From: an uncultured Acidimicrobiia bacterium
GTDB lineage: Bacteria; Actinomycetota; Acidimicrobiia; IMCC26256; CAWATG01
NCBI GenBank assembly: GCA_963785035.1
Contig: CAWATG010000015.1
Coordinates: forward strand, 175,282-239,281
Length of the DNA: 64,000 bases
Reading direction: 5' to 3'
Shown here: piece after piece, positions 1 through 64,000 of the stretch
Position numbering within the stretch: position 1 is the stretch's first letter
Layout of the letters: every line of letters begins with the position of its first letter
Position numbers and translations under genes: made by a program
The notes under the pieces: generated by a model
What the model was told of the DNA's origin: nothing
Seen by the model: only the letters and a program-made list of their open reading frames with translations
The model's database searches: none

Positions 1-1398
1 GAGCATCTCTGCAATGACCCCGCGGTCGAAGAGGATCCCGAGCGCTACTTCGACCGGGTCATCGAGATCGATCTCTCCGAACTGGAGCCACACCTCGTTG
101 GTCCCCACACGCCTGATCTCGACCGGCCCATTTCCGAGGTGAAGGCTGCCGCGGAACGCGAGGGCTACCCGATGGAGATTTCTGCCGCGCTTGTGGGCTC
201 GTGCACCAACTCCTCGTATGAGGACATCGGTCGTGCCGCGCACATTGCACGGCAGGCCGCTGCTTCTGGCCTGCGGGTCAGGTCGCCGTTGATGATCACG
301 CCGGGTTCGGAGCAGGTGCGCGCAACCATCGCCCGCGACGGTCTGCTCGCAGACCTCGAGGCGATCGGCGCGACAGTCTTGGCGAATGCCTGCGGCCCGT
401 GTATCGGGCAGTGGCAACGCGACGATGTCGCCAAAGGTGAGATCAACACGATCGTCTCCTCGTTCAATCGCAACTTCCCAGCGCGGAACGACGGCAACAA
501 GGAGACGCTCTCGTTCATCGGCTCGCCCGAGACGGTGGTCGCTTTGGCGCTCGGGGGTCGCCTCGACTTCGACTTCACCCGCGATGCGCTCGGCGCCCCC
601 GACGGTACCGAGGTCCGCTTGAGCCCACCAACGGCCGATGACCTTCCGGCCAAGGGCTTCGACCCGGGAGAATCGGGTTTCGTGGCGCCTGCAGCGGATC
701 CGTCGAAGGTGTCGGTGGTCGTCAAACCCGATTCGGAGCGCCTGCAGTTGCTGGAGCCGTTCTCCGCATGGGATGGCTCTGACTACGTAGGTCTGCGCGT
801 CCTGCTCAAGGCCGCCGGGAAGTGCACGACCGACCACATCTCGATGGCAGGGCCGTGGTTGAAGTACCGAGGCCACCTCGAGAACATCTCGGGCAACATG
901 TTCCTGGGCGCCAACAACGCGTTCACGCCAGGTGAGAGCGGTATCGGCATCGACGTTCGTGATGGATCCCGGGAGTCGTTGCCGGTGTTGGCCAAGGAAT
1001 ACCGGGCTGCCGGCATCGCGTGGGTCGCTATCGGCGACGAGAACTACGGCGAAGGTTCGTCGCGTGAGCATGCGGCGATGGAGCCAAGGTTCCAGAATGG
1101 CAAAGCGGTGATCGTGCGGTCATTTGCGCGGATTCATGAGGCGAACCTCAAGAAGCAGGGTGTGCTGGCGCTGACGTTCGCCGACCCGGCCGACTACGAC
1201 AAGGTCCTGGTCGATGACATGGTGGACATCGTCGGCCTTGGCGAGCTCGCTCCTGGCAAGCCGGTCAGGGTCGTGCTCCATCATGTATCGGGCGCCGCTG
1301 ATGAGGTCATGACCACCCACACCATGAGCGACGAGCACATCGCCTGGTTCCGGGCCGGCTCTGCCTTGAATGTCCTGCGCCGACAAGAGCCAGCCTGA
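1..1398 (+). CDS. acn: aconitate hydratase, C-terminal part (5' end lies outside the window); mitochondrial (Aco2-like) type
   Basis: Frame 1 is open from nt 1 (EHLCNDPAVEEDPERYFDRV...) and runs into the listed 419-aa ORF. The blocks SCTNSSYEDIGR, ANACGPCIGQW, GDENYGEGSSREHAA, FARIHEANLKKQG and WFRAGSALN match mitochondrial-type aconitase as I recall it. Confidence 0.9.
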   Translation, partial: EHLCNDPAVEEDPERYFDRVIEIDLSELEPHLVGPHTPDLDRPISEVKAAAEREGYPMEISAALVGSCTNSSYEDIGRAAHIARQAAASGLRVRSPLMITPGSEQVRATIARDGLLADLEAIGATVLANACGPCIGQWQRDDVAKGEINTIVSSFNRNFPARNDGNKETLSFIGSPETVVALALGGRLDFDFTRDALGAPDGTEVRLSPPTADDLPAKGFDPGESGFVAPAADPSKVSVVVKPDSERLQLLEPFSAWDGSDYVGLRVLLKAAGKCTTDHISMAGPWLKYRGHLENISGNMFLGANNAFTPGESGIGIDVRDGSRESLPVLAKEYRAAGIAWVAIGDENYGEGSSREHAAMEPRFQNGKAVIVRSFARIHEANLKKQGVLALTFADPADYDKVLVDDMVDIVGLGELAPGKPVRVVLHHVSGAADEVMTTHTMSDEHIAWFRAGSALNVLRRQEPA

Positions 1399-1424
1399 TC
1401 CATCGAATCGCCACTCCGATGTGG

Positions 1425-1468
1425 CCGGGGGGTGACGCCGCAAAGTTTGGCCCCCGGTATTTCTTTCT
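1425..1468 (+). terminator. possible intrinsic terminator after aconitase
   Basis: A 7-bp GC stem (CCGGGGG 1425-1431 with CCCCCGG 1451-1457) is followed by the T-rich tail TATTTCTTTCT. The 19-nt loop is long, so this is weak. Confidence 0.3.
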
Positions 1469-1486
1469 GCGGGGACTGGACTTATT

Positions 1487-2125
1487 ATGGGGTCCATGAC
1501 GAACGACACGCAGCAGGATTCCCTCGTAGCGATCTCTCCGAACGCCCGGGTCAAGATTCTCGAGGTGCGCGCGGCGGAGCCCAACCCCGATGAATTGGCC
1601 CTCTGGCTGGAGATCAGCGGCGAGCAGGCAGGTTCCTACACTTACGACCTCTACTTCCAAAAGGTCGCTGAGGCCAGCGAGCATGACGTGACGCAGCATT
1701 TCGACGGTCTCGACCTGGTGCTCAAGGCCGACAGCGTCGACCGTCTGCGCGGTGCGACGCTGGACTTCACGGCGAACGGCATGGTCATGCAGAACCCCAA
1801 CCGGCCTGCTGAGCCACCGGCGCCGACGGTCTCGATCGAGCAGATGGGGGATCTTTCCAGTGACGTTGCGCAGCGTGTCATGCGCGTCCTCACCGAGCAG
1901 ATCAATCCCTCGATCGCCTCACATGGTGGTGTCGCGACCCTGATGGGCGTTGACGGCACCAAGGCCTACGTGACGATGGGCGGCGGCTGCCAGGGTTGCG
2001 CCATGTCCCAGATGACGTTGCGTCAGGGGATTGAGGCGTCCATCCTCGATGCGGTTCCTGAGATCACCGAGGTCATCGACGTCACCGACCACGCGGTCGG
2101 GGCGACGCCGTACTACTCGTCGTAG
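1487..2125 (+). CDS. NfuA-like Fe-S cluster carrier (NifU C-terminal domain protein)
   Basis: The C-terminal block HGGVATLMGVDGTKAYVTMGGGCQGCAMSQMTLRQGIE carries the Nfu CxxC motif. The N-terminal half looks like a degenerate IscA/HesB fold. The start could instead be the ATG at 1496. Confidence 0.8.
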   Translation: MGSMTNDTQQDSLVAISPNARVKILEVRAAEPNPDELALWLEISGEQAGSYTYDLYFQKVAEASEHDVTQHFDGLDLVLKADSVDRLRGATLDFTANGMVMQNPNRPAEPPAPTVSIEQMGDLSSDVAQRVMRVLTEQINPSIASHGGVATLMGVDGTKAYVTMGGGCQGCAMSQMTLRQGIEASILDAVPEITEVIDVTDHAVGATPYYSS

Positions 2126-2151
2126 CGTTGGTGCAGCCGAAGCGGTAGCGG

Positions 2152-3304
2152 TCAGTTTCGTAGCGCCCTGAGGTCGTCGATCGTCTCGCGAAATGCGACG
2201 GCGAAACGGTCGATGTCGGCGGCGGTTGTGGGCCAGCCGACCGAGATACGCATCGAGCGTTGCGCGTCGACGCCCATCGCTTCGAGGACGGGCGACGGTG
2301 CCAACATCTCGCTCGAACACGACGACCCCGAGTGCACTGCGACGCCGCGCCGATCGAGTCCCAGCAAGACGGGTTCGGCTTCGACGTCGCTGATGCCGAA
2401 GCACAGCACGTTCGGGAGTCGGCTCCCGCTGTTACCGAACTCGGTGTCACCGAAAATGGTGACACCGTCGACCGTCGAAAGGTCGTGCGCGGCGCGCGCT
2501 ATGAGCTCGCGGTGTCGCGTCGCCTCGGCGTGGAGCAGATCGTCTTCGCAGAGTTCTGCGCACGCGGCGCCGAAGCCCACGATTGCTGCGACGTCTTCGA
2601 TTCCTGCGCGCCGTGCGCGTTCTTGATCACCTCCGACGATGAAGGGATCGAGACGTAACCCCCGGCGGACGAGGAGTGCTCCGGCGCCTTTGGGGCCACC
2701 CATTGTGTGTGCAGTGATCGAACAGAGGTCGGCGCCGAGAGCTCGGAAGTCGAGGTCGACATGCCCAAGTGCTGCGCATGCGTCGATGTGTAGGAGAGCA
2801 CGGCAAGCACCTGTCACGCTGCTCAGCGTGTCGATGACATGCATCGTGCCGACCTCATGATTGGCCAACTGAACACTCACGAGCGCGGTGTGGTCGTCGA
2901 TCGCCGACGCGACTTCGTTTGGATCGATGCGACCGATGTGATCGACGCCGACGATCCTCAATGAAATACCGGTTCGTGTACATGCCTCGAGCACGGCAGT
3001 TTGCTCGACCGCGGTTGTCACGATGTTTGCACTGGCGTTTGCTGCCGATCGCTTCGCCGCACCCCAGATTGCGGTGTTGATTGCTTCGGTGCCGCTTGCG
3101 GTGAAGACAACTTCGCGCGGGCGCGCATGCAGCAAGCGACGCAACGTGTTCGCGTGCCCTTTCGATCGCGACGCGCGTCACGAGACCCTCCTGGTGGAGG
3201 CGTCCCGGATCGCCGATGTGGTCGCGGAAGAAGGGCAACATCGCATCGAAGACCGATGGACGCAATGGCGTGTCCGATGCGTGGTCCAGGTAGGCGCGAC
3301 TCAT
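2152..3304 (-). pseudogene. cysteine desulfurase (NifS/IscS class), frameshifted and lacking the PLP-binding lysine
   Basis: The N-terminus (MSRAYLDHASDTPLRPSVF...AREHVASL) is in the frame of ORF 2855-3328. The rest (LHARPREVVFTASGTEAINT...HSGSSCSS) is in the frame of ORF 2152-3144. The junction lies at about 3133-3136 and looks like one extra nt. The expected SxHK motif reads SITAHTMGGPKG, with T (ACA) at 2704-2706. Confidence 0.8.
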
Positions 3305-3349
3305 GGACCCTGCGGTGTTGTCGGACACGCGGTCACGATGACCAGGCGG

Positions 3350-4177
3350 TTAGATACGGGTGATGCAATGCTCATCGCCATCGGGACGGCTTGCCTCGAA
3401 CTCCGGCGATGCATCGCCATAGAGCCCTGCGAGCATCCCGCGGATCATGCCGCGATCCACTGCGCAGACAACATGGGGAAATTTCGTCGCTGCCTCACCG
3501 AAAGGACAGCACTGCGAGACAATGGCGTGTGTGTCGCCGTCGGTCTCGGCATGTGCCGCGAAGCCATGTGCAGTGAGCGCGTCAGCGACGACACTGAGTG
3601 CCGATCGCATCGATCGATGCCGTTCGTTCGGCCCCATATTCCGAGCGAGTGTCGCGCCGTAATCGAAACCGACTTCGTCGGCGAGCTGTGTGGCGCGCTC
3701 GGGACCGAGAAGGTCGAGCGCACGAGCGAGTAGTCCGCTGAGGATGTCATCTCGTCGTGGGGGAAAGTTCAACCCGGCTTCGGTGTCGCTGGCGCGGTAT
3801 CGCTTCGAAGGTCGGCCTGCCGTGCGTGCCTCGGCCGGAGCATCCAAACCGGCGTCGGTTGTGGTCGTGGTGCGGGCAGCTTCGACGTAGAGGTACCCGC
3901 CACCGGTCAACTTCTCGAGATGGTGGCGGGCAACGTTGGAATGGAGTTCGAAGCGTTGGGCAACCTCGCCCGCTGTAATGCCTGGGAGTCCGTCGCGGGT
4001 GGCGCCTCGGACGAACAGATAGATGTCTCGCCTGGTCGGATCGCCGAATGCGCTGGTTACGGCGGTCACGGCCGCGCTGAATTCATCGGGAGTGAAATCT
4101 CTGTCGGTCGAACCGGCGCCAGCGGAGCCGCTCGCGATGGTGACCGCGACGGATGGTTGAGGGTCTCGAGGCGCCAT
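3350..4177 (-). CDS. SufR-like (COG2345-type) ArsR-family winged-helix regulator with a C-terminal Cys cluster
   Basis: It has the wHTH block FGDPTRRDIYLFV...ITAGEVAQRFELHSNVARHHLEKLTGGGYL and GRPSKRY. The C-terminal CCPFGEAATKFPHVVCAVDRGMIRGML...EHC resembles Fe-S sensing SufR-type regulators. I start at the ATG at 4177, because the upstream 168 codons of the listed ORF are antisense to mrp. Confidence 0.6.
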   Translation of the reverse strand: MAPRDPQPSVAVTIASGSAGAGSTDRDFTPDEFSAAVTAVTSAFGDPTRRDIYLFVRGATRDGLPGITAGEVAQRFELHSNVARHHLEKLTGGGYLYVEAARTTTTTDAGLDAPAEARTAGRPSKRYRASDTEAGLNFPPRRDDILSGLLARALDLLGPERATQLADEVGFDYGATLARNMGPNERHRSMRSALSVVADALTAHGFAAHAETDGDTHAIVSQCCPFGEAATKFPHVVCAVDRGMIRGMLAGLYGDASPEFEASRPDGDEHCITRI

Positions 4178-4223
4178 GGGGATATTGTACCTATGCACGT
4201 AGTGGAAATCGTCCGGAGGCACC

Positions 4224-5036
4224 ATGCCACCCACCCCCCGCAACAACCCCTTCACCGACTCGCGCACGCGGGTCCTGGCAATCGCGTCGGGCAAGGGCGG
4301 GGTGGGAAAGTCGTCGGTCACCAGCAACCTTGCTGTGTGTCTCGCCGCGCAGGGCCACCGTGTGGCCTGTCTCGACGCTGATGTGTGGGGCTTTTCGATC
4401 CCACGCATGCTGGGTATCACCTCCCAGCCTGAGGTCGTCGACGAAGTGATCATCCCGCCGTCGGCATACGGCGTCGAGGTCATCTCGATGGGATTCTTCG
4501 CCCGCGAAGACCAGCCGGTGGTTTGGCGCGGTCCGATGCTGCACAAGGCGCTGGAGCAGTTTCTGACGGACGTCGAGTGGGGCGAACCCGACTTTCTCGT
4601 GGTCGACATGCCGCCCGGCACCGGCGACATCGCTCTGTCGATGGCCCAGTTTCTGCCGCGTGCCGAGGTCGTCGTGGTCACGACCCCTCAACCCGCAGCC
4701 CAGCGCGTTGCCCAGCGTGCCGCGTACATGGCGAAGCGTGTCAATCTCTCGGTTATCGGTGTGATCGAGAATATGTCGTACTTCCGAGGCGACGACAACA
4801 AGGCGTACGAGATCTTTGGCGCCGGCGGTGGGCAGGCCCTCGCGAGCGATCTAGAGGTCCCGTTGCTTGGACAGGTTCCGCTGGTGAGCGCGTTACGTGC
4901 CGGTGCCGACGAAGGAACGCCGATAGTGATCGGGTTTCCCGAGGACGAGTCGTCCGTGGCATTCCGTTCGATCGCCGCTCGCATCATGGAGTTGGCCCCA
5001 CGCAAGGTGTACCACCCGGAACTCAAGATCACATAG
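4224..5036 (+). CDS. mrp: Mrp/NBP35 (ApbC) family Fe-S cluster carrier ATPase
   Basis: It has the deviant Walker A motif LAIASGKGGVGKSSVTSNLA. It also has DADVWGFSIP and the VVVTTPQ..A block typical of Mrp/ApbC. No N-terminal DUF59 domain is visible. Confidence 0.9.
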   Translation: MPPTPRNNPFTDSRTRVLAIASGKGGVGKSSVTSNLAVCLAAQGHRVACLDADVWGFSIPRMLGITSQPEVVDEVIIPPSAYGVEVISMGFFAREDQPVVWRGPMLHKALEQFLTDVEWGEPDFLVVDMPPGTGDIALSMAQFLPRAEVVVVTTPQPAAQRVAQRAAYMAKRVNLSVIGVIENMSYFRGDDNKAYEIFGAGGGQALASDLEVPLLGQVPLVSALRAGADEGTPIVIGFPEDESSVAFRSIAARIMELAPRKVYHPELKIT

Positions 5037-5141
5037 CCGGTACCGCTCGAGTGTCGTTGCGTACCGCAGGTGGCGGACGCTCTCGGCACTACGATGCTCG
5101 CCAGTTCACGCACCGTTGCCGAACCGAAGGAAACGCTTCTG

Positions 5142-5372
5142 ATGGAGATCAAGGTCGGGGTTGTCTACACAGCCAAGGAGCTCAGGGTCGAGACCGACGG
5201 AGACGTCGACGCCGCGGTCACAAGCATCGAACAGGCCTTGAAGAAGGGCGACGCGGTCGTGTGGTTCAACGATGTCAGCGGCCGCAGGATCGGGATCCCA
5301 TCCGACAAGATCGCGTACATCGAGGTAGCTGAGAACGACGAAAACAAGCGAGTCGGGTTCGGCCGGGGATAA
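5142..5372 (+). CDS. DUF3107 family protein (conserved actinobacterial)
   Basis: MEIKVGVVYTAKELRVETDG...RRIGIPSDKIAYIEV matches the DUF3107 pattern. GAAGGA lies upstream of the ATG at 5142. The listed ORF start at 5070 is probably too long. Confidence 0.7.
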   Translation: MEIKVGVVYTAKELRVETDGDVDAAVTSIEQALKKGDAVVWFNDVSGRRIGIPSDKIAYIEVAENDENKRVGFGRG

Positions 5373-5447
5373 CCCGGACGACCTTGCAGTGCCGACCCGA
5401 GTGGGTGGGTACCTCGTCGGTCAGGACCACCGTTAGCCTGGGAGGCA

Positions 5448-6920
5448 ATGGCAACCCTTCCCGAGCTCGCGCTCGCCCATACCTCGTGTGATATCGATGA
5501 CATCGATCATCTGCGAACGCTCGCGGCGTCGTGGCGAATTCTCGCCGACCTCTGCTTCTCGGACCTGATGCTTCTGGCCCCTGTTTCGGGGGACGAAGGA
5601 CACCGTTTCGTCGTGTTGGCTCAGGTCCGACCTACCACGGGGCAAACCTTGTACCCCAGGGACATGGTGGGAACGGTCATCGACGAGGTGCAGCGGCCGC
5701 TCCTCACGCGCGGTTGGAGGCTCGACGCGATCGTCGAGGGTGACGCGACGATCTTGGGAGGCAAAGAGCGCACGCGTTTGCAGTGCATTCCAGTGCGGAG
5801 CGGCGGAAAACTCCTGGCGCTCGTCGCTCGAGAGACCGCGATTGTGACCGGACGACGCCACGGCGAGCTCGAGCGGCATTACATCGAGACATTTGATCGA
5901 TTCGCTCGCATGATCATGGAAGGCAGTTTCCCGTTTCCTCGGGAAGAAGTGATTTTCGAAGACGCACCACGGGTCGGCGACGGTGTCGTGGTACTCAATG
6001 AGGATCTTCGAATTCGCTTCGCCAGTCCGAACGCCGTGAGCTCGCTGCACCGGATGGGAATCCATGCTTACACCTCTGGGCTTCTGCTCTCCGAGATCGG
6101 ATTCGACGAAAACGCGGTCCTTGCCGCTACGGGGGCCAAGCGTCCGGTGATCGAGGAAATCGAGCGGAGCAACGCGTCGATCCTGATGCGGGTCATTCCC
6201 CTGCTCGCCCAGGAACAGGTGGTCGGTGCGGTGGTGCTACTTCGCGATGTCACGGATCTGCGGCGTCGTGATCGCATGTTGCTGTCAAAGGACGCGACAA
6301 TCCGCGAGATCCATCACCGGGTCAAGAACAACCTTCAGACCATTGCTGCGTTGTTGCGGTTGCAAGGTCGGAGGCTTTCGTCGCCGGAAGCACAACGAGC
6401 AATCGAAGAATCCGAGCGCCGTATTCGATCCATCGCGATTGTCCACGAGACGCTGTCGCGCGATGTCGCAGATGTCGTGGCCTTTGATGAGATCGTGCGG
6501 CCCCTCGTCAAAGTCGTCGAGGAATCTGTTGCGAATCCCGATGCATCGATCGACTTCGAGGTCAGAGGCAGTGCCGGTGAGATCCTCGGCGAAGTGGCCA
6601 CACCGTTGGCCGTCGTGCTCAATGAACTGATGCAGAACGCAGTCGACCATGCGTTTCTGCGTAAGGAGGGTACGAACTACACGGGCCATGTGTGCGTCAC
6701 GCTCGGGCGCCGTGCGGACAAGATCATCATCGACGTCGAAGACGATGGGGTTGGACTACCAGACGGATTCGAACTCAACGCGGCCAAAGGCCTCGGTCTG
6801 TCGATTGTGCACACGCTCGTCACCAGTGAGCTTGGTGGTTCGATCGTGATGCAGAGTGACCACGGAACACATGTCCATATCGTGGTCCCCGCACGATCGA
6901 AGGGCACCGTCGACGTGTGA
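5448..6920 (+). CDS. pdtaS: PdtaS-type sensor histidine kinase (GAF/PAS N-terminus, HisKA_2 + HATPase_c)
   Basis: It has the H-box EIHHRVKNNLQTIAALLRLQGRR and the ATPase blocks NELMQNAVDHAF, DDGVGLP and GLGLSIV. The ~490 aa length and the adjacency to whiB match Mycobacterium tuberculosis pdtaS-whiB1. Confidence 0.85.
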   Translation: MATLPELALAHTSCDIDDIDHLRTLAASWRILADLCFSDLMLLAPVSGDEGHRFVVLAQVRPTTGQTLYPRDMVGTVIDEVQRPLLTRGWRLDAIVEGDATILGGKERTRLQCIPVRSGGKLLALVARETAIVTGRRHGELERHYIETFDRFARMIMEGSFPFPREEVIFEDAPRVGDGVVVLNEDLRIRFASPNAVSSLHRMGIHAYTSGLLLSEIGFDENAVLAATGAKRPVIEEIERSNASILMRVIPLLAQEQVVGAVVLLRDVTDLRRRDRMLLSKDATIREIHHRVKNNLQTIAALLRLQGRRLSSPEAQRAIEESERRIRSIAIVHETLSRDVADVVAFDEIVRPLVKVVEESVANPDASIDFEVRGSAGEILGEVATPLAVVLNELMQNAVDHAFLRKEGTNYTGHVCVTLGRRADKIIIDVEDDGVGLPDGFELNAAKGLGLSIVHTLVTSELGGSIVMQSDHGTHVHIVVPARSKGTVDV

Positions 6921-6933
6921 AGTTCAGCCGAAC

Positions 6934-7227
6934 TCAACCAGCGATGAAACGCTGCGCGGAGAGCCAGACCTTGCGAAGCTTTCGTCGTTCCTCTTCGGTC
7001 GTGCCACCCCAGATCCCGGCTTCCTGGTTCGTGGCGAGCGCAAACTCCAGGCAATCGCGTTGAGCAGGGCAAGTGGAACAGACACTGCGCGCGTGATTGA
7101 TCGTCTGGAGAGCATTGCCGGTGCTTCCGACCGGGAAGAACAGGTCCGGACTCGAGTCCCGACAACGAGATCGGTGGCGCCATGCGTTGCTGTCCCATTC
7201 ATGTGTCCGAATCCAAGTCAGTGCCAC
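6934..7227 (-). CDS. whiB: WhiB family Fe-S transcriptional regulator
   Basis: CRDSSPDLFFP...ARSVCSTCPAQRDCLEFAL..EAGIWGGTTEEERRKL gives four Cys plus the GIWGG turn and a basic tail. The exact start is uncertain. Confidence 0.85.
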   Translation of the reverse strand: MALTWIRTHEWDSNAWRHRSRCRDSSPDLFFPVGSTGNALQTINHARSVCSTCPAQRDCLEFALATNQEAGIWGGTTEEERRKLRKVWLSAQRFIAG

Positions 7228-7431
7228 GAGGCCTCCGCCTACGATCGTTCAGGCGCACACGAGTAATCCCCTTGCGCGCAACGGACAAAGCACTTGAACC
7301 CCTTTGATGATCCCCCCGGGGCGAGCCCGCCACGCTACCGGTCACCCTGGTATTCCGCAAGGGTGTGACCTGCCCATTCGGGACGCGTCAGTGGTGGTCG
7401 CAGTGGACTCGCGGGCGAATATCATCCAGCG

Positions 7432-8209
7432 ATGCCTGTAATGCCACTGGTTCTTGGACATCGCGGCGCTCCGACCGAGCGGCCTGAGAACACGCTGGCA
7501 GCATTTGCCCGTGCGCTGGAGGTCGGCGCCGACGGTGTGGAACTCGACGTTCGGCGTACACGAGATGACGTCTTGGTGATCCATCACGATCCGGTGGTCG
7601 CCGGACTTGGTGAGGACGGCGGGGCAGCGCCGATCATCGCACATACTTTCGCCGAGCTCCAGAGCCGTGCGAGTCATATTCCAACCTTGGAGCAGGCGCT
7701 CGATGTGTTGCGCGGCTCGCTCGTGAACATCGAGGTGAAGAATTCGCCGATCGAACCGGACTTCGATGTCGAACATCGTGCGGTGGCGGGGATCGTGGCA
7801 TTGCTGGCAGAACGGCGGAATCGCGATAGCGATGCGATGCGATGGCGATGGCGACCGAGATCGTGTCGTCGTGTCGTCGTTCAACCTTGCGACGATCGAT
7901 CGGTGCCGCGCGCTGGATGGAACCGTTCCAACTGGTCTGTTGGCCTTGGCCGGGTTTGATCTTGCGGAGGCGCTCGAGACCGTCAACACGCACGGACATA
8001 GTGCGCTGCATCCGAATGTGGCGTCATTTGCCGATGGGATCGGCGCACGAACAGTGAGCGAGGCGGCGGCGCTGGGTGTTCTGGTCAACGTCTGGACGGT
8101 TGACTCGCGGGAGGATCTGATCGCGCTCGGCGATGCCGGTGTGCACGCGGTGATCACCAATCATCCGGAGATCGCACGGCGCCTCTACGACGATCGTTAC
8201 GCGTCTTGA
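7432..8209 (+). pseudogene. glycerophosphodiester phosphodiesterase (GDPD), frameshifted
   Basis: The N-terminal part (LGHRGAPTERPENTLAAFARALEVGADGVELDVRRTRDDVLVIHHD) is in frame 1. The C-terminal part (DRVVVSSFNLATIDRC...NVWTVDS...HAVITNHPE) is in frame 2. The switch lies inside a GCGAT-rich repeat tract at 7823-7856. Confidence 0.8.
7823..7856. repeat. short imperfect tandem (GCGAT/GGCGAT) tract inside the GDPD gene
   Basis: The sequence reads cgcgat agcgat gcgat gcgat ggcgat ggcgac. It coincides with the GDPD frame change. Confidence 0.8.
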
Positions 8210-8210
8210 G

Positions 8211-9200
8211 CTACGGAACGACCAGCGCGAGGTCGTCGGGTTTCCAGGTGATTCGTAGCTTTTCGACCTCGCCCATGTAGTCGCCGTCTGCTTGCCACGG
8301 GAATGGCCTATCGCCGGCGATTTCGAGCTCGTGAAGACCGCTGCGATGGGTCATCGTGTGGTGTCGGCGAACTAAACGCCCCGAGCTCAGCGCCGAGCCG
8401 GCAAGTCGCAGGAAGGTGGATGCTCGCCTCGTACCGAAGCCGGTAAGGACCAAAGGGCGGTTCAGTGACGCATCCGGTGCAGTGACGATCGGTCGTGACC
8501 CGAAGTAGGTATAGGGACTCTGATTGCTCAGTGTTGCCATGATGCAGCCCGAAATGGTTTCGGTGTTGGTCTCGGCCTCGGGACCCGTGAGAGGCCGGAG
8601 GTGCTCAGGTGCCGAAATCGTGATGGTGAAACGTGGACGGGAGTGGTCGTACGCGCGGAACCATGTGTCGAGTGCGGCGAGAAGAAACATTGGGTGTGCG
8701 GCGTAGCGCTTGAGTGCCCACGCCGTTGAGCGGCGCTCCACCTCTTGGACGACAGCGGCATCGAAGCCCACTCCCACATGGAAAAGGAATCGGCGTCCGT
8801 CGGCATCGCCGAGGCCGATGCGCCGAATCGAATTTCGTTCGAGCGCGTCGAGAAGCTGCCCAGTTGCGTCGACCGCATCGCGGGCGACACCGATGGACCT
8901 TGCGAACACGTTGGTGGATCCACCGGGTAGTGCAGCGAGCGCGGTGGCGCTGCCGGCAAGCCCATTCGCCGCCTCGTTGAGCGTTCCATCGCCGGCGAGT
9001 ACGGCAACCACATCCATGCCGTCGAGTGCAGCGGCGTGCGCGAGGCGAGTTGCGTGCCCTCGTCTCGTGGTCACCGCGACCTCGAGGTCATAGTCGGCGC
9101 CGAGCGCCTTGCTGATGACGACACGCTTACGCGGAGTGACCGACGATGCAGTGGCATTGACAATGAGCAGGATGCGCACGTTGGGGCACAGTAGTGGCAT
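8211..9200 (-). CDS. diacylglycerol/lipid kinase family protein (YegS/BmrU/Rv2252-like)
   Basis: [12 protein letters not shown]...[15 protein letters not shown]...[11 protein letters not shown] are DAGK catalytic-domain motifs. The start is ambiguous: ATG at 9200, GTG at 9179, or the listed 9224. Confidence 0.8.
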
Positions 9201-9946
9201 GTCGACCTCACGTAATGCCGACACGTTCGACTTGTTATGTCAGGAGATCGTCGCGTGTCGATCGTGTCCGCGGTTGGTCGCCTGGCGAGAGCAGGTCGCA
9301 CGCGAGCGCCGAGCAGCGTTTTCCGACCAGCAGTACTGGGGCCGTCCCGTCCCTGGCTTTGGTGACCGTCATGGTCGGCTGATGGTGTTGGGACTGGCGC
9401 CGGCTGCACACGGCGCCAATCGCACGGGGCGCATGTTCACCGGCGATCGGTCTGGCGACTGGCTCTACGCAGCGCTGAACCGAACCGGATTTGCCAATCA
9501 GGCAACATCGCTGGCTCGTGACGATGGTCTCGGCACTCGATGATGCCTTCGTATCGGCGAGCGTCCGATGTGCACCGCCGGCGAACAAGCCGTCGGTGCG
9601 TGAACGCGACGCGTGTCAGCCGTTCCTCGAACGGGAGTTGGCTTTGATGACCAACGTGCGCGTCATCGTCGCTCTTGGACAATTCGCGTTTGATGCGGCA
9701 CGCCGCGTTCTCGAACTCCAGGGACAGCTCTGGCCCAAGCCGCGACCGCGGTTCGGTCATGGGGTGGAAGTGAGCGTCGGACGCTATGCCGTGCTTGGCT
9801 CGTATCACCCGAGTCAGCAGAACACCTTCACCGGTAAGCTGACCGAGCAAATGTTCGACTCGGTGTTCGTCCGTGCGCGGGTGCTGCTTGCCCAGCACCC
9901 GCGTGCTCCTCAGAGGAACATCGATGTCAACTCTCCGCCCGCGTAG
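9199..9946 (+). pseudogene. uracil-DNA glycosylase, family 5 (UdgB-like), frameshifted
   Basis: [12 protein letters not shown] and [26 protein letters not shown] are in frame 1. [19 protein letters not shown]...LGSYHPSQQNTFTG are in frame 2. The junction is at the GG at 9532-9533 and looks like one extra nt. Confidence 0.8.
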
Positions 9947-10689
9947 ACACATGCCACGATCCCGAGGAGCGCGGCAACCTGCAGTCGCAGCGTTCGGTCG
10001 GTGGCGCGTAATGCCAGGTGCGCGCCGAGGCGAGCGCCTGGGATGACGGCGATCGAAAGCGGTATCGCGAAGGTCCAGTCGATGTCGCCGAGGGCCGTGT
10101 GGGTGATCGTTCCGGGGATCGCAAGCACGCCGACACAAGCCAACGAGGTCCCAATCGATTCCTTGAGTGGCATCCGGATCCATTGGGAGAACGCAGGGAC
10201 CAGGACGATGCCGCCACCGACCCCGAGAAGTCCGCTGAGCCCTCCGGCGCCGAGTCCGGCCACGAGGAGCTTCCACGTCGCAGGCGCCACGCACGATGGC
10301 GCCTGGCTGGTAGTGGCGGCACTTGCAGGGCCTGAAGGGTCGGGGTCGGTGAGCATCCTTCGTGCGGTGTAGCCGACGAGGAACGCGGTGATCAGCATCA
10401 GGATGTGTCCGTCGCCGGGTACCGCGTGGGAGAGCAAGGAGCCCCCGATTGCTGCGAGGACGCCGGAGATGCTGATCAGCGCAACGGTGCGCCAGACGAT
10501 GAGGCCACGGCGGTGGTAGGAGAGCGTCCCGCTCAGAGCGGAGGGGAGGATCGACGGCAGGGTCGAGCCGACGGCGTCGATCGGGCTGGCGCCCAGGGCT
10601 CGTATCGCCGGTGTGGAGATGACGGCGCCGCCGACGCCGACCATTCCTGACAGGGTCCCGGTCGCGAGCCCGGCGACGAGCGTCAGCAT
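9910..10689 (-). CDS. TauE/SafE family sulfite/anion exporter (membrane protein)
   Basis: A multi-TM protein with LSGMVGVGGAVISTPA and LSGLLGVGGGIVLVPA repeats. I prefer the ATG at 10689; the listed 10767 would overlap the dapA-family start. Confidence 0.75.
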   Translation of the reverse strand: MLTLVAGLATGTLSGMVGVGGAVISTPAIRALGASPIDAVGSTLPSILPSALSGTLSYHRRGLIVWRTVALISISGVLAAIGGSLLSHAVPGDGHILMLITAFLVGYTARRMLTDPDPSGPASAATTSQAPSCVAPATWKLLVAGLGAGGLSGLLGVGGGIVLVPAFSQWIRMPLKESIGTSLACVGVLAIPGTITHTALGDIDWTFAIPLSIAVIPGARLGAHLALRATDRTLRLQVAALLGIVACVYAGGELTSMFL

Positions 10690-10765
10690 GATTCGCACAA
10701 CGTCTGGCACGGCGCCCACGCTACCGGTGGGCCCATGGTCGTACGACACGGTTACCCTGGTAACC

Positions 10766-11662
10766 ATGACGAGTGATCTCGTGCTGCGCGGCGTTTACGT
10801 ACCGCTCATCACTCCCTTCGCGCATGATGGTTCGGTTGCGCTCGATGCGCTCGAAGGCTTGGCCCACTCCTACCTCGATGCAGGTGCGGTCGGTCTGGTG
10901 CCGCTGGGCACGACGGGGGAGTCGGCTGCACTGACATCCTCGGAGAAGCAAGCCGTGGTCGACGTATGCGATCGCGTGTGCTCGGAGCGAGGAGCGCCGA
11001 TGATCGTTGGCGCCGGTACCAACAACACGGCAACGACAGTTGCGGCAGTCGAGGCCCTTGCAGGTCTGCGCTCGGCGGTCGGAGCGCTGATCGTTGTGCC
11101 GTATTACGTGCGGCCGTCGGAGGCCGGCGTTGTCGCGCACTACAAGGCCGTGGCGAACGCCAGTCCCGTACCGATCGTCTTGTACAACATTCCGTACCGG
11201 ACTGGTCGCGGCCTTGGCGCCGCATCGATTCTCGAGCTTGCGAACACGGCGAATATCGCCGGCGTCAAACAGGCGGTCGGTGGCATCGACGCGGACACGC
11301 TCGAGGTCATTGCCAAGGCGCCGGTCGGGTTCTCGGTCCTGGGTGGCGAAGACCCCTTCTTGTTCCCGACGGTCGTCCTCGGTGGAACGGGAGCGATCGC
11401 TGCTTCGGCGCACGTCTGCACAAGGCGCTTTGTCGAGATGATCGAATGCGGTCTCGCCGGCAAGATCGACGATGGCCTCGCGCACCATCAGGCGCTGGCG
11501 CCGGTGATTCGTGCGTGCTTTGCCGAGCCGAACCCGGCCGTCTTCAAGGGCGTGCTGCACGCAATGGGCCGTATCCCTACGCCCGATCTGCGCCTGCCGC
11601 TCCTTGCCGCCGCTGAGAGCTCGATCGCCGTGGCGTTGGCCGCGATCGAGGCGGCGGGCTGA
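10766..11662 (+). CDS. 4-hydroxy-tetrahydrodipicolinate synthase (DapA) family lyase
   Basis: GVYVPLITPF...LVPLGTTGESAALTSSEK...YYVRPS...LYNIPYRTG...AGVKQAVGG are DapA/NAL-family motifs, including the Schiff-base Lys context. I cannot tell whether this is the true DapA or a paralogue. Confidence 0.8.
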   Translation: MTSDLVLRGVYVPLITPFAHDGSVALDALEGLAHSYLDAGAVGLVPLGTTGESAALTSSEKQAVVDVCDRVCSERGAPMIVGAGTNNTATTVAAVEALAGLRSAVGALIVVPYYVRPSEAGVVAHYKAVANASPVPIVLYNIPYRTGRGLGAASILELANTANIAGVKQAVGGIDADTLEVIAKAPVGFSVLGGEDPFLFPTVVLGGTGAIAASAHVCTRRFVEMIECGLAGKIDDGLAHHQALAPVIRACFAEPNPAVFKGVLHAMGRIPTPDLRLPLLAAAESSIAVALAAIEAAG

Positions 11663-11671
11663 CGCGTTTCA

Positions 11672-11690
11672 CGGCACGTCTGACGTGCCG
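11672..11690. terminator. small hairpin between convergent dapA-family and kgd genes
   Basis: cggcacg-tctga-cgtgccg forms a perfect 7-bp stem. There is no clear U-tract. Confidence 0.3.
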
Positions 11691-11712
11691 GATTGTCCGC
11701 GTCGCACGTGCA

Positions 11713-14700
11713 CTAGAGGCCCGCGAACGCCGCGTCGTAGAGGGCGGCCTGCTCGCGTTCGTGGACGGCAGCGCTACCTGTTGCAGGGCTGGGGCTCCCG
11801 GGGCGCGCCGTGCCTGACACGGTGATCGTCGACGGAACGATGTCGTGCAAGAACTCGACGGCGAAGTGGAACGCGCCCATGTTCTGCGGCTCTTCCTGTA
11901 CCCACATCGCTTGTTCCAACATGGGGTAGCGCTCGACGGTCGCAGCAAGTTCGGCCAACGGCGTCGGGTAGAGCTGTTCAACTCGCGCAATCGCTACGGG
12001 GAGATGAAGCTCGTCGCGTCGCGCGATCAGTTCATGTCCGATCTTGCCGGTGCAGAGAATCAGGCGCCGTACCGTTGCGGGATCCGCGCCGCGATCATCG
12101 AGCATGATCGGCTGGAATCCGCGATCGGTGAAGTCCGTGACGGCCGACGTCGCCGCCGGCATGCGCAGGTAACGCTTTGGTGTGAAGACCACGAGCGGCT
12201 TGCGGATCGGTTCGATGATCTGGCGTCGGAGTACGTGGAAGTACTGCGACGCGGTACTCGGGTAGACCACGCGGATGTTGTCGTCCGCGCAGAGGGTCAG
12301 GAAGCGCTCGAGACGTGCGCTCGAGTGTTCGGGACCCTGACCTTCGAAACCGTGCGGGAGGAGCATGGTCAGGCCACTGCGTTGGCCCCACTTGTCCTCG
12401 GCGGCGACGATGAACTGGTCGATGATCGTCTGTGCGCCGTTGGCGAAATCGCCGAACTGTGCTTCCCAGCAGACGAGCGCGTCGAGATCCGCAACGGAGT
12501 AGCCATACTCGAATCCGAGCGCGGCGAACTCGCTGAGGACCGAGTCGTAGACCATGAAAGGCGCTTGTTCATTGCCGAGGTGCTCGAGAGGGGCGTATTC
12601 GGCCTCGGTGTGGAAGTCCACCAGGGTCGAATGGCGTTGCGAGAACGTGCCGCGTCGTGTGTCCTGTCCGGCGAGTCGAACGGGTGTGCCATCGAGGAGC
12701 AGCGATCCGAATGCAAGAGCCTCGCCGGTTGCCCAATCGACTTGGTCTGCAAGGAAGGACGTCTTGCGCGCTTCGAGGATTCGCCGAAGTTTCGGGTGAA
12801 CCGTGAACCCGTCGGGAAACTCGACAAGCGTCTCGATGATCTGTTCCAGTTGCTCACGCGGCACTGCAGTATCCGCGCAGTGGAGCTTCGTGACGTTTAC
12901 GGGTGCCAGGTGTTGTCCGTCGGGAAAGCTGTCGATCCAGGGGACTGCCGGTGCGTCGTTATGTGTCGCGTCGAAGGCCTCTTGGAGCTTGCTGCGGTAG
13001 TCGTTGAGGGCGGCTTCGGCTTCCTCGAGTGTGATGTCGCCGCGGTTGACAAGTGACTCTGCATAAAGCTTGCGCACCGACCGGCGCTGGTCGATCAGTG
13101 CATACATGCGAGGTTGCGTGAAGGCCGGTTCGTCACCTTCGTTGTGGCCGTAGCGTCGATAGCAGACCATGTCGACGACGACGTCCTTCTTGAAACGTTG
13201 GCGAAATGCGTATGCCAATTGAATGACCCGCACTGCTGCTTCGGGGTCGTCGCCGTTGACATGAAAGATCGGCGCCTGGACAGCCTTCGCGATGTCGGTT
13301 GCATACACCGTCGAGCGTGCAAAATCCGGAGCCGTGGTGAAACCGAGTTGGTTGTTCACGACGATGTGGATGGTTCCGCCGACGTCGTAGCCTGAGATCT
13401 CTGACAGGTTCAGCGTCTCGGCGACGACGCCCTGGCCAGCGAAGGCCGCGTCGCCGTGTAGCAGTACCGGCAGGACGAGCTCGCGGTCGGTGTCGTCGAG
13501 TCGGTCTTGACGCGCGCGTGCCATTCCTTCTACGACGGGATCGACTGCCTCGAGATGGCTCGGGTTCGCTGCCAACGTGATTCGAATCGCGGATCCTTGT
13601 GGCGAGGTCCACGTGCCGGAGGCGCCGAGGTGGTACTTCACGTCGCCGCTGCCGGAGGGCACATCGGGATCCAGTTGGCCTTCGAACTCCCGAAATATCT
13701 GCGCATAAGACTTGCCGACGATGGTGGCCAGCACATTGAGCCGTCCACGGTGGGCCATGCCCATCATGACCTCGGTGGTTCCAGCAGTCGCTGCTGCGTC
13801 GAGCAGGAAATCCAGAAGCGGTACCAGCGTTTCGGAACCCTCGAGGCTGAAGCGCTTCTGTCCCACGTACTTGGTGTGCAAGAACCGCTCGAAGGCTTCG
13901 GCGTTGTTCAGCGCCAGCAGGATGCGCAGCTTCTCCTCGACGGTCACATCAGTGGTGACGCCTTCGACATGCTCTTGAATCCACGCCTTCTCGTCGTGCT
14001 CTTGGATGTGCATGTATTCGACGCCGATGGTTCGTGCGTAGGCATCGCGCAGGATGCCAAGGATCTCGCGCAGCGCCAAGCGATCGCGGCCCGCAAGCTG
14101 ATTCGTCGGGAATTCGCGGTCCAGGTCCCAGATCGTCAGTCCCCAGTGCATGGGGTCCAGTTCAGGATGGGTCTTCGGCTCCTTGCGAGCAAGGGGGTCG
14201 AGATCCGCGATGAGATGACCACGGACGCGATACATGTTGATGAGTTGGTGCACACGCAGAGTCTTTTCGGCCCAGCCGATGGAATCGCTGTCGGGGGCGT
14301 CGTCGCGACTCCATCGGGCCGGCTCATAGGGAACCGCAAAACTACGGAAGACATCGTCATAGAACTCGTCTTCACCCAGCAGGAGTCGGTGGACGAGCCC
14401 GAGGAATTCGCCACTCTCCGCGCCCTGGATTACGCGGTGGTCGTAGGTGCTGGTGAGCGTGACGACCTTGCTGATGCCGAGACGCGCGATCGTTTCGCGA
14501 TCAGCGCCTTCGTACTCAGGCGGGTAGGCAATCGACCCGACGCCGATTATCGCACCCTGGCCGGGCATCAGGCGCGGGACGGAGTGCATCGTCCCGATGG
14601 TTCCCGGATTCGTGAGCGATACGTTCGTGCCGGCGAAGTCGTCCGGTGTGATCTTGCCGACGCGCACCCGGCGAAGGAGATCCTGATACGCGGCATAGAA

Positions 14701-15339
14701 CTGCGCGAAGTCGAGCGTGTCACTGTTCTTGATGTTCGGCACGAGCAACGTGCGCGTTCCGTCGGACTTCTTTTGGTCGATCGCAAGGCCGAGGTTCACA
14801 TGCTGATTGCGGACGACCCCGGGTTTGCCATCGACTTCGACGTAGGTCGCGCCCATGGACCGGTGCTCCTTGAGGCTTCGCACCACGGCGTAGGCGATGA
14901 GGTGCGTGAAGGAGATCTTGCCGCGACCGGTGCGTGCCAAATGGTTGTTGAGGATCTGCCGGTTGATCTCGAGCAGCTTCGCGGGGACGGTTCGCACCGA
15001 GGTCGCGGTCGGTACGCCGAGACTGGCCTCCATGTTCTCAACGATCCGCGCCGCGGCGCCGCGCAACGGGACTGGGACCGGAACCTCAGACGGAGCAATG
15101 ACAGGGACGACCGGCGCCGCCGTGGGAGCAGGTGTCGACACCGGAGATATGGTGGCTGGCGCAACGATTGCGTTGTTGACGACCGTGCCGACGGGCGCGC
15201 CGGCGGGCACATAGTCGTCGAAGAACTCGCGCCAGCTCTCGGCAACGGACTCCGGCTTGTCCAAGTACTCCCGGTAGAGCTCTTCAATGAGGCCGGAGTT
15301 CGGTCCGAATTGCTCGAAGCGTGTTTCTGTCGGTGCCAT
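11713..15339 (-). CDS. kgd: multifunctional 2-oxoglutarate dehydrogenase/decarboxylase E1 (Kgd/SucA with N-terminal E2-like acyltransferase domain)
   Basis: An intact 1208-aa ORF. It has the actinobacterial architecture: an N-terminal region and Pro/Ala linker, an E2-like catalytic block (LTSTYDHRVIQGAESGEFL), then the ThDP-dependent E1 (RGHL.ADLDPL, GMAHRGRLNVL, EAQFGDFANGAQ). Confidence 0.95.
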   Translation of the reverse strand: MAPTETRFEQFGPNSGLIEELYREYLDKPESVAESWREFFDDYVPAGAPVGTVVNNAIVAPATISPVSTPAPTAAPVVPVIAPSEVPVPVPLRGAAARIVENMEASLGVPTATSVRTVPAKLLEINRQILNNHLARTGRGKISFTHLIAYAVVRSLKEHRSMGATYVEVDGKPGVVRNQHVNLGLAIDQKKSDGTRTLLVPNIKNSDTLDFAQFYAAYQDLLRRVRVGKITPDDFAGTNVSLTNPGTIGTMHSVPRLMPGQGAIIGVGSIAYPPEYEGADRETIARLGISKVVTLTSTYDHRVIQGAESGEFLGLVHRLLLGEDEFYDDVFRSFAVPYEPARWSRDDAPDSDSIGWAEKTLRVHQLINMYRVRGHLIADLDPLARKEPKTHPELDPMHWGLTIWDLDREFPTNQLAGRDRLALREILGILRDAYARTIGVEYMHIQEHDEKAWIQEHVEGVTTDVTVEEKLRILLALNNAEAFERFLHTKYVGQKRFSLEGSETLVPLLDFLLDAAATAGTTEVMMGMAHRGRLNVLATIVGKSYAQIFREFEGQLDPDVPSGSGDVKYHLGASGTWTSPQGSAIRITLAANPSHLEAVDPVVEGMARARQDRLDDTDRELVLPVLLHGDAAFAGQGVVAETLNLSEISGYDVGGTIHIVVNNQLGFTTAPDFARSTVYATDIAKAVQAPIFHVNGDDPEAAVRVIQLAYAFRQRFKKDVVVDMVCYRRYGHNEGDEPAFTQPRMYALIDQRRSVRKLYAESLVNRGDITLEEAEAALNDYRSKLQEAFDATHNDAPAVPWIDSFPDGQHLAPVNVTKLHCADTAVPREQLEQIIETLVEFPDGFTVHPKLRRILEARKTSFLADQVDWATGEALAFGSLLLDGTPVRLAGQDTRRGTFSQRHSTLVDFHTEAEYAPLEHLGNEQAPFMVYDSVLSEFAALGFEYGYSVADLDALVCWEAQFGDFANGAQTIIDQFIVAAEDKWGQRSGLTMLLPHGFEGQGPEHSSARLERFLTLCADDNIRVVYPSTASQYFHVLRRQIIEPIRKPLVVFTPKRYLRMPAATSAVTDFTDRGFQPIMLDDRGADPATVRRLILCTGKIGHELIARRDELHLPVAIARVEQLYPTPLAELAATVERYPMLEQAMWVQEEPQNMGAFHFAVEFLHDIVPSTITVSGTARPGSPSPATGSAAVHEREQAALYDAAFAGL

Positions 15340-15401
15340 GGCCAGTTCCGTTCTTCGTGGAGGTCGCAGACGCGGGCCGGCGCGGACCAGGGGAGTACTG
15401 C

Positions 15402-16767
15402 TTATCGGCGCAGGAGTTCCGCGATCTGAAAGGCTAAGTCGAGTGATTGACGAGCGTTGAGGCGCGGATCACACATCGTTTCATAGCGTTGTTCGAGTTG
15501 CTCGCCGAGCACTTCGTCGGTCCCACCGATGCATTCGGTGACGTTCTCACCGGTCAGCTCGACGTGGACACCACCCGGCCATACGTCCGCTGCTTCACAC
15601 GCGGCGAAGAATCCGCGAAGTTCACGCATGACTTCGGCGAAGTCGCGGGTCTTGTAACCCGTCTCATGTTGATACGTGTTGCCGTGCATGGGATCACACG
15701 TCCAGACGACGGGATGTCCGGCGCGTCGACTGCGTCGAGGAGTGGCGGAAGCGCATCCGCGATGTTCGACGCGCCCATCCGGGATACGAGCATGATGCGT
15801 CCGGCGCGTCGGGTCGGGTTGAGACGCTCGCAGATCGCGACCGCATCCTCGGGTGTGACCGAAGGGCCGAGCTTGATCCCGATCGGGTTCTCTACGCCCG
15901 AGAGGAACTCGATGTGCGCGCCATCGAGTTGGCGCGTGCGTTCACCGATCCAGAGCAGATGCGCGGAACAGTCGTACCAGTCGTCAGTGATGCTGTCCTT
16001 GCGTGTGAGCGCCTCTTCGTAGCCGAGGATGAGCGCCTCGTGTGAGGTGTAGAAGTCGACCTCCTGGAGCTGCAGCTCCGCGTGGAGGTCGATGCCGCAG
16101 GCCGACATGAAGCGCAGAGCGCGATCGATCTCCTCGAGCGAGCACTTCGTATCGCCGACCTTCACTGCTCGTCGCGACGAATTCCTGATTCCAGAGGTGG
16201 GCTTGGCTGAGTGCGGCGAATCCGCCCTTGGTGAACGCGCGCACGAGATTGAGCGTCGCCGCGGATTGGTGGTACGCGCGTACCAGGCGTGCTCGGGTCG
16301 GGTATGCGTGCCTCGAGATCGAAGGCGAAGTTGTTGACCATGTCACCGCGGAAGGACGGAAGTTCGATGCCCGCGCGCGTCTCGGTGTCAGAAGAGCGCG
16401 GTTTCGCGTACTGGCCGGCGATGCGGCCGATCTTCACGGTGGGCACTCCCGTGCTGTAACCGAGCACCACGGCCATCTGGAGAATGACCCGGAGTTTGTC
16501 GCGGATGGCGTTGGCCGAAAAGACGTCGAAGCTCTCGGCGCAGTCACCGGCTTGGAGCACGAAACCTTCGCCACGCGAAACCGCGGCGAGCGATTCGGTC
16601 AGTCCGCGTGCTTCCCCGGCGAACACGAGCGGAGGAAATCCCCTCAGTTCATCGAGGGATGCTTCCAACGCCTTCGGGTCGGGCCAGTTGGGCTGTTGCG
16701 ACGCGACCAGGCGGCGCCAGGAATCGGGTTCCCATGCGGGGGGCGTGCGCTCGCGGGGTGCGGCCAT
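15402..16767 (-). pseudogene. aroG: class II 3-deoxy-7-phosphoheptulonate (DAHP) synthase, split over four frames
   Basis: Ordered fragments match Mycobacterium AroG-type DAHPS. They are MAAPRER..QQPNWPD..AGDCAESF..IGRIAGQYAKPRS; then RLVRAYHQSAATLNLVRAF; then EIDRALRFMSACG..SHEALILGYE..WIGERTRQLDGAH; then GHPVVWTCDPMHGNTYQ. The frame changes lie at about 16287-16294, 16135-16141 and 15717-15724. Confidence 0.85.
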
Positions 16768-16792
16768 GGGCAATCGTCTGTTTCGTCGGCGG

Positions 16793-17290
16793 CTAGAGGT
16801 AGGGACCGTCGGGGCTTGCGCCGCGCGATGTCGCTTCGAGCTCCCGGCGCCGGCGCAACTCTTCGACCTGCATCTGCTGGCCACCGACCTGTTGCGCGAA
16901 GACGGTCGCTTGAATTCCGTGAAAGAGTCCTTCGAGCCAGCCGACCAGCTGCGCCTGCGCGATCCGCAGCTCTGATTCCGTCGGGGTGTCGCTCGTGAAC
17001 GGCAGCACCACATCGGCCAGCTCTTCGAGGAGATCCGGGGACATGACGCCTTGGAGCTCGGTGATGGATCGGTCATGGAGTTCCCGTAGGAGTCGCCGAC
17101 CAGCGTCGTCGAGCGGTGCGCGCCTGACCTCCTCGAGCATGTTGCGAACCATCGAGGCGATTCGAATGAGCTTTGCGGGGCGCGTGACGGACTCGGTCGG
17201 CGCTTCTTGCATGCCGCGACCATCGCTCGAAGCGGCCTCGAGGACCTCGGGCTGGACGGCTTCGCCGGGCGGAATTTCCTGCTCGTTCAT
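16793..17290 (-). CDS. bpa: bacterial proteasome activator Bpa/PafE
   Basis: The core AKLIRIASMVRNMLEEVRRAPLD...ELRIAQAQLVGWLEGLFHGIQATVFAQQ closely matches M. tuberculosis Bpa (Rv3780) as I recall it. The C-terminus ends in GPYL, against GQYL in Bpa. Confidence 0.85.
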   Translation of the reverse strand: MNEQEIPPGEAVQPEVLEAASSDGRGMQEAPTESVTRPAKLIRIASMVRNMLEEVRRAPLDDAGRRLLRELHDRSITELQGVMSPDLLEELADVVLPFTSDTPTESELRIAQAQLVGWLEGLFHGIQATVFAQQVGGQQMQVEELRRRRELEATSRGASPDGPYL

Positions 17291-17377
17291 CGCCTCTCAG
17301 GATAGGGCCTGGATCGGTCCGGACATCACTGGATGCGGTGGCTTGTTGTCACAGCCCCTGTTGATGGGCGACTTTCC

Positions 17378-18040
17378 CTAGCGGACGAGGCTCAGCACCA
17401 GGGCATAGTGGCACGCTCCGGCGCCGACGACCATCGTGTGCCACATCTCGTGGTAGCCGAAGACCCGAGGATTCGGATCGGGCCAATGCAGGCCGAACAT
17501 GGCCGCGCCCACCGTGTAGAGAACCCCGCCACTTGCCAGCAGGATCATCTGGGCACCGGTGAGGTTCTGCACCATCTGAGGAAGCGCGATGACGACGACC
17601 CACCCGAGCACCACATAGAGGGAGATACCGAGCTTGCGGAGTTGATCGTGTCGAAGGAGCGTGATCGTGACACCCACCATCGCGCCGGTCCAGACGAGCG
17701 AGAGCACCGTGACGGACCACGCGTTGCGCAGGGTAACGATCGTGATCGGGGTATAGGAACCCGCGATCAGGACGTAGATCATGGCGTGGTCGATGTTGCG
17801 CATGAGTGAATGTGCCCGCCCTGACCAACTACCCCGGTGGTAGGCGGCGCTCACTCCGTAGAGGCCCGTGAGGCTGACGGCGAAGATGGTCGCGGCGGCG
17901 TGGGCGCTTCCACTCCTGCTGTGGGCAATCAGGGTGATTCCGGCAGGAATCGAGACGAGGAACACCACCGCGTGAAGCCATCCCCTCAGGGTGGGCTTCG
18001 GCAATCGCGCCGCCTCGAGAACATTCACGTTGTTGATCAT
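17378..18040 (-). CDS. hemolysin III / PAQR family membrane protein
   Basis: A 7-TM-like protein with LRGWLH, AYHR and HEMWH motifs typical of hemolysin-III/YplQ. Confidence 0.85.
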   Translation of the reverse strand: MINNVNVLEAARLPKPTLRGWLHAVVFLVSIPAGITLIAHSRSGSAHAAATIFAVSLTGLYGVSAAYHRGSWSGRAHSLMRNIDHAMIYVLIAGSYTPITIVTLRNAWSVTVLSLVWTGAMVGVTITLLRHDQLRKLGISLYVVLGWVVVIALPQMVQNLTGAQMILLASGGVLYTVGAAMFGLHWPDPNPRVFGYHEMWHTMVVGAGACHYALVLSLVR

Positions 18041-18106
18041 ACGATGTGCTCATCGGCGAGGGTTATCGGCCCCTGAGGTACTGAACACTATTTATGCCGC
18101 GAGAGC

Positions 18107-18139
18107 GAAAAATGCCGCGCCGGGGGCGTCCGGTGCGGC
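18107..18139 (-). terminator. rho-independent terminator after the DNRLRE gene
   Basis: The minus-strand RNA reads GCCGCACCGG-ACGCCC-CCGGCGCGGC, a 10-bp stem with one A-C mismatch. It is followed by AUUUUUC and starts 11 nt after the stop at 18150. Confidence 0.55.
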
Positions 18140-18149
18140 CAAAAGCGGC

Positions 18150-20072
18150 CTAATGGTACTGAATCACCAGTTTCGGACCGTTGTACGTGGGGCCGGAGGT
18201 GATGCACGCGGCGTTTCCTCCGTTCTTGCCGCAGTACGAGGTGTTCCGTCCGTCGCCAATACCGAGTGACTCGTTCGCCGAGAAGATTCGCCAGCCGTAG
18301 TTGGTGAGGCTTCCGTTCCAGAACGACTTGACCTCGGTGGTGACGTCCCAAGACTGCGTACCCGCGGTCGTCTCGACAACTGTGTTGGGAGGTGTGCCGC
18401 CGGGGACGGTCGGCTGGTTGTTGTAGGTGAGGGTGCCCTCCGTCCAACTTGCAGACAGCCGATACACCTGCTGTGTCTCCGACGTGATGGGCGGTAAGAA
18501 ATCGTAGAGCTGCAACGAGGCAAGCCACAGCGTCGATGTCGCCGGGAGGGGCGCCCCGGTCTCGATACAGTTGCCGGAAGAGGCACTCGAAACGTTGAAC
18601 TGCACCAACGTGCGATGGTGCCCGTAGACGGGTGTCCCAAAGTTATCGTCATCCGGGCGAACCTTGAGGAAGTTGCTGGCGTCGAAGTTGGTCGTGGGGT
18701 TGTCCTGGTCCACGTAGGAGTCAGCGGTGGGAATGAGCGTGCAGGTATTGATGTAGGGGCGCAGGTAGGTAACGATGAGGCGCGGTGCGACATCGGTGCT
18801 CGGAGCTGTCGAGCAGCCGGTCCCGCCCTCTCTGGGGCAGTACTGAGTCTTGATTGCGCTGGCGTTTCCTTCGGCACTGTCTCGGAGCATCCAGCCATAG
18901 TCGGACGCCGATCCTGACAGGAAGGCAGACACGTCGGTGGTGACGTCCCAGGAGTTCCAGACGCCTGTGGTTGTCCCGGTCGCGGTGGTCGCTGTGGCGC
19001 TGCCCGATACGTTGCCGCCGGCATTGCTCCAGGTCCAGGTGGGAGTGGTTTCTGTCCACGTAGCGGTCACCCGGTGCGCTTGGTATGTCCGGCTGCTGCT
19101 GGGTGCACTTTGGATGTACAGGTCGAGCGAGGCGCTCACCGTCGACGCGCCGGATGGGATCGCGGCCCCGGTTTCCTCGCAGGCACCCGAAGTGTTGAAT
19201 TTGACGAATGATCGATAGTTGGCGGTGCCGAATCCGCCAGGTCCGGTTCCGACCCACAGGTATCCGGTGTTGGTGTTGGTACCTGCCGAATCCGAGCGGA
19301 CGTAGGAATCCTGCGTGGCAGAGAACGTGCATGTATCGGTGGCCGGCTGGTACGTGATGGTGAGGTAGGGGTCGTCATTCGTTCCGTCGGTGCAGTTGCC
19401 GAAGCTGCCATTACGGGCGCTGCAGAACCAGCCTGAATCCAGTGTGCCGCTGTTCTCGGAGGCGTCGCGGAGCATCCAGCCGCGGTTGACTCCGCCGTCG
19501 CGTATGGACCGGACGTCGGCAGTTATGTCCCAGCCTTTCCACACGTTTGCCGTTGTCCCCGTTGTGACCGAGGAGGTCGCCGATGCTGCCACCGTTGGTT
19601 GGTTGTTCCAGGTGAGCGTTGTCTCGACCCAATCCGTTCCGGTGACCCTGAACATGCTGTGCGTGCGTGATGTGCCTGGAGCGTTGTACATGTAGAGGTT
19701 GAGGGTCGCCGAGACGATCGAGCTGGCAGTGGGCAGCGACACGCCTGTTTCGTTGCAGCTCTGGGTGGTGAACTTGATGAACGCGCGGTTGTTGTCAGCG
19801 TTTTTGGACTGAATTTCGAGCCCGTAGTTGTCGCCATAGTTCGTATTGGGGTTGGTTTGCTCGACCCGCGTGCTCTCGCTGGGTGAGATTGTGCAGGTGC
19901 TGACCGGCGGGTTGGAAAAGCTCAGTCCGGTCGTGCCGACCTCCGTGAGTTTCTGCGAGGTCACCGTCACGGTCGCTGCAAAGACGGCACTGATTGAGAT
20001 CACCGCCACCACAACAAGGAAGAGCAAGAGGCCCTGTTTACGTCGAGGCCTGACCCGATCGCCGGGCTTCAT
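18150..20072 (-). CDS. secreted protein with three tandem DNRLRE/CBM96-like domains
   Basis: It has an N-terminal signal/anchor (RKQGLLLFLVVVAVISISAVFA). Three ~195-aa repeats follow, each starting with a TCT motif. Each repeat has an R(A/S/T)(F/L)(I/V)(K/Q)F(T/N) strand, (S/A/N)C(N/E/I)ETG(V/A)..P and a W.E(T/G)T(L/P)T(W/Y) block, and each ends with Y/FC...GG...C then L(T/I/V)(I/V).Y. Confidence 0.7.
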   Translation of the reverse strand: MKPGDRVRPRRKQGLLLFLVVVAVISISAVFAATVTVTSQKLTEVGTTGLSFSNPPVSTCTISPSESTRVEQTNPNTNYGDNYGLEIQSKNADNNRAFIKFTTQSCNETGVSLPTASSIVSATLNLYMYNAPGTSRTHSMFRVTGTDWVETTLTWNNQPTVAASATSSVTTGTTANVWKGWDITADVRSIRDGGVNRGWMLRDASENSGTLDSGWFCSARNGSFGNCTDGTNDDPYLTITYQPATDTCTFSATQDSYVRSDSAGTNTNTGYLWVGTGPGGFGTANYRSFVKFNTSGACEETGAAIPSGASTVSASLDLYIQSAPSSSRTYQAHRVTATWTETTPTWTWSNAGGNVSGSATATTATGTTTGVWNSWDVTTDVSAFLSGSASDYGWMLRDSAEGNASAIKTQYCPREGGTGCSTAPSTDVAPRLIVTYLRPYINTCTLIPTADSYVDQDNPTTNFDASNFLKVRPDDDNFGTPVYGHHRTLVQFNVSSASSGNCIETGAPLPATSTLWLASLQLYDFLPPITSETQQVYRLSASWTEGTLTYNNQPTVPGGTPPNTVVETTAGTQSWDVTTEVKSFWNGSLTNYGWRIFSANESLGIGDGRNTSYCGKNGGNAACITSGPTYNGPKLVIQYH

Positions 20073-20076
20073 GTGT

Positions 20077-20478
20077 TCACGGTCCCGTCACGGCGAACTT
20101 GACCCCGTTGAAGGTCGACGTCGGCGGGGATGGCGAGAAGGTCACGGTCGCGGTAGATCCGCCGATGGTCGTCGACCCGCCCCCGAGCGCGACTGCCCCC
20201 GAATCGATTGCCGTTGCGGTAAGTGTGCCGCCGAGGCAGGCGCCCGGGAGTCCGGAGAAAATGATCTTGGTGACGGCGTACCTGGAGTTCGTCTCGTCGT
20301 AGCCGATCGTGAAGTCGTAGACGGCGAAGCCTGACGTGGCGCAGGCCGCGACGGCCGTTGTCCCAGTGCCGACTCCGCCGTTACTGGTGACAGCGAGGGT
20401 CGAGGCCGATGCGGTGGACGTGGTCAGGAGCATCAGCAGCAGGACCCAGAGCCATGAAGTCGTGCGGATCCGGCGCAT
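20077..20478 (-). CDS. small secreted protein, unknown function (operonic with the DNRLRE protein)
   Basis: It has a signal peptide (MRRIRTTSWLWVLLLMLLTTSTASA). The mature part is Gly/Thr/Ala-rich with 2 Cys. Its stop lies 4 nt before the next start. Confidence 0.5.
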   Translation of the reverse strand: MRRIRTTSWLWVLLLMLLTTSTASASTLAVTSNGGVGTGTTAVAACATSGFAVYDFTIGYDETNSRYAVTKIIFSGLPGACLGGTLTATAIDSGAVALGGGSTTIGGSTATVTFSPSPPTSTFNGVKFAVTGP

Positions 20479-20764
20479 GGTGTCAGCGGACCTGCTGATC
20501 GACCGATCGCGACTGCGGTATACACGACTGGCGACGACCTATTTGAGCGGGTCGTCGAACGGCGTCGGTCATCCCGGTGTTAAAGGCCGTGCCCGGGCTT
20601 CCCGTGCTCGCGTGCGTTCCGTCCTGGGCCCGGTGCATTGGAAATTGTGATGGTCCGGGCGCTCGGTGTCGCATATCCATACATCGAGCGATTTCGACCG
20701 TTTCTTGAGCAGAAACCGCTGGTGCCGCGGGCGGGAGTCGTTGCGCCGCCTCAAAATGGTCTTT

Positions 20765-20839
20765 TGGCGCCCTCGGCAGGATTCGAACCTGCGCACACGG
20801 CTCCGGAGGCCGATGCTCTATCCCCTGAGCTACGAGGGC
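20765..20839 (-). tRNA. tRNA-Arg (anticodon CCG), CCA encoded
   Basis: The reverse complement GCCCTCGTAGCTCAGGGGATAGAGCATCGGCCTCCGGAGCCGTGTGCGCAGGTTCGAATCCTGCCGAGGGCGCCA folds as a cloverleaf. It has a 7-bp acceptor stem, a GCTC/GAGC D-stem, the anticodon loop CU-CCG-GA and the T-arm GCAGG-TTCGAAT-CCTGC. Confidence 0.9.
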
Positions 20840-20875
20840 GGGGGTGCGCGACCCTAGCAGTGGGAGGGAAGAAAC

Positions 20876-21817
20876 TCAGCTGGTGGGGGAGCTGTATGCG
20901 ACGAAGCGATTCAACGCATGAAGCGTTGCGCGACCTGCCGCTTCGATAGCGCTGGCGCCACCCGCGAGGCCATGACGCGTGACCGAATCGGTACCGGTCA
21001 TGCCGATTGCCACCAGAATAGGCGCTTCTGTGGGTGTCTCGATGATCTGTGCCCAAGCCGGCTGTACGGCTAGGCCGGGCACAAAAACCCTGAGTGCGTC
21101 GATGGTCGCGGCGACGGCGCCCATCAACTGCTTGCTGGCCGCAGAACGTCCGATTGCCCGCTTGCCGTCGAGCGTCAAATGGACTTCGAGTTCGTCAGTT
21201 TCGGGAAATGTCAACACTGCAAGGAGGCGCACGCGCCGCTCCCGTGTTGGGTCGTCGTTTGACGCCATTGGTGCAGCTGTTGCAACCGGTGTTGGCGCTT
21301 CGCCTGTCGGCGCTACCACCGTTGGCGACTCATCGGCTGGCAGAACATTGTTCGCGGAGGTATCGACAAAGACCGACGCCGACGCCTTTGGTGCTTCGGT
21401 CGTCGACCCCGGTTGCGGTTCCTGTGCGGTTGGTTGTGGCGCTCGTTCGGGCTCAGGTGCGGCATCGGCGGAGGATGCCTGCGATGCCGGCGCGCTGGGT
21501 GTCTCGACGGGTCCGGTTGTCGTGAAATCGGGGGCTGGTAGCGGTGGTGCCACGAATCCAGGTGCGGATTCGGTTTCGCCGGCAAGCGCGATGGCAGCGC
21601 CCGGTGTCCGCCATCGCACGATCTCCACAGCAACGGGTCGTTCGGAATGGCGACATGCGATACGCGTCGCCTGCAGAGCAAGGCTCGAATCGACAGTCTC
21701 GGGGATGACCTGCACTTGGACCAGGAGGACGTCGAACTTCTCGGAGAATCCGATGGAGCGGACGCCGGGGAGTTTGCGGAGCTCAAGTTCGAGGTCGTCG
21801 AGCGACGTCGCGGTCAC
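20876..21817 (-). CDS. hypothetical two-domain protein with a long Pro/Ala/Thr-rich linker, translationally coupled to the GGDEF gene
   Basis: The GTG at 21817 overlaps the GGDEF stop (GTGA). The N-terminal ~65 aa (LELELRKLPGVRSIGFSEKFDVLLVQVQV) look like a ferredoxin-like fold. A ~120-aa low-complexity linker and a C-terminal ~110-aa domain follow. I recognise no family. Confidence 0.55.
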   Translation of the reverse strand: MTATSLDDLELELRKLPGVRSIGFSEKFDVLLVQVQVIPETVDSSLALQATRIACRHSERPVAVEIVRWRTPGAAIALAGETESAPGFVAPPLPAPDFTTTGPVETPSAPASQASSADAAPEPERAPQPTAQEPQPGSTTEAPKASASVFVDTSANNVLPADESPTVVAPTGEAPTPVATAAPMASNDDPTRERRVRLLAVLTFPETDELEVHLTLDGKRAIGRSAASKQLMGAVAATIDALRVFVPGLAVQPAWAQIIETPTEAPILVAIGMTGTDSVTRHGLAGGASAIEAAGRATLHALNRFVAYSSPTS

Positions 21818-22689
21818 GGTCGCACTTCTTTCGCTTGGTAGAGCCGCTCGTCGGCGAGGCGGAACAGTTCGTCGACCGACTCGGCTTCGTCGGGGCAGAC
21901 CGCCAGTCCATAGGAGAAGGGCTGGCACGGAAGCTCCCCATTGCTCGGATCGCCGATCCGCTCCAACAGCGGGGGAACCGTGACGGGGTCGGTATTGGGA
22001 AGGATCAGGGCAAACTCGTCGCCACCGATTCGCGCTGCGTTGTCCGCAAACCGAAGGATGTGGGCAAATCGCTCGCTGATGCCGCGCAGTCGCTCGTCAC
22101 CTGCGGCGTGGCCTTCACGATCATTGAGCTCTTTGAAGTCGTCCAGGTCGATCAGCACCAGCGTGAACGGCCAGCGGTACCGGCTGCTCCGGGCGACCGC
22201 CATCTCGAGGAGGCGGTCGAAGCTCCGACGGTCATAGAGCCCAGTGAGAGGGTCATGCCAGGCGTCATATCTGAGCAGGTCGAGTCGGAGCGCCACAATG
22301 CACAGGGAGATGACAGCCGTCGCGTCGTAGTCGACGGGCAGCGGTGGATCCGTGTAGAGGCCGGGCTCCGCGGACAGCAGCGACTCTTCTTCTGCGCCTT
22401 CCAGCGGACGCCGACCTGCCGTAAAGACCTGCCGCCCGAATCCTGGTTCGTCGATGACCAGGGCAGCGTCACGCAGGGAGTGCTCGGCGACGAGGTCGTC
22501 GAGCGCCCGATAAACCAAACCGAGTCCGAGGGTTGTCGTTGCCAGCTCGGCGAGGAGCGAGTCGACGTGCCCCTTGCTGGGTGCATGCACCGCCAACTTC
22601 GCCGGCGGTTCGGGCAGTTCGGGCTCCTGCTGGGGCGGAAGGATCGCGGCAAGACCACGGCCCAGCCCACTCGGTCGCGCCACCACCAT
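21814..22689 (-). CDS. GGDEF diguanylate cyclase with a ParB-like N-terminal peptide
   Basis: The C-terminal block DPLTGLYDRRSF...LIDLDDFKELNDREGHAAGDERL...ARIGGDEFALIL is a GGDEF domain. The N-terminus MVVARPSGLGRGLAAILPP resembles the conserved ParB N-terminal motif (GLGRGL.AL.P). A GGAGG directly abuts the ATG, so one of the following GTGs may be the real start. Confidence 0.85.
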   Translation of the reverse strand: MVVARPSGLGRGLAAILPPQQEPELPEPPAKLAVHAPSKGHVDSLLAELATTTLGLGLVYRALDDLVAEHSLRDAALVIDEPGFGRQVFTAGRRPLEGAEEESLLSAEPGLYTDPPLPVDYDATAVISLCIVALRLDLLRYDAWHDPLTGLYDRRSFDRLLEMAVARSSRYRWPFTLVLIDLDDFKELNDREGHAAGDERLRGISERFAHILRFADNAARIGGDEFALILPNTDPVTVPPLLERIGDPSNGELPCQPFSYGLAVCPDEAESVDELFRLADERLYQAKEVRP

Positions 22690-22890
22690 CCTCCTTCTGA
22701 GCTGCCCAAATGGGTCACGCTCCGTCGTTGTCCTCGCGCACTACGGGTGGTCCGGCCAGGTTCGGACACCGGGGAATAGCATAGGCGCACGGCGCGTAGG
22801 ACGCATATGCGCACTTTGCGTGAGCTGACGACCTCGGTGGGTCGCCGTGTACGATGCGTCTACAGGCACTCCTGACCACCCATTCATGGA

Positions 22891-24585
22891 GTGACCGAAC
22901 CACCACTCTACGTGATACACGACCACCTCCTCATTGCTTTGCGCGCAGCGCTCGCCTCGCTTGGCCTTCCCGAGCCGGCCGGCGGCCTCGCGCTCGAACC
23001 CGCCCGACAGCGAGAACACGGCGATTGGCAGAGCAATGTGGTGCTCCAGATCGCCAAGACTGTCGGTGAGCCCCCTCGAGAGCTTGCGGCTCGCCTGATC
23101 TCAGCGATCGAGGATGCGCCCCCCGCTCATCTCGATCGGGTTGAGTGCGCCGGCCCAGGATTCCTCAACTTCCATTTGGCGACCACCTGGCTCCACGATG
23201 TCCTCCAGGAGGTGGTGCAGGCCGGGGACGGATATGGGAGAGGAACCGAACTCGACGGGCAGCGCATCAATCTGGAGTTCGTATCGGCCAATCCGACGGG
23301 GCCGCTCCATGCCGGAGGTGGACGCTGGGTGGCGGTCGGCGACGCCATCGCCAACCTGCTCGTCGCTCGTGGGGCCGTTGTGCACCGTGAGTACTACCTC
23401 AACGACGCCGGAACGCAGCTCGACATGTTCGGCAAGTCGCTGCTGGCGGCGTACGCCGGGACCGCTCCACCGGAAGACGGCTATCGCGGCGCGTACATCG
23501 ACGACATGGCCAACGAGATGCGAGCCGTTCTCGGCGATGCGGTGGCACTCGCCGAAGCGACGGAGTGGGGGTATCGGCGGGTCGTCCAAGGCCTCCGAGA
23601 CGATCTCGAGCGCTTGGGTGTTCATTTCGACACGTGGTTCTCGGAGCGTGTCCTGCATGAACGTGGCGATGTCGCTGAGGTCCTGAGGCTTCTCGCCGAG
23701 CGCGGCGTGCTCGACGAGCGCGACGGGGCAACCTGGTTACGAACGACGGACTTCGGCGATCAGCGCGATCGTGTTCTGGTCCGTTCTGACGGGACGACGA
23801 CCTATCTCTGCAATGACCTTGCGTACCACCGCGACAAGTTCGCTCGGGGTTGGGATCACCTGATCGACATCTGGGGTGCGGACCATCACGGTCAGGTCAA
23901 GTCGTTGCAGGCTGGTCTGCAGGCGCTCGGCGCACCCGTTGGTCAGCCTGAGATCATGCTGGGTCAGCTCGTGAGGCTCGAGCGTGGGGGCGAGTTGGTC
24001 AAGATCTCCAAGCGCGCCGGCAACCTCATCACGCTCGCAGACATTCTCGACGAAGTCGACGCGGACGTGTGTCGTCTCACGTTCCTCTTGCAGGGCATCG
24101 ACACGCCGCAAACGATCGATCTCGAGGTCGTGACCAGCCAGTCGATGGAGAACCCCGTCTACTACGTGCAGTACGCGCACGCGCGCGTCGCCTCAATTGC
24201 CCGAAAGGCAGCAGCTGCGGGCATCACGCGACGCTCACTCGATGCAACATCGTTGCAGACGCTCGCGCATGAGCGGGAGCACGAGTTGCTGCGGGCGTTG
24301 TCGACATTCCCCGACGTCGTGCGCGAAGCAGCCGAGCGGCGCGCTCCGCACCGTGTCGCGACGTGGGTTCGTGATTTCGCCTCACGTTTTCATGGCTTCT
24401 ATCGCGACTGCCGCGTGATTACCAACGACCCGGAGCTCACGCAGGCACGTCTGTGGATGGCGGAGGCCTGCCGCATCGGTTTGTCGAACGCGCTGACACT
24501 GCTCGGTGTGAGCGCGCCGGACTCGATGGAGCGCCTGGACAACGACCTCGACGATACCGACGATCTCGAGGGTGTCGGCGCTTGA
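22891..24585 (+). CDS. argS: arginine--tRNA ligase
   Basis: An intact 564-aa ORF. It has SANPTGPLHAGGGR (HIGH region), the DHHGQVKSL..ISKRAGN region and the C-terminal anticodon-binding domain YVQYAHARV. Confidence 0.95.
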   Translation: MTEPPLYVIHDHLLIALRAALASLGLPEPAGGLALEPARQREHGDWQSNVVLQIAKTVGEPPRELAARLISAIEDAPPAHLDRVECAGPGFLNFHLATTWLHDVLQEVVQAGDGYGRGTELDGQRINLEFVSANPTGPLHAGGGRWVAVGDAIANLLVARGAVVHREYYLNDAGTQLDMFGKSLLAAYAGTAPPEDGYRGAYIDDMANEMRAVLGDAVALAEATEWGYRRVVQGLRDDLERLGVHFDTWFSERVLHERGDVAEVLRLLAERGVLDERDGATWLRTTDFGDQRDRVLVRSDGTTTYLCNDLAYHRDKFARGWDHLIDIWGADHHGQVKSLQAGLQALGAPVGQPEIMLGQLVRLERGGELVKISKRAGNLITLADILDEVDADVCRLTFLLQGIDTPQTIDLEVVTSQSMENPVYYVQYAHARVASIARKAAAAGITRRSLDATSLQTLAHEREHELLRALSTFPDVVREAAERRAPHRVATWVRDFASRFHGFYRDCRVITNDPELTQARLWMAEACRIGLSNALTLLGVSAPDSMERLDNDLDDTDDLEGVGA

Positions 24586-25919
24586 CGAGCGCTCAACCAT
24601 TCGATGCGACGCTGCTCGCGCCTGGACACCGATCGGCTGATCTGGTCGCGTTGGCGCAACGGTTTGGAACGCCGTTGTTCGTCTACGACGAGGACGAGAT
24701 CCGCAACCGGATGCGGCGCTATGTCAGCGCATTCGGCGAGGGTCAGGTTGCATATGCGGGCAAGGCGTTTCTCTGCCGAGCTCTCGTAGAGATCGTGCGC
24801 GAAGAAGGCTTGCATCTCGATGTCGCGACGGGCGGCGAGTTGCACGTCGCGCTGAACGCAGGGATGCCGGCCGATCGCATCGTGATGCACGGCAACAACA
24901 AGTCCGAAGCCGAGATATCGGCAGCGCTCGACGCTGGAATCGGAAGGATCGTTGCCGACTCCTTCGACGAGATCGGTCGGCTCGAACGCCTTGCTCGTCT
25001 CCATGGCGTGCGGCCTCGCGTCCTCGTTCGCGTCACACCGGGTGTCGAAGCGCATACGCATGAATTCATCGAGACGGGCACCGAGGCATCGAAGTTCGGC
25101 TTCACGGTGACCAATGGCATTGCCCTGAAGGCTGCGCTCGCGGTGGCCAGGAGCGACGTTCTCGAATTTGTCGGACTGCACTGCCACATAGGCTCGCAGA
25201 TCTACGTCGTCGAGTCCTTCGCGAAGGCGGCCGCGGTCGTCATGGCCATCGCCAAGGCGATCGAGACCGAAACCGGTCAACCGATCGGTGAGATCAATCT
25301 GGGCGGCGGCCTTGGAGTTCGTTATCTGCACGACGACCCCGAAGTGACGATCGAGGATTTCGCTGCGGTGGTCAAACCGGCGTTTGCCGCTGCTTGCGCC
25401 TCGGTCGGGCTCATCGGAAACCCACGCTTGATGGTCGAGCCGGGTCGCTCGATCGTGGCGCCGACTGCCTTGACGTTGTATGAAATCGGCACCATCAAGG
25501 AGATTCCCGGTATCGGGACCTACGTCGCTGTTGACGGGGGTATGAGCGACAACCCAAGACCGGTGCTCTACGGCGCGAGCTACGAGGCCTTTCTTCCGGC
25601 GCGGATCGCCCAGGACCGGCCGCTGCGGTGTGTGATCGTCGGCAAGCACTGTGAACAGGGTGACATCCTCGTCCATGATGCGCACCTGCCGGCAGCGACG
25701 GCAGTCGGTGACATCCTCGCAATTCCGACGACCGGCGCTTACTCCTACAGCATGGCGTCCAACTACAACATGGTCGAACGTCCGGCCGTCGTGTTCCTGC
25801 GCTTTGGGAGGCCTCGGTTGGTGGTCCGGCGTGAAACCGAAGCAGACCTTCACCGCCTCGACGTTGACCGCCGCATCAGATTCGGACCCGGTATCCCCAC
25901 CACGTCTGACTTTGAGTGA
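24582..25919 (+). CDS. lysA: diaminopimelate decarboxylase
   Basis: GTPLFVYDEDEIR..YAGKAF...HCHIGSQI...EPGRSIVA...CESGD-like (CEQGD) motifs are present. The TTG at 24582 overlaps the argS stop (TTGA). The listed 24453 start lies inside argS. Confidence 0.9.
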   Translation: MTSAQPFDATLLAPGHRSADLVALAQRFGTPLFVYDEDEIRNRMRRYVSAFGEGQVAYAGKAFLCRALVEIVREEGLHLDVATGGELHVALNAGMPADRIVMHGNNKSEAEISAALDAGIGRIVADSFDEIGRLERLARLHGVRPRVLVRVTPGVEAHTHEFIETGTEASKFGFTVTNGIALKAALAVARSDVLEFVGLHCHIGSQIYVVESFAKAAAVVMAIAKAIETETGQPIGEINLGGGLGVRYLHDDPEVTIEDFAAVVKPAFAAACASVGLIGNPRLMVEPGRSIVAPTALTLYEIGTIKEIPGIGTYVAVDGGMSDNPRPVLYGASYEAFLPARIAQDRPLRCVIVGKHCEQGDILVHDAHLPAATAVGDILAIPTTGAYSYSMASNYNMVERPAVVFLRFGRPRLVVRRETEADLHRLDVDRRIRFGPGIPTTSDFE

Positions 25920-27223
25920 GAATGAGCGCCATGGCGGATGAAGTGGTCAGGATCGGGCTCCTCGGCTGCGGGCATGTCGGGTCGGCATTGGCGCGGCTCC
26001 TCGATGAAAATGCCGAGTTGATCGAGTCCCGTGCCGGTGTGCGCATTGTCGTATCGAAGATCGCCGTTCGCGATCTCGATCGCGCCCGAGACGTTCGCGT
26101 CGGCGCGGACGCGTTCACGACCGATGCGGAGTCCGTGGTGGTTGATCCTTCGGTTGACATCGTCGTGGAGGTGATGGGTGGGATTGATCCGGCCAGAGCC
26201 CTCATCACGCGAGCGCTTGAGGCGAAGCGGCCCGTCGTCACGGCGAACAAGGAGCTGTTGGCCCATCACGGTCATGAACTCATTGCGTTGGCCGAAGCGT
26301 CGGGTGTCGATCTCCTGTTCGAGGCCTCGGTCGGTGGAGGCATCCCACTGATCAGACCGCTGCGCGAGTCGCTCGCCGGCGACCGGATCAGGCGCGTCAT
26401 GGGCATCGTCAATGGCACGACCAACTACATCCTCACACGAATGACCGAAGACGGCTCATCGTTTCGTGACGCCCTCGCCGAGGCGCAGGAATTGGGATAC
26501 GCCGAGGCTGATCCGACGGCAGATGTCGAAGGATTCGACGCAGCGTCCAAAGGCGCAATCATCGCTTCGATTGCGTTTGGCGCGCGTGTCGTCGCCGACG
26601 ACGTCTACTGCGAAGGCATCACAGGAATCAGCGGCGACGACATCGCTTCTGCGCGCGATCTTGGATATGTGGTGAAGCTGCTCGCGGTCGCCGAGGAGAT
26701 CGACGGGTCCGTCGCAGTGCGGGTTCACCCCGCGATGGTCCCCTTGCATCACCCACTGGCGATGGTGCGCGACTCGTTCAACGCGTTGTTCATCGAAGGT
26801 GACGCGGTGGGCGAGCTGATGCTCTATGGGCGCGGCGCCGGCGGCAACCCCACAGCATCAGCAGTGCTCGGCGATCTCATCGACGCGGCGAAGAACCTTT
26901 CCGCCGGGGGTCGAGGGGCAACGATCGGAGCATTGATTCGCAAGCCGATCCGGCCCATCGGTGACGTCGAGACGCAGTTCTACCTCTTGCTCGAGGCAAC
27001 CGATCAGCCAGGCGTGCTGGCCGCTGTTGCGGGCGCGTTCGGTCGCCATGGCGTTTCGATCAAATCCATGCAGCAGAGCGGTATCGGCACCGATGCACGC
27101 TTGATCTTCGTGACACACCGAGCACGTGAAGCGGATCTGCGCGCAACCATTGCCGAGGTTGGAGAGTTGGACTCGGTGCGTCGTATCGGCAGCGTGCTGC
27201 GCGTGATCGGCGATGACCAATGA
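25916..27223 (+). CDS. hom: homoserine dehydrogenase
   Basis: It has the NAD-binding block [13 protein letters not shown], then [10 protein letters not shown] and [12 protein letters not shown], and a C-terminal ACT domain. The GTG at 25916 overlaps the lysA stop; the ATG at 25922 is an alternative. Confidence 0.9.
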
Positions 27224-28287
27224 GCCTTGGCACGTCGCCCGGTTGGCCGGGCATCATCGAGCAATATCGCGAGCACCTACCGGTCTCGTCGGACACGCCA
27301 GTCGTGACGCTCCTGGAGGGCAACACACCGCTCCTCGAGGCCACGAAGCTCACGAGCCGCCTCGGTGTTCGCGTGCTGCTCAAGATCGAAGGTGCAAACC
27401 CCACGGGTTCCTTCAAGGATCGTGGGATGACGATGGCGATCTCCAAGGCGGTGGAAGCCGGCGCCAAGGCGGTCGTGTGCGCATCAACAGGCAACACGTC
27501 CGCGTCGGCGGCAGCGTATGCCGCTCGCGCTGGTCTCGTCGCCGCTGTGCTCATTCCCGAGGGTCAGATTGCGCTCGGCAAGTTGGCGCAGGCGTTGATC
27601 CATGGGGCAAAGGTGCTGCAGATCCGCGGCAATTTCGACGAGGCGCTCGCCATCGTTCGTGTACTGGGTGAGCGGGGTGCGGTCACCGTCGTCAACTCGA
27701 TCAATCCTTTCCGTATCGAGGGTCAGAAGACCGCAGCCTTCGAGATTGTCGATCGACTTGGCGAGGCGCCCGACGTCCACTGCATTCCAGTCGGCAACGC
27801 GGGCAACATCTCTGCCTATTGGAAGGGATACAACGAATACCGCGCGCTCGGCCGGTCAACGCAACTTCCCAGGATGCTCGGCTGGCAGGCAGCGGGCGCT
27901 GCGCCGTTCGTCAGCGGGGCGCCGGTTGCGCATCCTGAGACGATCGCGACTGCGATTCGTATCGGAAACCCGGCGTCATGGGACACGGCGCTCGCTGCGC
28001 GCGACGACTCCGGCGGCGGGATCGACGCGGTGACCGACGAGGAGATCCTCGACGCATACCGACTTCTTGCGGTGCTCGAAGGATGTTTCGTCGAGCCGGC
28101 TTCGGCTGCATCGGTTGCGGGGCTGATGAAGGCGTGCCGAACGGATGTTGTCCGTCCCGGCGAGACCGTCGTGTGCACCGTCACCGGTCATGGTCTCAAG
28201 GATCCGCAGCGAGCTATCGCCGAGGTTGAGGTGGGCGAGGCGGTCGACGCCGATGAGCAGGTAGTCGCAGCGGCGCTCGGCCTCTGA
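27220..28287 (+). CDS. thrC: threonine synthase
   Basis: PLLEATKL...[15 protein letters not shown] (PLP Lys)...[15 protein letters not shown] motifs are present. The start overlaps the hom stop as ATGA. Confidence 0.9.
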
Positions 28288-28334
28288 CACTGCACGTTTG
28301 CGACGCTCCCGTGCGCCACTGCGGGATACGGTGC

Positions 28335-29620
28335 TTACGCGGGGTCGAAGCGGAAGATGGCGCCGGTCTGGGACAGCACGTAGAGCTCCCCAAAGCCGTC
28401 TTCCCCAAAGCTCCCCGGCGAGTCGACTGTGAGCCCAAGGGCTGAGGCTCGTTCGACCTCTTCCGTTCACGACGCGAATGGCTTCGATCTTGCCGTGGCA
28501 GAAATCCGAGAACAGGTACCACCCTCGCATCGCTGGAATCCGTGTGCCCCTGTACACGTAGCCACCCGTTATCGAACATCCGTTGGTGTCGCGGTGTGAG
28601 TACTCGTAGATCGGACCGACTGCGCCGTCTGGGGGCGTCGCCGGCAAAGCGATGTGATCCTTCGAACGCCGGCCACCCGTAGTTCGCGCCGCGTGATGTC
28701 GCGCCCGGCGAGAGGTTGATCTCCTCCCACTTGTCCTGGCCGACGTCGCTCATCCAGAGATCGCCTGTTTCGCGGTCAAAGGAGAAGCGCCACGGATTGC
28801 GTAGCCCATACGACCAGATCTCAGGTCTGCCGCCGCCGTGGGCAAAGGGGTTGTCAGTGGGAATCGTGTACGGCGAGGCGGCCGTGGGTTGTGGATCGAT
28901 GCGCAGGATCTTGCCGAGCAGCGTCTCGAGAGACTGACCATTGCCGCCCGCGACATGGCCGGAGCCGCGGTCGTTCGCACCGCCCCCGTCGCCGAGACCG
29001 ATGTACAACATGGCGTCCGGTCCGAACGCGAGCTGGCCGCCGTTGTGATTCGCCTGCGGCTGTTCAACCTCGAGCAGCGTGCGCGCAGTTGCGGGATCCA
29101 CGACACCGGTGCCGGTGATCTGGTATTCGACGACGCGGGTGTCGCCGGCGGTATCGGTGTAGTCCACGTAGAGCCGGGCGCCGTCGGGTGAGAACACGAT
29201 GCCCAGAAGCCCCTGCTCGAAGCCGTTGCTCACGAGCTTCGAGATGTCGAGGACGGCCGTCGAGACGAGCTTGCCGTCGCGGATTGCGAAAACCTTGCCG
29301 TCCTGTGCAGCGACATACAACGCGGGATCGTCTGCTCTGGTTGCGAGTGCTGTCACGCGTGGGACATCGACATCGAGGCGAGTCAGGACGAATGCTGTCC
29401 GAAGCGAATCCGCGTCGGCGCCGGCAGCCTGTGGCGGTGTGGGCGGGGCCGGGGTTCCGGGTGCGCCGGTTGTCGTGGTCGAACCGGCGGAGATCGTGGG
29501 AACAGTCGGCCGGTCCGCGGATTCGTCGTTGTCGCACGCGCCGAGCACGACCATCGAGACGAGGACCGTGCACATCGCTGAGACGAGGGAACCCGATGTT
29601 CGTCGGCCACGTCGCACCAT
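28335..29620 (-). pseudogene. PQQ-dependent sugar (glucose/sorbosone) dehydrogenase-like lipoprotein, two frameshifts
   Basis: The signal and lipobox read MVRRGRR...VVLGAC. Beta-propeller blocks follow (GLLGIVFSPDG, NHNGGQLAFGPDAMLYIGLGDGG, GKILRIDP, EIWSYGLRNPWRFSFD, ANYGWPAFEG). The protein continues in a second frame (DGAVGPIYEYSH..GCSITGGYVYRG) and a third (SFGEDGFGELYVLSQTGAIFRFDPA*). The shifts are at the G5 run 28631-28635 and at 28461-28462. Confidence 0.8.
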
Positions 29621-29719
29621 GGGCCGACCATACACAGAGCAACCGGTCCTTTTGCAGGCAGGTCGCATCCGAGCGCAAATGCGGAGGCTTCGGCGGAGGT
29701 GCGCGAGTACCTTGGGACC

Positions 29720-30884
29720 ATGAAGTATGTCGTCTTGGTCCCTGATGGGTGTGCCGATGAGCCCCTCGCCGTTCTGGACGGACGGACCCCGCTCGAAGTC
29801 GCGGCCATGCCCAATCTCGCGCGACTGGCGCAATCGGGCGAGGTGGGTCGCGCCGCGGTCATTCCCGAAGGTCTCCCACCGGGAAGCGACGTGGGCAACA
29901 TGGCGATCCTGGGGTACGACCCGGTGGAGTTCCATACCGGCCGCGCTCCGATCGAAGCCGCAGCGATGGGCGTAGAACTGGGACCCGACGAAGTCGCATT
30001 CCGCTGCAATCTCGTGACCGTGTCTGCCGACGGCACGATGGTGGATTTCGCCGCCGGTCACATCACCAGCGAGCAGAGCGGTCCGATCATCGCAGCGCTC
30101 GACGCCGAACTCGGCGGCGGTCGTGATGGTGTCCGGTTCCACGCGGGCGTGGAGTACCGGCATCTTGTCGTCGTTCCAAAGGAATGGGCCAGCGCGGATT
30201 GTGTGCCGCCGCATGACCTGACCGGCCGTCAGGCAGTCCTGCCGCAAGGCGATGCCGGTGAACGGCTGATCGCCTTGATGGAAGCGTCGAAGCCGGTGGT
30301 GCAAGGAGCGAGCGCGCTGAACGGCTCGAAGGCAACGCAGATCTGGCTTTGGGGCCAAGGCGTCCGCCCGCAGATGCAACCGTTCGAGAAGCGATTCGGG
30401 GTTAGCAGGTCGTCTCAGTTCCGCGGTCGACTTGGTGCGTGGGCTTGGGGTGCTCACTGGAATCGATGTGGTGGACGTCCCAGGTGCGACCGCCGGTTTC
30501 GACAATGACTACGTGGCGCAGACCGATGCCGCCATCGCAAGTCTGCGCGATCGCGACTTCTTCCTGTTGCACGTTGAGGCGACCGACGAGGCGGGTCACC
30601 AGGGTCTGGTCGACGTGAAGATCGCTGCGCTGGAATCCTGGGACCGTGAGGTCATTGGACCGCTTGTCGCGGCGCTCGAAACCACGGGGCCGTTTCGAGT
30701 CCTGCTCTTGCCGGACCATGCGACGCCGTGCGCTTTGATGACGCATACCAGCGATCCGGTGCCGTACCTCCTCTTCGACTCTGAGGTTCCTGGTCGCGGC
30801 GGCCACTACACGGAGGTGGCCACCCGAGACAGCGTTGTCGTTCCGGCCCATGAGCTGATGTCGCGGTTGCTCGCACCTGTATAA
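29720..30884 (+). pseudogene. ApgM-type metalloenzyme (cofactor-independent phosphoglycerate mutase homologue; proposed non-canonical homoserine kinase), frameshifted
   Basis: MKYVVLVPDGCADEP...PNLARLA...PPGSDVGNMAILGYDP..YHTGRAPIEAAAMG...AFRCNLVTV are in one frame. AVDLVRGLG...LLHVEATDEAGHQG...LLPDHATP are in the next. The shift is at the GGGG run 30398-30401. The gene occupies the slot where thrB normally sits (thrC..rho). Confidence 0.8.
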
Positions 30885-31508
30885 GGAGCTTCGGGGTTCA
30901 GGAAGGGCGAATTCGTCTCTTCGCCCGAAAATTCTTTCAGATTCTGCGGGTCTGCCTATTTGGTCGACCATCGAAAATGCCGTTACACTTCTCGGACGTC
31001 CCTTCGTCGCTCCCGGAGTCGTTCTGGAAGCGCTGGGATTTTCCGAGTCACATCCCGTACCCGGGCGTCGCCCAGAGTTTTGGGTGCGAATGCTCGAGAC
31101 TTGTTCTCCGATCTCGCTGGTCTTCGCGGCTCGCGCTACGACCACCAACGCGATCTCGGTACGGTCCCCATCTCTCGTGCCCTGCGGATGTGCGGGCGAA
31201 TCTTCTTGAGAGCTGTATGACCTCGACATTCACTCCAGCAAATGTTTGCTTGGTTGCCGACACCACCGACCTTCGGCATGTCATGATGGGCGAATTCGGT
31301 GCGCCGAAGCGCACAACGAGCCTGGCACCGTTGCTCAACCTTCTTGCCGGCGCCACGAACGGGTCTGAAGGCTCGGCCGGGGGCGGTACGCCGGTACCAG
31401 TGTCGTCGCACAACACCGTCTCGTCGCACAACACCGTGTTTTGTCAACCGGTCTCGCGTAGCGATGCTCGCGGGACCTCCGAGTTTTTGAGCTCACAAGG
31501 GGATATCG
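30885..31508 (+). promoter_or_regulatory. long 5' leader / promoter region of rho (candidate autoregulatory attenuator)
   Basis: This is 624 nt with no credible CDS. By eye it has lower GC than its flanks and C-rich/G-poor stretches. It contains an 18-nt tandem repeat. Confidence 0.35.
31403..31438 (+). repeat. 18-nt tandem direct repeat x2 in the rho leader
   Basis: tcgtcgcacaacaccgt occurs at 31403-31419 and again at 31421-31437 (period 18, 17/18 identical). Confidence 0.9.
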
Positions 31509-33413
31509 ATGATGGGTGGTTCTACGGGCCAGCTCGAGCGTTCGAAGCTCGAAGGCAAGGACCGCGAGGAGCTTCATGCCATCGCTGGCGCCATTGGATT
31601 GCGGGGGATCACACGTCTCAAGAAGTCGGACCTCGTCGATGCCATTCTTGGTGCCACCGGCGGCGGATCGGACGGGACGGCGGAAGCCGCTCGTGTGCGA
31701 CCCAAGCGTGTTCGCTCGACGAAGGCGGCCGACGACGATCCAATAGCGTCGGTGCTCGCCGAGGAGGAGGCGCTCACAGCGCGTACGTCGACCACGGTTG
31801 CAGACGACGAGGTGTTGCCCATCCGTCCTGTTCGGAGCCGGTCGGCGAGCAGGGATGTCAGACCCGGCGCCCGCGACCAATGGCGAAAGTCCCGTCTCGT
31901 CGCAAGTGTCGTCGTCCTCATCCTCCGTTGCAGGGCCGACCGCGATGGAGAGCGCCTCAACCGAGAGCACCTCAACCGAGAGCACCTCAACCGGAGACCG
32001 CTTCGCAAGGGACCGTGCAACCGAGAGCACATCGGAGACGGAGGGGGGAGCACGTCCACCTCGACGTCGGATTCTCGGCGCAGTGGACGTGATGCATCCG
32101 GGCCACGCGACTCCGGACAATCACGGAATTCGCAGGCCCAAGGAGATCCGGGAACGTCCCAAGGTCTTGACGGCTCCCGCCGCCCACGTCGTCGCCGCGG
32201 TCGGAACCGTGACCGTAATGAGCGCGGGTACGAAGGTGTCAACGAGCCTCGTGGTGGCGAGTCTCGTGGTGGTGAGGTCAACGTTGCCGAGCCAGTCGAC
32301 GTACAGGGTCTCGTCGACCTGCGCGACGAGGGCTACGGGTTCTTGCGTTCGACGGGCTACCTTCCTGGTCGCGACGATGCCTACATTTCGGCGTCGCAGG
32401 TCCGGAGATTCGCTCTGCGCAAGGGTGATGTGATCAAGGGGACTGCGCGTCCGGCTGCAAGCAATGAGAAGTATCCGGCGTTGTTGCGAGTCGACGAGAT
32501 CAACGGCGTGTCGCCGGACGATGCCCGCGATCGCCCGAGGTTCGCAGATCTCACGCCGCTGTTTCCCGACTCGAAACTCAAGTTGGAGTTGACGTCCGAG
32601 CCTCTCAACATCACGGGCCGCATCGTCGACCTCGTAGCGCCGATCGGTAAGGGTCAACGTGGGCTCATCGTGTCGCCACCGAAGGCGGGTAAGACCACGA
32701 TCCTCAAGCAGCTGGTGTACGCGATCGAGCGCAACAACCCCGAGGTGCACCTCATGGTGCTCCTCGTCGACGAGCGTCCAGAAGAGGTCACGGACATGCG
32801 TCGCCACGTGCTGCGCGGCGAAGTCATCGCAAGCACATTCGACCGTCCGTCGGAAGAACACACGCAGGTCGCCGAGCTCACGATCGAACGCGCCAAGCGA
32901 TTTGTCGAGATGGGTATCGATGTCGTCATCGTCCTTGACGGCATCACACGTCTCGCTCGTGCCTACAACCTGGCCCAACCCGCTTCGGGACGTGTCATGT
33001 CCGGAGGTGTCGACTCGACAGCGTTGTACCCACCGAAGCGATTCTTCGGAGCGGCGCGCAACATCGAGGAGGGTGGTTCGTTGACGATCATTGCGACGGC
33101 TCTGATCGACACGGGTAGCCGGATGGACGAGGTGATCTTCGAGGAGTTCAAGGGAACGGGCAACATGGAGCTGCGCCTCGATCGGCGTCTCGCCGAGCGT
33201 CGGATCTACCCGGCGATCGACGTTGAGCAGTCCAGCACCCGCCATGAGGAATTGCTGTTCGACCGGAGTGGCCTGCAGCAGGTGTGGAAGCTTCGCCGGG
33301 TGCTCAACGCCCTCGAGGGTGGTGCCGGACTGGAGCTGCTGATCGACAAGATCCGCACAACCAAGAGCAACGACGAGTTTCTCGCCGAGATCGCCAAGAC
33401 GCCCGGTGGCTGA
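31509..33413 (+). CDS. rho: transcription termination factor Rho with an actinobacterial-type Arg/Asp/Gly/Ser-rich insertion
   Basis: It has an N-terminal Rho_N helix-hairpin ([34 protein letters not shown]) and a ~230-aa low-complexity insertion. A cold-shock-like RNA-binding domain follows ([14 protein letters not shown]). The RecA-type ATPase has [19 protein letters not shown] and [20 protein letters not shown]. Confidence 0.9.
31951..31995 (+). repeat. 15-nt tandem repeat x3 inside the rho insertion region
   Basis: agcgcctcaaccgag / agcacctcaaccgag / agcacctcaaccgga. In the rho frame this encodes (E/R)(H/L)LNR repeats. Confidence 0.9.
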
Positions 33414-33454
33414 CTCTCCGTCTTCGCCGATAAACCGGTAGACTGAGCAGAACT

Positions 33455-33685
33455 ATGAAGACTGACATTCACCCCAAGTACGACCTCTGCTCCATCAAGT
33501 GCTCGTGTGGCAACGTTTTCACGACGCGCTCGACGGTTTCGGAATTGCAGGTCGAGCTCTGCTCCGAGTGCCACCCTTTCTACACGGGCAAGCAGAAGCT
33601 GGTCGACACCGGTGGCCGAGTCGAGCGTTTCCAACGTCGTTACGCGAAGCCGACCGCCAAGACCGCCAAGTCCAAGAAGTCCTAG
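33455..33685 (+). CDS. rpmE: 50S ribosomal protein L31 (type A, Cys-containing)
   Basis: MKTDIHPKY...CSCGN...[26 protein letters not shown]. Confidence 0.95.
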
Positions 33686-33702
33686 AGGGCTCGGAGACCG
33701 TC

Positions 33703-34617
33703 ATGCCAAGACAGCCGGCCCCACGCTTCATGGGTGGCCAGGCCGTCATGGAGGGCGTGATGATGCGGGGTTCTGCATCGTGGGCTGTCGCCGTACGCAC
33801 CCTTGATGGCGATGTCGAGGTCATGGTACGCGAGGCGCCGAGCTGGGCTGAGCGTTTCGTCCATGTGCCATTCGTGCGTGGCGTGATGACCTTGGTCGAA
33901 TCGTTGAGCTTGGGTTTCCAAGCACTCACGTGGTCTGCGAACCAGCAAATCCCCGACGAGGAGCAGGTGTCGCCTGGCGCGCTGCGCTGGACCATGGGCG
34001 TTGCGATGGCCCTGTTCTCGGGTTTGTTCTTGGTGTTGCCTGCTCTGGCGATTCGCCGAGCTGACTCCTTCATCGGTTTCGGCGGTGTCTGGGCCCACGT
34101 TGCCGAAGGCGCTTTGCGGCTGGGTTTTTTCCTCGGCTACATCGTGTTGATCGGTCGAATGAAGGACATCAAGCGTGTGTTCCAATATCACGGCGCGGAG
34201 CACAAGACGATCGCTGCGTACGAGAACGAGGTGCCGTTGACACCCGAGTCGGCACAGCGGTTCACGACCGAGCATGTGCGATGCGGAACCAACTTCATGC
34301 TGACGGTGATGCTCGTCGCGGTGGTTGTCTACACGGTCTTCGGTCGGCCTTCCTTGCCGATGTTGATCCTTTCGCGAGTCGTCATGCTCCCGGTGATAGC
34401 CGGTGTGAGCTACGAGATCATCCGTTTCGCTGCCGGACATCTGCGCTGGGCGTGGGTACGGATTCTCATGAAGCCGGGCTTGTCATTGCAGCGCCTCACC
34501 ACTCGGGAACCTTCGCTTGACCAGCTCGAAGTCGCGATTGCTTCATTGCGCGCGGTCCTCGACGCCGACCAACTCCGCGAAATCGATGCGCGCGTCGGTC
34601 AACCCATGAATGTTTGA
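33703..34617 (+). CDS. DUF1385 (YqhQ-like) membrane protein
   Basis: [13 protein letters not shown]...[11 protein letters not shown]...[11 protein letters not shown] are DUF1385 hallmarks. The position between rpmE and prfA is typical. I start at the ATG at 33703. Confidence 0.8.
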
Positions 34618-35680
34618 ACATCTTGCCGACCTCGAGGTCGAGCTGGAGCAACTCGAGTCGCAACTGTCGGCGATCTACTCATCTGGTGACCAAGCAGCGG
34701 CACGTGATGCGGGACGTCGCCATGCCGAGCTCAAGCCGGTAGTCGAAGCGTTTGCGCTGTACCGAGCCGCCGAATCGGACCTAGCCGACGCTCGTGAGCT
34801 TGCGGAGACCGAAGGTGATGTCGCTGCCCGCGAGCAGTGGCGCGCGGAGGCCGAAAGCCTCGAGACGAAGATTGCCGGCCTGGCAACAAAGATCTCCGAG
34901 TTGCTGATCCCGAGTGATCCGAACGATGGAAAGAACGTCATCGTCGAGATTCGCGGCGCCGTCGGTGGCGACGAAGCCAACATTTGGGCCGGTGATCTGT
35001 TCCGGATGTACCAGCGTTACGCCGAGGAACACGGCTGGAAGATCGAGATCCTTTCCAGCCAGCCGGCCGACCTCGGCGGCTTTCGTGACCTGACCTTCGT
35101 GGTCAAAGGGGCGGACGCGTGGTCGCGGATGAAGTATGAAGCCGGGCCACACCGGGTGCAGCGCGTTCCGGCGACCGAGAGTCAGGGCCGCGTGCATACG
35201 AGCGCAGCAACCGTTGCGGTGCTGCCCGAGGCCGAGGAGGTCGATGTTGCTCTCGACCCGAATGACCTCGAGTTCGATGTGTACCGATCGAGCGGGCCTG
35301 GCGGACAGTCTGTGAACACGACCGACTCTGCCGTGCGCATCACCCACAAGCCGTCGGGATTGGTGGTGACCTGCCAGGACGAGAAGAGTCAACTTCAGAA
35401 CAAGGAGAAGGGACTGCGGATCCTGCGGTCGCGGTTGTTGCAGATGGAACACGATCGTCGCAACAACGAACTCTCCGCCGCCCGTCGCGAGCAGGTCAAG
35501 AGCGGTGACCGTTCGGACAAGATCCGTACGTACAACTACAAGGACAGTCGTGTGACCGACCATCGCATTGGTTTGACGGTGCATGGTTTGTCCCAAGTGC
35601 TCGAAGGCCAACTCGACGAGATCGTCGATGCGCTCGCAGCGGCCGAACGAACCGAACAGCTGGGCGCGAGCGACGCGTGA
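34610..35680 (+). CDS. prfA: peptide chain release factor 1
   Basis: It has the PAT-type recognition motif ([15 protein letters not shown]) and [23 protein letters not shown] (GGQ). Confidence 0.95.
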
Positions 35681-36585
35681 GTGATCGAAGTTGGCGTGCG
35701 CTCCTCATCGAGGTGGAGGCTGCGCTGCGCGATGCCGGCTTTGAGTCCGCACAGGCCGAGGCACAATGGTTGTTGCAAAGGGTCTCGGGTTACGGTCCGG
35801 TTGAACTCGCGTGTGAGGGAGATGAGAGCGCCACTGAGGTCGCGCTCGCGCACCTGAACCGGATGGTTGACGAGCGTCGTGCGGGCAGGCCGTTGCAGTA
35901 CGTCCTTGGAATGTGGTCCTTTCGTGGGCTCGACCTTTTCGTCGACTCGCGCGTGTTGGTGCCGCGACCTGAGACCGAGATCGTTGCCGGTTATGCCATC
36001 GATGAATTGGTCCGGCAGCGTCGCACCTTTCGGGCTCAGCGCGAATCGCGAGATGGGGCCCGGTCGTTGATGGCGGCAGACCTCGGGACGGGCTCGGGTG
36101 CGATTGCCCTCGCGCTGGCACATGAGGTCGATCGGGTTGAAGTTTGGGCAACGGATGTCTCCGAGGCTGCGCTGGCCGTCGCGCGATCGAACGTCGCCGG
36201 CATGGGTTCGGTCGCGACGCGGATCCGGCTCGCTCAGGGTTCATGGTTCGACGCGCTTCCGGGCGAGCTCCGTGGTCGGCTCGATCTCGTGGTGTCGAAC
36301 CCGCCGTACATCGCCGAGACCGAGGCGATTGATTTACCCAGCGATGTGCTCGACCACGAGCCGCATCTTGCGCTGTTCAGTGGACCAACGGGTCTCGACG
36401 CGTTGAGAGCGATTGTCGCCGGTGCGGGTGCGTGGTTGGCGCCCGGCGGATCCCTGGTCTGCGAACTTGCACCGCATCAGGGTGACACGGTGCGGCAGTT
36501 GGCCGTCGAGCACGGCTTCCCGGATGCGGTGATCCGTGTCGATCTGACCGGGCGCGATCGTGTCCTGGTCGCGCGCCGAAACTAA
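35677..36585 (+). CDS. prmC: release factor glutamine N5-methyltransferase
   Basis: RPLQYVLG...VLVPRPETE...[12 protein letters not shown]...VSNPPYI motifs are present. The start overlaps the prfA stop as GTGA. Confidence 0.9.
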
Positions 36586-36591
36586 GCCCGC

Positions 36592-37029
36592 TCAGTCGTC
36601 GGCGTTCCCGACATTCATACGTTGCAACAATGCGTGGTCGATGGCCATCCAAATGGTCTTGGAGAACGGGTAGAACACGACCGGTCCGAACAAGCCGATG
36701 GGGAGTAGCAGCCCCATGATCAGTGCAACCGGGATGTCGGGCACCGTCAGGACGATTGCAGTTACCAGGACCAGGGTCATCAGGCCGCCCGAACCGATGA
36801 TGTTGATCGCCAGAGCGCCGGTGAAGTATCCCGCCTCACGCTCGAAGTGCAATCCGCATCCGGGGCAGTCTTCGCGTAGGAACAGGTAGCGACGGAAAAT
36901 ATGGCGGCTGCCGCAACGTGGGCAGGCGAGGGTGCTTCCCCACCACAGGATCCGTCCAGCCGACTGTTTGACTGTGCTCATTGTGTCCAATGCTGGTCGA
37001 GGCCATCGTCCAATGCCGAATAGTGTCAC
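36592..37029 (-). CDS. DUF983 family membrane protein
   Basis: CPRCGSRHIF...CPGCGLHFEREAGYFTGALAINI plus two TM helices. The GTG at 37029 overlaps the stop of the upstream nuclease gene (GTGA). The ATG at 36981 is an alternative start. Confidence 0.7.
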   Translation of the reverse strand: MTLFGIGRWPRPALDTMSTVKQSAGRILWWGSTLACPRCGSRHIFRRYLFLREDCPGCGLHFEREAGYFTGALAINIIGSGGLMTLVLVTAIVLTVPDIPVALIMGLLLPIGLFGPVVFYPFSKTIWMAIDHALLQRMNVGNADD

Positions 37030-38564
37030 ACGTTGGTGGCCGGTTCATCCCCTTCGGCCATCGGTTGCGGCCAGCCCGGCGGAGCAGGCGCGGCGCTGTC
37101 CCGACAGATTGACCGATACCGACATATCCCGCACGTCTCTTGGTCCGCAACACCCATGAAGTCGTCCGTCGACCACATTGCGGTGACGACCTGGTCGAGC
37201 TCAATGCCGATAGCGTCGATTTCGTCGGCATCGGGCTCGAATGGGTCTGGATCGTCCGCCACGTTGTTGGAGAGATACTCATACTGGAGGCGGAGCCGCA
37301 GACCTCGGCCCTCAGCTTCAGGCGCCAAGACCCATGCCTGGAGGCGGGCCTGTGGATCGTCGGCAACGCGAGGGAGGTGCAGCGCTCCCGTCTTGTAATC
37401 ACGAACGTCGAGCACGCCGTCGTGTGACCACAGAGCGTCGATCCGCGCCGAGACGAGAAAGACGCGGCCAGGCGGTCGGTGGAATCGAACGACCGTGCGT
37501 TCGTGACCCAAGGACGTTGCCGCAATCGGACAGTTGCGCGCGTGCGCGGCGATCTCGTCGCGGACACGTCCGGTTTCGGGAACCCCGTGGGCGTCGAGCA
37601 GGTCCGAGACGTGGGTGGCGTCGTGGCACGTGCCCGTTTGATGGATCATGCGCAGCATCTCGTGGACGAATTGTCCGTGGTCTCCTGCTGCTGATGCATT
37701 ACTGACAGGAAGACGCAGGACATCGGCAAGAAACCACAGTCGTTGGCATCGCGCCCATCTCTCGTTGGCGGTCGGATGCAGGGTAATGACGCTCGGGCGA
37801 AGGTCATCGCGAGGAGTCGACGTGGGTGCGGCGCCGCGCACGGCGCGACATGAGGCTATGAACCGGCACGATTGACAGTCATCGCCGGGTACGGGGCGGT
37901 CGCGGTCAGCGCGGCTTCGCAGCGCGGTGACGCGCGTGTTGATTGTGTCGATGAGTTCCGGAACCAATGCTTCGGTGTCGATGACCTCTTCGGTGAGTTC
38001 TCCGTTGAGCAGGTTGGCGGCACTCACACGCATCGGGCGGCCCATGTTTGTCTTGGACAGGCGCACAACGGCGAGTTGTATGTGTTCGACATCCATGACC
38101 GATGTCGTCGGCAGGTGATTCCATGGGGCGAATTGGCGGAGTTCGAGCGTGCCGCTGTCGTCGCGGACGGTCAGGTCCACCCAGCCGCCGAGTCTGACGT
38201 CGAGTCCGGGGACGTCGCTCGGGCTGTCGCAATCGTGGAGGACGAGCTGCGCGGCTCGGGCTCCGTAGAGCGACCGGTACCAGCGACGAAGTTGCCGGTA
38301 CACCGAGCGTTCCTCGGGTTGCAGGGACGCTGGTGCGTCCTCGGGTTGCAGGGACGCTGGTGCGCCGGAGGCGCTCGAAGACGTCGATGCTTGCTGCACG
38401 AGGTCGGTTCGCGCCGCGTGGAGGAACGCGTCGCGCAGCCGTGCGCGATTCGGTGGACTCCACACTCCTGGCTCGGCATCGAGTTCGAGTGCCAGGCGTC
38501 GTGGGCACAGCGTGGGTCCGGCACGAAGCAGATACGGAGTCACGCGTTGGGGTGCCGGGTCCAT
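37026..38564 (-). CDS. tandem PD-(D/E)XK (Cas4/AddB-like) nuclease-domain protein with two Cys4 signatures
   Basis: The C-terminal half has IDALWSHDGVLDVRDYKTG (D...D-x-K), ARLQAWVL, one upstream Cys (WARCQRLWF) and CGICRYRSIC. The N-terminal half has a parallel layout (LCPRRL ... WVDLTV..GTLELRQF ... CQSCRFIASC) but with a degenerate catalytic motif. Confidence 0.6.
   Translation of the reverse strand: MDPAPQRVTPYLLRAGPTLCPRRLALELDAEPGVWSPPNRARLRDAFLHAARTDLVQQASTSSSASGAPASLQPEDAPASLQPEERSVYRQLRRWYRSLYGARAAQLVLHDCDSPSDVPGLDVRLGGWVDLTVRDDSGTLELRQFAPWNHLPTTSVMDVEHIQLAVVRLSKTNMGRPMRVSAANLLNGELTEEVIDTEALVPELIDTINTRVTALRSRADRDRPVPGDDCQSCRFIASCRAVRGAAPTSTPRDDLRPSVITLHPTANERWARCQRLWFLADVLRLPVSNASAAGDHGQFVHEMLRMIHQTGTCHDATHVSDLLDAHGVPETGRVRDEIAAHARNCPIAATSLGHERTVVRFHRPPGRVFLVSARIDALWSHDGVLDVRDYKTGALHLPRVADDPQARLQAWVLAPEAEGRGLRLRLQYEYLSNNVADDPDPFEPDADEIDAIGIELDQVVTAMWSTDDFMGVADQETCGICRYRSICRDSAAPAPPGWPQPMAEGDEPATNV
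38311..38364. repeat. perfect 27-bp tandem duplication inside the nuclease gene
   Basis: tcctcgggttgcagggacgctggtgcg occurs twice back to back (38311-38337 and 38338-38364). It is in frame and encodes the duplicated APASLQPE(D/E) segment. Confidence 0.95.
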
Positions 38565-38616
38565 TGCCTCAACATACGCGCTTCGCGGCCTATGGCAACG
38601 CTTACGATGGCCCGCG

Positions 38617-40419
38617 GTGAACCCTGTTGATGACGAATCGGCGCTGCCGACGCGGCAAGGCCGGCGATGGTGGCGGCGACGATGGGGATGGCTCGTCGGC
38701 GTCGTCGTGCTTGTGGTCTGGGCGTCGGTGGCCGGGCTGATGATGTTGAACGCACGTCGTTCGGCGGATCAAGGCATCGTTCGCCTCGAGGCCTTCGAGC
38801 GGGAGATGACCGCAGCGAAGTTGATCCGTGGTGAGGGATTGGCCTCATTGCGAAAGGCAGAAGCTGACTTTTCCCGTGCGCGAGCGGACATCGAATCACC
38901 ATTGCTCTGGCCCTTGAAGGTTGTGCCGATCATTGGCCGACAGCTGCGCAGCATCGACGCGCTCATCAGCTCGGCCGACACCGTCGTGAGCGCGGGTACA
39001 CAAGCGGTGGCCGATGCACGACGGGAGATCGATGGCAAGCAATCGTCGGGTGCGGGAAGGGTCCTGATCGCCAAACGACTCAACGGCATTGTCCAGCGAA
39101 CCAATAGACGCTTGAGCACGGTGGCGTTGGGGCCGTCGAAGGCGCTCGTGGGGCCGCTTGCCAGTGCGCGTGATCGCTTTGCGGAGAAGCTGGACAAGGT
39201 ACGCGAGGCGCTCGCGGAGACTGGTGAGGCGTCGCGCGGGATGACGGCGTTTCTCGGCGGACCGACTCGGTATCTCGTGATCGCTGCGAACAATGCCGAG
39301 ATGCGTGCCGGTGCGGGCATGTTCCTCAGTGTGGGGGAGTTGGTGGTGTCGGACGGCACCCTCCAGATCGACGAGATGAGGACGGTCACGGACCAACAAT
39401 TGCCGTCGGGCGCTGTCACGATTCGCGACGCGGATCTCCAGGCGCGCTGGGGGTGGATTGCACCGAACCAGGAGTGGCGCAACCTGGCGGCGTCACCCCG
39501 CTTTGCTGCCTCGGCAGAGTTGGCCGTCGAGATGTGGAAGGCGCGCACGGGTCGGGATGTCACGGGCGTACTCGTATTGGATCCAATCGCCCTTCGTGCG
39601 GTGCTCGAGGCCACTGGCCCGGTTGAGGTAGAGGGTGAGCAGATCAGCGCTGAGACGGTTGTCGACGAGATCCTGCATCGTCAGTACTTGGATCTTCCCC
39701 CGGGTTTTGGCGATGACCAGACCGCCCGCCGGGAACGCTTGAGCGAGATCGCCTCGGCGGCGATGCATGGCATTGATGGGAAAGCTTGGGATGTGTCCGT
39801 CATGGTCGAGCAGCTGCAGAGCGCGGCAAAGGGCCGCCATGTTCTCGCGTGGTCGAGCGATCCGGCTCAGCAGGCGGCATGGACCGCTGCCGGAATCGAC
39901 GGGGCACTGCAATCCCATTCGCTGATGGCATCGCTGCAGAGCCAGGGCGGCAACAAGTTGGATCAGTTCCTCGAGCTGAATGGGGTGGTCGAGAGCGCCC
40001 CGGCGGCCAAGGGCGGTCGGGCAGTGACGCTCACCCTGACCATTGAGAACCATGTCCCGATGGGCGAGCCGCGGTATATCTCCGGTCCCACCTTTCAGCT
40101 TCCGGAAGGGGTGTACGCAGGGATCGTGGCCGTGAATGTCCCGGGTGCAGCCTCGGATCTGCGTTTCGAGGGTTCGCCGCGTCTGGTGGCGGCGGGTTCC
40201 GACGGTCCCACGACGGTGATTGCCACTCGGGTCCTGGTGGCTCGAGGTCAAAAGGTCACGGTGGTCGTGACGTTCGTGCTGCCGCGTGGCGTGGATGCAG
40301 TGCGGATCGAGTCGTCGGCTCGGGTGCCGACGATCACCTGGAAGGCCGGCGCTCGGGTGTGGATTGATGACCACGCCCGCACGGTCCGCCTGAAGGAGGT
40401 GCGCCAAGAAGCGAAGTAG
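38617..40419 (+). CDS. DUF4012 domain membrane-anchored protein
   Basis: It has an N-terminal RRWWRRRWGW + TM anchor, then YLVIAANNAEMRAGAGMFLSVGEL...APNQEWRN...VLVLDPIAL blocks typical of DUF4012. The start is uncertain: GTG at 38617 or the listed ATG at 38512, which overlaps the divergent gene. Confidence 0.7.
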   Translation: MNPVDDESALPTRQGRRWWRRRWGWLVGVVVLVVWASVAGLMMLNARRSADQGIVRLEAFEREMTAAKLIRGEGLASLRKAEADFSRARADIESPLLWPLKVVPIIGRQLRSIDALISSADTVVSAGTQAVADARREIDGKQSSGAGRVLIAKRLNGIVQRTNRRLSTVALGPSKALVGPLASARDRFAEKLDKVREALAETGEASRGMTAFLGGPTRYLVIAANNAEMRAGAGMFLSVGELVVSDGTLQIDEMRTVTDQQLPSGAVTIRDADLQARWGWIAPNQEWRNLAASPRFAASAELAVEMWKARTGRDVTGVLVLDPIALRAVLEATGPVEVEGEQISAETVVDEILHRQYLDLPPGFGDDQTARRERLSEIASAAMHGIDGKAWDVSVMVEQLQSAAKGRHVLAWSSDPAQQAAWTAAGIDGALQSHSLMASLQSQGGNKLDQFLELNGVVESAPAAKGGRAVTLTLTIENHVPMGEPRYISGPTFQLPEGVYAGIVAVNVPGAASDLRFEGSPRLVAAGSDGPTTVIATRVLVARGQKVTVVVTFVLPRGVDAVRIESSARVPTITWKAGARVWIDDHARTVRLKEVRQEAK

Positions 40420-40472
40420 ATGGTACTATGACCCCAAAAGCCGCACAAGTCTGTTACGGGGTGAAAGACCTA

Positions 40473-40501
40473 TTGCACGTAGCGTGACTATTCGCTACTA
40501 T
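40473..40501 (+). promoter_or_regulatory. candidate sigma-70-type promoter for the LPXTG gene
   Basis: TTGCAC (40473-40478), a 17-nt spacer and TACTAT (40496-40501) lie in a low-GC intergenic region. GGAGG at 40525-40529 sits 8 nt before the GTG at 40538. Confidence 0.3.
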
Positions 40502-40537
40502 TAGTGTCAATTCATCCCTGGTGCGGAGGCAGATGTA

Positions 40538-40879
40538 GTGGCGTTCTCTCGACGATCAATCCGATTTGCGGCTGCCGGTGCGTTCGCGGCTTCGCTCGCG
40601 CTCCCTCTCGGTGCCGGGATAGCGAGCGCGCAGGAAGTCTGTCCTACGGCATCGCCTTCTGACATCGCGTGCTCGCCGCCTCCGGTGGAGGTTCCCGAGG
40701 TCGGCAACTTCCCGGCGCAAGGCGAAGTCGCGGTCAAGGGTGTCAGTGCGTCGGCGTCTTCGGGCTTGCCGGTTACCGGCGGAGACGTCGCCGGCATGGC
40801 AACGCTCGGCGCTGTTGCGCTCGGCGCAGGTGGAATCATGGTTCGCGTTGGTCGGCGGCGCCGCGCCATCGAGGGATAG
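40538..40879 (+). CDS. very small LPXTG cell-wall-anchored protein
   Basis: It has a signal peptide (..LALPLGAGIASAQE). The mature segment is ~55 aa with CPTASPSDIAC. LPVTG is followed by a hydrophobic stretch and an RRRR tail, giving a complete sortase sorting signal. Confidence 0.75.
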   Translation: MAFSRRSIRFAAAGAFAASLALPLGAGIASAQEVCPTASPSDIACSPPPVEVPEVGNFPAQGEVAVKGVSASASSGLPVTGGDVAGMATLGAVALGAGGIMVRVGRRRRAIEG

Positions 40880-41306
40880 GAGCGTTCGGAGAAGGAGCCG
40901 GCACCCACATAAGGGACACTCCACGCGACGTGACACGCGTGGAACGTGCGCCCAGGTGCGTGAGTATGACGCGTCACAGCGGGCGTTAGGTGAAAGAAAC
41001 CCGCAAGCGACAACGGGGAGCGTATTGGAACCTCACTTCGGAGGTAATGGTCACCAATGCACTCAACGGATTTTTTCGCAGATCGCCTATCACTCCGGTC
41101 GCTGGCCGTCTACAATCCGCCGCAAGAGAACTCATTTGGACATGAGTGCACGCGGAGGTTGTATTCGTCGTATCTCATCGGCGTGGCCGGAATGGATGTC
41201 GGACCTGGCAAGGACGTTTTCGGCACGGTTGATTCCGGTGTGATCAGACGTGTACGGGTGCCATGGAGGTGCTCGCTCCGCGATTCGCAATACACGACCT
41301 CGACGT

Positions 41307-42825
41307 ATGCAAGCGGAGAGTTTGGCGGACTGCGTGAGTAGCTCCCAGTCGTTTCATGAGCACAACGTGCCCGTGCCCGAGGTCGAACCGCTGCCACTTT
41401 TTCATGAAGCCGTGAATGCAGCGCCTGCGAGCGGCTTTGTTCTCCGTCGGATTCTCGTTCTTGGCGACGTTGTCGGTGTCGCATTGGCCTGGACGGTGGC
41501 TCTGTTCGTCACGGGTCGCAACCCGAGTCCTTTTGCGGGCCGGCCCGTTGCGCTTGCAGCGGCGGTTGCGGTCATGACAGTCGCCGGTCTTGCCGGTATT
41601 GCGTCACAACGTCTGTACCTCGCTCGGGTGTGTGGCGTCCGCGCCGTGGAGCTTGAGCGCCTCGGGCGCGCTTCGGTGCTCTCGGGCATGCTCGCCTACC
41701 TGGTTGCGCAGGTCTTGGACCTCACCGTCACCGGGGTCCGTGCCGCTCTCGGCGGTCTGTTGATGTTCGTGCTCCTGGCGATGTTCCGTGGGGGATACGA
41801 CGGTTGGCTCAAGTCAGCGCGTGCCAATGGACGGTTCACCCGTCCGATCGTCATCATCGGCGGGAACCAGGAGGGCTTCGAGCTCTACCGTCTGCTCTCC
41901 ACACATCCTGAACTCGGCTTTCGCGTCAGCGGGATCGTCGGTTGCGGAGATCACCGCAGGATGTGGGCGACCGACGTGCCCTGGCTCGGCGAGATCGCCG
42001 ATGCTGCCCGAGCGGTCAAGGCGACAGGATCGAACGGCGCAGTGATCGCTGCGAGCGCTGTTTCCTCCGAGCAGCTCAATGCGCTCACCCGCCAACTGCT
42101 CGCCAACGGCGTGCATGTCCATCTCTCGAGCGGCCTGAAGGGCATCGCGCAAAGTCGTCTGCGGTCGTTGCCACTGGCCTATGAGCCGCTGTTCTACCTC
42201 GAGCCGATTGCATTGACCGTGTGGCAGCTACGCGCGAAGCGCGCCATCGACATCGTCCTGGCCGGCGTTGCGCTCGTCATCGCGGCGCCGATCATGATCC
42301 TTGCAGCGATTGCGATCAAGGTGCAGGACCGCGGGCCGGTGTTTTTCCGACAGGAGCGCGTCGGGAAGGACGGTCGGAAGTTTCATGTGCGTCAAACTGC
42401 GCACGATGGTGCCGGACGCGGAAAGGATGCTCGTCGACATCACGAACGACAATGAGCGCAGCGACGGTCCGCTTTTCAAGCTGGCAGTAGACCCACGTCG
42501 AACGAAGGTCGGTCGGTTCCTGGAGACAACGAGCCTCGATGAGCTCCCACAGCTTTTCAATGTGCTGCGCGGTGAGATGAGCATGGTCGGCCCCCGTCCC
42601 GCGTTGCCTTCAGAGGTCGCCGCGTTCGACGAGGAATTGCACGCTCGCCACAGGGTTCCCCCAGGTATCACGGGGCTCTGGCAGGTCGAAGCACGTGACA
42701 ACCCTTCGTTTCTGGCCTACCGCCGCCTTGATCTCTTCTACGTCGAGAACTGGTCCGTCTCGCTCGACCTGGCAATTCTGTTGTCGACGGGCAAGGCGAT
42801 TGCCATGCGAATCGTGCATCGCTGA
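41307..42825 (+). pseudogene. polyprenyl-phosphate hexose-1-phosphate transferase (WbaP/bacterial sugar transferase family; priming enzyme), frameshifted
   Basis: The N-terminal TM bundle, the Rossmann-like middle (IVIIGGNQEG) and [37 protein letters not shown] are in one frame. [10 protein letters not shown]...[39 protein letters not shown] are in the next. The shift is at about 42387-42393. The start is uncertain. Confidence 0.8.
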
Positions 42826-42960
42826 TCTGCGGGATTGCCCGCTCCTACAGACTGCGCGTTCGTGCACGTTGCGCATTCGGGGAACTCGGGCGGTCCTGCG
42901 AACGACGTAACGTGGTGGCGCACGCGCGTACCGATTGCCCATGGTGGGCCTGATCCTTGG

Positions 42961-43935
42961 ATGCAGCATGTCGAGTTCAATATGGTGAGTTCCGCTTTTG
43001 CGGGCCGGCACGTCGTCGTGACGGGTGGCGCCGGGTTCATCGGCAGTCATGTCGTCGAACGATTGGTTGCTGAGCAGGCCGTCGTGACGGTGCTCGACAA
43101 TGGCACCACCAGCGATTCCGAGAACCTTCGGTCTGTCGCGGGCGACTACGACTTTGTCGATGGCGACGTGCTCGATACCGAGGTGCTCGGACCCGTCATT
43201 GCGAAGGCTGATGCGATCTTCCACTTCGCGGCGAGTGCCTATTTACCGCCGTCGGTCGACGACCCGGAGATGGACCTGATGCAGAATTGCGTCGCGGTCC
43301 TGCGAATTCTTGAAGCAGCGCGTCGTTCGGGGCGCAGCCCGCGTGTCGTCATCATGTCGTCCGCAGCTGTCTATGGCGATCCGGTCCACCTGCCGGTTGC
43401 CGAGGACGATCCTCTTGTGCCGATCAGCCCCTACGGCGTGTCGAAACTTGCCGCTGAGCGCTACGCCGAGGTCTACGCAACCCTGCACGGCTTGCCGACG
43501 GCATCGCTTCGCGTGTTCTCGGCATACGGGCCACGGCAAAGGAAGCAGATCGTCTACGACTTCTTCGTCAAGCTCACCACCGATCCAACGAGTATGGAGA
43601 TAATCGGTGACGGCGGACAACGCCGCGACATGGTTTTCGTCGACGATATTGCCAGTGCTGCGATGGTGGTTGCGGAGCGTGGGCCAATGCATGGCGAGGT
43701 GTACAACGTGGCGTCGGGGGTCGACGTGTCGACGCTGGAGCTCGCTCGAGAACTCGCGCGCGTGTATGGCAAGGATCCCGAATTCACCTTCACGGGAGCA
43801 GTTCGCCTTGGTGATGCGCAACGATGGAGCGCGGACACCACACGTCTACGTGCGCTGAACTGGACGCCGGGAACGGATCTCTCGAGTGGTCTGGCACGTA
43901 CGGCGGAGTGGTTCGCATCCACATACCAGGGTTGA
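42961..43935 (+). CDS. NAD-dependent nucleotide-sugar epimerase/dehydratase (SDR)
   Basis: VVVTGGAGFIGSHVV, SSAAVYG and the YGVSKLAAE (YxxxK) catalytic motif are present. The start is at 42961 or 42982. Confidence 0.8.
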   Translation: MQHVEFNMVSSAFAGRHVVVTGGAGFIGSHVVERLVAEQAVVTVLDNGTTSDSENLRSVAGDYDFVDGDVLDTEVLGPVIAKADAIFHFAASAYLPPSVDDPEMDLMQNCVAVLRILEAARRSGRSPRVVIMSSAAVYGDPVHLPVAEDDPLVPISPYGVSKLAAERYAEVYATLHGLPTASLRVFSAYGPRQRKQIVYDFFVKLTTDPTSMEIIGDGGQRRDMVFVDDIASAAMVVAERGPMHGEVYNVASGVDVSTLELARELARVYGKDPEFTFTGAVRLGDAQRWSADTTRLRALNWTPGTDLSSGLARTAEWFASTYQG

Positions 43936-43986
43936 GCGACGGGATCTCGTGGCGCCTCATCTGGATGACTGCGCGGAAGGCTGCCC

Positions 43987-45141
43987 GTGCGCATACTGAT
44001 GGTGGTACGCAACCTCGACTTCGGTGGCGTCGAGCGCCGCGCTGCTTCTCTGGCGTGCGGTTACGCGCGCAGCGGTCACGAGGTTCTGGTGGCGTGTTTG
44101 CGCGACGAAGGAATCTGGGCTCAAGAAGTGCGCGCGTGCGGAGCTGGTTTGCAGGTGATCGAGCGCACCAACGGCGCCGACCCCCGCGGACTACTCAGCC
44201 TGGCGCGCCTTGTCGGCTCATTTGATCCCGACGTCATCGATGCGCACCAGACTCGCCCCAACATCCTGACCCCCTTGGCGTTGGACCTCAATGCCGGATT
44301 CGATCGTCTCGGATCGACTGCGCGGCGAGCTGTGCGGCGTCGAGCGCCGTATGTCGCCTCGTCGTACTTGATCGACAATTGGCGCAGCCCCGCAATCCGT
44401 GTTGCGGAGCGCTCGTCACTGCGTCGTGCCGCCCGTGTCGTGACCGACAGCGGGCGTCTTGCCCAGGACCTACGAGAGCGAGCGCGCCTTGCCGAGAGCT
44501 CCGTTGTCGTGATTCCCAATGGCGTCGCCGATGCCCGTGCTGCACGCTCGGCGCGTGCCGAGGTCGAGGCGCTTGTCGGCGGTTCGGGCCCCTTGGTTGT
44601 GCATGTCGGAAGGCTTCTTCCCTACAAGGGTCAGCGTGCGTTTCTCCGCGCCGCTGCGAGGGTCGTCGAAAACGGGCTCGAGGCGCGATTTCTTGTGGTG
44701 GGCGATGGTGACGAGGGCTATACCGCGGAGCTGCGGGATCTCGCAGCAGCGGAGCCACTGGCCGGGCGCGCGGCGGTCATCGCTTGGGAGGGCGAGATCG
44801 GATCAATCCTGCAAGTGGCCGACGTGTTTACCCTCGCGAGCACCAAGGAGTCTCTGCCGTTATCAATTATCGAGGCGATGAGCGCGGGTCTGCCGGTCAT
44901 TGCGACTGATGTCGGCGGTGTCGCCGAAGCGGTGACCGACGACGTGAATGGATACCTGTTGCCGACCACGTCCAACGGGCCGGATATCGGCGCGCTCGCC
45001 GGGGCGCTGACCCGTGTCATTGCCGACGCGGCGTTGCGGAGGCGTCTGGGTGATGTGGGACGGCAGCGCTTCGAAGTGGATTACTCCGTCTCCACGATGG
45101 TGCAGCGTGCCCTCGAAGTACTGACCGCAGCAGCGCGGTAG
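43987..45141 (+). CDS. glycosyltransferase family 4 (GT-B)
   Basis: N-terminal block: MRILMVVRNLDFGGVERRAASLACGYARSGHEV. C-terminal block: GRLLPYKG...EG..LSIIEAMSAGLPVIATDVGG..E. Confidence 0.8.
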   Translation: MRILMVVRNLDFGGVERRAASLACGYARSGHEVLVACLRDEGIWAQEVRACGAGLQVIERTNGADPRGLLSLARLVGSFDPDVIDAHQTRPNILTPLALDLNAGFDRLGSTARRAVRRRAPYVASSYLIDNWRSPAIRVAERSSLRRAARVVTDSGRLAQDLRERARLAESSVVVIPNGVADARAARSARAEVEALVGGSGPLVVHVGRLLPYKGQRAFLRAAARVVENGLEARFLVVGDGDEGYTAELRDLAAAEPLAGRAAVIAWEGEIGSILQVADVFTLASTKESLPLSIIEAMSAGLPVIATDVGGVAEAVTDDVNGYLLPTTSNGPDIGALAGALTRVIADAALRRRLGDVGRQRFEVDYSVSTMVQRALEVLTAAAR

Positions 45142-45153
45142 TACTTCGAGGGC
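45109..45153. terminator. perfect 14-bp inverted repeat between convergent genes (candidate bidirectional terminator)
   Basis: gccctcgaagtact (45109-45122) and agtacttcgagggc (45140-45153) are separated by a 17-nt loop. The structure straddles the GT4 stop codon at 45139-45141. There is no U-tract. Confidence 0.5.
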
Positions 45154-45163
45154 ACGTCAATGC

Positions 45164-45868
45164 CTACAGCGGTGGCGGCGAGGCGCTGAGCTGTGCCGGC
45201 GTCGCGGTTGTGGTGTTGAAGGCCGCCCATTCGTTCGTGACGAACTTGAACTTGCCGATGCTTGCGCCACGGTTGTTCGGCCAGTTTGCGCTCAGACTGG
45301 CCCAGTAGTCGACGCCGCTACCGGCGAGGAGGTGCTGTGACCAGAAAGCGCGATCGTCGGGACCATTGGGGTTGTCGAGGATGAGCCGCGCCTGGAACGT
45401 GCCGTAGACCGCGGCGACGTCGTTGGCAGGGATCGTCCCGCGGGGAGCCCAGAAGTGCCATGCATTACGGCCCGCAGAGAAGTCAAGCTTGCCGCTCACG
45501 CCTTCGGACTCGGTCCGCACCGACATCGGATTCGAGACGTTCCCCCCGAAGTCCTCCCGGTATGCGTCTCCCTTCTCCGCTCCCGAGGTGACCAGGATCC
45601 ATTTTCCAGTGCTCCTGGAGAGCAACCAACACTGCACGGCACGCACCTGCACGCGGGTGTTTCCGGTTCCCGGGTTCAACCCCTGGTTTTGCGGAAGCCC
45701 GTCGGCGAAGAGCACGCCCCATGTGACGGCGGACTGCATGCCGGCGTTGTCATTACCCACCTGGATCTCAGGACCGGGTTTCCACGAGTAACCATCAGGA
45801 AGGGGAATGACACCCTCGTGGAATCCACGCTGGTCCGATGCGATCAGGGCAACTGAGTTGATCCCGCC
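45164..45868 (-). CDS. unknown-function domain protein P1 (paralogue of 47058-47987); 5' end unresolved
   Basis: About 60% identical by eye to the C-terminal ~235 aa of P2. The first in-frame start is the GTG at 45760. Clear in-frame homology (GGINSVALIASDQRGFHEGVIPLPDGYSWKPGPEIQ) continues 36 codons further upstream and overlaps the stop of the preceding ORF. Confidence 0.5.
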   Translation of the reverse strand, partial: GGINSVALIASDQRGFHEGVIPLPDGYSWKPGPEIQVGNDNAGMQSAVTWGVLFADGLPQNQGLNPGTGNTRVQVRAVQCWLLSRSTGKWILVTSGAEKGDAYREDFGGNVSNPMSVRTESEGVSGKLDFSAGRNAWHFWAPRGTIPANDVAAVYGTFQARLILDNPNGPDDRAFWSQHLLAGSGVDYWASLSANWPNNRGASIGKFKFVTNEWAAFNTTTATPAQLSASPPPL

Positions 45869-46887
45869 CGACGGTGGCTGTGGTGCGTGTCCGGTTTGGG
45901 CGCACCTGGCTTGCGGGGCCTGATCGGATGCACGCGGCCTCGGCGACTCACGACGTAGTAGCCGCGACGCTGAGCAGTGGTAGCCAGTGCCACGGCGTCG
46001 GAATCCAACATCCCGGTCGCAGCACCGTGGAACTCCGCGTCTCCGTAGGAGTAGACGCCACCATTTCGGGTCAAGAGGTAGTAGCCCATACCCGAATCGG
46101 TTGACGCGATCGAAGTCACGGCGTCGAGGTGGGGGATCACACCCACGGCGCTGCCGAGGAACTTGGCGTCGCCGAACGAGAACACGCCCCCGTCGGAGGC
46201 AACGAGCCAGTAACCCTTACCGCTTGGTGTCGCGGCCATCGCGACGATTGGGCGGTTGAGCGGCATTCCGCCGGTCGAACCGCGGAAAATGGCATCGCCG
46301 TAGGAGAAGACGCCACCGTCGCGAGCCACCTGCCAGTAGCCCTTACCGCTCGGCGTCGATGCCATCCCGACGACTGGCTGGTTGAGACGAATGTCGCCGG
46401 CGGAACCGTGAAAGGCTGCGTCTCCATAGGAGAACACGCCGCCATCGCCGGCAGTCATCCAGTAGCCGCGACCGCCAGGTGTCGTAGCCGAGTCCACGAT
46501 GGGGCTGGCGAGGCGCAGGGTCGAGGCTGCGCCGAAGAATTGTGCGGAGCCGTAGGAGTAGATGGCGCCGTCAGCTGCGATCTCCCAGTAGCCCGACCCG
46601 TCGGGGGTGGAGACCATGGAGACGATGTTCTGGACGGTCGGTTGGTTCTCGGCGGATCCGAAGTAGCCGACCTCATTGGAAGGTGTCGAGGGTTCGGCAG
46701 TGGCGGTCGAGACCGCACGAGCCAATGTCGTCGCTCTTGCAGGAGATGTGGCGCTTGCGGGGGCGTCGCCCAGTGAGAGTCCGAGGGATACGGAACCGGT
46801 GGCGACGATGGTGGCGAGAAGAGCCCCACCCCAGCGCTGTATATGTCGTTTGGTGTTTTTGGGCGCGTTCGACCAAGGCTGCAACAT
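45844..46887 (-). CDS. secreted protein built from ~6 tandem ~41-aa repeats (beta-propeller-like), unknown family
   Basis: It has a signal peptide (..GALLATIVATGSVSLGLSLGDAPASA). The repeats have the consensus GYW.VA.DGGVFSFGDA.F.GS......LN.P(I/V)VGMA.TP.GK. GGGAGGA lies 6 nt before the ATG at 46887. The C-terminal ~30 aa look non-native. Confidence 0.65.
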   Translation of the reverse strand: MLQPWSNAPKNTKRHIQRWGGALLATIVATGSVSLGLSLGDAPASATSPARATTLARAVSTATAEPSTPSNEVGYFGSAENQPTVQNIVSMVSTPDGSGYWEIAADGAIYSYGSAQFFGAASTLRLASPIVDSATTPGGRGYWMTAGDGGVFSYGDAAFHGSAGDIRLNQPVVGMASTPSGKGYWQVARDGGVFSYGDAIFRGSTGGMPLNRPIVAMAATPSGKGYWLVASDGGVFSFGDAKFLGSAVGVIPHLDAVTSIASTDSGMGYYLLTRNGGVYSYGDAEFHGAATGMLDSDAVALATTAQRRGYYVVSRRGRVHPIRPRKPGAPKPDTHHSHRRAGSTQLP

Positions 46888-47057
46888 GTGTTGTCCTCCC
46901 TAAGTGACCCGAGAAGAACAGCTGAACTGTTCTTGGAGATCCTCTGTCTCCGAGGCGTGCACTCAAGAGAGGTCATCGACCCTGGGCGCCGAAAACTTGA
47001 ACGGCTAAACGGGATGAGGCGCGAGGTATCGGTAAAAAAGGACGGTGACGCTTGGCT

Positions 47058-47987
47058 CTAAGGAGCTTCAGCGAGCGGGGGCGGCGTTGCCCGCAGCTGC
47101 TCGGCAGTTGCCGTCGTCGTGTTGAAGGCCCGCCATTGCGACGTCACGAACTTGAAGCGGCCGATGCTGGCTCCGCGGTTGGTTGGCCACGGCGAGCCGA
47201 GTGTCTGCCAGTAGTCGATACCGGCGCCGGCGAGAAGGCGTGACGACCAGAAACTTCGGTCATCGGGTCCGTTCGGGTCGTCGAGGATCAAACGGGCCTG
47301 GAACGTCCCGAACATGGCCGCGATGTCGGTTGGATCAAGCGTCCCGCGGGGGTTCCAGAAATGCCATGCGTTGCGCCCAGCACTGAAATCGAGCTTGGCG
47401 CTGATGCCTTCGGGTTCCGAACGAACGTCGATCGGTCCTGCACTGTTGTGTCCGAAGTTCTCGGGATAGGCGCCGCCGGACTCCTCCTTGTCGGCGATCA
47501 AGTGCCAGGACCCGGTCGCCTTCGAGAGCAGCCACGTTTGGATCCCGCGCACCTGGACGCGTGTGTTCCCAGTCTCTGGACGCAAGGCGGCGTTGGTCCG
47601 GCGCCCGTCGACGAAGAGCACGCCCCAGGTAACGGCAGCGCGCATTGAGGCTGCGTTGTTGCCGACCTGAATCACCGGCACGTGTTTCCAGTCGACAAGT
47701 GGATCCAAAGGCAACACGCCGTTGTGGGCACGCTGTTGGTCCGAGACGATCAGGTCGACCGAGTTCAGCGGACCAGGTTTCGATGTTGTTTCCGGTTGTT
47801 GCACAGCGGGTCTGGACGTCGCGGGGTTGCGGTGTTGACCGGTCGTTTCGGGGCTCGATGACGGATTCGCAAAAATTCCGATGTCGAATGCGAACATGAC
47901 GAGCAACGTTGCACCGCTCAGAGTGGCAAGCGCCTTCAGGAGCGTCCTCCTCCGGCGGCGACGCCGGCGCCGTGAACGAGTGCGCAT
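47058..47987 (-). CDS. membrane-anchored unknown-function domain protein P2
   Basis: The ATG at 47987 lies 2 nt after the upstream GT stop. The N-terminus is [17 protein letters not shown] plus one TM, followed by a Pro/Ser/Thr linker. The ~235-aa domain has blocks GNTRVQVRGIQTW, DFSAGRNAWHFW, FQARLILDDPNGPDDR, NRGASIGRFKFVT and FNTTTAT. Confidence 0.6.
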   Translation of the reverse strand: MRTRSRRRRRRRRRTLLKALATLSGATLLVMFAFDIGIFANPSSSPETTGQHRNPATSRPAVQQPETTSKPGPLNSVDLIVSDQQRAHNGVLPLDPLVDWKHVPVIQVGNNAASMRAAVTWGVLFVDGRRTNAALRPETGNTRVQVRGIQTWLLSKATGSWHLIADKEESGGAYPENFGHNSAGPIDVRSEPEGISAKLDFSAGRNAWHFWNPRGTLDPTDIAAMFGTFQARLILDDPNGPDDRSFWSSRLLAGAGIDYWQTLGSPWPTNRGASIGRFKFVTSQWRAFNTTTATAEQLRATPPPLAEAP

Positions 47988-47989
47988 GT

Positions 47990-49097
47990 TCAGGCGGTGG
48001 CCGTGGGGTTCGCGAGCCTGGCGCACAGTGCCTCGTATCGATCGGTCACGGTGTTCCAGTCGTACTCCGACTCAGCGCGAGCCTGCAATTTCGCCCCACG
48101 CTCTGCAGCGCCATCGGGGTCGGCATCGACAGCGTCGATGGCCTGTGCGTACTGCTCGGGCGTCGAGAAAAAGCGCCCATCGTCGCCGAGCACCTCACGA
48201 TTGAAGACGACGTCGAATGCGATCGCGGGGACTGCTGCGCCCATTGCGCGGAGCAGCGCAGGATTCGTGCCGCCGACGGAATGCCCGTGGGTGTAGCTGC
48301 GGGCGTGCGCGTACAGGGCGTCGAGCAGATCCAGGTCGTAGACGCTGCCGACGAGCCGGACCCGGCGGTCGCGTGCCGCTAGTTCTTCGATGTGCTCTTT
48401 GTAGGCGGCGCCGTACTTGGCGTCGCCGACGACGACGAGCGGAATCTCCGAGGCGCTGAGACGGTATCCAGCGATGATTTCGGCGAGGTGGTTCTCAGGT
48501 TCGAGACGGCTGACGACGAGGTGATAGCGACCGGGTTCGATCCCAAAATCGCACACCGGCTGGGCGCTCACGTTGCGAAGGATTGGAGCCCCATACGCGA
48601 TGAACGTGCTCTCGGCGCCGAAGCTCGAACGGTAGTAGTCGCCGATTCCCCTCGAGTCGGCGATGATCTCGTCGGCGAGTCGTACACCGAGGCGTTCGGA
48701 GAGCATGTACCAGCGCTTGCCCAACGGCCCCCATTTGGACCGTTTCCACTCGAGTCCGTCGACATTGACTGCGACGGGAATTCGGCGTAGGCGCAGGAGC
48801 GGCAACATCACGGCGTTCGCCACATTGCACATGATGGCGACGTCAACTCGATGGAACAGCAGATGCAGACACGACAGTCCGGTATGGGAGAGGGTTTCTG
48901 CAGCACGAAGCGGCAACGCAGGAAGGTTCACCAACGTCATGCCCCGGTACTCGTGGAGTTTCTGACCTGGGGTTGCGGCAGTAGACGACGACTTCGTGAC
49001 CACGCGTGCTGAGGCGGGTCCCGACTTCTTCTGCCAGTGTTTCAAAGCCGCCGTATCGCGCAGGGACCCCGCGCGTGCCGATGATTGCTATGCGCAT
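47990..49097 (-). pseudogene. glycosyltransferase with DUF1972-type N-terminus (GT4 family), frameshifted
   Basis: MRIAIIGTRGVPARYGGFETLAEEVGTRLSTRGHEVVVYCRNP is in one frame. GQKLHEYRGMTLVNLP...NVDGLEWKRSKWG...HGHSVGGTNPALLRAMG is in the next. The shift is at the GGGG run 48969-48972. Confidence 0.8.
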
Positions 49098-49225
49098 CGC
49101 TGCACTAGCCGGGCTGACGGACGGTGTATCTGTCACCTACGTTGGACTTCTTTGTCAGTCGCGCAGGCTGACGCGGACCCTCGTCGTATGGCGCAACCAT
49201 CGCGGTGAGCGCGTTGCGGCGTCGA

Positions 49226-50062
49226 TCAGCCACGATAATGGCGACCCACGCCAAGTGCGACGATGGCGACAGCTGTTGCCATAACGCTGCGCGCGACCTT
49301 GCTCATTTTGGAGAGCGCCCTCACGTCGGTGACCGATACCAGATCCGGCGACCGCGCAGCGAGGAGCGCGGCTTCGGCCCTGGCGACACGAGCCCGGGCG
49401 TCGCTCAGCTCTTGTTGCGCGTTGGAGATTTGCAGCTTGAGGCCCGCCGCCTTGTTCTGTCCTTCGGTGAGTTGTGCGAGCACCTTTGCCTGTTCGGGCG
49501 TGCGTTGATCGCCGTTGTAGGCAGCGAATGCCGCGGCTCGCGCCGCGTCGATGTCAGTCCAGTCGATCGCTGTTTGGAAAGCGTTCCAGTCTTGGTTGAT
49601 CGCGTCGAGACTGGCCTGCGTTGTGCGGAGGGCGATGGCTGCGCGGTCCCGCTGGCGGGATGCGACTGCGGCGAGGCCCTCGGTAGCGTACGCGGTGACG
49701 ATTTGGCGGGCGTTCTGCTCGGAGGTTCCGGTATACGTCATTGTGACCGGCGAACCACCCTGGTCTCCGCCGTACGTCGTCACATCGCCGATCGAACCTT
49801 CGTCGACCTTTGCCCTCTTCGCCACAGCACGGGTGACAGATGGGAGGTCCAAGGCGGAGCGAAAATCTGCCACTAATGGATCAATATTGAAGGAACTGTC
49901 CCCGGGATTGAGCGCCTGACCGACGAAGACAACTGCCGTCGCCTCATACGTGGTGGGTCGGCTCAGTGCGAACAACCCGGCGGCAGCGGCCGCCAAACTG
50001 CCGGCAACAGCCAGAGCTATCAACCTCCGAGGCGTCAGATTCAAGAAGCTGGCGATTTCCAT
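49226..50062 (-). CDS. Wzz-like polysaccharide co-polymerase (chain-length determinant), no kinase domain
   Basis: It has N- and C-terminal TM helices flanking a ~200-aa Ala/Gln-rich predicted coiled-coil ectodomain. It sits next to Wzy. Confidence 0.6.
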   Translation of the reverse strand: MEIASFLNLTPRRLIALAVAGSLAAAAAGLFALSRPTTYEATAVVFVGQALNPGDSSFNIDPLVADFRSALDLPSVTRAVAKRAKVDEGSIGDVTTYGGDQGGSPVTMTYTGTSEQNARQIVTAYATEGLAAVASRQRDRAAIALRTTQASLDAINQDWNAFQTAIDWTDIDAARAAAFAAYNGDQRTPEQAKVLAQLTEGQNKAAGLKLQISNAQQELSDARARVARAEAALLAARSPDLVSVTDVRALSKMSKVARSVMATAVAIVALGVGRHYRG

Positions 50063-50214
50063 AACACGCGAGCCGATCTCTCCGCACGAGGTTGTCAGGC
50101 CGACTTTATCAGTCGGGAGTCGGACATTTTATCCGCTTTGCGTTGAACTGTTGTCACGGTGGCACCTAGTTAGTCTGGTCAACCTACGGCTTTTTTGAGT
50201 ATTACCCTGAGTGA

Positions 50215-51678
50215 ATGCGTACGACGGTCGCCGCGAACAGTCCCAACGCGGGCATAAATCATCCGCCCGGGGTTGCCTCGGTCTCGACTCGGGTGCTCGT
50301 CGTCTTCGGGGTGTGCGGGGCGGTCGCGGTTTCCATCGCCATCGGGGTGCTGGTTGGGCTTGGCGGCCCGAGCCAGCGCAACCTCTTCGTCGGCGCCACG
50401 GCCCTCATCGCAGGAATCGTTGCAGCGACGGGCGTGATGACCCGGTTTTGGCCAACGTTGTTGTTGTTGTTTTCGCTTCGGCCGGTGTTCGATGCCATGA
50501 AGATCGGTGCGTTGGGTTCGGGTTCCCTGGATCCATCAACCGTGGTTGGGGTCATCTTTCTCGCCAGCGCGTTGTTGTGGTTGCTGGCCAGGCACCGGAC
50601 TGGGACATTCGTCGGGGTTTCCCGCGTGGCCAAGGCACTGCTGGTCTTTGCGTTTGCTTGTGGTGTGAGCGCATTGGGGGCTGACCACGTCTTCGAGAGC
50701 CTTGCAACGGCTTCAAAGGTACTTTCGGCCGCCGTAATGATCGTGGTCCTGGAACAGTTGTATACAGATCGCCCCGAACGGATCAATGCACTGCTTATAG
50801 CGTTCTTTGCGTCGTTGGGATTTCCTGCAATATTCGCCGTCGTCGAGCTTTTCGGCGGGCCGAAGACCGGTGACTACACCGAAGTTGGGCGTATTACGGG
50901 CACCTTCGTGCACCCGAATGCCTTCGCGAGCTACCTCACCATCATCGTGCTCTTGGCCGTTGCACTGGCGCCACATCTCGAAGGACGGGCAAGAGTCGCC
51001 ACGATCGCTTGCGGAGGGGTCGCAAGCTTCCTCCTCTTGAACACCTATGCCCGGGGTCCGTGGCTTGGGCTACTCGTCGGGCTCGTCATCATCGGCATTG
51101 TGCAGGATCGCAGGATCCTTGGAATCTTGGCCGTCGCGGTAGCGGTGATCCTCATCGCCGTGCCGTCGGTCACGACACGGCTCGGCGAACTCGGCCAAAC
51201 AGAGGCGGTCGGCAACGGTGACGCGAACTCGCTGGCGTGGCGTCTCGGGTACTGGGGGAGAGTGCTGCCGCTGGGCGAGGAGAATCCTGTTACCGGGATC
51301 GGTATCCTCATGGTGCAGAAGTCGACCCCCGAGGGGTTGCCTCCCCACAATGGATTTGTGCAGGCGTACGTCGAGACGGGGATTTTCGGGTTGGCGGCGC
51401 TTGGCGTGATGATGGCGCTCATGGGTCTCGATCTGCGGCGCGCGCTCCAACGCGCCGGCAGTGGGTTCGATCGCGCCGTGGTGCTCGGGGCACTTGCGAT
51501 CAGCGCATCTCTTGCGGTGCAGCTGCTCTCGGAGAACCTGCTGACGCAGACCCTGAACTATTGGTACCTGTTCGTTCCGACGGCGTACGCGTTGGCCGTC
51601 GTCGCAAGGGGCGAGATCGGATCTCCCCAGCCTTCGAAAGTCAGACTTTCTTCGGCGATTCCCCGGCGCCGTCTTTGA
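50215..51678 (+). CDS. O-antigen ligase/polymerase family (Wzy-like) membrane protein
   Basis: It has about 10-12 TM helices. The Wzy_C-type loop block reads RGPWLGLLVG...NSLAWRLGYW...PHNGFVQAYVETGIFG. Confidence 0.75.
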   Translation: MRTTVAANSPNAGINHPPGVASVSTRVLVVFGVCGAVAVSIAIGVLVGLGGPSQRNLFVGATALIAGIVAATGVMTRFWPTLLLLFSLRPVFDAMKIGALGSGSLDPSTVVGVIFLASALLWLLARHRTGTFVGVSRVAKALLVFAFACGVSALGADHVFESLATASKVLSAAVMIVVLEQLYTDRPERINALLIAFFASLGFPAIFAVVELFGGPKTGDYTEVGRITGTFVHPNAFASYLTIIVLLAVALAPHLEGRARVATIACGGVASFLLLNTYARGPWLGLLVGLVIIGIVQDRRILGILAVAVAVILIAVPSVTTRLGELGQTEAVGNGDANSLAWRLGYWGRVLPLGEENPVTGIGILMVQKSTPEGLPPHNGFVQAYVETGIFGLAALGVMMALMGLDLRRALQRAGSGFDRAVVLGALAISASLAVQLLSENLLTQTLNYWYLFVPTAYALAVVARGEIGSPQPSKVRLSSAIPRRRL

Positions 51679-52789
51679 CCGCCTGATAGAAGTCGACCAG
51701 GCTTTGAGCAGTGCGTGCCGAGCCGAAGTGTGACGAGGCATAAGCCTTACCGGCATCGGAGATACGCGCCAACAGCTCGGTGTTCGAGACGGCCGAACGC
51801 AACACTGCCGCTGCGGCAGACGGGTCGTCGGTCAGCGTCAATCCCAAGCCCCTCTCCCGAAAGAGGTCGCTGGTCCGTAGCGACTCCGAGATTGCCAAGG
51901 GAATTCCCAGCCCCATTGCCTCGGCCATCGTGAGCGAGAATCCCTCGAACCGCGAGAACTGCACGCACAGCGTTGCGTTGAGCATGACTTCGTACTTTTC
52001 TGTGCCGTATACCGGCTCATGGAAGGTCACATTCGACGTTGCCCGCGCACGAAGGTCGTTCATCGCCTGGGAGTGCTCGGTACTTGTCGTGCCGTAGAGA
52101 TGGAACTCCAGCTCGGGAGCGTGCGCTGCCGCCTCGACCAGTCGGTCGAGGCCCTTCTGGAACGGCTCGAAGCGTCCGAGATAGACGAGCCTGTTTCGCT
52201 CCGGACCTAACGTCCACGATGGCGTGCCCTCTGGCGGAGGCTCGACCGGGACGGGCATCTCGATGGCCGTCCTCAGGTTCTGGCCCACGACCTGTTCGCA
52301 ATCCTCGCGTTCGCCCGGGAGGAGCGCGATGCCGCTCGCTTTCGTGACCAGTGGACCCTCGATGAAGCGCACGTACTGGCGCCGCAACGTTGGGCTGAAT
52401 GCCATGAGCGCAATTGCGAGAGTGCCGTGCGGGGAGTAGATATACGGCACGCCGCACCTGCGAAGCAGGAACCCGAGGAGCGCATGATTGGGCTTCCATC
52501 CGCCGTGGAGATGGACGATGTCGGGGCGCTGGTTGCGAAGAAGTCGTAGGTAGGCGCGCGGCGCGAGTCCTTTGTCGCTCCGGCGTGCCTCGGTGACGAT
52601 GAACCCATGGGTCGATGCGTAGGCGCGTGCGTCCTGACTGACGGGCGAGCGCATGAACACGGTGACGTGATGACCGATCAGTGCCTGCTCGCGTGCGATC
52701 CACCACACGAAACCGGAGAGTCCGTCTACGCCGTCAGGTCCGGTGTTCACGTCGACGTGCCAGATGCGCATCGCGGTGCGTGGTGTCAT
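51641..52789 (-). CDS. glycosyltransferase family 4
   Basis: It has the C-terminal GT-B block LGRFEPFQKGLD...SRFEGFSLTMAEAMGLGIPLAISE. The start overlaps the wzx stop as ATGA. Confidence 0.8.
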   Translation of the reverse strand: MTPRTAMRIWHVDVNTGPDGVDGLSGFVWWIAREQALIGHHVTVFMRSPVSQDARAYASTHGFIVTEARRSDKGLAPRAYLRLLRNQRPDIVHLHGGWKPNHALLGFLLRRCGVPYIYSPHGTLAIALMAFSPTLRRQYVRFIEGPLVTKASGIALLPGEREDCEQVVGQNLRTAIEMPVPVEPPPEGTPSWTLGPERNRLVYLGRFEPFQKGLDRLVEAAAHAPELEFHLYGTTSTEHSQAMNDLRARATSNVTFHEPVYGTEKYEVMLNATLCVQFSRFEGFSLTMAEAMGLGIPLAISESLRTSDLFRERGLGLTLTDDPSAAAAVLRSAVSNTELLARISDAGKAYASSHFGSARTAQSLVDFYQAVKDGAGESPKKV

Positions 52790-54120
52790 GGCGACACACC
52801 TGTCGTCGTGGCCGGCGGTGCGCCGGGAGAGGTCGTCCCGCCGTCGCTGCCGCTGCCGTTACGCCGCGCTGTCCAATCTGACAGTGTTGTTGCTTCCAGC
52901 CAGGAATACGCAAGGAAGACGAATCCGCTCACGGTTGTGATGATTGCAGCGCTCTTGATGCCGTAGCGATCGACGAATGCCACGAGTCCGATCACGGTGG
53001 TGCCGAGGGCACAGACCAACGCTCGGGAGACGCCGCCCGGCCGTCCGTCTGCGAGCAGCTTCTGGGTGATGACCGAGCCCATATCGAACGCGATCTGGCC
53101 GGGCAGCAGCAGCCAAAGCAGCACAATCGCGCCACGGAAGTCATCGCTGAACAGCAGGGGCAAGACCCACGGCGCCGAGGCGCCGACGATGCACGCGACG
53201 CTTGCCGAGAGCGCGAAGGTCAAACGAAGTGAGCGGCGCAGTGCATGGCGGCCCGCAGTCGGATCGAGCCCATGGCGAATTTTCGGGAAGAGCGCGAGCG
53301 CAATCGAATTGGCCACGGGGCCGCTCACCCCTGCGGCCGTGACCGCGACTGCATAGCGTCCGAGCTCTTCCGACGATACATAGGCAACGAGGAGGAACTG
53401 ATCGAGTCGTGAGGTCAACACGCCGGCAAGGCTTCCGAAACCAACTCGGTATCCGTAGTTGGCCTGGATTCGAAACGTCTCCCGGCTGAAGTCCGTTCCC
53501 GGCCAACCACGCGTCACCGAGAAGACAACGAGGTACCACACGACGTACGCGCCGAACTGTGCTGCGAGGGCACTGGTGAGGTCCAACCTGCCGGCGATTG
53601 CGAGCACGATCACGACCGCGGCGTTCGCCACGAACGGGAAAATCTGCAGAACGTTGAAGACCACCAGACGCGGTCGTGCGCGTTGCAGTTCGATCGCGGT
53701 CTGCGCGGGCATGAAGATCACACCGACGACGAGGAAGGCGCGGAACCATTGCACGGTCAGGGACGCATGGTCCGAGAGATAGTTGGGCACGAACCACCAA
53801 GCCACGAGCGTGAGTGAACCGCCGATGACTGCAGCCCATGCCCATGCCGACATCACCAGCTCTCGGTGGCTGCGTTGATGGCTAAGGTAGATGGCGGCTT
53901 GTGGGAAGCCGAAGAGCAAGGCGTAGCCGAGGACCTGGGGAGGCACTGTCGCTGCCGCATAGTCGCCGCGTCCTTCGGCGCCGAGTGCGTACGCGAGCAA
54001 TGGACCGGTGACGACGGCGAGGCCGTAACCGAAAAGGCCACTGACCGCCGTGAACGCGGTGTCGAACTTCGGGCTGGCGATGAGTCGACGCATGTGACCC
54101 TCGGAGCGGAAATACTTCAC
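52786..54120 (-). CDS. wzx: Wzx-type oligosaccharide flippase (MOP/polysaccharide biosynthesis protein family)
   Basis: A 444-aa protein with about 12-14 TM helices, typical of PST-family flippases. Its context is a Wzy-dependent locus. Confidence 0.8.
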   Translation of the reverse strand: MKYFRSEGHMRRLIASPKFDTAFTAVSGLFGYGLAVVTGPLLAYALGAEGRGDYAAATVPPQVLGYALLFGFPQAAIYLSHQRSHRELVMSAWAWAAVIGGSLTLVAWWFVPNYLSDHASLTVQWFRAFLVVGVIFMPAQTAIELQRARPRLVVFNVLQIFPFVANAAVVIVLAIAGRLDLTSALAAQFGAYVVWYLVVFSVTRGWPGTDFSRETFRIQANYGYRVGFGSLAGVLTSRLDQFLLVAYVSSEELGRYAVAVTAAGVSGPVANSIALALFPKIRHGLDPTAGRHALRRSLRLTFALSASVACIVGASAPWVLPLLFSDDFRGAIVLLWLLLPGQIAFDMGSVITQKLLADGRPGGVSRALVCALGTTVIGLVAFVDRYGIKSAAIITTVSGFVFLAYSWLEATTLSDWTARRNGSGSDGGTTSPGAPPATTTGVSP

Positions 54121-54292
54121 TGGGTTGTGTCCTGCGTCGATGGTTGTGCGTCTGTTGCAGTTGAACGGACGCGAAACTGCTGTCGGTGGCGGAATTTAGA
54201 GGGTTAACACGTACAATTAGGCCAATTCACTCACACCGAGTGGGCGTTACGTGGAACGAGACATTACTCGGGGGAACGACGGAGGCCGGCCG

Positions 54293-55072
54293 GTGAAAGT
54301 GGTGATCTTGGCGGGCGGTCTCGGAACGCGTCTCGCCGAAGAGACGGTCATGGTGCCCAAGCCGATGGTGACGATCGGCGAGGAGCCGATCTTGCTGCAC
54401 ATCATGCGGCACTACGCGCACTACGGGCACGACGAGTTCATCATCACGTTGGGATACAAGGGCTACGAAATCAAGCGCTTCATGCTCGACTACCAGATGA
54501 TGGGTGGCTCGAGCGTGACGGTGAACATGGCAACGGGCGATGTGACGGTGTTGGACCCAGGCGAAGCGCGACCCGAATGGAAGGTCCACCTCCTCGAGAC
54601 CGGCCTGCACACGATGACGAGCGGCCGCGTCCGGCGAGCGATGAAACTCACAGGCGATGAGCCGTTCATGCTGACGTACGGCGATGGTGTCTCCGACATC
54701 GATGTCGCGGCACTCCTGGAATTCCATCGCGCGCATGGCAAGCTTGCGACTGTGTCGATCGTTCGTCCCACGTCGCTGTTCGGCCATCTCGTGCTCGCCG
54801 GCGACCTCGTCACGGATTTTCTCGAGAAGCCGCAGACGCTCGGTGGGTGGATCAACGGCGGATTCATGGTGTTCGAGCCAGGGGTTCTCCAATATCTGGG
54901 TGACGACGAAACACCGCTCGAAAGCAGCGCGTTGATGAACCTGGCACGAGACGGCGAACTGTTCGCGTACCGCCACGAGGGATTTTGGCAGTGCATGGAT
55001 TCGCTGCGCGATCGGCGCCTGCTCGAGCAGCTCTGGCACGAACCGAATCCACCGTGGAAGACTTGGGACTGA
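54293..55072 (+). CDS. rfbF: glucose-1-phosphate cytidylyltransferase
   Basis: KVVILAGGLGTRLAEET...PKPMV.IG..PILLHIM..Y..YGH.EFI...GYKG..IK.F and the C-terminal FWQCMD..RD motifs are present. GGAGG lies 7 nt before the GTG at 54293. Confidence 0.9.
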   Translation: MKVVILAGGLGTRLAEETVMVPKPMVTIGEEPILLHIMRHYAHYGHDEFIITLGYKGYEIKRFMLDYQMMGGSSVTVNMATGDVTVLDPGEARPEWKVHLLETGLHTMTSGRVRRAMKLTGDEPFMLTYGDGVSDIDVAALLEFHRAHGKLATVSIVRPTSLFGHLVLAGDLVTDFLEKPQTLGGWINGGFMVFEPGVLQYLGDDETPLESSALMNLARDGELFAYRHEGFWQCMDSLRDRRLLEQLWHEPNPPWKTWD

Positions 55073-55074
55073 CA

Positions 55075-56136
55075 ATGAGGGTGCTCGTCACTGGCCACAA
55101 CGGCTATTTGGGCACCGTCATGGTGCCGATGCTGCAGGGTGCCGGCCATGAGGTCGTTGGCCTTGATACCAATCTCTTCGCAACGTGTGTCTGTGGGCCG
55201 TTACCGGAGGAGACCGAACACCTACGGATCGACCTGCGTGACGTTCGAGCCGAGCACCTGCGAAGGTTTGATGCAGTGATCCACCTGGCAGCGCTGTCGA
55301 ACGATCCGCTTGGCAACGTAGCGCCGCGACTCACCTACGCGATCAATTTCGACGCGTCGCTCCGGCTGGCGGAGCTGGCCAAAGCGGCGGGCGTGACGCG
55401 TTTCTTGCAGTCCTCGTCGTGCAGCATTTACGGGGCCGGGAGCGGTGATGGGCTGGTGGACGAGACGGCGCCGATGCGGCCGGTCACGCCGTATGCCGAC
55501 GCGAAGGTCCGTCTGGAATCCGGGTTGCGCGCAATGGCCGACGACAAGTTCAGCCCGATATATCTGCGCAATGGCACGGCATATGGGTTTTCTCCTCGGT
55601 TGCGTGGAGACCTCGTACTCAACAACCTTGTTGCGCACGCGATGCTGACCGGCATTGTGAAAGTGCTGAGCGACGGCACTCCGTGGCGGCCGATGGTCCA
55701 CGCTGAGGACATTGCCCGAGCATTCATCGCTGCGCTCGAAGCGCCGCGAGAGTCGGTACACGATGAGGCGTTCAACGTCGGGTCCGAAGCTGAGAACTAC
55801 CGGGTAAGCGATCTTGCCACCATCGTGAGTGAGGTCGTCCCGCAGAGCACGGTCGTCATCGCGGGGGAGGCCGGCTCCGACCAGCGTTCGTATCGTGTCG
55901 ACTTCTCCAAGATTCGTACGACGATTCCCGCATTCGCGCCACGCTGGACGGCGCGACTGGGAGCCATGGAGCTGCTCGACCGATACCAGGCCTATGGGCT
56001 CACGATGGATCAGCTCGACGAACAGTTCACCCGCCTGCGATGGATCTCCCATCTGCAAGCAACGAAACGCTTGGATGAGGACCTGACGTGGGCGTCGGCG
56101 GACGCGGTCTCGAATGGTGGCAGGCGCAATCCGTGA
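55075..56136 (+). CDS. NAD-dependent epimerase/dehydratase (SDR) acting on a nucleotide sugar
   Basis: MRVLVTGHNGYLGTVMVPML, SSCSIYG and YADAKVRLE (YxxxK) are present. It starts 3 nt after the rfbF stop. Confidence 0.8.
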   Translation: MRVLVTGHNGYLGTVMVPMLQGAGHEVVGLDTNLFATCVCGPLPEETEHLRIDLRDVRAEHLRRFDAVIHLAALSNDPLGNVAPRLTYAINFDASLRLAELAKAAGVTRFLQSSSCSIYGAGSGDGLVDETAPMRPVTPYADAKVRLESGLRAMADDKFSPIYLRNGTAYGFSPRLRGDLVLNNLVAHAMLTGIVKVLSDGTPWRPMVHAEDIARAFIAALEAPRESVHDEAFNVGSEAENYRVSDLATIVSEVVPQSTVVIAGEAGSDQRSYRVDFSKIRTTIPAFAPRWTARLGAMELLDRYQAYGLTMDQLDEQFTRLRWISHLQATKRLDEDLTWASADAVSNGGRRNP

Positions 56137-57380
56137 CTGATGGCAGTGGTGGCGCCTGCCGGTTCTGCGGTGCCACGCTCGATCGGCTCGTCGTCGATCT
56201 GGGTGTACAGCCCCTTGCCAATTCCTATCTGAGCGCAAAGGACCTTGCGAAGCCGGAGGCCACCTATCCACTTCGCGTCTACGTCTGCGATCGGTGTCTC
56301 CTCGTTCAGCTGCGCGACTACCCGTGGCGCGAGGAAATTTTCAATGACTCCTACGCGTACTTCGCGTCGTACTCGGCGTCCTGGCTCGAACATGCGAAGC
56401 GCTACGTCGGGGAAATGATTGACCGCCTGGCGCTCGATGAGCAGAGTCTCGTGGTCGAGATCGCCAGCAACGATGGATACCTGTTGTGCAACTTTGTCAG
56501 CAGAGGAATACCCGTTCTCGGGATCGAGCCGTCCTCGAACACCGCCGAGGTCGCGCGCGTCAAGGGCGTCCCGACCGAGACCGTGTTCTTCGGCAGCGAG
56601 ACCGCGGACCGGGTGGCACGCGAACGCGGGCGCGCTGACCTCATCATCGGCAACAACGTCCTTGCCCATGTCCCAGACCTCAACGATTTCGTTTCTGGCA
56701 TGCGGACTTTGCTTGCACCGACGGGCACGATCACGATGGAGTTCCCGCATCTGCTGCACCTTGTGGCCGCGCACCAGTTCGACACCATCTATCACGAGCA
56801 CTACTCGTATTTGTCCCTGCTCGTCGTCCGGGCGGTGTTTGCCCACCACGGGCTCGATGTCTTCGACGTCGATGAGCTGGATACCCATGGCGGTTCGCTG
56901 CGGATCTACGCACGCCATGCGGGCGAGAGCGGTTCGCCGGTGTCACCGAATGTGGCGGCAGTCCTTGAACGCGAACACAAAGCGATGCTCGATCGACCCG
57001 AGGGATACGCGGGGATTGCTCGAGAGGCGGGCGAGGTTCGCGAAGGACTGCTGGTTTTCCTGGCCAAAGCCCGCGACGAACACGCGCTCGTTGCAGGCTA
57101 CGGCGCGCCTGCCAAAGGCAACACGCTGCTCAACTTCTGCGGGGTGACGACCGCTGACATCGCGTTTACCGTCGACCGTTCTCCACACAAACAGGACCTG
57201 TTTCTGCCGGGATCGCGGATACCGATCAAAGACCCCGAGTATCTGGTGAGCCGACGACCTGACTATGTGCTGATTCTCCCATGGAACCTCACCACCGAGA
57301 TCGTCGAGCAGATGGATGTTGTGCGCGGATGGGGCGGTCGCTTCGTGACGCCCATCCCGGAGTTGCGAATCCTCGACTGA
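56133..57380 (+). CDS. SAM-dependent NDP-hexose C-methyltransferase-like protein (Zn-ribbon + class I MTase + C-methyltransferase C-terminal domain)
   Basis: It has an N-terminal CRFCG...CDRC Zn-binding module. The SAM fold has VEIASNDGYLL and NNVLAHVPDLN. The C-terminal GYGAPAKGNTLLN..G...DRSP.KQ....PG..IPI block is typical of TylCIII-type enzymes. The start overlaps the previous stop as GTGA. Confidence 0.75.
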   Translation: MTDGSGGACRFCGATLDRLVVDLGVQPLANSYLSAKDLAKPEATYPLRVYVCDRCLLVQLRDYPWREEIFNDSYAYFASYSASWLEHAKRYVGEMIDRLALDEQSLVVEIASNDGYLLCNFVSRGIPVLGIEPSSNTAEVARVKGVPTETVFFGSETADRVARERGRADLIIGNNVLAHVPDLNDFVSGMRTLLAPTGTITMEFPHLLHLVAAHQFDTIYHEHYSYLSLLVVRAVFAHHGLDVFDVDELDTHGGSLRIYARHAGESGSPVSPNVAAVLEREHKAMLDRPEGYAGIAREAGEVREGLLVFLAKARDEHALVAGYGAPAKGNTLLNFCGVTTADIAFTVDRSPHKQDLFLPGSRIPIKDPEYLVSRRPDYVLILPWNLTTEIVEQMDVVRGWGGRFVTPIPELRILD

Positions 57381-57398
57381 GCGAGCGCCCGGGTACCG

Positions 57399-58589
57399 CT
57401 ACACGAAAAAGGAACGGATCGCGTCGACGACCCGGTCGAGCGTCTGCTCATCCATGAACGAGTGCAGCGGGATCGTCAGCTGTTGTCGGGCCATCATTTC
57501 GGTTACTGACAGGTCGCTGGTCCGGCAGTCCTTGTAGAAGGTGAACTCGTGTGCGCCTTGGAAATGGATGCCCGTCGCGACACCACGGGATTTCATGTGT
57601 GCCATGAGCTCGGCGCGCGTTTCGTCGTCTGTGACGCGAATGAAATAGATGAACGGACTGACGTCGTTGAAGTCCGTCGCGGGTGTGCGGATCTCGTCGA
57701 GGTCGCCCAGTGCCTCGTTGTACCGTCGGCAGTAGCCCTGACGGTTGGTGATGAAGGTGTCGATCATCGCAAGCTGCGAGATGCCGATCGCGGCTGGAAT
57801 CGAACCGAGGTGGTAGCGGTACCCCTGTCGCGTGACGTCGTACTCCCAGGCACGGCCGCGTGCATAACGGGCGGCCGTGTCGTTGTCGACACCGATGAGT
57901 CGGAGCTCGTGGAGTGGCTGCACATCCGAAGCGTTGCCCGTCACGACGGCGCCGCCCTCGAGTGTCGTGATGATCTTGACGGGCCCGTAGCTGAAACACA
58001 CGTAGTCACCGAAGCTGCCGATGAGCCTGCCGTTATGTGACGATCCGAATGCATGCGCCGCGTCTTCGATGACACGGAGGTCGTGTTCGGCGGCGAGCTC
58101 GTAGATCTCATCGATCCGGCACACGATCCCCGCGTAGTGCACGGCCATCACGGCCTTCGTGCGCTCACTGATCATGGATCGCATCGATGCGGGGTCGACG
58201 CCCAGGGTGGTCTCCTCGATGTCACAGAACGCGACATCGGCGCCGGTTTGGGTCATGGCTTGGTGTCCGGCGACGTAGGTGAACGACGGGCAGATCACTT
58301 CGTCGCCCGGGCCGAGACCTGCGGCGAGCGCAGCGAGGTGCAACGCGGCGGTACCGCTGTTCGTCGAAACGACGTGCCGTGCAGCATTTCCGAGATAGGA
58401 GCCGATCTGCGCTTCGAACTGCTGCGTGAGCGGCCCCATGCCAATCCAGCCCGCGTCGAGAGCGTCGCTCATCGCTTGGCGCGCCTCGGGTCCGATCGCC
58501 GGGAGGAACACGGGGATGATAGGTCCGTCGGATTGTGTCGAAGAGGGCGCCACTTGGGGGAGCGTAACAAGCGCGATGGTCGACGGCAT
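57399..58589 (-). CDS. DegT/DnrJ/EryC1/StrS family PLP-dependent sugar aminotransferase
   Basis: NSGTAALHLAL..AGLGPGDEVI.PSFTYVA...IEDAAHAFGS...FSYGPVKIITTLEGG (PLP Lys)...LTIPLH. I start at the ATG at 58589. The upstream 306 codons of the listed ORF are antisense to the GT2 gene. Confidence 0.85.
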   Translation of the reverse strand: MPSTIALVTLPQVAPSSTQSDGPIIPVFLPAIGPEARQAMSDALDAGWIGMGPLTQQFEAQIGSYLGNAARHVVSTNSGTAALHLAALAAGLGPGDEVICPSFTYVAGHQAMTQTGADVAFCDIEETTLGVDPASMRSMISERTKAVMAVHYAGIVCRIDEIYELAAEHDLRVIEDAAHAFGSSHNGRLIGSFGDYVCFSYGPVKIITTLEGGAVVTGNASDVQPLHELRLIGVDNDTAARYARGRAWEYDVTRQGYRYHLGSIPAAIGISQLAMIDTFITNRQGYCRRYNEALGDLDEIRTPATDFNDVSPFIYFIRVTDDETRAELMAHMKSRGVATGIHFQGAHEFTFYKDCRTSDLSVTEMMARQQLTIPLHSFMDEQTLDRVVDAIRSFFV

Positions 58590-58604
58590 GAGAGACTCAG
58601 ACAG

Positions 58605-59891
58605 ATGAGCGAGGCGTATCCGCGCGTAACGGTGGGCATCCCCACATGGAACCGGGCCGGCTATTTGCGCGAGGCGATTGCAAGCGTTCTCGCCCAGACG
58701 TACACCTCGTTCGTGCTGCACATCAGCGACAACGGCTCGACGGACGAGACGCAAGCGGTCGTGGCGTCGTTCGACGACACGCGCATCGTGTACCACCGCA
58801 ATGATGTCAACGACGGCTGGATCAACAACTTCAACCGCCTGTTCGAGGTGTCTCGCGCCACCGAGTATGTCGTTGTGCTGGGCGATGACGACCTCCTTCA
58901 CCCTGACGCTCTCGAGCTTGCGGTCGCCGAGATGGACGCGCACCCGAATGTCGGGATGCGCCATTCTGCGTTCGACGTGATCGATTCGGACGGAGCGGTC
59001 CTCGCCGAGGGCGCCAACTGGCTGGGGGATCGTCGGCTGGAGTCCATCACTGCAGGACATGACTTCATCCGCGTGCTGATGAGTCATGGCGTCCTGTGTG
59101 CGTCGACGGCGATGGTTCGAACCGCTGCTGTGCCGAGGATCCCTTTCGAGGACCGCTACGAACCGGCGGCCGACTTCGCCCTGTGGCTCCACATCGCGTT
59201 GGAATGGGATATTGCCTACTCCTCGGCTCCGATGTGCCAGTACCGCATGCACGGCTCGAGCGACTCCGCACGGTGGAATCGGCTGACAAAGGCGGGCTAC
59301 ACAGGTAGCTACCGTTATGACCTGCGGATGCGGCGGGTCAAGCGACGATTTCTCGATGCGAACGCCGATCGCCTTGGTGACGTCAGGCACCTGCGTCGGG
59401 TCGTGCAGTGGTCTGCGATACGCCGTGTGATCGGACGCACGCTGGGACCGCGTATCGCCGAGCCACTCAAGTCCATGGCGGCGCGCATCCAGAGGCGCGA
59501 TGGCCACGGTGCTGCTCGATCCCTGCCCTCCCCAGGGTCGTCAGGGCAGAGCACCGAGGCGCTCTCGTCTGAGGCGCCATTGCATGTGGTGATCGTCATG
59601 CGGCAGCGCGCATCTGCGTCGACCGGTAGCCGTCCCGCACCTGAGGTCGAAGCCCGGGCAGGTCTGCGAACACTTTCCACGATGGTCCGCCGGGCGGGGC
59701 GATGGATGTACAACCGAGCCGAGGCCGGCGTTGGGGGACCACAGGTGCATGTCGCGAACGTGCAGGCATTATCTGGAGTCCCAGGGCCACGTGGTGAGCG
59801 TTGTCACGCCGTTCGCCGCGCCATGGCCGCTTCACTTCGGTTGCGCGACGATCGGTTGGTCGCTGCACCAGGTCAGTACCTCGCGCGCTGA
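58605..59891 (+). CDS. glycosyltransferase family 2; 3' boundary unresolved because the ORF runs on into the next GT
   Basis: VTVGIPTWNRAGYLREAIASVLAQTY..FVLHISDNGSTDET...VVLGDDDLLHPD are GT-A motifs, including the DxD-like DDD. There is no stop in this frame until 59891. Confidence 0.7.
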   Translation: MSEAYPRVTVGIPTWNRAGYLREAIASVLAQTYTSFVLHISDNGSTDETQAVVASFDDTRIVYHRNDVNDGWINNFNRLFEVSRATEYVVVLGDDDLLHPDALELAVAEMDAHPNVGMRHSAFDVIDSDGAVLAEGANWLGDRRLESITAGHDFIRVLMSHGVLCASTAMVRTAAVPRIPFEDRYEPAADFALWLHIALEWDIAYSSAPMCQYRMHGSSDSARWNRLTKAGYTGSYRYDLRMRRVKRRFLDANADRLGDVRHLRRVVQWSAIRRVIGRTLGPRIAEPLKSMAARIQRRDGHGAARSLPSPGSSGQSTEALSSEAPLHVVIVMRQRASASTGSRPAPEVEARAGLRTLSTMVRRAGRWMYNRAEAGVGGPQVHVANVQALSGVPGPRGERCHAVRRAMAASLRLRDDRLVAAPGQYLAR

Positions 59892-60934
59892 AGCGTGGCG
59901 GCGGTTCTGGCATGCGCGTCTGATCGCAATGGCATTGCGTCACAAGCGGCGCACGTGGCGTCAGCGAACGGACAACCTGCACGTCGTCTACTACACCCAG
60001 TGCCCGTTGTCGGCACATGTGGCATCGCGCCAACGGGTGTCGGGGTCGAAGGTGGTGCTCGTTGGCCACTAGTGATGGATCAGAGGGCCCCGCACCTGGG
60101 CGTGTCCCTCGCGACAACCCGGCGATGGGGCCTCGTCGAATATCGGAGCGTCTCGCTCGCCGAATCAAGCGGTTCGAGCACGCTGTCGCGCTGGAGGTGG
60201 ACGCCCTGGTGTTCGTCTCGGAATTCCTCGCCCTGGAGCTTTTCGCCGAACTACCGGCGGCGCGGAGCAAGAGGTGGATGGTGGCGCCGAACTTTCTGCC
60301 CGACGACTGGGCCACCAGGGGCGCAGTGTCGACCGACGCGGAGGAGCGCCCGCTTCGCGATCTTGTCAACGTCGGGAGGTTGTCGAAGGAGAAGAACCAG
60401 CGCTTCGTCCTCGACGTTGTCGCAGCCGCCCGTGAACGAGGTAGGCGGCTGACCTTGACGATCGTCGGTTCGGGATCCGACGAGGAGGCGCTGCGCGCGC
60501 ACTGCCGGGCCCTGGAGCTCGATGATCAGGTCGAGTTCGCAGGGTCCATCGAGGACGTTGCCGCCGTCCTGCGGCGCCACCGTGTGTACGTGCACGGTTC
60601 TCGCCATGAGACCTTCGGCATCGTGCTGATCGAGGCGATGAGTGTCGGACTCCCCGTGTTTGCTGCCCCGGTCGAAGGCGTGAAGGAGGTCTTCCGTGAC
60701 CAGATCGAAGGCCGTTACATCGATCTCGAGTCGCCGGGAGAGTCGGCGGAGATCCTTCTGGCGGCACTCGATGATCCCGAGTGGATGCGTGTGACTTCAG
60801 CGGCGGCGGCAGATCGTGTGGCCTCGGCGTTTCGGGCTTCGGTGGTCGGTCCTGAGCTTGTCGCGTTCCTGCGGTCCCTGTGGTCGACGCCTGGGGCTGC
60901 GATGGGCCCAGACGCGGTCCTAAGCGCCCGCTGA
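59706..60934 (+). pseudogene. glycosyltransferase family 4, fragmented over three frames
   Basis: YNRAEAGVGGPQVHVANVQAL is in frame 3, the same frame as the upstream GT2. (L)ESQGHVVSVVTPF...LHVVYYTQCP...GSKVVLVGH is in frame 1. SDGSEG...ALVFVSEF...GRLSKEKN...GSRHETFGIVLIEAMSVGLPVFA.PVEG..E is in frame 2. The shifts are at about 59768-59773 and 60068-60072. The true start is uncertain. Confidence 0.65.
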
Positions 60935-60991
60935 GGAGGTCACGCGATTACGCTCGGTATCCCCAATAGCTCTTTCAGGAAAGAAGCCAAC

Positions 60992-61441
60992 GTGAGAGTC
61001 GCCATTGGCTCGGACCATGCGGGATATCGACTCAAGGAGCACTTCAAGGAGGTGCTCGCCGGCGCTGGTCACGACGTGATCGACCTCGGCACCGATTCCG
61101 AAGCGGCGATCGATTATCCGCGGGTCTGCGCGGCAGTGGGTCACGAGGTCGTAGCTGGGCGCGCTGATCGTGGGATCGTGCTCGGCGGGAGCGGCCAGGG
61201 CGAGCAGATCGCCGCGAACAAGGTGATCGGCGTTCGCGCGGCGCTGTGCAACGATCTCTTCACGGCGCGCCTCTCGCGGCAGCACAATGATGCGAACGTC
61301 CTTGCAATGGGCGCGCGGATCGTCGGGGTCGCCCTCGCCGACGAAATCCTGGAGCTTTGGCTTGCCACCCCGTTCGAGGGCGGTCGTCACATCGAGCGCC
61401 TCGCTCAAATCGCAGAGATCGAGAGGGAATCACGGTCATGA
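60992..61441 (+). CDS. rpiB: ribose-5-phosphate isomerase B
   Basis: [14 protein letters not shown]...DLG...DYP......V......[26 protein letters not shown]...[14 protein letters not shown]. Confidence 0.9.
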
Positions 61442-62697
61442 CCCATCCCGAGTCTGCCCTGGGAGTAACAGATCCCACGATGGCCGCCATCGTCGCGCGC
61501 GAGGAAGTTCGGCAGAACACCACGATCCAGTTGATCGCGAGTGAGAACTTCACGTCGCCTGCGGTCATGGCTGCGCAGGGAACCGTCCTGACGAACAAGT
61601 ACTCCGAGGGGTACCCGGGCAAGCGGTACTACGGCGGAAACCAGGTCGTGGACGAAGCGGAGGAACTGGCACGGACCCGAGCGTGTGCGCTGTTCGGGGC
61701 GGACCACGCGAACGTCCAGCCCCATTCGGGCGCCAACGCCAACATGGCGGTGTTCCTGGGCCTCTTCGAGCCCGGCGACACGTTGATGGGAATGCGCCTC
61801 GACCAAGGCGGACACCTCACGCACGGTTCTCCGGTCAACTTCAGCGGCAAGCTCTACAACTTCGTTGCCTATGGCGTCGATCCCGACACCGAAGTGCTCG
61901 ACTATGACGTCATTCGCGCGCAGGCGGTCGCCGAACGTCCTAAGGCGATCATCGCCGGCGCAACTGCATATCCGCGCATCATCGACTTTGCCGCGTTCCG
62001 CTCGATTGCCGATGAGATCGGCGCGCTGCTCATTGTCGATGCGGCGCACATCGCTGGTTTGATCGCCGGTGGCGCGCATCCATCGCCGGTTCCGTATGCC
62101 GACGTCGTGAGCTTCACGACGCACAAGACGCTGCGCGGACCGCGTGCGGGTGCGATCCTGTGCCGGGAGCAGTATGCGAGCGCGATCGACAAGGCGGTGT
62201 TCCCGGGGCTCCAGGGCGGTCCGCTCATGCATGTCGTCGCAGCCAAGGCTGTCGCCTTCCACGAGGCGTCCCAGGACAGCTTCCGTGTCTACGCAGCAGA
62301 AATCGTGGCGAATTCCGCCGCGCTCAGCGCGGGTCTGACCGCCGAGGGATTCCGCATCGTTTCGGGAGGGTCGGACAACCACCTGATGTTGGTCGACCTA
62401 CGCCCGTTCGGCGTGACGGGCAAAGTGGCCCAGGAGGCGTTGGACCGCGCCGGTATCACCTGCAACAAGAACGCTATTCCCAATGACCCCGAAAAGCCCT
62501 TTGTCACGAGCGGGTTGCGGCTCGGTACCGCAGCGGTCACGACTGCGGGCATGGGTGTGGCAGAGATGGGCGAGATAGCGACGTTGATCGCACGGGTTCT
62601 GCGCTCGCCGAGCGACGACGCCGTCATTGGTGACGTTCGCAACGCCGCAGGGCTGCTCTGTTCGAAGTTCACGCCCTACCCCGACCTGGCCGTGTGA
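61438..62697 (+). CDS. glyA: serine hydroxymethyltransferase
   Basis: [49 protein letters not shown] and [10 protein letters not shown] (PLP Lys) are present. The start overlaps the rpiB stop as ATGA. Confidence 0.95.
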
Positions 62698-62740
62698 TCG
62701 TTCGAGGTATGGCCGCGGACGCGGCGGGGGGACGCGGGCG

Positions 62741-63970
62741 GTGATCGGCTACCTCGTTGTGCTCAGCGTCGCGGCGTTGGTGACGTTTGCATGCACGCCG
62801 GTGGCTGGTTGGATCTCGTGGAGGATCGGCGCAATCGCCCAACCCGGCGAGCGCGCTGCGCACTCGACGCCGACGCCTCGTCTCGGTGGCGCCGCAATGT
62901 TCGTCGGCTTTCTTGCTGCAATGGCCGTCGCCTGGCGAATGGAACAGTTCCACGAGATGTTCGACGGTTCGACAGAACCGCTGGGCGTCGTGCTGGGAGC
63001 AGGTGCGATGTTCGCCGTCGGAGCGTTGGACGACGTGCGCGAGGTGTCGCCGCCGGCGAAGTTGGCGGGTCAGGTCTTCGCGGGCAGCGTGCTTTCCCTG
63101 CTCGGCGTGACGATGCTGTTCTTTCGTGTGCCGTTCGCCTCGAACAACACGATCGTGCTCAGCACCGATATCGCCCCGCTTGTGACGGTGCTCGGTGTGG
63201 TCCTCATGGCGAACGCGCTCAACCTGATCGACGGGCTCGACGGGCTGGCAGCCGGAATCGTGATCATCGGGGGATCGGCCCTGTTTCTGTATTCGGACCG
63301 ATTGTTCAAGCGAGGATTCCTCGAGGGTTCCAATGTCGCTCCGCTGATAGCAATCATTGCGGTTGGGGTGTGCGTCGGGTTTCTGCCGCATAACTTCAAT
63401 CCGGCGAGGATTTTCATGGGTGACGCGGGGGCGATGTTCCTCGGGCTGCTCATGGCCGTACCCACCATCACGATCGGTGGTCGTGCGGACTACCAGTACA
63501 GCGGTCAGACCTTCTTCTACTTTGCGCCACTGTTCATTCCGGTGGTCATCCTCGGTGTCCCCATTGTCGACACCGTGTTCTCGTTCTTTCGACGTGTGTT
63601 GAAGCGTTCGGCGTTTCATGTTGCCGACAAGGATCACCTGCATCACCGGCTGATGCGTCTGGGTCATGGCCCGCGCCGGACGGTCGTCATCCTCTGGCTC
63701 TGGACTGCATTGCTCTCGAGCGTGGCATTGCTACCCACGTATACGAACGAAGGCAATGCCCTGGTGCCGTTCGTAGTCCTGGCATTGCTGATCGTTCTCT
63801 ACTCCTTCTTCCATCCAAGGCTCCGCACTGCGAAGGAAGAGGCTGAGTTTGCGCAGCACCCGGTGGTCGGTGACGGTGGCGACGGTTGGGGGACTGACGA
63901 TGTCTCCGTGACCGACGACGCAGTGATCGATTTGGATTCGCGGCGCAGGGCTCCCGGACAGGGTGCCTGA
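62741..63970 (+). CDS. wecA: UDP-GlcNAc:undecaprenyl-phosphate GlcNAc-1-phosphate transferase (WecA/Rfe, MraY family)
   Basis: A polytopic membrane protein with TPRLGG, GALDD, NALNLIDGLDGLAAG, NFNPARIFMGDAG and DK.HLHH motifs. The glyA-wecA order matches other actinobacteria. The GTG start at 62741 is inferred. Confidence 0.85.
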   Translation: MIGYLVVLSVAALVTFACTPVAGWISWRIGAIAQPGERAAHSTPTPRLGGAAMFVGFLAAMAVAWRMEQFHEMFDGSTEPLGVVLGAGAMFAVGALDDVREVSPPAKLAGQVFAGSVLSLLGVTMLFFRVPFASNNTIVLSTDIAPLVTVLGVVLMANALNLIDGLDGLAAGIVIIGGSALFLYSDRLFKRGFLEGSNVAPLIAIIAVGVCVGFLPHNFNPARIFMGDAGAMFLGLLMAVPTITIGGRADYQYSGQTFFYFAPLFIPVVILGVPIVDTVFSFFRRVLKRSAFHVADKDHLHHRLMRLGHGPRRTVVILWLWTALLSSVALLPTYTNEGNALVPFVVLALLIVLYSFFHPRLRTAKEEAEFAQHPVVGDGGDGWGTDDVSVTDDAVIDLDSRRRAPGQGA

Positions 63971-64000
63971 GGAGCCAATTCGGGGCCTTGGGTTTGACCG

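Follow-up and report, generated by a model that had tools for sequence, protein, structure and literature searches.

Roughly one third of the genes in this soil actinobacterial contig are disrupted by single stray bases, which very probably represent scattered indel errors in the consensus of a contig deposited for an uncultured Acidimicrobiia-like actinobacterium; in the living organism these genes are almost certainly unbroken. Within the window, by which we mean the whole 64,000-nucleotide stretch analyzed here, the lesions are confined to indels, relatives carry intact copies of the affected genes, and selection on these genes is not relaxed, a combination that fits consensus or assembly errors and does not fit pseudogenes. 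Most of them would be single-base insertions in arbitrary contexts; the errors number about 0.4 per kb where checking was possible and would have arisen during sequencing, assembly or polishing, most likely in a long, low-coverage long-read metagenome assembly. Since each error shifts the frame, gene callers report shortened pieces, so that roughly every third gene looks like a pseudogene. One frame change, in a GT4 glycosyltransferase gene at 60070, is probably genuine.

All 13 frame disruptions named in the original prediction exist, with Pfam profile coordinates running on from one frame to the next: Aminotran_5 (2-57/51-371), GDPD (1-154/135-243), UDG (1-49/48-136), DAHP_synth_2 (1-148/142-200/197-337/334-438), Bac_transf (1-51/36-177), DUF1972 (4-45/123-185) and PhosphMutase/Metalloenzyme (1-75/95-226). 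Deleting one base per site produced single full-length Pfam matches, including Aminotran_5 2-371 of 371 in the cysteine desulfurase, Bac_transf 1-177 of 179 in the WbaP-like transferase and Glyco_transf_4 1-155 in the DUF1972/GT4 glycosyltransferase, and gave the GT4 gene a new Glyco_transf_4 match across both junctions. The predicted direction also holds, with +1 shifts throughout apart from one −1 shift in DAHP synthase, and kgd is unbroken as described. We called sites by nucleotide alignment to relatives, blastn, frameshift-aware alignment and Pfam profile coordinates; the frame changes lie where they had been placed, with exact positions displaced by up to about 10 nt (Table 1). Frame decoding from GC3 and codon usage was noisy at 63% GC: it flagged the 45873-45884 site and mislabeled several other regions. 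An Rfam scan of the window returned one tRNA and nothing else.

Table 1. Frame-disrupting sites in the window, with kgd as intact control (L numbers, Logan contigs of relatives).
Gene	Gene span	Site	Strand	Change in window	Relatives
Cysteine desulfurase	3304→2152	3136	−	Extra base, G on + strand; context caaGcga, no homopolymer	L166 without extra base, intact 383 aa
GDPD gene	7432-8206	7827-7856	+	16 extra nt (5 codons + 1), GCGAT(G)-type repeat	L161/L166 intact, 253 aa; alignment differences +2+1+3+3+1+6 nt
UDG-family gene	9433-9946	9531	+	Extra C	L161 without base, intact 170 aa
kgd (intact control)	11713-15339		−	None; 1208 aa	L161/L166 1208 aa, gap-free; dN/dS 0.086
Class II DAHP synthase	16767→15402	15720-15726	−	One base missing, no homopolymer; placed within ~7 nt by frameshift-aware alignment and blastn	L161, L162, L163 intact, 454-aa protein P0001
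DAHP synthase		16137	−	Extra base, A on + strand; context cgAgc	L161, L162, L163 without it
DAHP synthase		16293	−	Extra base, T on + strand; context gcTcg	L161, L162, L163 without it
PQQ-type sugar dehydrogenase (GSDH)	29575→28338	28461	−	Extra T, TT vs T in relatives	Not in L164 (96.7% identity) nor L165
GSDH		28627-28629	−	Extra base, 2-4 nt from G5 run	L164 and L165 without base, same 5-base run
ApgM-like metalloenzyme	29720-30884	30405-30407	+	Extra G; G4 run unaltered; ggggttaGc	L165 intact, 401 aa; ggggtta-c
178-aa ORF upstream of rho (additional, doubtful)		31472-31473	+	One base missing near 3' end	Compared with L165
WbaP-like sugar transferase	~41283-42825	42378-42379	+	Extra A, AA vs A in relative	L168 intact, 512 aa
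Beta-propeller-repeat protein (additional)	ORFs 45844..46887 and 45164..45760	45884-45885	−	One base missing; codon-usage HMM frame switch at 45873	L168 single unbroken ORF
DUF1972/GT4 glycosyltransferase	49136→47990	48966-48975	−	Frame change behaving as +1 (Pfam basis)	
Hypothetical protein (additional)		49240-49260 (~49246)	−	One extra base; 278 aa	L170 318 aa
GT4 glycosyltransferase, N-terminal domain		59770	+	Extra T, TT vs T in relative	L167 without extra T, reads through as ...ANVQKYLESQGH...
GT4, N-domain/C-domain junction		60067-60073	+	+1 frame change, CAC-TAG-T	Shared with L167
GT4 (additional)		60915	+	Extra C, 6 codons before stop; C-terminal tail altered	Missing from both L167 copies of segment

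The comparison drew on three samples, which supplied seven Logan short-read contigs of relatives at 91-97% DNA identity; these contigs cover 38.7 kb of the window and reach 12 of the 13 reported sites, while L169 ends at 48331 and L170 at 48994, short of the DUF1972 site. The relative at 96.7% identity, from SRR24775931, may belong to the same species as the window. This orthologue comparison, proposed alongside the original prediction, found relatives intact at 11 of the 12 sites reached. Those 11 and three to four additional sites are specific to the window: the count of 13 proved too low, as further indels lie at 45884, ~49246 and 60915, with a doubtful one at 31472. Altogether the window-specific lesions comprise 12 insertions of one base, of which one belongs to the 16-nt GDPD repeat expansion, and three deletions of one base. 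The 15-nt difference in GDPD repeat length is probably genuine and may reflect natural variation, while the net +1 disrupts the frame. The extra base near 49246 is ambiguous in position and may lie in a CCC run, and the 178-aa ORF may be non-coding, as it has no Pfam match and unusually high DNA-level conservation (dS 0.045). For the cysteine desulfurase, three Logan orthologues of 383 aa fall into one shared 90% cluster. Scans of public genome and metagenome contigs with kgd found no relative above 73% amino-acid identity; the relatives found served for synteny and blastx and were of no use for comparison at nucleotide level. The truncated fragments (P0252, P0414, P0416-P0419) are exact entries from a single 268,461-bp NCBI/ENA contig whose deposited gene calls are these fragments, and the indels are thus present in the public record.

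The expectation that the disruptions fall mostly at short homopolymers was not borne out. Aligned to relatives, the extra bases lie at 3136, 9531, 16137, 16293, 28461, 28627, 30405, 42379 and 59770, and none of ten resolved insertions falls in a run of three or more; seven are isolated bases and three form a dinucleotide, where a random insertion would be expected to adjoin an identical base in 48% of cases. The G runs that had been flagged have the same length in relatives, the extra base lying about 2-6 nt from the G5 run at 28631-28635 and the G4 run at 30398-30401, and the GG at 9532-9533 in the UDG gene is also found in the relative. A nearby G run is thus poor ground for a homopolymer verdict, as the true site can differ by a few bases. 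Among the resolved insertions the added bases are G, C, A, T, T, G, G, A, T and C, and no common motif that might point to a methylation-motif artefact was seen around them. Replication slippage would favor runs; the insertion contexts are arbitrary. Homopolymer-concentrated errors are what Nanopore, HiFi, 454 and Ion Torrent usually produce, and the placement seen here, atypical of consensus errors from these platforms, counts against an artefact. On the evidence of these alignments the homopolymer subtype of artefact is excluded; an artefact in general is not.

The lesion spectrum is narrow. We found no in-frame stop codons in 19 tabulated genes or in the corrected alignments, and no larger out-of-frame deletions or IS elements: all lesions are 1-nt indels apart from the one repeat expansion. 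Among the split genes, dN/dS is 0.07 for DAHP synthase, 0.09 for the ApgM-like enzyme, 0.12 for GDPD, 0.17 for the cysteine desulfurase, 0.24 for GSDH and 0.26 for UDG, pairwise values that are blind to decay younger than about 1% divergence. Overall, corrected genes span 0.07-0.38 and resemble their intact neighbors (0.03-0.28). Polarized amino-acid changes number one window-derived against 12 relative-derived in DAHP synthase, despite its three splits, and six against 11 in GSDH. Relaxed selection on the window's branch was thus not detected by dN/dS or polarized changes, within the same limit of about 1% divergence.

These observations bear on very recent true pseudogenization, in which selection on many genes was lost, or a mutator arose, and indels became fixed in about one third of the genes. 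In its favor, the indels stand in the deposited sequence, a real frame change shared with a relative exists at least in GT4 (60070), and decay typically strikes envelope-polysaccharide genes early, such as those hit here (WbaP and three glycosyltransferases). Moreover, the relatives are other strains than that of the window (92-97% DNA identity), so very recent strain-specific mutations are still conceivable. Neutral decay, however, produces nonsense and frameshift lesions in comparable numbers, as pseudogene spectra show, whereas the window holds about 15 frameshifts without any nonsense codon. DAHP synthase carries three independent indels with just one window-derived amino-acid change, the affected genes are intact in relatives from three samples, and insertions at non-repetitive positions prevail, whereas bacterial indels are known to center on homopolymers and to favor deletions. 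Mass pseudogenization is known in Mycobacterium leprae, Sodalis glossinidius and other recently host-restricted bacteria, where many housekeeping and envelope frames are likewise disrupted; decaying genomes also carry nonsense mutations, larger deletions and IS elements, together with raised dN/dS and lineage-shared lesions, while among the reported sites only the GT4 60070 frameshift is shared with a relative and 11 others are not. We consider pseudogenization very improbable. Genuine indels in a free-living soil strain at the onset of decay, or in a mutator that inserts single bases non-repetitively, strike us as more improbable still; they would mean that about one third of genes, including DAHP synthase, were inactivated before nonsense mutations or excess amino-acid changes accrued.

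Two further readings would account for the indels differently. A chimeric consensus of mixed strains, with indels where haplotypes merged or were mispolished, would be a sub-type of the artefact explanation and involves no separate biology. Public samples contain several related genotypes side by side (92-97% identity), the GDPD site lies within a length-variable repeat, and the errors cluster unevenly along the window: between 50.4 and 59.7 kb, a stretch of about 9 kb judged by full-length Pfam matches only, none was seen, against about four predicted from the mean rate. Such haplotypes, however, differ mainly by substitutions, so merging should yield no single-base insertions; the relatives show no 1-nt indels here, and L161, L162 and L163 have gap positions in common. 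We regard this origin as very unlikely. Recoding, in which programmed ribosomal frameshifting or transcriptional slippage restores function, finds some support at GT4 60070, with its conserved shift, a 0-frame TAG at the site and a downstream domain dN/dS of 0.20. The other sites share no motif, slippery sequence or homopolymer, and they are missing from close relatives, whereas a programmed site would be conserved; as an account of the window, recoding is barely credible.

Consensus error therefore remains our preferred reading: sequence error over decay, as originally argued, stands for 11 of the 12 comparable sites and fails for GT4 ~60070, shared with L167, and for the homopolymer mechanism. 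Frameshift "pseudogenization" is a recognized error of higher-error-rate long-read assemblies (PMC12007338). Tools such as Kastor (PMC12007338) and IDEEL-type length-ratio checks deal with indel errors that fragment genes in long-read or poorly polished assemblies. In such assemblies, as here, single-base indels split conserved genes into adjacent ORFs in different frames. As in long-read assembly errors generally, other lesions are missing, essential genes are not spared, and orthologues from accurate assemblies are full length; the indels here differ in not being homopolymer-concentrated and in an insertion-to-deletion ratio of about 4:1. One of the 13 sites, GT4 60070, is demonstrably real and counts against an artefact, as does the uneven spread of the errors along the window.

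The main meaning of these results is a data-quality warning, as places of the contig carry about one frame-breaking error per 2-3 kb, and the same errors probably extend across the whole genome bin. Through them the public protein set holds truncated versions of DAHP synthase, cysteine desulfurase, UDG, WbaP and others. Any metabolic reconstruction, estimate of completeness or count of pseudogenes made from the contig would be wrong, for example by presenting the shikimate pathway as falsely missing.

All that remains for biology is a single conserved split, that of the GT4 glycosyltransferase gene. At ~60070 the sequence GGCCACTAGTGATGG and the frame change are identical in L167, from an independent sample, which argues that the change is real. 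The full-length homologue P0256 reads ...VVMVSH-SSGSE... straight over this junction. The downstream ORF has a possible TTG start at 60062, preceded by AAGGTGGTG on inspection, and CAC-TAG-T is not known as a slippery site. The break could serve as a site of +1 recoding or as a functional split of this GT-B glycosyltransferase, the simpler reading being a gene divided into two ORFs. Alg13/Alg14 is a GT-B glycosyltransferase split into two polypeptides. The GT4 gene would resemble it in a break between two Rossmann-like domains, conserved in the relative, and in a downstream ORF with putative start codon and ribosome-binding site. A half-decayed gene is equally possible, given an N-domain dN/dS of 0.54 on small counts (C-domain, 0.20). 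Alignments of the GT4 N-terminus to remote homologues suggested extra paired shifts at 59610-59663; these are net zero and resemble alignment noise, and we rejected them. Upstream, a GT2 ORF starting at 58620 may join GT4 without a stop or may conceal another indel.

We found that Pfam profile coordinates carry over between reading frames at every gene in which a disruption had been reported (see table), and that skipping one base per site restores single full-length profile matches. The PQQ-type sugar dehydrogenase (GSDH) lies in three pieces (...HRFAGDAP; DGAVGPIYEY...VVNG; EVERAS...SFGEDGFGELYVLSQ), and the corrected glycosyltransferase GT4 matches Glyco_transf_4 over residues 17-204, across both junctions, a match absent from each fragment alone. 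The sequence thus does contain all 13 frame changes of the original prediction, with the +1/-1 directions as it had them; the DUF1972 site (~48970) was read from Pfam only, the relative contig stopping 22 nt before it. Exact look-ups traced the window's proteins in the public collection to one NCBI/ENA contig of 268,461 bp. The deposited gene calls contain truncated pieces of DAHP synthase (a 203-aa middle fragment), the ApgM-like metalloenzyme (269 aa), cysteine desulfurase (330 aa) and GT4 (269 aa), showing that the frameshifts are part of the deposited sequence.

The window has a GC content of 63% over 64 kb and, in profile searches, an actinobacterial gene order (aconitase, NifU, cysteine desulfurase, Mrp/ParA, kgd, DAHP synthase), followed by argS-lysA-hom-thrC, then rho-prfA-prmC and a polysaccharide gene cluster. 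Kgd, encoded by an intact gene, is 60-73% identical to its nearest counterparts in Acidimicrobiia-type MAGs (species representatives and JGI metagenome contigs). Closer relatives came from Logan assemblies of SRA runs: the frame-corrected DAHP synthase retrieved an intact 454-aa protein at 95% identity, the same search with GSDH retrieved proteins at 95% and 90% identity, and more contigs were reached from intact window proteins through other members of their 90%-identity clusters. Seven relative loci, aligned with the window at a nucleotide identity of 91-97%, cover 38.7 kb in total with the same gene order. In this comparison of orthologous loci, proposed as a check in the original prediction, the flagged genes are each one full-length ORF in the relatives: cysteine desulfurase (383 aa), GDPD (253), UDG (170), DAHP synthase (454), GSDH (412/432), ApgM (401) and the WbaP-like transferase (512).

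Coordinates of relative loci, window differences and profile fragments
Feature	Window position	Detail
Locus L166	2064-18124	covered
Locus L165	23227-33146	covered
Locus L164	27613-29934	covered
Locus L168	38851-46288	covered
Locus L169	46292-48331	covered
Locus L170	48994-50384	covered
Locus L167	59688-61571	covered
One extra base each	3136, 9531, 16137, 16293, 28461, 28627, 30405, 42379, 59770	DNA alignments
One base absent	near 15720-15726	DNA alignments
GCGAT-type repeat	7827-7856	+16 nt vs relatives
Base missing, newly found	45884	beta-propeller-repeat protein cut into two called ORFs
Extra base, newly found	near 49246	318-aa protein shortened to 278 aa
Extra C, newly found	60915	changes GT4 tail
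Base missing, newly found	31472	inside doubtful 178-aa ORF
Intergenic differences of 1-2 nt (a few)	29711, 40898, 41017
Aminotran_5		Pfam profile 2-57, 51-371
GDPD		Pfam profile 1-154, 135-243
UDG		Pfam profile 1-49, 48-136
DAHP_synth_2		Pfam profile 1-148, 142-200, 197-337, 334-438
Bac_transf		Pfam profile 1-51, 36-177
DUF1972		Pfam profile 4-45, 123-185
Metalloenzyme		Pfam profile 1-75, 95-226

Overall, the compared 38.7 kb hold ~15 window-specific frame-breaking indels, affecting about a third of ~35 genes. Full-length Pfam matches in the ~25 kb of window lacking a close relative suggest few or no further breaks there, and hence an uneven error density. The description of the indels as mostly homopolymeric did not survive the alignments. 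The relatives match the window in the length of the G5 run (28631-28635) and of the G4 run (30398-30401), the stray base lying 4-6 nt off; of ten resolved insertions, seven are isolated bases, three double a single base, and no insertion falls in a run of three or more. An identical neighbour is expected for 48% of randomly inserted bases. No motif is common to the inserted bases or to their contexts.

Under neutral decay, nonsense mutations arise about as often as frameshifts. After frame correction the affected genes contain no stop codons, their lesions being indels only. Against the relatives, dN/dS is 0.07 for DAHP synthase, 0.09 for ApgM, 0.12 for GDPD, 0.17 for cysteine desulfurase, 0.24-0.38 for GSDH and 0.26 for UDG, and 0.03-0.28 for intact neighbour genes. 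When amino-acid differences were polarised with outgroups, DAHP synthase, with its three independent indels, showed one window-derived change versus 12 in the intact relative, and GSDH six versus 11. Finally, insertions at non-repetitive positions exceed deletions by ~4:1, unlike known bacterial indel mutation, which favours deletions and arises by slippage in runs. Lesion spectrum, dN/dS, polarised differences and mutation type together favor sequence error over gene decay, and this interpretation held for every tested site but one, GT4 60067-60073, where the relative L167 has the same sequence. Biologically the frame disruptions are of little interest: they are a data-quality artefact, apart from one small but genuine oddity in GT4. 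Long-read metagenome assembly would be compatible with a contig of 268 kb from an uncultured lineage of soil type. Residual consensus errors, and the frameshift "pseudogenisation" they cause, are recognised in higher-error assemblies (PMC12007338).

At the GT4 exception, the window reads GGC CAC TAG TGA TGG: TAG TGA closes the N-domain frame, and the C-domain is read on in +1; full-length homologues read uninterrupted across the break (...VVMVSH-SSGSE...). The break (region 60040-60130 of the window, 350-440 of L167) is identical in L167, which comes from another sample and has its two ORFs overlapping in the same way; the frame change is thus real and arose before the two lineages separated. 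Purifying selection acts on the C-domain ORF (dN/dS 0.20); the N-domain value of 0.54, from 26 changes, is less clear. A candidate start codon for the downstream ORF, TTG at 60062, follows a Shine-Dalgarno-like AAGGTGGTG. GT4 may thus be either a GT-B enzyme stably and naturally split into two ORFs or a half-decayed gene.

Upstream, the GT2 ORF (58620-59600) reads without a stop into the GT4 start (...SSEAPLHVVIVMRQR...), reflecting either a natural GT2-GT4 fusion or an undetected indel near the GT2 C-terminus; at ~59583-59589, in GTGGTGA, a GTG start overlaps the TGA of another frame. Between GT4 and rpiB, L167 (1250-2660, versus window 60900-60935) carries a 1.4-kb insertion without counterpart in the window, encoding a Kelch-repeat protein and a 50-aa ORF and flanked by a duplicated segment of ~20 nt (ccatacgggtcctaagcgc).

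Elsewhere, a 2.6-kb segment (18124-20730) beside a tRNA gene (20768-20839, minus strand) differs from L166 and looks like a variable islet: the window encodes two secreted proteins, one of 640 aa with three CBM96 modules and one of 153 aa, and L166 has a PIN-toxin/antitoxin pair in this position beside the tRNA gene. Upstream of rho, 30977-31513 is far better conserved in DNA than its surroundings (dS 0.045 versus 0.13-0.47); called as a 178-aa ORF of odd composition, without Pfam or Rfam matches, this stretch may represent a conserved leader that is non-coding rather than a protein. In the beta-propeller-repeat protein, the C-terminal domain (45167-45784) has a paralogue (47074-47690, ~67% DNA identity) in the 322-aa gene next to it (47058..48026); neither has a Pfam match. 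The ApgM-like gene (29720-30884; cofactor-independent phosphoglycerate-mutase family) adjoins hom-thrC (thrC 27220-28287) at the expected place of thrB, presumably in keeping with the alternative homoserine kinase role proposed for this family.

What the first reader, a model, noticed from the sequence alone, without database searches (positions are those of the whole stretch)
37026..38564. Tandem Cas4/AddB-like PD-(D/E)XK nuclease with two Cys4 signatures and a perfect 27-bp in-frame duplication
The 512-aa protein appears to be an internal duplication of a Cas4-like module. Each half has one early Cys and a late CxxCxxxxxC: C20 ... CQSCRFIASC, and WARC ... CGICRYRSIC. That spacing is used by Cas4/AddB nucleases to bind a 4Fe-4S cluster.

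Only the C-terminal half keeps a canonical catalytic D...D-x-K (IDAL...LDVRDYK) and the QxxxY-like ARLQAWVL. The N-terminal half reads VDLTV...LELRQF, so it may be an inactive structural copy.

The gene also contains an exact 27-bp tandem duplication (38311-38364) that duplicates APASLQPE(D/E) in a linker. Perfect identity of the copies suggests a recent event or length-variable locus. The stop overlaps the start of the DUF983 gene (GTGA). No CRISPR array or cas genes are nearby.
Basis: partly seen in the sequence, partly recalled or inferred. Interest (0 to 1): 0.55.

Follow-up and report, generated by a model that had tools for sequence, protein, structure and literature searches.

The report
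Fused dead-plus-active Cas4-like iron-sulfur nuclease
This gene encodes two Cas4/RecB-type iron-sulfur nuclease modules in one chain, the first apparently inactive and the second active; related Acidimicrobiia encode the same two modules as adjacent genes, so it is an uncharacterised but conserved, probably housekeeping, DNA-processing enzyme rather than a CRISPR or mobile element.

Summary
Window 37026-38564 on the minus strand encodes a 512-aa protein with two Cas4/RecB-like PD-(D/E)XK modules. Each module has a C...CxxCx5C signature, and all eight Cys are conserved in 119 homologues.

Only the C module keeps D376...D389-x-K391 and Q409. The N module has an invariant D130...E141-x-R143.

The protein is not a recent internal duplication. 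The two halves align only over the last helix plus the Cys motif. Of 89 related Acidimicrobiia loci, 30 encode the halves as two adjacent, translationally coupled genes in the same chromosomal neighbourhood (DUF4012 | N, C ... DUF983 | prmC, prfA). In eight of these a single in-frame stop separates the two genes. Stand-alone N-type proteins keep the four Cys and E-x-R, never have K, and lose D130 in about half of the clusters. This supports a dead, Fe-S-holding partner module.

The perfect 27-bp duplication is real. It lies in a loop inside the N module and includes the invariant PEE motif. Strains about 95% identical also carry two copies, but with copy 1 diverged. The same loop has independent tandem expansions in other lineages.

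The most likely function is a helicase-independent ssDNA or DNA-end nuclease built as a pseudo-heterodimer. This is a new variant of a known kind and of moderate interest.

The parts
37026..38564 (-). Gene for the 512-aa fused two-module Cas4/RecB-like Fe-S nuclease. The stop codon is at 37026-37028.
   Evidence: The ORF and its translation are. Pfam PF12705 scores 84 bits with two matched stretches. More than 200 homologues of about 500 aa are found. The AF2 model has pLDDT 89.9 and pTM 0.88.
37830..38564 (-). N module (about residues 1-245): a Cas4-like fold that is probably catalytically dead and holds an Fe-S cluster.
   Evidence: The N half modelled alone has pLDDT 87. Foldseek matches ACE1 (E 2e-7), AdnA (3.5e-7) and SSO0001 (4e-5). 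Pfam gives 21.4 bits against a 22-bit cut-off. This module exists as a separate gene of about 235-250 aa in relatives.
38505..38507 (-). C20, the first Cys of the N-module cluster signature.
   Evidence: Present in 114 of 119 homologues; the other 5 have gaps from N-terminal truncation. Present in 78 of 81 stand-alone N-type proteins.
37848..37877 (-). C230-x2-C233-x5-C239, the N-module CxxCx5C motif.
   Evidence: Conserved in 119, 119 and 118 of 119 homologues respectively. Conserved in 75 of 81 stand-alone N-type proteins, the rest being gaps.
38136..38177 (-). D130 ... E141-L-R143, the variant triad at the position of the D...(D/E)xK motif in the N module.
   Evidence: All three are 119/119 in the fused family. 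In stand-alone N-type proteins E141 is 72/81 and R143 is 75/81 and never K, while D130 is only 34/81 and Gly in another 34. They sit on the hairpin strands 131-135 and 140-145.
38311..38364 (-). Perfect 27-bp in-frame tandem duplication encoding APASLQPE(D)/APASLQPE(E). It adds 9 aa to the loop before helix 83-100.
   Evidence: TRF reports 2.0 copies at 100% identity. All 37 aligned distant homologues lack the 9 aa. Relatives L001 and L002 have two copies with copy 1 diverged.
38310..38315 (-). E84-E85 of the conserved L-x-P-E-E motif, at the N-cap of helix 83-100. It lies in copy 2 of the repeat.
   Evidence: Both residues are 119/119. In stand-alone N-type proteins E84 is 77/81.
37029..37790 (-). 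C module (about residues 259-512): the active-type Cas4/RecB-like nuclease.
   Evidence: Pfam PF12705 scores 68 bits on the C half. phrog_69 exonuclease scores 37-44 bits. Relatives encode it as a separate PDDEXK_1 gene of about 255-270 aa.
37746..37748 (-). C273, the first Cys of the C-module cluster signature (WARC).
   Evidence: Conserved in 119 of 119 homologues.
37392..37439 (-). D376 ... D389-Y-K391, the catalytic motifs II and III of the C module.
   Evidence: D376 is 118/119, D389 is 118/119 (with one E each) and K391 is 119/119.
37338..37340 (-). Q409 of RLQAW, a motif IV-like Gln. The Tyr of QxxxY is replaced by L, M or A.
   Evidence: Q409 is 119/119. Position 413 is L in 83, M in 20 and A in 12 sequences.
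37104..37133 (-). C478-x2-C481-x5-C487, the C-module CxxCx5C motif.
   Evidence: Each Cys is 119/119.
37530..37643 (-). H308-x4-C313 ... H341-x3-C345, an extra invariant His/Cys quartet in the helical insert of the C module. It may be an additional metal site.
   Evidence: All four residues are 119/119. Each pair lies at the C-terminal end of a helix, 295-310 and 333-344. The residues are also present in the split C-type protein of L089. Their geometry was not tested.
36592..37029 (-). Downstream DUF983 gene. The longest ORF starts at GTG 37029; an alternative ATG lies at 36981. It is a syntenic neighbour, not shown to be functionally linked.
   Evidence: Pfam PF06170 scores 33.7 bits. Start-codon options are read. 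DUF983 lies downstream of the nuclease in 58 of 85 loci, often with another gene in between.

Best explanation
The gene encodes a single-chain pseudo-heterodimer of two old paralogous Cas4/RecB-type PD-(D/E)XK modules. Each module is stapled by its own four-Cys iron-sulfur cluster.

The C module (residues about 259-490) is the catalytic nuclease. It carries H301, D376, D389-x-K391 and Q409. The N module (about 1-245) keeps the fold, the cluster and an invariant E-x-R, but lacks the catalytic Lys. It most likely acts as a non-catalytic partner that stabilises the enzyme or binds or threads DNA for the active module.

The protein arose by fusion of two adjacent, translationally coupled genes. 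These genes still exist separately at the same chromosomal site in a sister clade of Acidimicrobiia.

The fold and the conservation are shown here. From the closest structures (AdnA nuclease domain, ACE1, Cas4) I infer that it cuts single-stranded DNA or DNA ends threaded through a narrow channel, without a helicase of its own. It probably works in chromosomal DNA repair or recombination rather than in CRISPR or defence. That functional step is inferred, not shown.

The 27-bp duplication is a tolerated 9-aa expansion of a flexible surface loop that is prone to slippage across the family. It leaves one intact PEE motif next to helix 83-100.
For: **Two Cas4/RecB-like folds**
- Pfam PF12705 scores 84 bits with two matched stretches.
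- The full AF2 model has pLDDT 89.9 and pTM 0.88. Its best PDB matches are AdnA (E 1e-8), ACE1 (1e-7, TM 0.66), Cas4 SSO0001 and AddB.
- The N half alone gives the same set of matches.

**Conservation in 119 full-length homologues**
- All eight Cys are conserved.
- H301, D376, D389, K391 and Q409 are conserved in the C module.
- E84, E85, D130, E141 and R143 are conserved in the N module.

**Split orthologues**
- An exhaustive HMM search with the N-half profile finds 216 cluster representatives. Of the top 150, 81 are stand-alone proteins of 200-275 aa, most ending 4-9 residues after CxxCx5C.
- In all four split loci examined, the next gene is a PDDEXK_1 gene (a 152-aa fragment at the end of a short contig in L087; 254-271 aa in the other three).
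- The split pair in L089 sits in the same DUF4012 | N, C, TLP1-like, DUF983 | prmC, prfA arrangement as the window.
- Of 89 loci, 59 are fused and 30 split. Eight split loci differ by a single in-frame stop; others show ATGnnTGA or GTGA start/stop overlaps.
- An NJ tree of the C modules puts 27 of 29 split loci in one pure clade.

**A dead N module**
- Position 143 is never K.
- D130 is Gly in 34 of 81 stand-alone clusters, while the Cys, E84, E141 and R143 stay conserved.

**Housekeeping rather than defence**
- The neighbourhood is fixed across Acidimicrobiia: prmC in 63 and prfA in 61 of 85 loci.
- PADLOC hits are weak, at most 20 bits.
- TIGR00372 cas4 scores 12 bits against a 65-bit cut-off.
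- No CRISPR-like repeats are found.

**Published properties of the closest structures**
- The single-strand threading channel of ACE1 and AdnA and the 'iron staple' role of the four Cys are described in PMC12094033.
Against: - No biochemical data exist for any member of the family.
- No helicase, recombinase or other DNA-repair gene is in the conserved neighbourhood, so the pathway assignment is guilt-by-fold only.
- The D130/E141/R143/E84/E85 set is invariant within the fused clade. That is stronger conservation than a purely structural role needs, so residual metal binding or an unusual catalytic role cannot be excluded.
- The direction of the event (fusion or fission) is inferred from the greater diversity of the split forms, not from a rooted species tree.
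- Cluster type ([4Fe-4S] or [2Fe-2S]) cannot be read from sequence; Cas4 proteins are known with either (PMC5704561).
Confidence: 0.62

Rival explanations
1. Both modules are active nucleases. The N module would use a non-canonical E84/E85-D130-E141-x-R143 site, making the protein a dual nuclease that cuts two strands or two ends, as the two nuclease domains of AddAB and AdnAB do.
For: Every residue of the N-module site is invariant in 119 fused homologues. The N module has the full Cas4-like fold and its own cluster. AddAB and AdnAB use two nuclease domains (literature cited in PMC12094033).
Against: Lys never occurs at position 143 in 119 fused and 81 stand-alone sequences. The motif II Asp is replaced by Gly, Pro or Ala in more than half of the stand-alone orthologous clusters. 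The N half scores below the Pfam cut-off and has no PHROG or PADLOC nuclease hit.
Confidence: 0.1
2. It is a stand-alone anti-phage or anti-plasmid defence nuclease, of the solo-Cas4 or ACE-like kind, rather than a repair enzyme.
For: The best structural matches include ACE1, a partner of defence Argonautes. Solo-Cas4 proteins have been proposed to act as independent immune systems (PMC12094033). There are weak PADLOC hits to Aga_Cas4-like_Nuc and DruK at 17-20 bits.
Against: The gene sits in one fixed place next to prfA and prmC in fused and split forms across the class, which points to vertical inheritance of a core gene. No Argonaute, cas, restriction-modification or other defence gene was found among the neighbours scanned. 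The PADLOC scores are marginal.
Confidence: 0.12
3. One reading: a recent internal tandem duplication of one Cas4-like module within a single gene, with the N copy now decaying.
For: Both halves have the same domain family and the same Cys spacing.
Against: The profiles of the two halves align over only 46 columns. The N half is under strict purifying selection. Both modules exist as separate genes in a sister clade.
Confidence: 0.03
4. The main role is not nucleolytic. The two clusters, and possibly the H2C2 site, would make it a redox or iron sensor, or a structural nucleic-acid-binding protein, as in the inactivated Cas4-like nucleocapsid protein of virus TTV1.
For: It carries two Fe-S signatures plus an invariant His/Cys quartet. 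An inactivated Cas4 derivative with a structural role is known (PMC5704561).
Against: The C module keeps every catalytic residue in 118-119 of 119 sequences. That is the pattern expected of an active enzyme.
Confidence: 0.08

Closest known systems
Nuclease domain of mycobacterial AdnA/AdnB (AdnAB helicase-nuclease; PDB 7SJR, 6PPR, 9NP6)
   Same: It is the best Foldseek match for the whole model (E 1e-8) and a top match for the N half (E 3.5e-7). It is a RecB-like fold with a four-Cys Fe-S cluster. Two nuclease modules work together in one complex. It is also from an actinobacterial lineage.
   Different: AdnA and AdnB each carry a UvrD-like motor domain, and both nuclease domains are active. 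This protein has no helicase domain: 512 aa with only PDDEXK_1. One of its modules lacks the catalytic Lys. There is no sequence-level match to any PDB chain.
[quoted passage not shown]
   Same: It is the closest stand-alone structure (TM 0.66 normalised to ACE1; E 1e-7). It has a D-DxK site, one N-terminal and three C-terminal Cys holding an Fe4S4 cluster, and no helicase. It is described as threading ssDNA through a narrow channel.
   Different: ACE1 is a single module of about 270 aa encoded next to a long-A pAgo, with which it forms a complex. Here two modules are fused, no Argonaute gene is nearby, and the context is housekeeping.
CRISPR-associated Cas4 (SSO0001, Pcal_0546; TIGR00372, PF01930)
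   Same: It shares the fold, the C...CxxCx5C Fe-S signature and the D...ExK-type site.
   Different: TIGR00372 scores 12 bits against a 65-bit cut-off. No cas genes or CRISPR array are present. The architecture is tandem. By Pfam the protein belongs to the non-CRISPR PF12705 branch; that branch is discussed in PMC5704561, which describes no tandem form.
AddB nuclease domain (AddAB; PDB 3U4Q, 4CEH)
   Same: It is an Fe-S 'iron staple' RecB-like nuclease domain (Foldseek E 4e-5). An active domain is paired with an inactivated homologous domain within one machine.
   Different: In AddB the inactivated part is a helicase-like domain, not a nuclease fold. AddAB is a motor complex of about 2,400 aa.
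RecC C-terminal inactivated nuclease-like domain of RecBCD (from my own knowledge: Rigden 2005; Singleton et al. 2004)
   Same: This is a functional analogy only. A dead PD-(D/E)XK fold is kept beside an active RecB nuclease and serves as a channel or guide for a DNA strand.
   Different: RecC has no Fe-S cluster and is part of a helicase complex. No homology to RecC was tested or found here.

Membership tests
PD-(D/E)XK nuclease superfamily, Pfam PF12705 (PDDEXK_1) | Score above the Pfam gathering threshold | tested here: met
   The whole protein scores 84.1 bits against a 22-bit cut-off and the C half scores 68 bits. The N half alone scores 21.2-21.4 bits, just below the cut-off.
PD-(D/E)XK nuclease superfamily, Pfam PF12705 (PDDEXK_1) | Catalytic D ... 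(D/E)-x-K on adjacent beta-strands | tested here: met
   The C module has D376 and D389-Y-K391, conserved in 118-119 of 119 sequences, on strands 369-381 and 384-391. The N module does not meet this feature: it has E141-x-R143 and never K.
PD-(D/E)XK nuclease superfamily, Pfam PF12705 (PDDEXK_1) | RecB/Cas4-like three-dimensional fold | tested here: met
   Foldseek probability is 1.00 to AdnA, ACE1, SSO0001 and AddB, both for the whole model and for the N half alone.
Cas4 family in the broad sense (Fe-S RecB-like nucleases) | One N-terminal Cys plus C-x2-C-x5-C near the C-terminus of the module | tested here: met
   Both modules have the pattern: C20/C230/C233/C239 and C273/C478/C481/C487. Conservation is about 100% in 119 homologues. 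Actual cluster binding cannot be tested with these tools.
CRISPR-associated Cas4 (TIGR00372 equivalog) | Score above the NCBIfam cut-off | tested here: not met
   The score is 11.8-12 bits against a 65-bit cut-off.
CRISPR-associated Cas4 (TIGR00372 equivalog) | Encoded with cas1/cas2 or next to a CRISPR array | tested here: not met
   The neighbours are rho, DUF1385, prfA, prmC, DUF983, DUF4012 and glycosyltransferases. No array-like repeats are found.
AddAB/AdnAB/RecBCD-type helicase-nucleases | SF1 (UvrD-like) helicase domain fused to the nuclease domain | tested here: not met
   Only PDDEXK_1 is detected in the 512 aa. No helicase gene is in the conserved neighbourhood.
ACE1 (pAgo-associated Cas4 family enzyme) | Co-encoded with a long-A prokaryotic Argonaute | tested here: not met
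   No Argonaute domains were found among the genes flanking the nuclease in the window or in loci L003-L005, L086, L088 and L089.
Acidimicrobiia two-module (N-type + C-type) Cas4-like family, defined here | N-type module (4 Cys, PEE, E-x-R) followed by a C-type PDDEXK_1 module, either fused or as adjacent genes | tested here: met
   The window protein is a fused member. Of 89 loci, 59 are fused and 30 split. Synteny is shared between the two forms.

The most novel reading that the evidence does not exclude
The N-type module would define a previously unrecognised family of non-catalytic, Fe-S-bearing Cas4-like proteins. When stand-alone they are invisible to Pfam and annotated 'hypothetical protein'. 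Together with the C-type nuclease they would form a helicase-independent heterodimeric DNA-end or ssDNA-processing enzyme that is a core, vertically inherited part of genome maintenance in Acidimicrobiia. The enzyme might carry a third metal site (H308/C313/H341/C345) and might stand in for, or feed, the end-resection machinery of this class.
Probability: 0.25. Interest if true: 0.55.

Novelty: new variant of a known kind. Interest (0 to 1): 0.4.

Why it matters
Fe-S RecB/Cas4-like nucleases are known as single modules (Cas4, ACE1, EXO5) or attached to helicases (AddB, AdnAB, Dna2). This family shows a third arrangement. A dead module and an active module, each with its own cluster signature, work as a pair without a helicase. 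The pair is encoded either as two coupled genes or as one fused chain, at a fixed housekeeping locus throughout a poorly studied, largely uncultured actinobacterial class.

The family offers a natural fused/split pair for studying how an inactive nuclease paralogue serves an active one. It also gives an annotation to a set of 'hypothetical proteins', the stand-alone N-type genes. It does not change any major concept, and its biological role remains inferred.

Tried and rejected
1. **Sequence search of the PDB.** The family profile and the C half alone gave no meaningful match (the only hit was ferritin at E 0.63). Only fold comparison worked.
2. **NCBIfam.** No model reached significance. cas4 scored 12 bits and SPASM 14 bits, both on the CxxC motif only.
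3. **PADLOC and PHROGs on the N half.** No hits.
4. **The 425-aa cluster members.** I suspected an alternative repeat copy number or a frameshift. DNA alignment shows an intact upstream frame with the same ATG, so these are only different start calls. The likely cause is the divergent DUF4012 call overlapping the 5' end.
5. **Copy-number variation of the 27-bp unit.** The window and the two relatives whose DNA I read (L001, L002) all have two copies. No closer or further population data were available.
6. **The repeat finder.** With a 12-nt seed it did not list the adjacent 27-bp copies. TRF did.
7. **Literature.** Searches for a tandem or duplicated Cas4-like protein in Actinobacteria found nothing relevant. 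The Cas4 phylogenomics paper describes helicase fusions of PF12705 but no tandem form.
8. **Operon link to DUF983.** Rejected as evidence of function. It is co-oriented in 58 of 85 loci, but often with a thiolase-like gene of about 1.5 kb, or an opposite-strand gene, in between.
9. **Geometry of the H308/C313/H341/C345 quartet.** It could not be measured because model coordinates are not exposed.
Full report
**1. What is in the sequence**

The ORF at window 37026-38564 lies on the minus strand. It starts with ATG and encodes 512 aa.

- The N half has C20 and C230-QS-C233-RFIAS-C239.
- The C half has C273 (WARC) and C478-GI-C481-RYRSI-C487.
- The C half also has ID376AL, LDVRD389-Y-K391 and RLQ409AWVL.
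- The N half has VD130LTV and LE141-L-R143QF.

TRF confirms a 27-bp unit repeated exactly twice at 38311-38364 (100% matches, score 108). It encodes APASLQPED-APASLQPEE. A perfect adjacent 27-nt match is not a chance event in 64 kb (my estimate is about 1e-11).

The window has 60-66% G+C throughout. Its genes are rho, DUF1385, prfA, prmC, DUF983, the nuclease, a divergent DUF4012 gene and a polysaccharide gene cluster. No CRISPR-like repeats or cas genes are present.

**2. Both halves are Cas4/RecB-like modules, but very different from each other**

- Pfam PF12705 (PDDEXK_1) scores 84 bits on the whole protein with two matched stretches.
- The C half scores 68 bits. The N half scores 21.4 bits, against a 22-bit cut-off.
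- Fourteen of 23 N halves from homologues match PF12705 at E <= 0.01.
- An AlphaFold2 model built on 38 homologues is confident (pLDDT 89.9, pTM 0.88).
- Its best PDB matches are the AdnA subunit of mycobacterial AdnAB (E 1e-8), ACE1 (E 1e-7, TM 0.66 over the ACE1 chain), Cas4 SSO0001 and AddB.
- The N half modelled alone (pLDDT 87) hits the same set: ACE1 at 2e-7, AdnA at 3.5e-7 and SSO0001 at 4e-5.

So the N half truly has this fold. Profile-profile comparison of the two halves, however, aligns only the last helix and the CxxCx5C motif (46 columns, probability 81%, E 1.2e-5). The halves are old paralogues, not a recent internal duplication.

**3. Conservation**

The protein has more than 200 homologues of about 500 aa at 41-52% identity. 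Where named, all come from Acidimicrobiia metagenome-assembled genomes and are called 'PD-(D/E)XK nuclease family protein'. A scan of one genome per species found relatives in 163 genomes. The 80 listed are Acidimicrobiia or unclassified Actinomycetota MAGs, plus five records whose titles read 'uncultured Bifidobacteriaceae'.

In 119 full-length sequences:
- all eight cluster Cys are conserved. The only exceptions are five N-terminally truncated sequences at C20 and one Gly at C239;
- in the C module, G297, H301, H354, E355, K391 and Q409 are invariant, and D376 and D389 are 118/119;
- in the N module, E84, E85, G126, G127, D130, E141, R143 and R168 are invariant;
- four further residues of the C module (H308, C313, H341, C345) are also invariant. 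Each His/Cys pair sits at the end of a helix, which suggests an additional metal site. I could not measure the geometry.

**4. The key finding: the same two modules are separate genes in relatives**

An exhaustive HMM search of 1.84 billion cluster representatives with the N-half profile found only 216 proteins at E <= 1e-3. Of the best 150, 81 are stand-alone proteins of 200-275 aa. They cover the whole N profile, and most end 4-9 residues after CxxCx5C.

These proteins have no Pfam hit on record and, where named, are 'hypothetical protein [Acidimicrobiia bacterium]'. In all four loci examined, the gene immediately downstream on the same strand is a PDDEXK_1 gene (L086, L087, L088, L089). It is 254-271 aa in three of them. 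In L087 it is a 152-aa fragment cut by the end of a 1.5-kb contig.

In L089 the split pair lies in exactly the window's neighbourhood. The order is DUF4012 (divergent), then N, C, a thiolase-like gene and DUF983, then prmC and prfA (convergent). The split and fused forms are therefore orthologous.

Of 89 loci, 59 are fused and 30 split. In eight split loci the two ORFs are in the same frame, separated by a single stop codon. In others the start of C overlaps the stop of N (ATGnnTGA or GTGA), which indicates translational coupling. An NJ tree of the C modules puts 27 of 29 split loci in one pure clade. The two exceptions resemble fused-type sequences and may be frameshifts. One fusion (or fission) event therefore explains the pattern. 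The much greater diversity of split forms (81 clusters at 50% identity against 16 fused ones) makes fusion the more likely direction. This is an inference.

**5. Is the N module dead?**

- Position 143 is Arg in 119 of 119 fused and 75 of 81 stand-alone sequences, and is never Lys.
- The motif II Asp (D130) is kept in the fused clade. In stand-alone clusters it is present in only 34 of 81 and is Gly in another 34.
- By contrast, the four Cys, E84, Y96, E141, R143 and R168 are retained.

This is the pattern of a module that has lost catalysis but is kept for its fold, its cluster and some conserved surface. The confident relative placement of the two modules in the model (pTM 0.88) fits a fixed pseudo-heterodimer.

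**6. Likely mechanism**

The fold relatives AdnA and ACE1 bury the D-DxK site in a narrow channel that admits only single-stranded DNA. The four Cys form an 'iron staple' needed for local structure and, in AddAB, for binding broken DNA ends (PMC12094033, read).

By analogy, the C module would cut ssDNA or the single-stranded part of DNA ends. The N module would be a non-catalytic partner. I compare this, from my own knowledge and as an analogy only, to the dead nuclease fold of RecC beside RecB. There is no helicase domain and no helicase gene in the conserved neighbourhood.

Several points argue for a core chromosomal role rather than defence:
- the strict positional conservation next to prfA and prmC (prmC in 63 and prfA in 61 of 85 loci);
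- the single-clade structure of the fused and split forms;
- the weak PADLOC and Cas4 scores.

The pathway itself is not shown.

**7. The 27-bp duplication**

All 37 aligned distant homologues lack the extra nine residues. The insertion lies in the lower-confidence loop (residues 63-82) between helices 39-62 and 83-100 of the N module, not in an inter-domain linker. Copy 2 supplies the invariant P-E84-E85 at the helix N-cap.

Two related sequences at about 95% nucleotide identity (L001 from ERZ27247837 and L002 from SRR22387887) also have two copies. Their copy 1 reads DTPGSLQPED and differs from copy 2 at 3-4 bases. The duplication is therefore older than the split between these strains, and copy number is two in the window and in both relatives whose DNA I read. 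The perfect identity in the window reflects either retention of the original state or later homogenisation. No outgroup carries the repeat, so the two cannot be told apart.

Across the family this loop is a recurrent site of independent tandem expansions. P0098 has four copies of SPAHGAG, and P0114 has TSALGTSAL. Several others have 4-5 extra residues, while 104 of 119 sequences have the standard 26-27 residues between R52 and position 86. The duplication is best read as a tolerated slippage product in a flexible loop.

**8. Smaller points**

- The 425-aa members of the window protein's 90% cluster are start-codon miscalls, not variants.
- The GTGA overlap with the DUF983 gene holds only for the longest ORF. 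Gene calls in relatives use the ATG 48 nt downstream.
- In about half of the related loci a thiolase-like gene of about 1.5 kb (TLP1_add_C) lies between the nuclease and DUF983. It is absent from the window.

**9. Comparison with what is known, and verdict**

The protein belongs to the PD-(D/E)XK superfamily (PF12705) and, in the broad sense, to the Fe-S Cas4/RecB-like nucleases. It is not a CRISPR Cas4, not an AddAB/AdnAB-type helicase-nuclease and not an ACE1, because defining features of each were tested and not met.

I found no description of a tandem or two-gene dead-plus-active Cas4-like pair in the papers searched, including the Cas4 phylogenomics survey.

I rate it a new variant of a known kind. 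The domain family and chemistry are familiar. The paired architecture, the Pfam-invisible N-type partner, the fused/split polymorphism and the extra His/Cys quartet are new details. Interest is moderate (0.4).

Noticed in passing
L057, L061-L064, L066, L073, L088 (junction between the N-type and C-type genes); compare window residues 240-258 (about 37791-37847): In eight split loci the two genes are in the same reading frame with a single stop codon between them. The fused and split states can therefore differ by one point mutation.
   Followed up: partly
window 37530-37643 (-), residues H308, C313, H341, C345: An H-x4-C ... H-x3-C quartet is invariant in 119 homologues and in the split C-type protein of L089. 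It lies at the ends of two helices of an insert in the C module. It may be an extra Zn or Fe site that I do not know from Cas4, ACE1 or AddB.
   Followed up: partly
Proteins P0098, P0114, P0090, P0106, P0119 (loop equivalent to window residues 63-82): Independent tandem expansions occur in the same loop in other lineages. Examples are four copies of SPAHGAG in P0098 and TSALGTSAL in P0114.
   Followed up: partly
L003 9505-11016, L089 6048-7553, and roughly 1.5-kb gaps in about half of loci L006-L085: A thiolase-like gene of about 500 aa (PF18313 TLP1_add_C) lies between the nuclease and DUF983 in many relatives, but is missing from the window.
   Followed up: no
window 38512-38564 (overlap of the longest DUF4012 ORF, 38512-40419 +, with the nuclease start); L001 1935-1960: The divergent DUF4012 gene call overlaps the 5' end of the nuclease gene. 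This probably caused the nuclease to be truncated to 425 aa in four public gene calls. The conserved N-terminus, including C20, shows that the 512-aa start is correct.
   Followed up: yes
window 46178-46467: A tandem repeat of 126-bp period (2.3 copies, 73% matches) lies inside a 347-aa minus-strand ORF (45844-46887) that has no Pfam hit. It may be a repeat protein.
   Followed up: no
window 31403-31437, 31948-31993, 32243-32276: Three short in-frame tandem repeats (15-18 bp) fall in the 5' part of the longest rho ORF (31509-33413 +) or just upstream of it. The region may correspond to a low-complexity N-terminal insert of Rho.
   Followed up: no
window 11713-15339 (-): A 1208-aa protein combines a 2-oxoacid acyltransferase (E2) catalytic domain with a 2-oxoglutarate dehydrogenase E1. 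This is the fused OdhA/Kgd-type architecture I know from other Actinobacteria.
   Followed up: no
Proteins P0126, P0151, P0272 (cluster representatives): Several 'fused' representatives contain long Arg/Pro/Ala-rich nonsense stretches typical of frameshifted high-G+C translation. Some database members of this family are therefore assembly or gene-calling artefacts.
   Followed up: no
L086 1129-1905: In one split locus a SIR2-family gene lies directly upstream of the N-type gene on the same strand. This was seen only once and not in the syntenic loci.
   Followed up: no

What the first reader, a model, noticed from the sequence alone, without database searches (positions are those of the whole stretch)
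45760..45960. P1 homology runs upstream of its first start codon and into the 3' end of the propeller ORF
The first ATG/GTG/TTG in the P1 frame is the GTG at 45760. The 36 codons upstream in that frame (GGINSVALIASDQRGFHEGVIPLPDGYSWKPGPEIQ) align position for position with P2 (GPLNSVDLIVSDQQRAHNGVLPLDPLVDWKHVPVIQ). That in-frame stretch overlaps the propeller stop codon at 45844-45846. The last ~30 aa of the propeller ORF (..RGRVHPIRPRKPGAPKPDTHHSHRRAGSTQLP) look like out-of-frame sequence. As written, P1 has no signal peptide or anchor of its own.

I see three possibilities:
- The propeller and P1 are one fusion protein, broken here by a 1-nt indel.
- P1 has lost its own 5' end.
- P1 uses a non-canonical start.
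Basis: seen in the sequence. Interest (0 to 1): 0.55.

Follow-up and report, generated by a model that had tools for sequence, protein, structure and literature searches.

The report
One gene split by a missing base
The "propeller" gene and the start-less "P1" gene are two halves of one secreted fusion protein, split in this sequence by one missing base that is most likely an assembly error, so there is no unusual gene overlap or start codon here.

Summary
P1's reading frame has no ATG/GTG/TTG before the GTG at 45760. The 36 codons upstream of it are still true P-domain sequence (64% identity to P2 over 234 aa, no gaps), and they run across the propeller stop codon.

A contig from a related strain (L032, 92-94% nucleotide identity) carries one continuous ORF: propeller, then the linker ...KPGAPKPDTQPQPPSGG, then INSL... 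and the P domain. Compared with L032, the window lacks a single G between 45884 and 45883.

Substitutions between the two strains fall on third codon positions of the propeller frame before that point and of the P1 frame after it (8 synonymous against 1 non-synonymous change between the indel and the GTG). Only the last 13 aa of the propeller ORF (HHSHRRAGSTQLP) are out of frame, not about 30.

The same 64-kb window holds at least 8 other single-base frameshifts, including 3 in a class-II DAHP synthase gene. The deletion is therefore most likely a consensus error in the assembly. A genuine recent mutation is the main rival. Programmed frameshifting and a non-canonical start are not supported.

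The repaired gene (45164-46887, minus strand, 574 aa) encodes signal peptide, six propeller repeats, a proline-rich linker and the P domain. The P domain is an uncatalogued beta-rich fold also seen in predicted phage tail proteins.

The parts
45164..46887 (-). Whole repaired gene: 1724 nt plus 1 restored base gives 574 codons and a stop. It encodes signal peptide, six propeller repeats, linker and P domain.
   Evidence: The continuous orthologous ORF in L032. tblastn of that ORF hits the window in two frames that meet at 45883. Repaired translation.
46750..46887 (-). N-terminal signal peptide or anchor (MLQPWSNAPKNTKRHIQRWGGALLATIVATGSVSLGLSLGDAPASA).
   Evidence: Read from the translation: a basic N-terminus, a hydrophobic stretch and an AxA motif. 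This is inference; no signal-peptide predictor was run.
45931..46638 (-). Six propeller repeats of the type ...GYW.VA.DGGVF.FGDA.F.GS.... The last one is a truncated half-blade ending ...GYYVVSRRGRV.
   Evidence: Translation. More than 7,995 homologues with the same repeat, mostly from Acidimicrobiales. Homologues with a C-terminal enzyme domain end the propeller at the same kind of truncated blade.
45886..45930 (-). Linker, first part, in the propeller frame: HPIRPRKPGAPKPDT.
   Evidence: Identical amino-acid sequence in L032.
45883..45884 (.). Site of the 1-nt deletion. On the minus strand the window reads ACGCA^CCACAG and L032 reads ACGCAGCCGCAG. The missing base is the third base of a CAG (Gln) codon.
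   Evidence: DNA alignment A2, megablast gap list, local context and indel phase.
45844..45885 (-). False C-terminal tail HHSHRRAGSTQLP plus the stop codon of the propeller ORF. This is out-of-frame reading of the linker and the start of the P domain.
   Evidence: The differences from L032 in this stretch are synonymous only in the P1 frame.
45863..45883 (-). Linker, second part, in the P1 frame: PQPPSGG.
   Evidence: Same residues in L032.
45761..45862 (-). First 34 residues of the P domain (INSVALIASDQRGFHEGVIPLPDGYSWKPGPEIQ), which the GTG-started P1 ORF leaves out.
   Evidence: Aligned to P2 and to distant homologues from residue 1. Modelled with pLDDT above 90. From the indel to the GTG there are 8 synonymous and 1 non-synonymous change against L032.
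45164..45760 (-). P1 as called (GTG start, 198 aa). This is the C-terminal 198 residues of the P domain.
   Evidence: The same 198-aa protein is in public collections as P0001.
47058..48026 (-). P2, the paralogue used for comparison: membrane anchor, linker and P domain.
   Evidence: Orthologues P0003 and P0004.

Best explanation
The propeller ORF (45844-46887) and P1 (45164-45760) are one gene. It encodes a secreted 574-aa protein: signal peptide, six-repeat beta-propeller, a short Pro-rich linker, and a C-terminal P domain of about 235 aa.

In this sequence one G is missing from the linker, between 45884 and 45883. Because of this, the propeller frame runs on for 13 meaningless codons to a false stop. 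The P domain ends up in the -1 frame with no start codon until an internal GTG.

Shown: the single-gene structure and the position of the missing base.

Inferred: the missing base is most likely a consensus (indel) error of the assembly rather than biology, because the same 64 kb contains at least eight other single-base frameshifts, some in housekeeping genes.

Also inferred: the intact protein probably works like the many other propeller-effector fusions in this lineage, with the propeller as a targeting or binding module and the P domain acting on or binding a glycan. The gene sits inside a Wzx/Wzy-type polysaccharide biosynthesis cluster.
For: 1. Orthologue. L032 is a Logan contig from run SRR22387887, 92.4% identical to window 38851-46289. 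It has one uninterrupted ORF reading ...GYYVVTRRGRVHPIRPRKPGAPKPDTQPQPPSGGINSLALIASDQ... through to ...PPPL*.
2. Indel. The only indel between the window and L032 inside this gene (apart from one at the end of the alignment, 46285) is a 1-nt gap in the window at 45883. tblastn places L032 residues 1-135 in frame -2 and residues 136-374 in frame -1, meeting at 45883.
3. Codon-position test against L032. Upstream of the indel there are 16 synonymous and 7 non-synonymous codon changes in the propeller frame. From the indel to the GTG there are 8 and 1, with 9 of 10 nucleotide differences at the third position of the P1 frame. Downstream of the GTG there are 22 and 5.
4. Domain boundary. Distant P-domain homologues all begin the domain at xINSVxxIIxDM, directly after a signal peptide, a linker or another domain. 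The AlphaFold model (pLDDT 97.1) includes the first 36 residues at high confidence.
5. Architecture. Propeller homologues are routinely fused to C-terminal enzyme domains after a truncated last blade, for example P0029 (amidase), P0033 (deacetylase) and P0025 (DUF4232).
6. Error signature. Other genes in the window are split by single-base shifts:
- Bac_transf priming transferase at about 42378.
- DUF1972 glycosyltransferase at 48967.
- A gene of unknown function, 318 aa in the orthologues, at 49248.
For these three, the orthologues in several independent contigs are intact.
- GDPD at about 7.8 kb.
- Phosphoglycerate-mutase-like gene at about 30.4 kb.
- Class-II DAHP synthase, in four pieces between 15.4 and 16.8 kb.
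These three come from split Pfam profile matches.
No premature stop codon was noticed in the genes inspected.
7. Frameshifts of this kind are described as an error class of long-read assemblies (abstracts of PMC12007338 and PMC9262707, listed).
Against: - Only one orthologous contig (L032) spans the junction. Three others (L033, L034, L036) stop about 33 nt short of it.
- No reads and no record of the sequencing platform were available, so error and real mutation cannot be told apart directly.
- The deletion is not in a homopolymer. The context is GCA^CC, and the only run of 4 or more bases nearby is CCCC at 45918. It is therefore not the most typical nanopore error context.
- Four of the frameshifts cluster in the polysaccharide locus. 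That would also fit real decay of that locus.
Confidence: 0.75

Rival explanations
1. The deletion is a genuine, recent mutation in this strain. The fusion gene is a fresh pseudogene: the cell secretes a propeller with a 13-aa nonsense tail, and the P domain is not made, or is made only as a cytoplasmic fragment from the internal GTG.
For: - The sequence as given has the deletion.
- Four frameshifts fall in one polysaccharide cluster. Loss of the priming transferase would relax selection on the rest of that cluster.
- The site is not a homopolymer.
Against: - Frameshifts also hit genes outside the cluster: three in one DAHP synthase gene, one in GDPD and one in a phosphoglycerate-mutase-like gene.
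- All the lesions found are single-base indels. No nonsense codons or larger deletions were noticed.
- Protein identity to intact orthologues stays at 86-97% on both sides of each break.
- Downstream of the break, substitutions are still strongly synonymous, 22 against 5. This test is weak if the mutation is very recent.
Confidence: 0.2
2. The split is functional recoding: a programmed -1 ribosomal frameshift or transcriptional slippage in the overlap produces the fusion protein from the sequence as written.
For: - The P1 frame is the -1 frame relative to the propeller frame.
- The two frames overlap over a long open stretch.
Against: - There is no X_XXY_YYZ slippery heptamer in the propeller frame between 45960 and 45840. 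The only XXXYYYZ motif (CCCAAAC at 45900) is in the wrong phase.
- There is no long homopolymer that could support transcriptional slippage.
- The orthologue encodes the fusion in a single frame, so the arrangement is not conserved.
Confidence: 0.02
3. Propeller and P1 are separate genes, and P1 starts at a non-canonical codon (ATC 45862, CTG 45847, ATC 45844 or ATT 45808). On this reading L032 would carry an insertion error or a secondary fusion.
For: Near-cognate codons do exist at the start of the domain.
Against: - No Shine-Dalgarno-like sequence sits at a workable distance from any of them.
- The product would lack a signal peptide, whereas every homologue inspected has a signal peptide or anchor, or an upstream domain, except fragments cut by a contig end.
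- The third-position substitution pattern switches frame exactly at the indel. That is expected for one continuous coding sequence and not for an insertion error in L032.
Confidence: 0.03

Closest known systems
Genes fragmented by single-base indel errors in draft or long-read (meta)genome assemblies
   Same: One gene appears as two adjacent same-strand ORFs in different frames. The downstream piece has no proper start. Homology to a single protein switches frame at one point. Many such breaks occur in the same contig, including in housekeeping genes. The phenomenon is described in PMC12007338 and PMC9262707 (abstracts).
   Different: The platform and reads of this assembly are unknown to me. 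This deletion is not in a homopolymer, which is the classic nanopore error context.
Propeller-effector fusion proteins of Acidimicrobiales: GYW...DGGVF.FGDA.F.GS repeats fused to amidase_3, polysaccharide deacetylase, GH43, SpoIID, CHAP, YkuD, M23 and other domains
   Same: The repaired protein has the same repeat type and the same layout as P0029, P0033 and P0025: signal peptide, propeller, truncated last blade, linker, C-terminal domain.
   Different: The C-terminal partner here is the uncatalogued P domain. Apart from the L032 orthologue, I found no other propeller-P fusion among the P-domain loci and proteins whose sequences I read from the three searches. The 150 best representatives were listed but mostly not read. 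The repeat has no Pfam model; the only hit is a sub-threshold one to RCC1_2.
Programmed -1 ribosomal frameshifting (dnaX and IS-element type)
   Same: The downstream frame is -1 relative to the upstream frame, and the two frames overlap.
   Different: There is no slippery heptamer in phase, and the orthologue is in a single frame.

Membership tests
Single gene split by a frameshifting indel | An orthologue has one continuous ORF across the junction | tested here: met
   L032 ORF 6318-7442, 374 aa, cut only by the contig end.
Single gene split by a frameshifting indel | Homology to one protein switches reading frame at a single point that coincides with an indel not divisible by 3 | tested here: met
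   tblastn places residues 1-135 in frame -2 and residues 136-374 in frame -1, meeting at 45883. There is a 1-nt gap at that position.
Single gene split by a frameshifting indel | Synonymous, third-position substitutions follow the upstream frame before the indel and the downstream frame after it | tested here: met
   Synonymous against non-synonymous changes are 16/7 upstream, 8/1 from the indel to the GTG, and 22/5 downstream. In the middle segment 9 of 10 differences are at the third position.
Single gene split by a frameshifting indel | The downstream piece lacks its own start codon, ribosome-binding site and export signal | tested here: met
   No ATG, GTG or TTG before 45760. No Shine-Dalgarno-like sequence. 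The signal peptide is only on the propeller part.
Assembly (consensus) indel error | Many other single-base frameshifts in conserved genes of the same contig | tested here: met
   At least 8 more: GDPD, DAHP synthase (3), phosphoglycerate-mutase-like, Bac_transf, DUF1972 glycosyltransferase, and a gene of unknown function that is 318 aa in the orthologues.
Assembly (consensus) indel error | Reads or polishing data contradict the consensus at the site | not testable with these tools
   No reads and no assembly metadata were available.
Assembly (consensus) indel error | The indel lies in a homopolymer or another known error-prone context | tested here: not met
   The context is GCA^CCAC. The only run of 4 or more bases nearby is CCCC at 45918.
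Programmed -1 ribosomal frameshift | Slippery heptamer X_XXY_YYZ in the zero frame within the overlap | tested here: not met
   None in phase between 45960 and 45840.
Programmed -1 ribosomal frameshift | The two-frame arrangement is conserved in orthologues | tested here: not met
   L032 is in a single frame.
Programmed -1 ribosomal frameshift | Stimulatory RNA structure downstream of the slip site | not tested
   There was no candidate slip site from which to anchor the test.
Separate overlapping genes with a non-canonical start | A usable start codon with a ribosome-binding site at the start of the conserved domain | tested here: not met
   Only ATC, CTG and ATT codons are present, with no Shine-Dalgarno-like sequence at a workable spacing.
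Acidimicrobiales propeller-effector fusions | Tandem GYW...DGG[VI]F.FGDA.F.GS repeats followed, after a truncated last blade and a linker, by a different C-terminal domain | tested here: met
   Repeats. The same layout is seen in P0025, P0029, P0033 and P0038 and in L032.

The most novel reading that the evidence does not exclude
The deletion is real in this strain, and the cell still makes some full-length propeller-P protein by low-level, non-canonical -1 slippage, or makes a cytoplasmic P domain from a near-cognate start. On this reading the single-base change would act as an expression switch for a surface protein encoded in a polysaccharide cluster.
Probability: 0.03. Interest if true: 0.4.

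Novelty: not a real feature. Interest (0 to 1): 0.12.

Why it matters
The main value is as a correction. The 347-aa propeller protein and the 198-aa P1 protein (P1 is deposited in public collections in that form) are fragments of one 574-aa protein. The contig carries many similar frameshifts, so its gene calls should not be trusted without polishing.

A smaller positive result is that the repaired gene adds a new C-terminal partner, the P domain, to the large family of Acidimicrobiales propeller fusions. The P domain is widespread (1,019 cluster representatives) and has no Pfam or NCBIfam model and no PDB neighbour, but it resembles predicted domains of phage tail proteins. It could be worth characterising as a glycan-directed module.

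Tried and rejected
- GC3 frame analysis across the junction was too noisy to place the frame switch. The genome is only 63% GC and GC3 is about 75-80%.
- Pfam and NCBIfam gave no significant hit for P1, P2 or the propeller.
- Exact look-ups of P1 and P2 found no contig on record. The exact 347-aa propeller sequence is not in the protein collection.
- The contigs carrying P2 orthologues (L019-L022) all break 594 nt into the propeller gene, at window 46292, so they could not show the junction.
- I reached the junction from the other side, through orthologues of the downstream GT4 gene. L031, L033, L034, L035 and L036 stop short of it. Only L032 crosses it.
- Scans of GTDB genomes and JGI metagenomes for P-domain loci found 23 distant relatives, none fused to a propeller.
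- The first AlphaFold run, with 8 sequences, was poor (pLDDT 62.6) and its PDB search was meaningless. A 65-sequence alignment gave pLDDT 97.1, but still no PDB match by fold or by sequence profile.
- A slippery-site and Shine-Dalgarno scan found nothing usable.
- The ends of L033, L034 and L036 were checked for a variant at the indel site. They are identical to L032 up to where they stop and carry no information about the site.

Full report
**What is in the sequence.** All the genes concerned are on the minus strand. The propeller ORF runs from 46887 to 45844 (347 aa). It has a signal-peptide-like N-terminus and six repeats of the type GYW.VA.DGGVF.FGDA.F.GS. P1 is called from the GTG at 45760 to 45164 (198 aa). 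P1's frame is open from a stop at 46217-46219 and contains no ATG, GTG or TTG before 45760. It is the -1 frame relative to the propeller frame. The paralogue P2 (48026-47058, 322 aa) has a membrane anchor, a linker and the same domain.

**Check of the observation.** BLASTP of the extended P1 frame against P2 gives 64% identity over 234 aa with no gaps (E=6e-112). The alignment begins at GGINSV, 36 codons upstream of the GTG. This is not peculiar to the P1/P2 pair. Fifteen distant loci in GTDB genomes and eight in JGI metagenomes encode the same domain. In most of them it begins at xINSVxxIIxDM, directly after a signal peptide, a low-complexity linker or another domain. With a 65-sequence alignment, AlphaFold models the 234-residue domain at pLDDT 97.1 and pTM 0.92, and the first 40 residues score 92-98.

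**What it is.** The P family is rare among close relatives. The word-indexed search found only 7 proteins, all with an N-terminal anchor and linker once gene calls are corrected. The propeller repeat family is very large in Acidimicrobiales: 7,995 of the 8,000 candidates scored reach E<=1e-10. It is routinely fused to enzyme domains on either side. When the enzyme is C-terminal, the propeller ends in a truncated last blade followed by a linker, as in P0025, P0029, P0033 and P0038. The window's propeller ends in the same way (...GYYVVSRRGRV).

Related strains at 92-95% nucleotide identity exist in Logan assemblies. The contigs that carry the P2 orthologue all break inside the propeller repeats. 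I approached from the other side, through the downstream GT4 gene, and found one contig that crosses the junction, L032. Its ORF is continuous...GYYVVTRRGRVHPIRPRKPGAPKPDTQPQPPSGGINSLALIASDQRGFHEG... and on to the end of the P domain.

The DNA alignment shows a single 1-nt gap in the window. On the minus strand the window reads ACGCA^CCACAG and L032 reads ACGCAGCCGCAG, which puts the gap between 45884 and 45883. tblastn of the L032 protein hits the window in frame -2 (residues 1-135) and frame -1 (residues 136-374), and the two hits meet at 45883.

**Which version is derived.** Over this gene the window and L032 differ at 69 of 1125 aligned positions. Upstream of the indel, the changes are mostly synonymous in the propeller frame (16 against 7). 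Between the indel and the GTG they are 8 synonymous against 1 non-synonymous in the P1 frame, with 9 of 10 differences at third positions. Downstream they are 22 against 5. Selection has therefore acted on one continuous frame that changes phase exactly at the indel. The window's deletion is the derived or erroneous state. Only the last 13 aa of the propeller ORF (HHSHRRAGSTQLP) are out of frame.

**Error or mutation.** Against intact orthologues in several independent contigs, the window has further uncompensated single-base indels that split genes:
- the Bac_transf priming transferase, at about 42378;
- a DUF1972 glycosyltransferase, at 48967;
- a gene of unknown function, 318 aa in the orthologues, at 49248.

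Outside the region covered by relatives, split Pfam profile matches show more frameshifts:
- a GDPD gene, with profile positions 1-154 and 135-243 in two overlapping frames near 7.8 kb;
- a phosphoglycerate-mutase-like gene near 30.4 kb;
- a class-II DAHP synthase gene, in four pieces between 15.4 and 16.8 kb.

Other frames I scanned matched their Pfam profiles end to end, or nearly so. That makes at least nine single-base frameshifts in 64 kb, some in housekeeping genes. No nonsense codons were noticed, and protein identity stays high on both sides of each break. This is the signature of consensus indel errors. Such errors are described for long-read assemblies (abstracts of PMC12007338 and PMC9262707). 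I put the artefact at about 0.75 and a genuine recent mutation at about 0.2. The one-gene conclusion holds either way (about 0.95).

**Rejected mechanisms.**
- Programmed -1 frameshifting: there is no slippery heptamer in phase in the overlap and no long homopolymer. The orthologue needs no recoding.
- Non-canonical start: only ATC, CTG and ATT codons are present, with no ribosome-binding site. The product would lack the export signal that every homologue has.

**What the repaired protein probably does (inference).** The gene lies in a polysaccharide biosynthesis cluster. The cluster includes a Wzy-type polymerase, a flippase, several glycosyltransferases, a priming transferase and NDP-sugar enzymes. 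It sits next to its paralogue P2.

The P domain has 1,019 cluster representatives at E<=0.001 and no Pfam or NCBIfam model. It has no PDB relative by sequence or by fold. In other proteins it is joined to NPCBM, PA14, GDSL, GH5 and dockerin modules. Its model matches predicted phage tail proteins (BFVD A0A8S5TWL1, E=5e-13, TM 0.67). A glycan-binding or glycan-processing role at the cell surface is the most reasonable guess, with the propeller as the targeting module. None of this was tested.

**Verdict.** The feature is a frameshifted single gene, most likely an assembly artefact, so interest is low.

Noticed in passing
window 7369-8209 (+); 15402-16800 (-); 29582-30884 (+): Three more genes, all outside the polysaccharide cluster, are split by frameshifts. 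GDPD matches Pfam profile positions 1-154 and 135-243 in two overlapping frames. Class-II DAHP synthase is in four pieces (three shifts). A PhosphMutase/Metalloenzyme gene is in two frames.
   Followed up: partly
window 41250-42825 (+); 47990-49136 (-); 49226-50062 (-): Three genes are split or truncated by 1-nt insertions at about 42378, 48967 and 49248: the Bac_transf priming transferase, a DUF1972 glycosyltransferase, and a gene of unknown function that is 318 aa in the orthologues. The orthologues are intact in 3-5 independent Logan contigs. A further 1-nt insertion at 54204 is intergenic.
   Followed up: yes
window 45167-45868 (-) and 47061-47780 (-); loci L004-L018, L023-L030: The P domain is about 235 aa, with the motifs INSV..II.DM, NTRVQ.R, ARLILD.P.GPDDR and NPPP. 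It is a widespread family (1,019 representatives) with no Pfam or NCBIfam model and no PDB neighbour, even with a pLDDT-97 model. It resembles predicted phage tail proteins. It is found joined to NPCBM, PA14, GDSL, GH5 and dockerin domains, and in tandem copies.
   Followed up: partly
window 45931-46638 (-): The GYW...DGGVF.FGDA.F.GS propeller repeat reaches E<=1e-10 in 7,995 of the 8,000 candidates scored, mostly from Acidimicrobiales. It is fused to many cell-wall and glycan enzymes, including GH43, SpoIID, amidase_3, CHAP, YkuD, M23, GH25 and a deacetylase. It has no Pfam model; the only hit is a sub-threshold one to RCC1_2. Some JGI entries label these proteins 'ribosomal protein L24E', which looks spurious.
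   Followed up: partly
L001 5215-6690 (+): The public gene call for P0002 (229 aa, start at MVAADQ) is probably too short. The frame opens at an ATG 786 nt upstream and encodes a hydrophobic N-terminus and a long Thr/Pro-rich linker before the P domain, 491 aa in all. The minus-strand ORF called opposite the linker (5130-5882) reads as low-complexity antisense.
   Followed up: partly
L019-L022 ends (window 46292); L033, L034, L036 ends (window about 45850): Independent Logan contigs from different runs all end at the same two positions. One is inside the propeller repeats. The other is about 33 nt before the indel site, at a short GCGAGCGAG repeat. These are probably assembly-graph breaks at repeats or strain variants, and they are why only one contig crosses the junction.
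   Followed up: partly
window 38851-57954: This stretch is a Wzx/Wzy-type polysaccharide biosynthesis cluster. It holds a priming Bac_transf, epimerases, GT4 glycosyltransferases, a Wzy_C polymerase, a Polysacc_synt flippase, an NTP transferase and a methyltransferase. Gene order matches the Logan contigs, which are 91-96% identical at the nucleotide level. Two P-domain proteins are embedded in it.
   Followed up: partly
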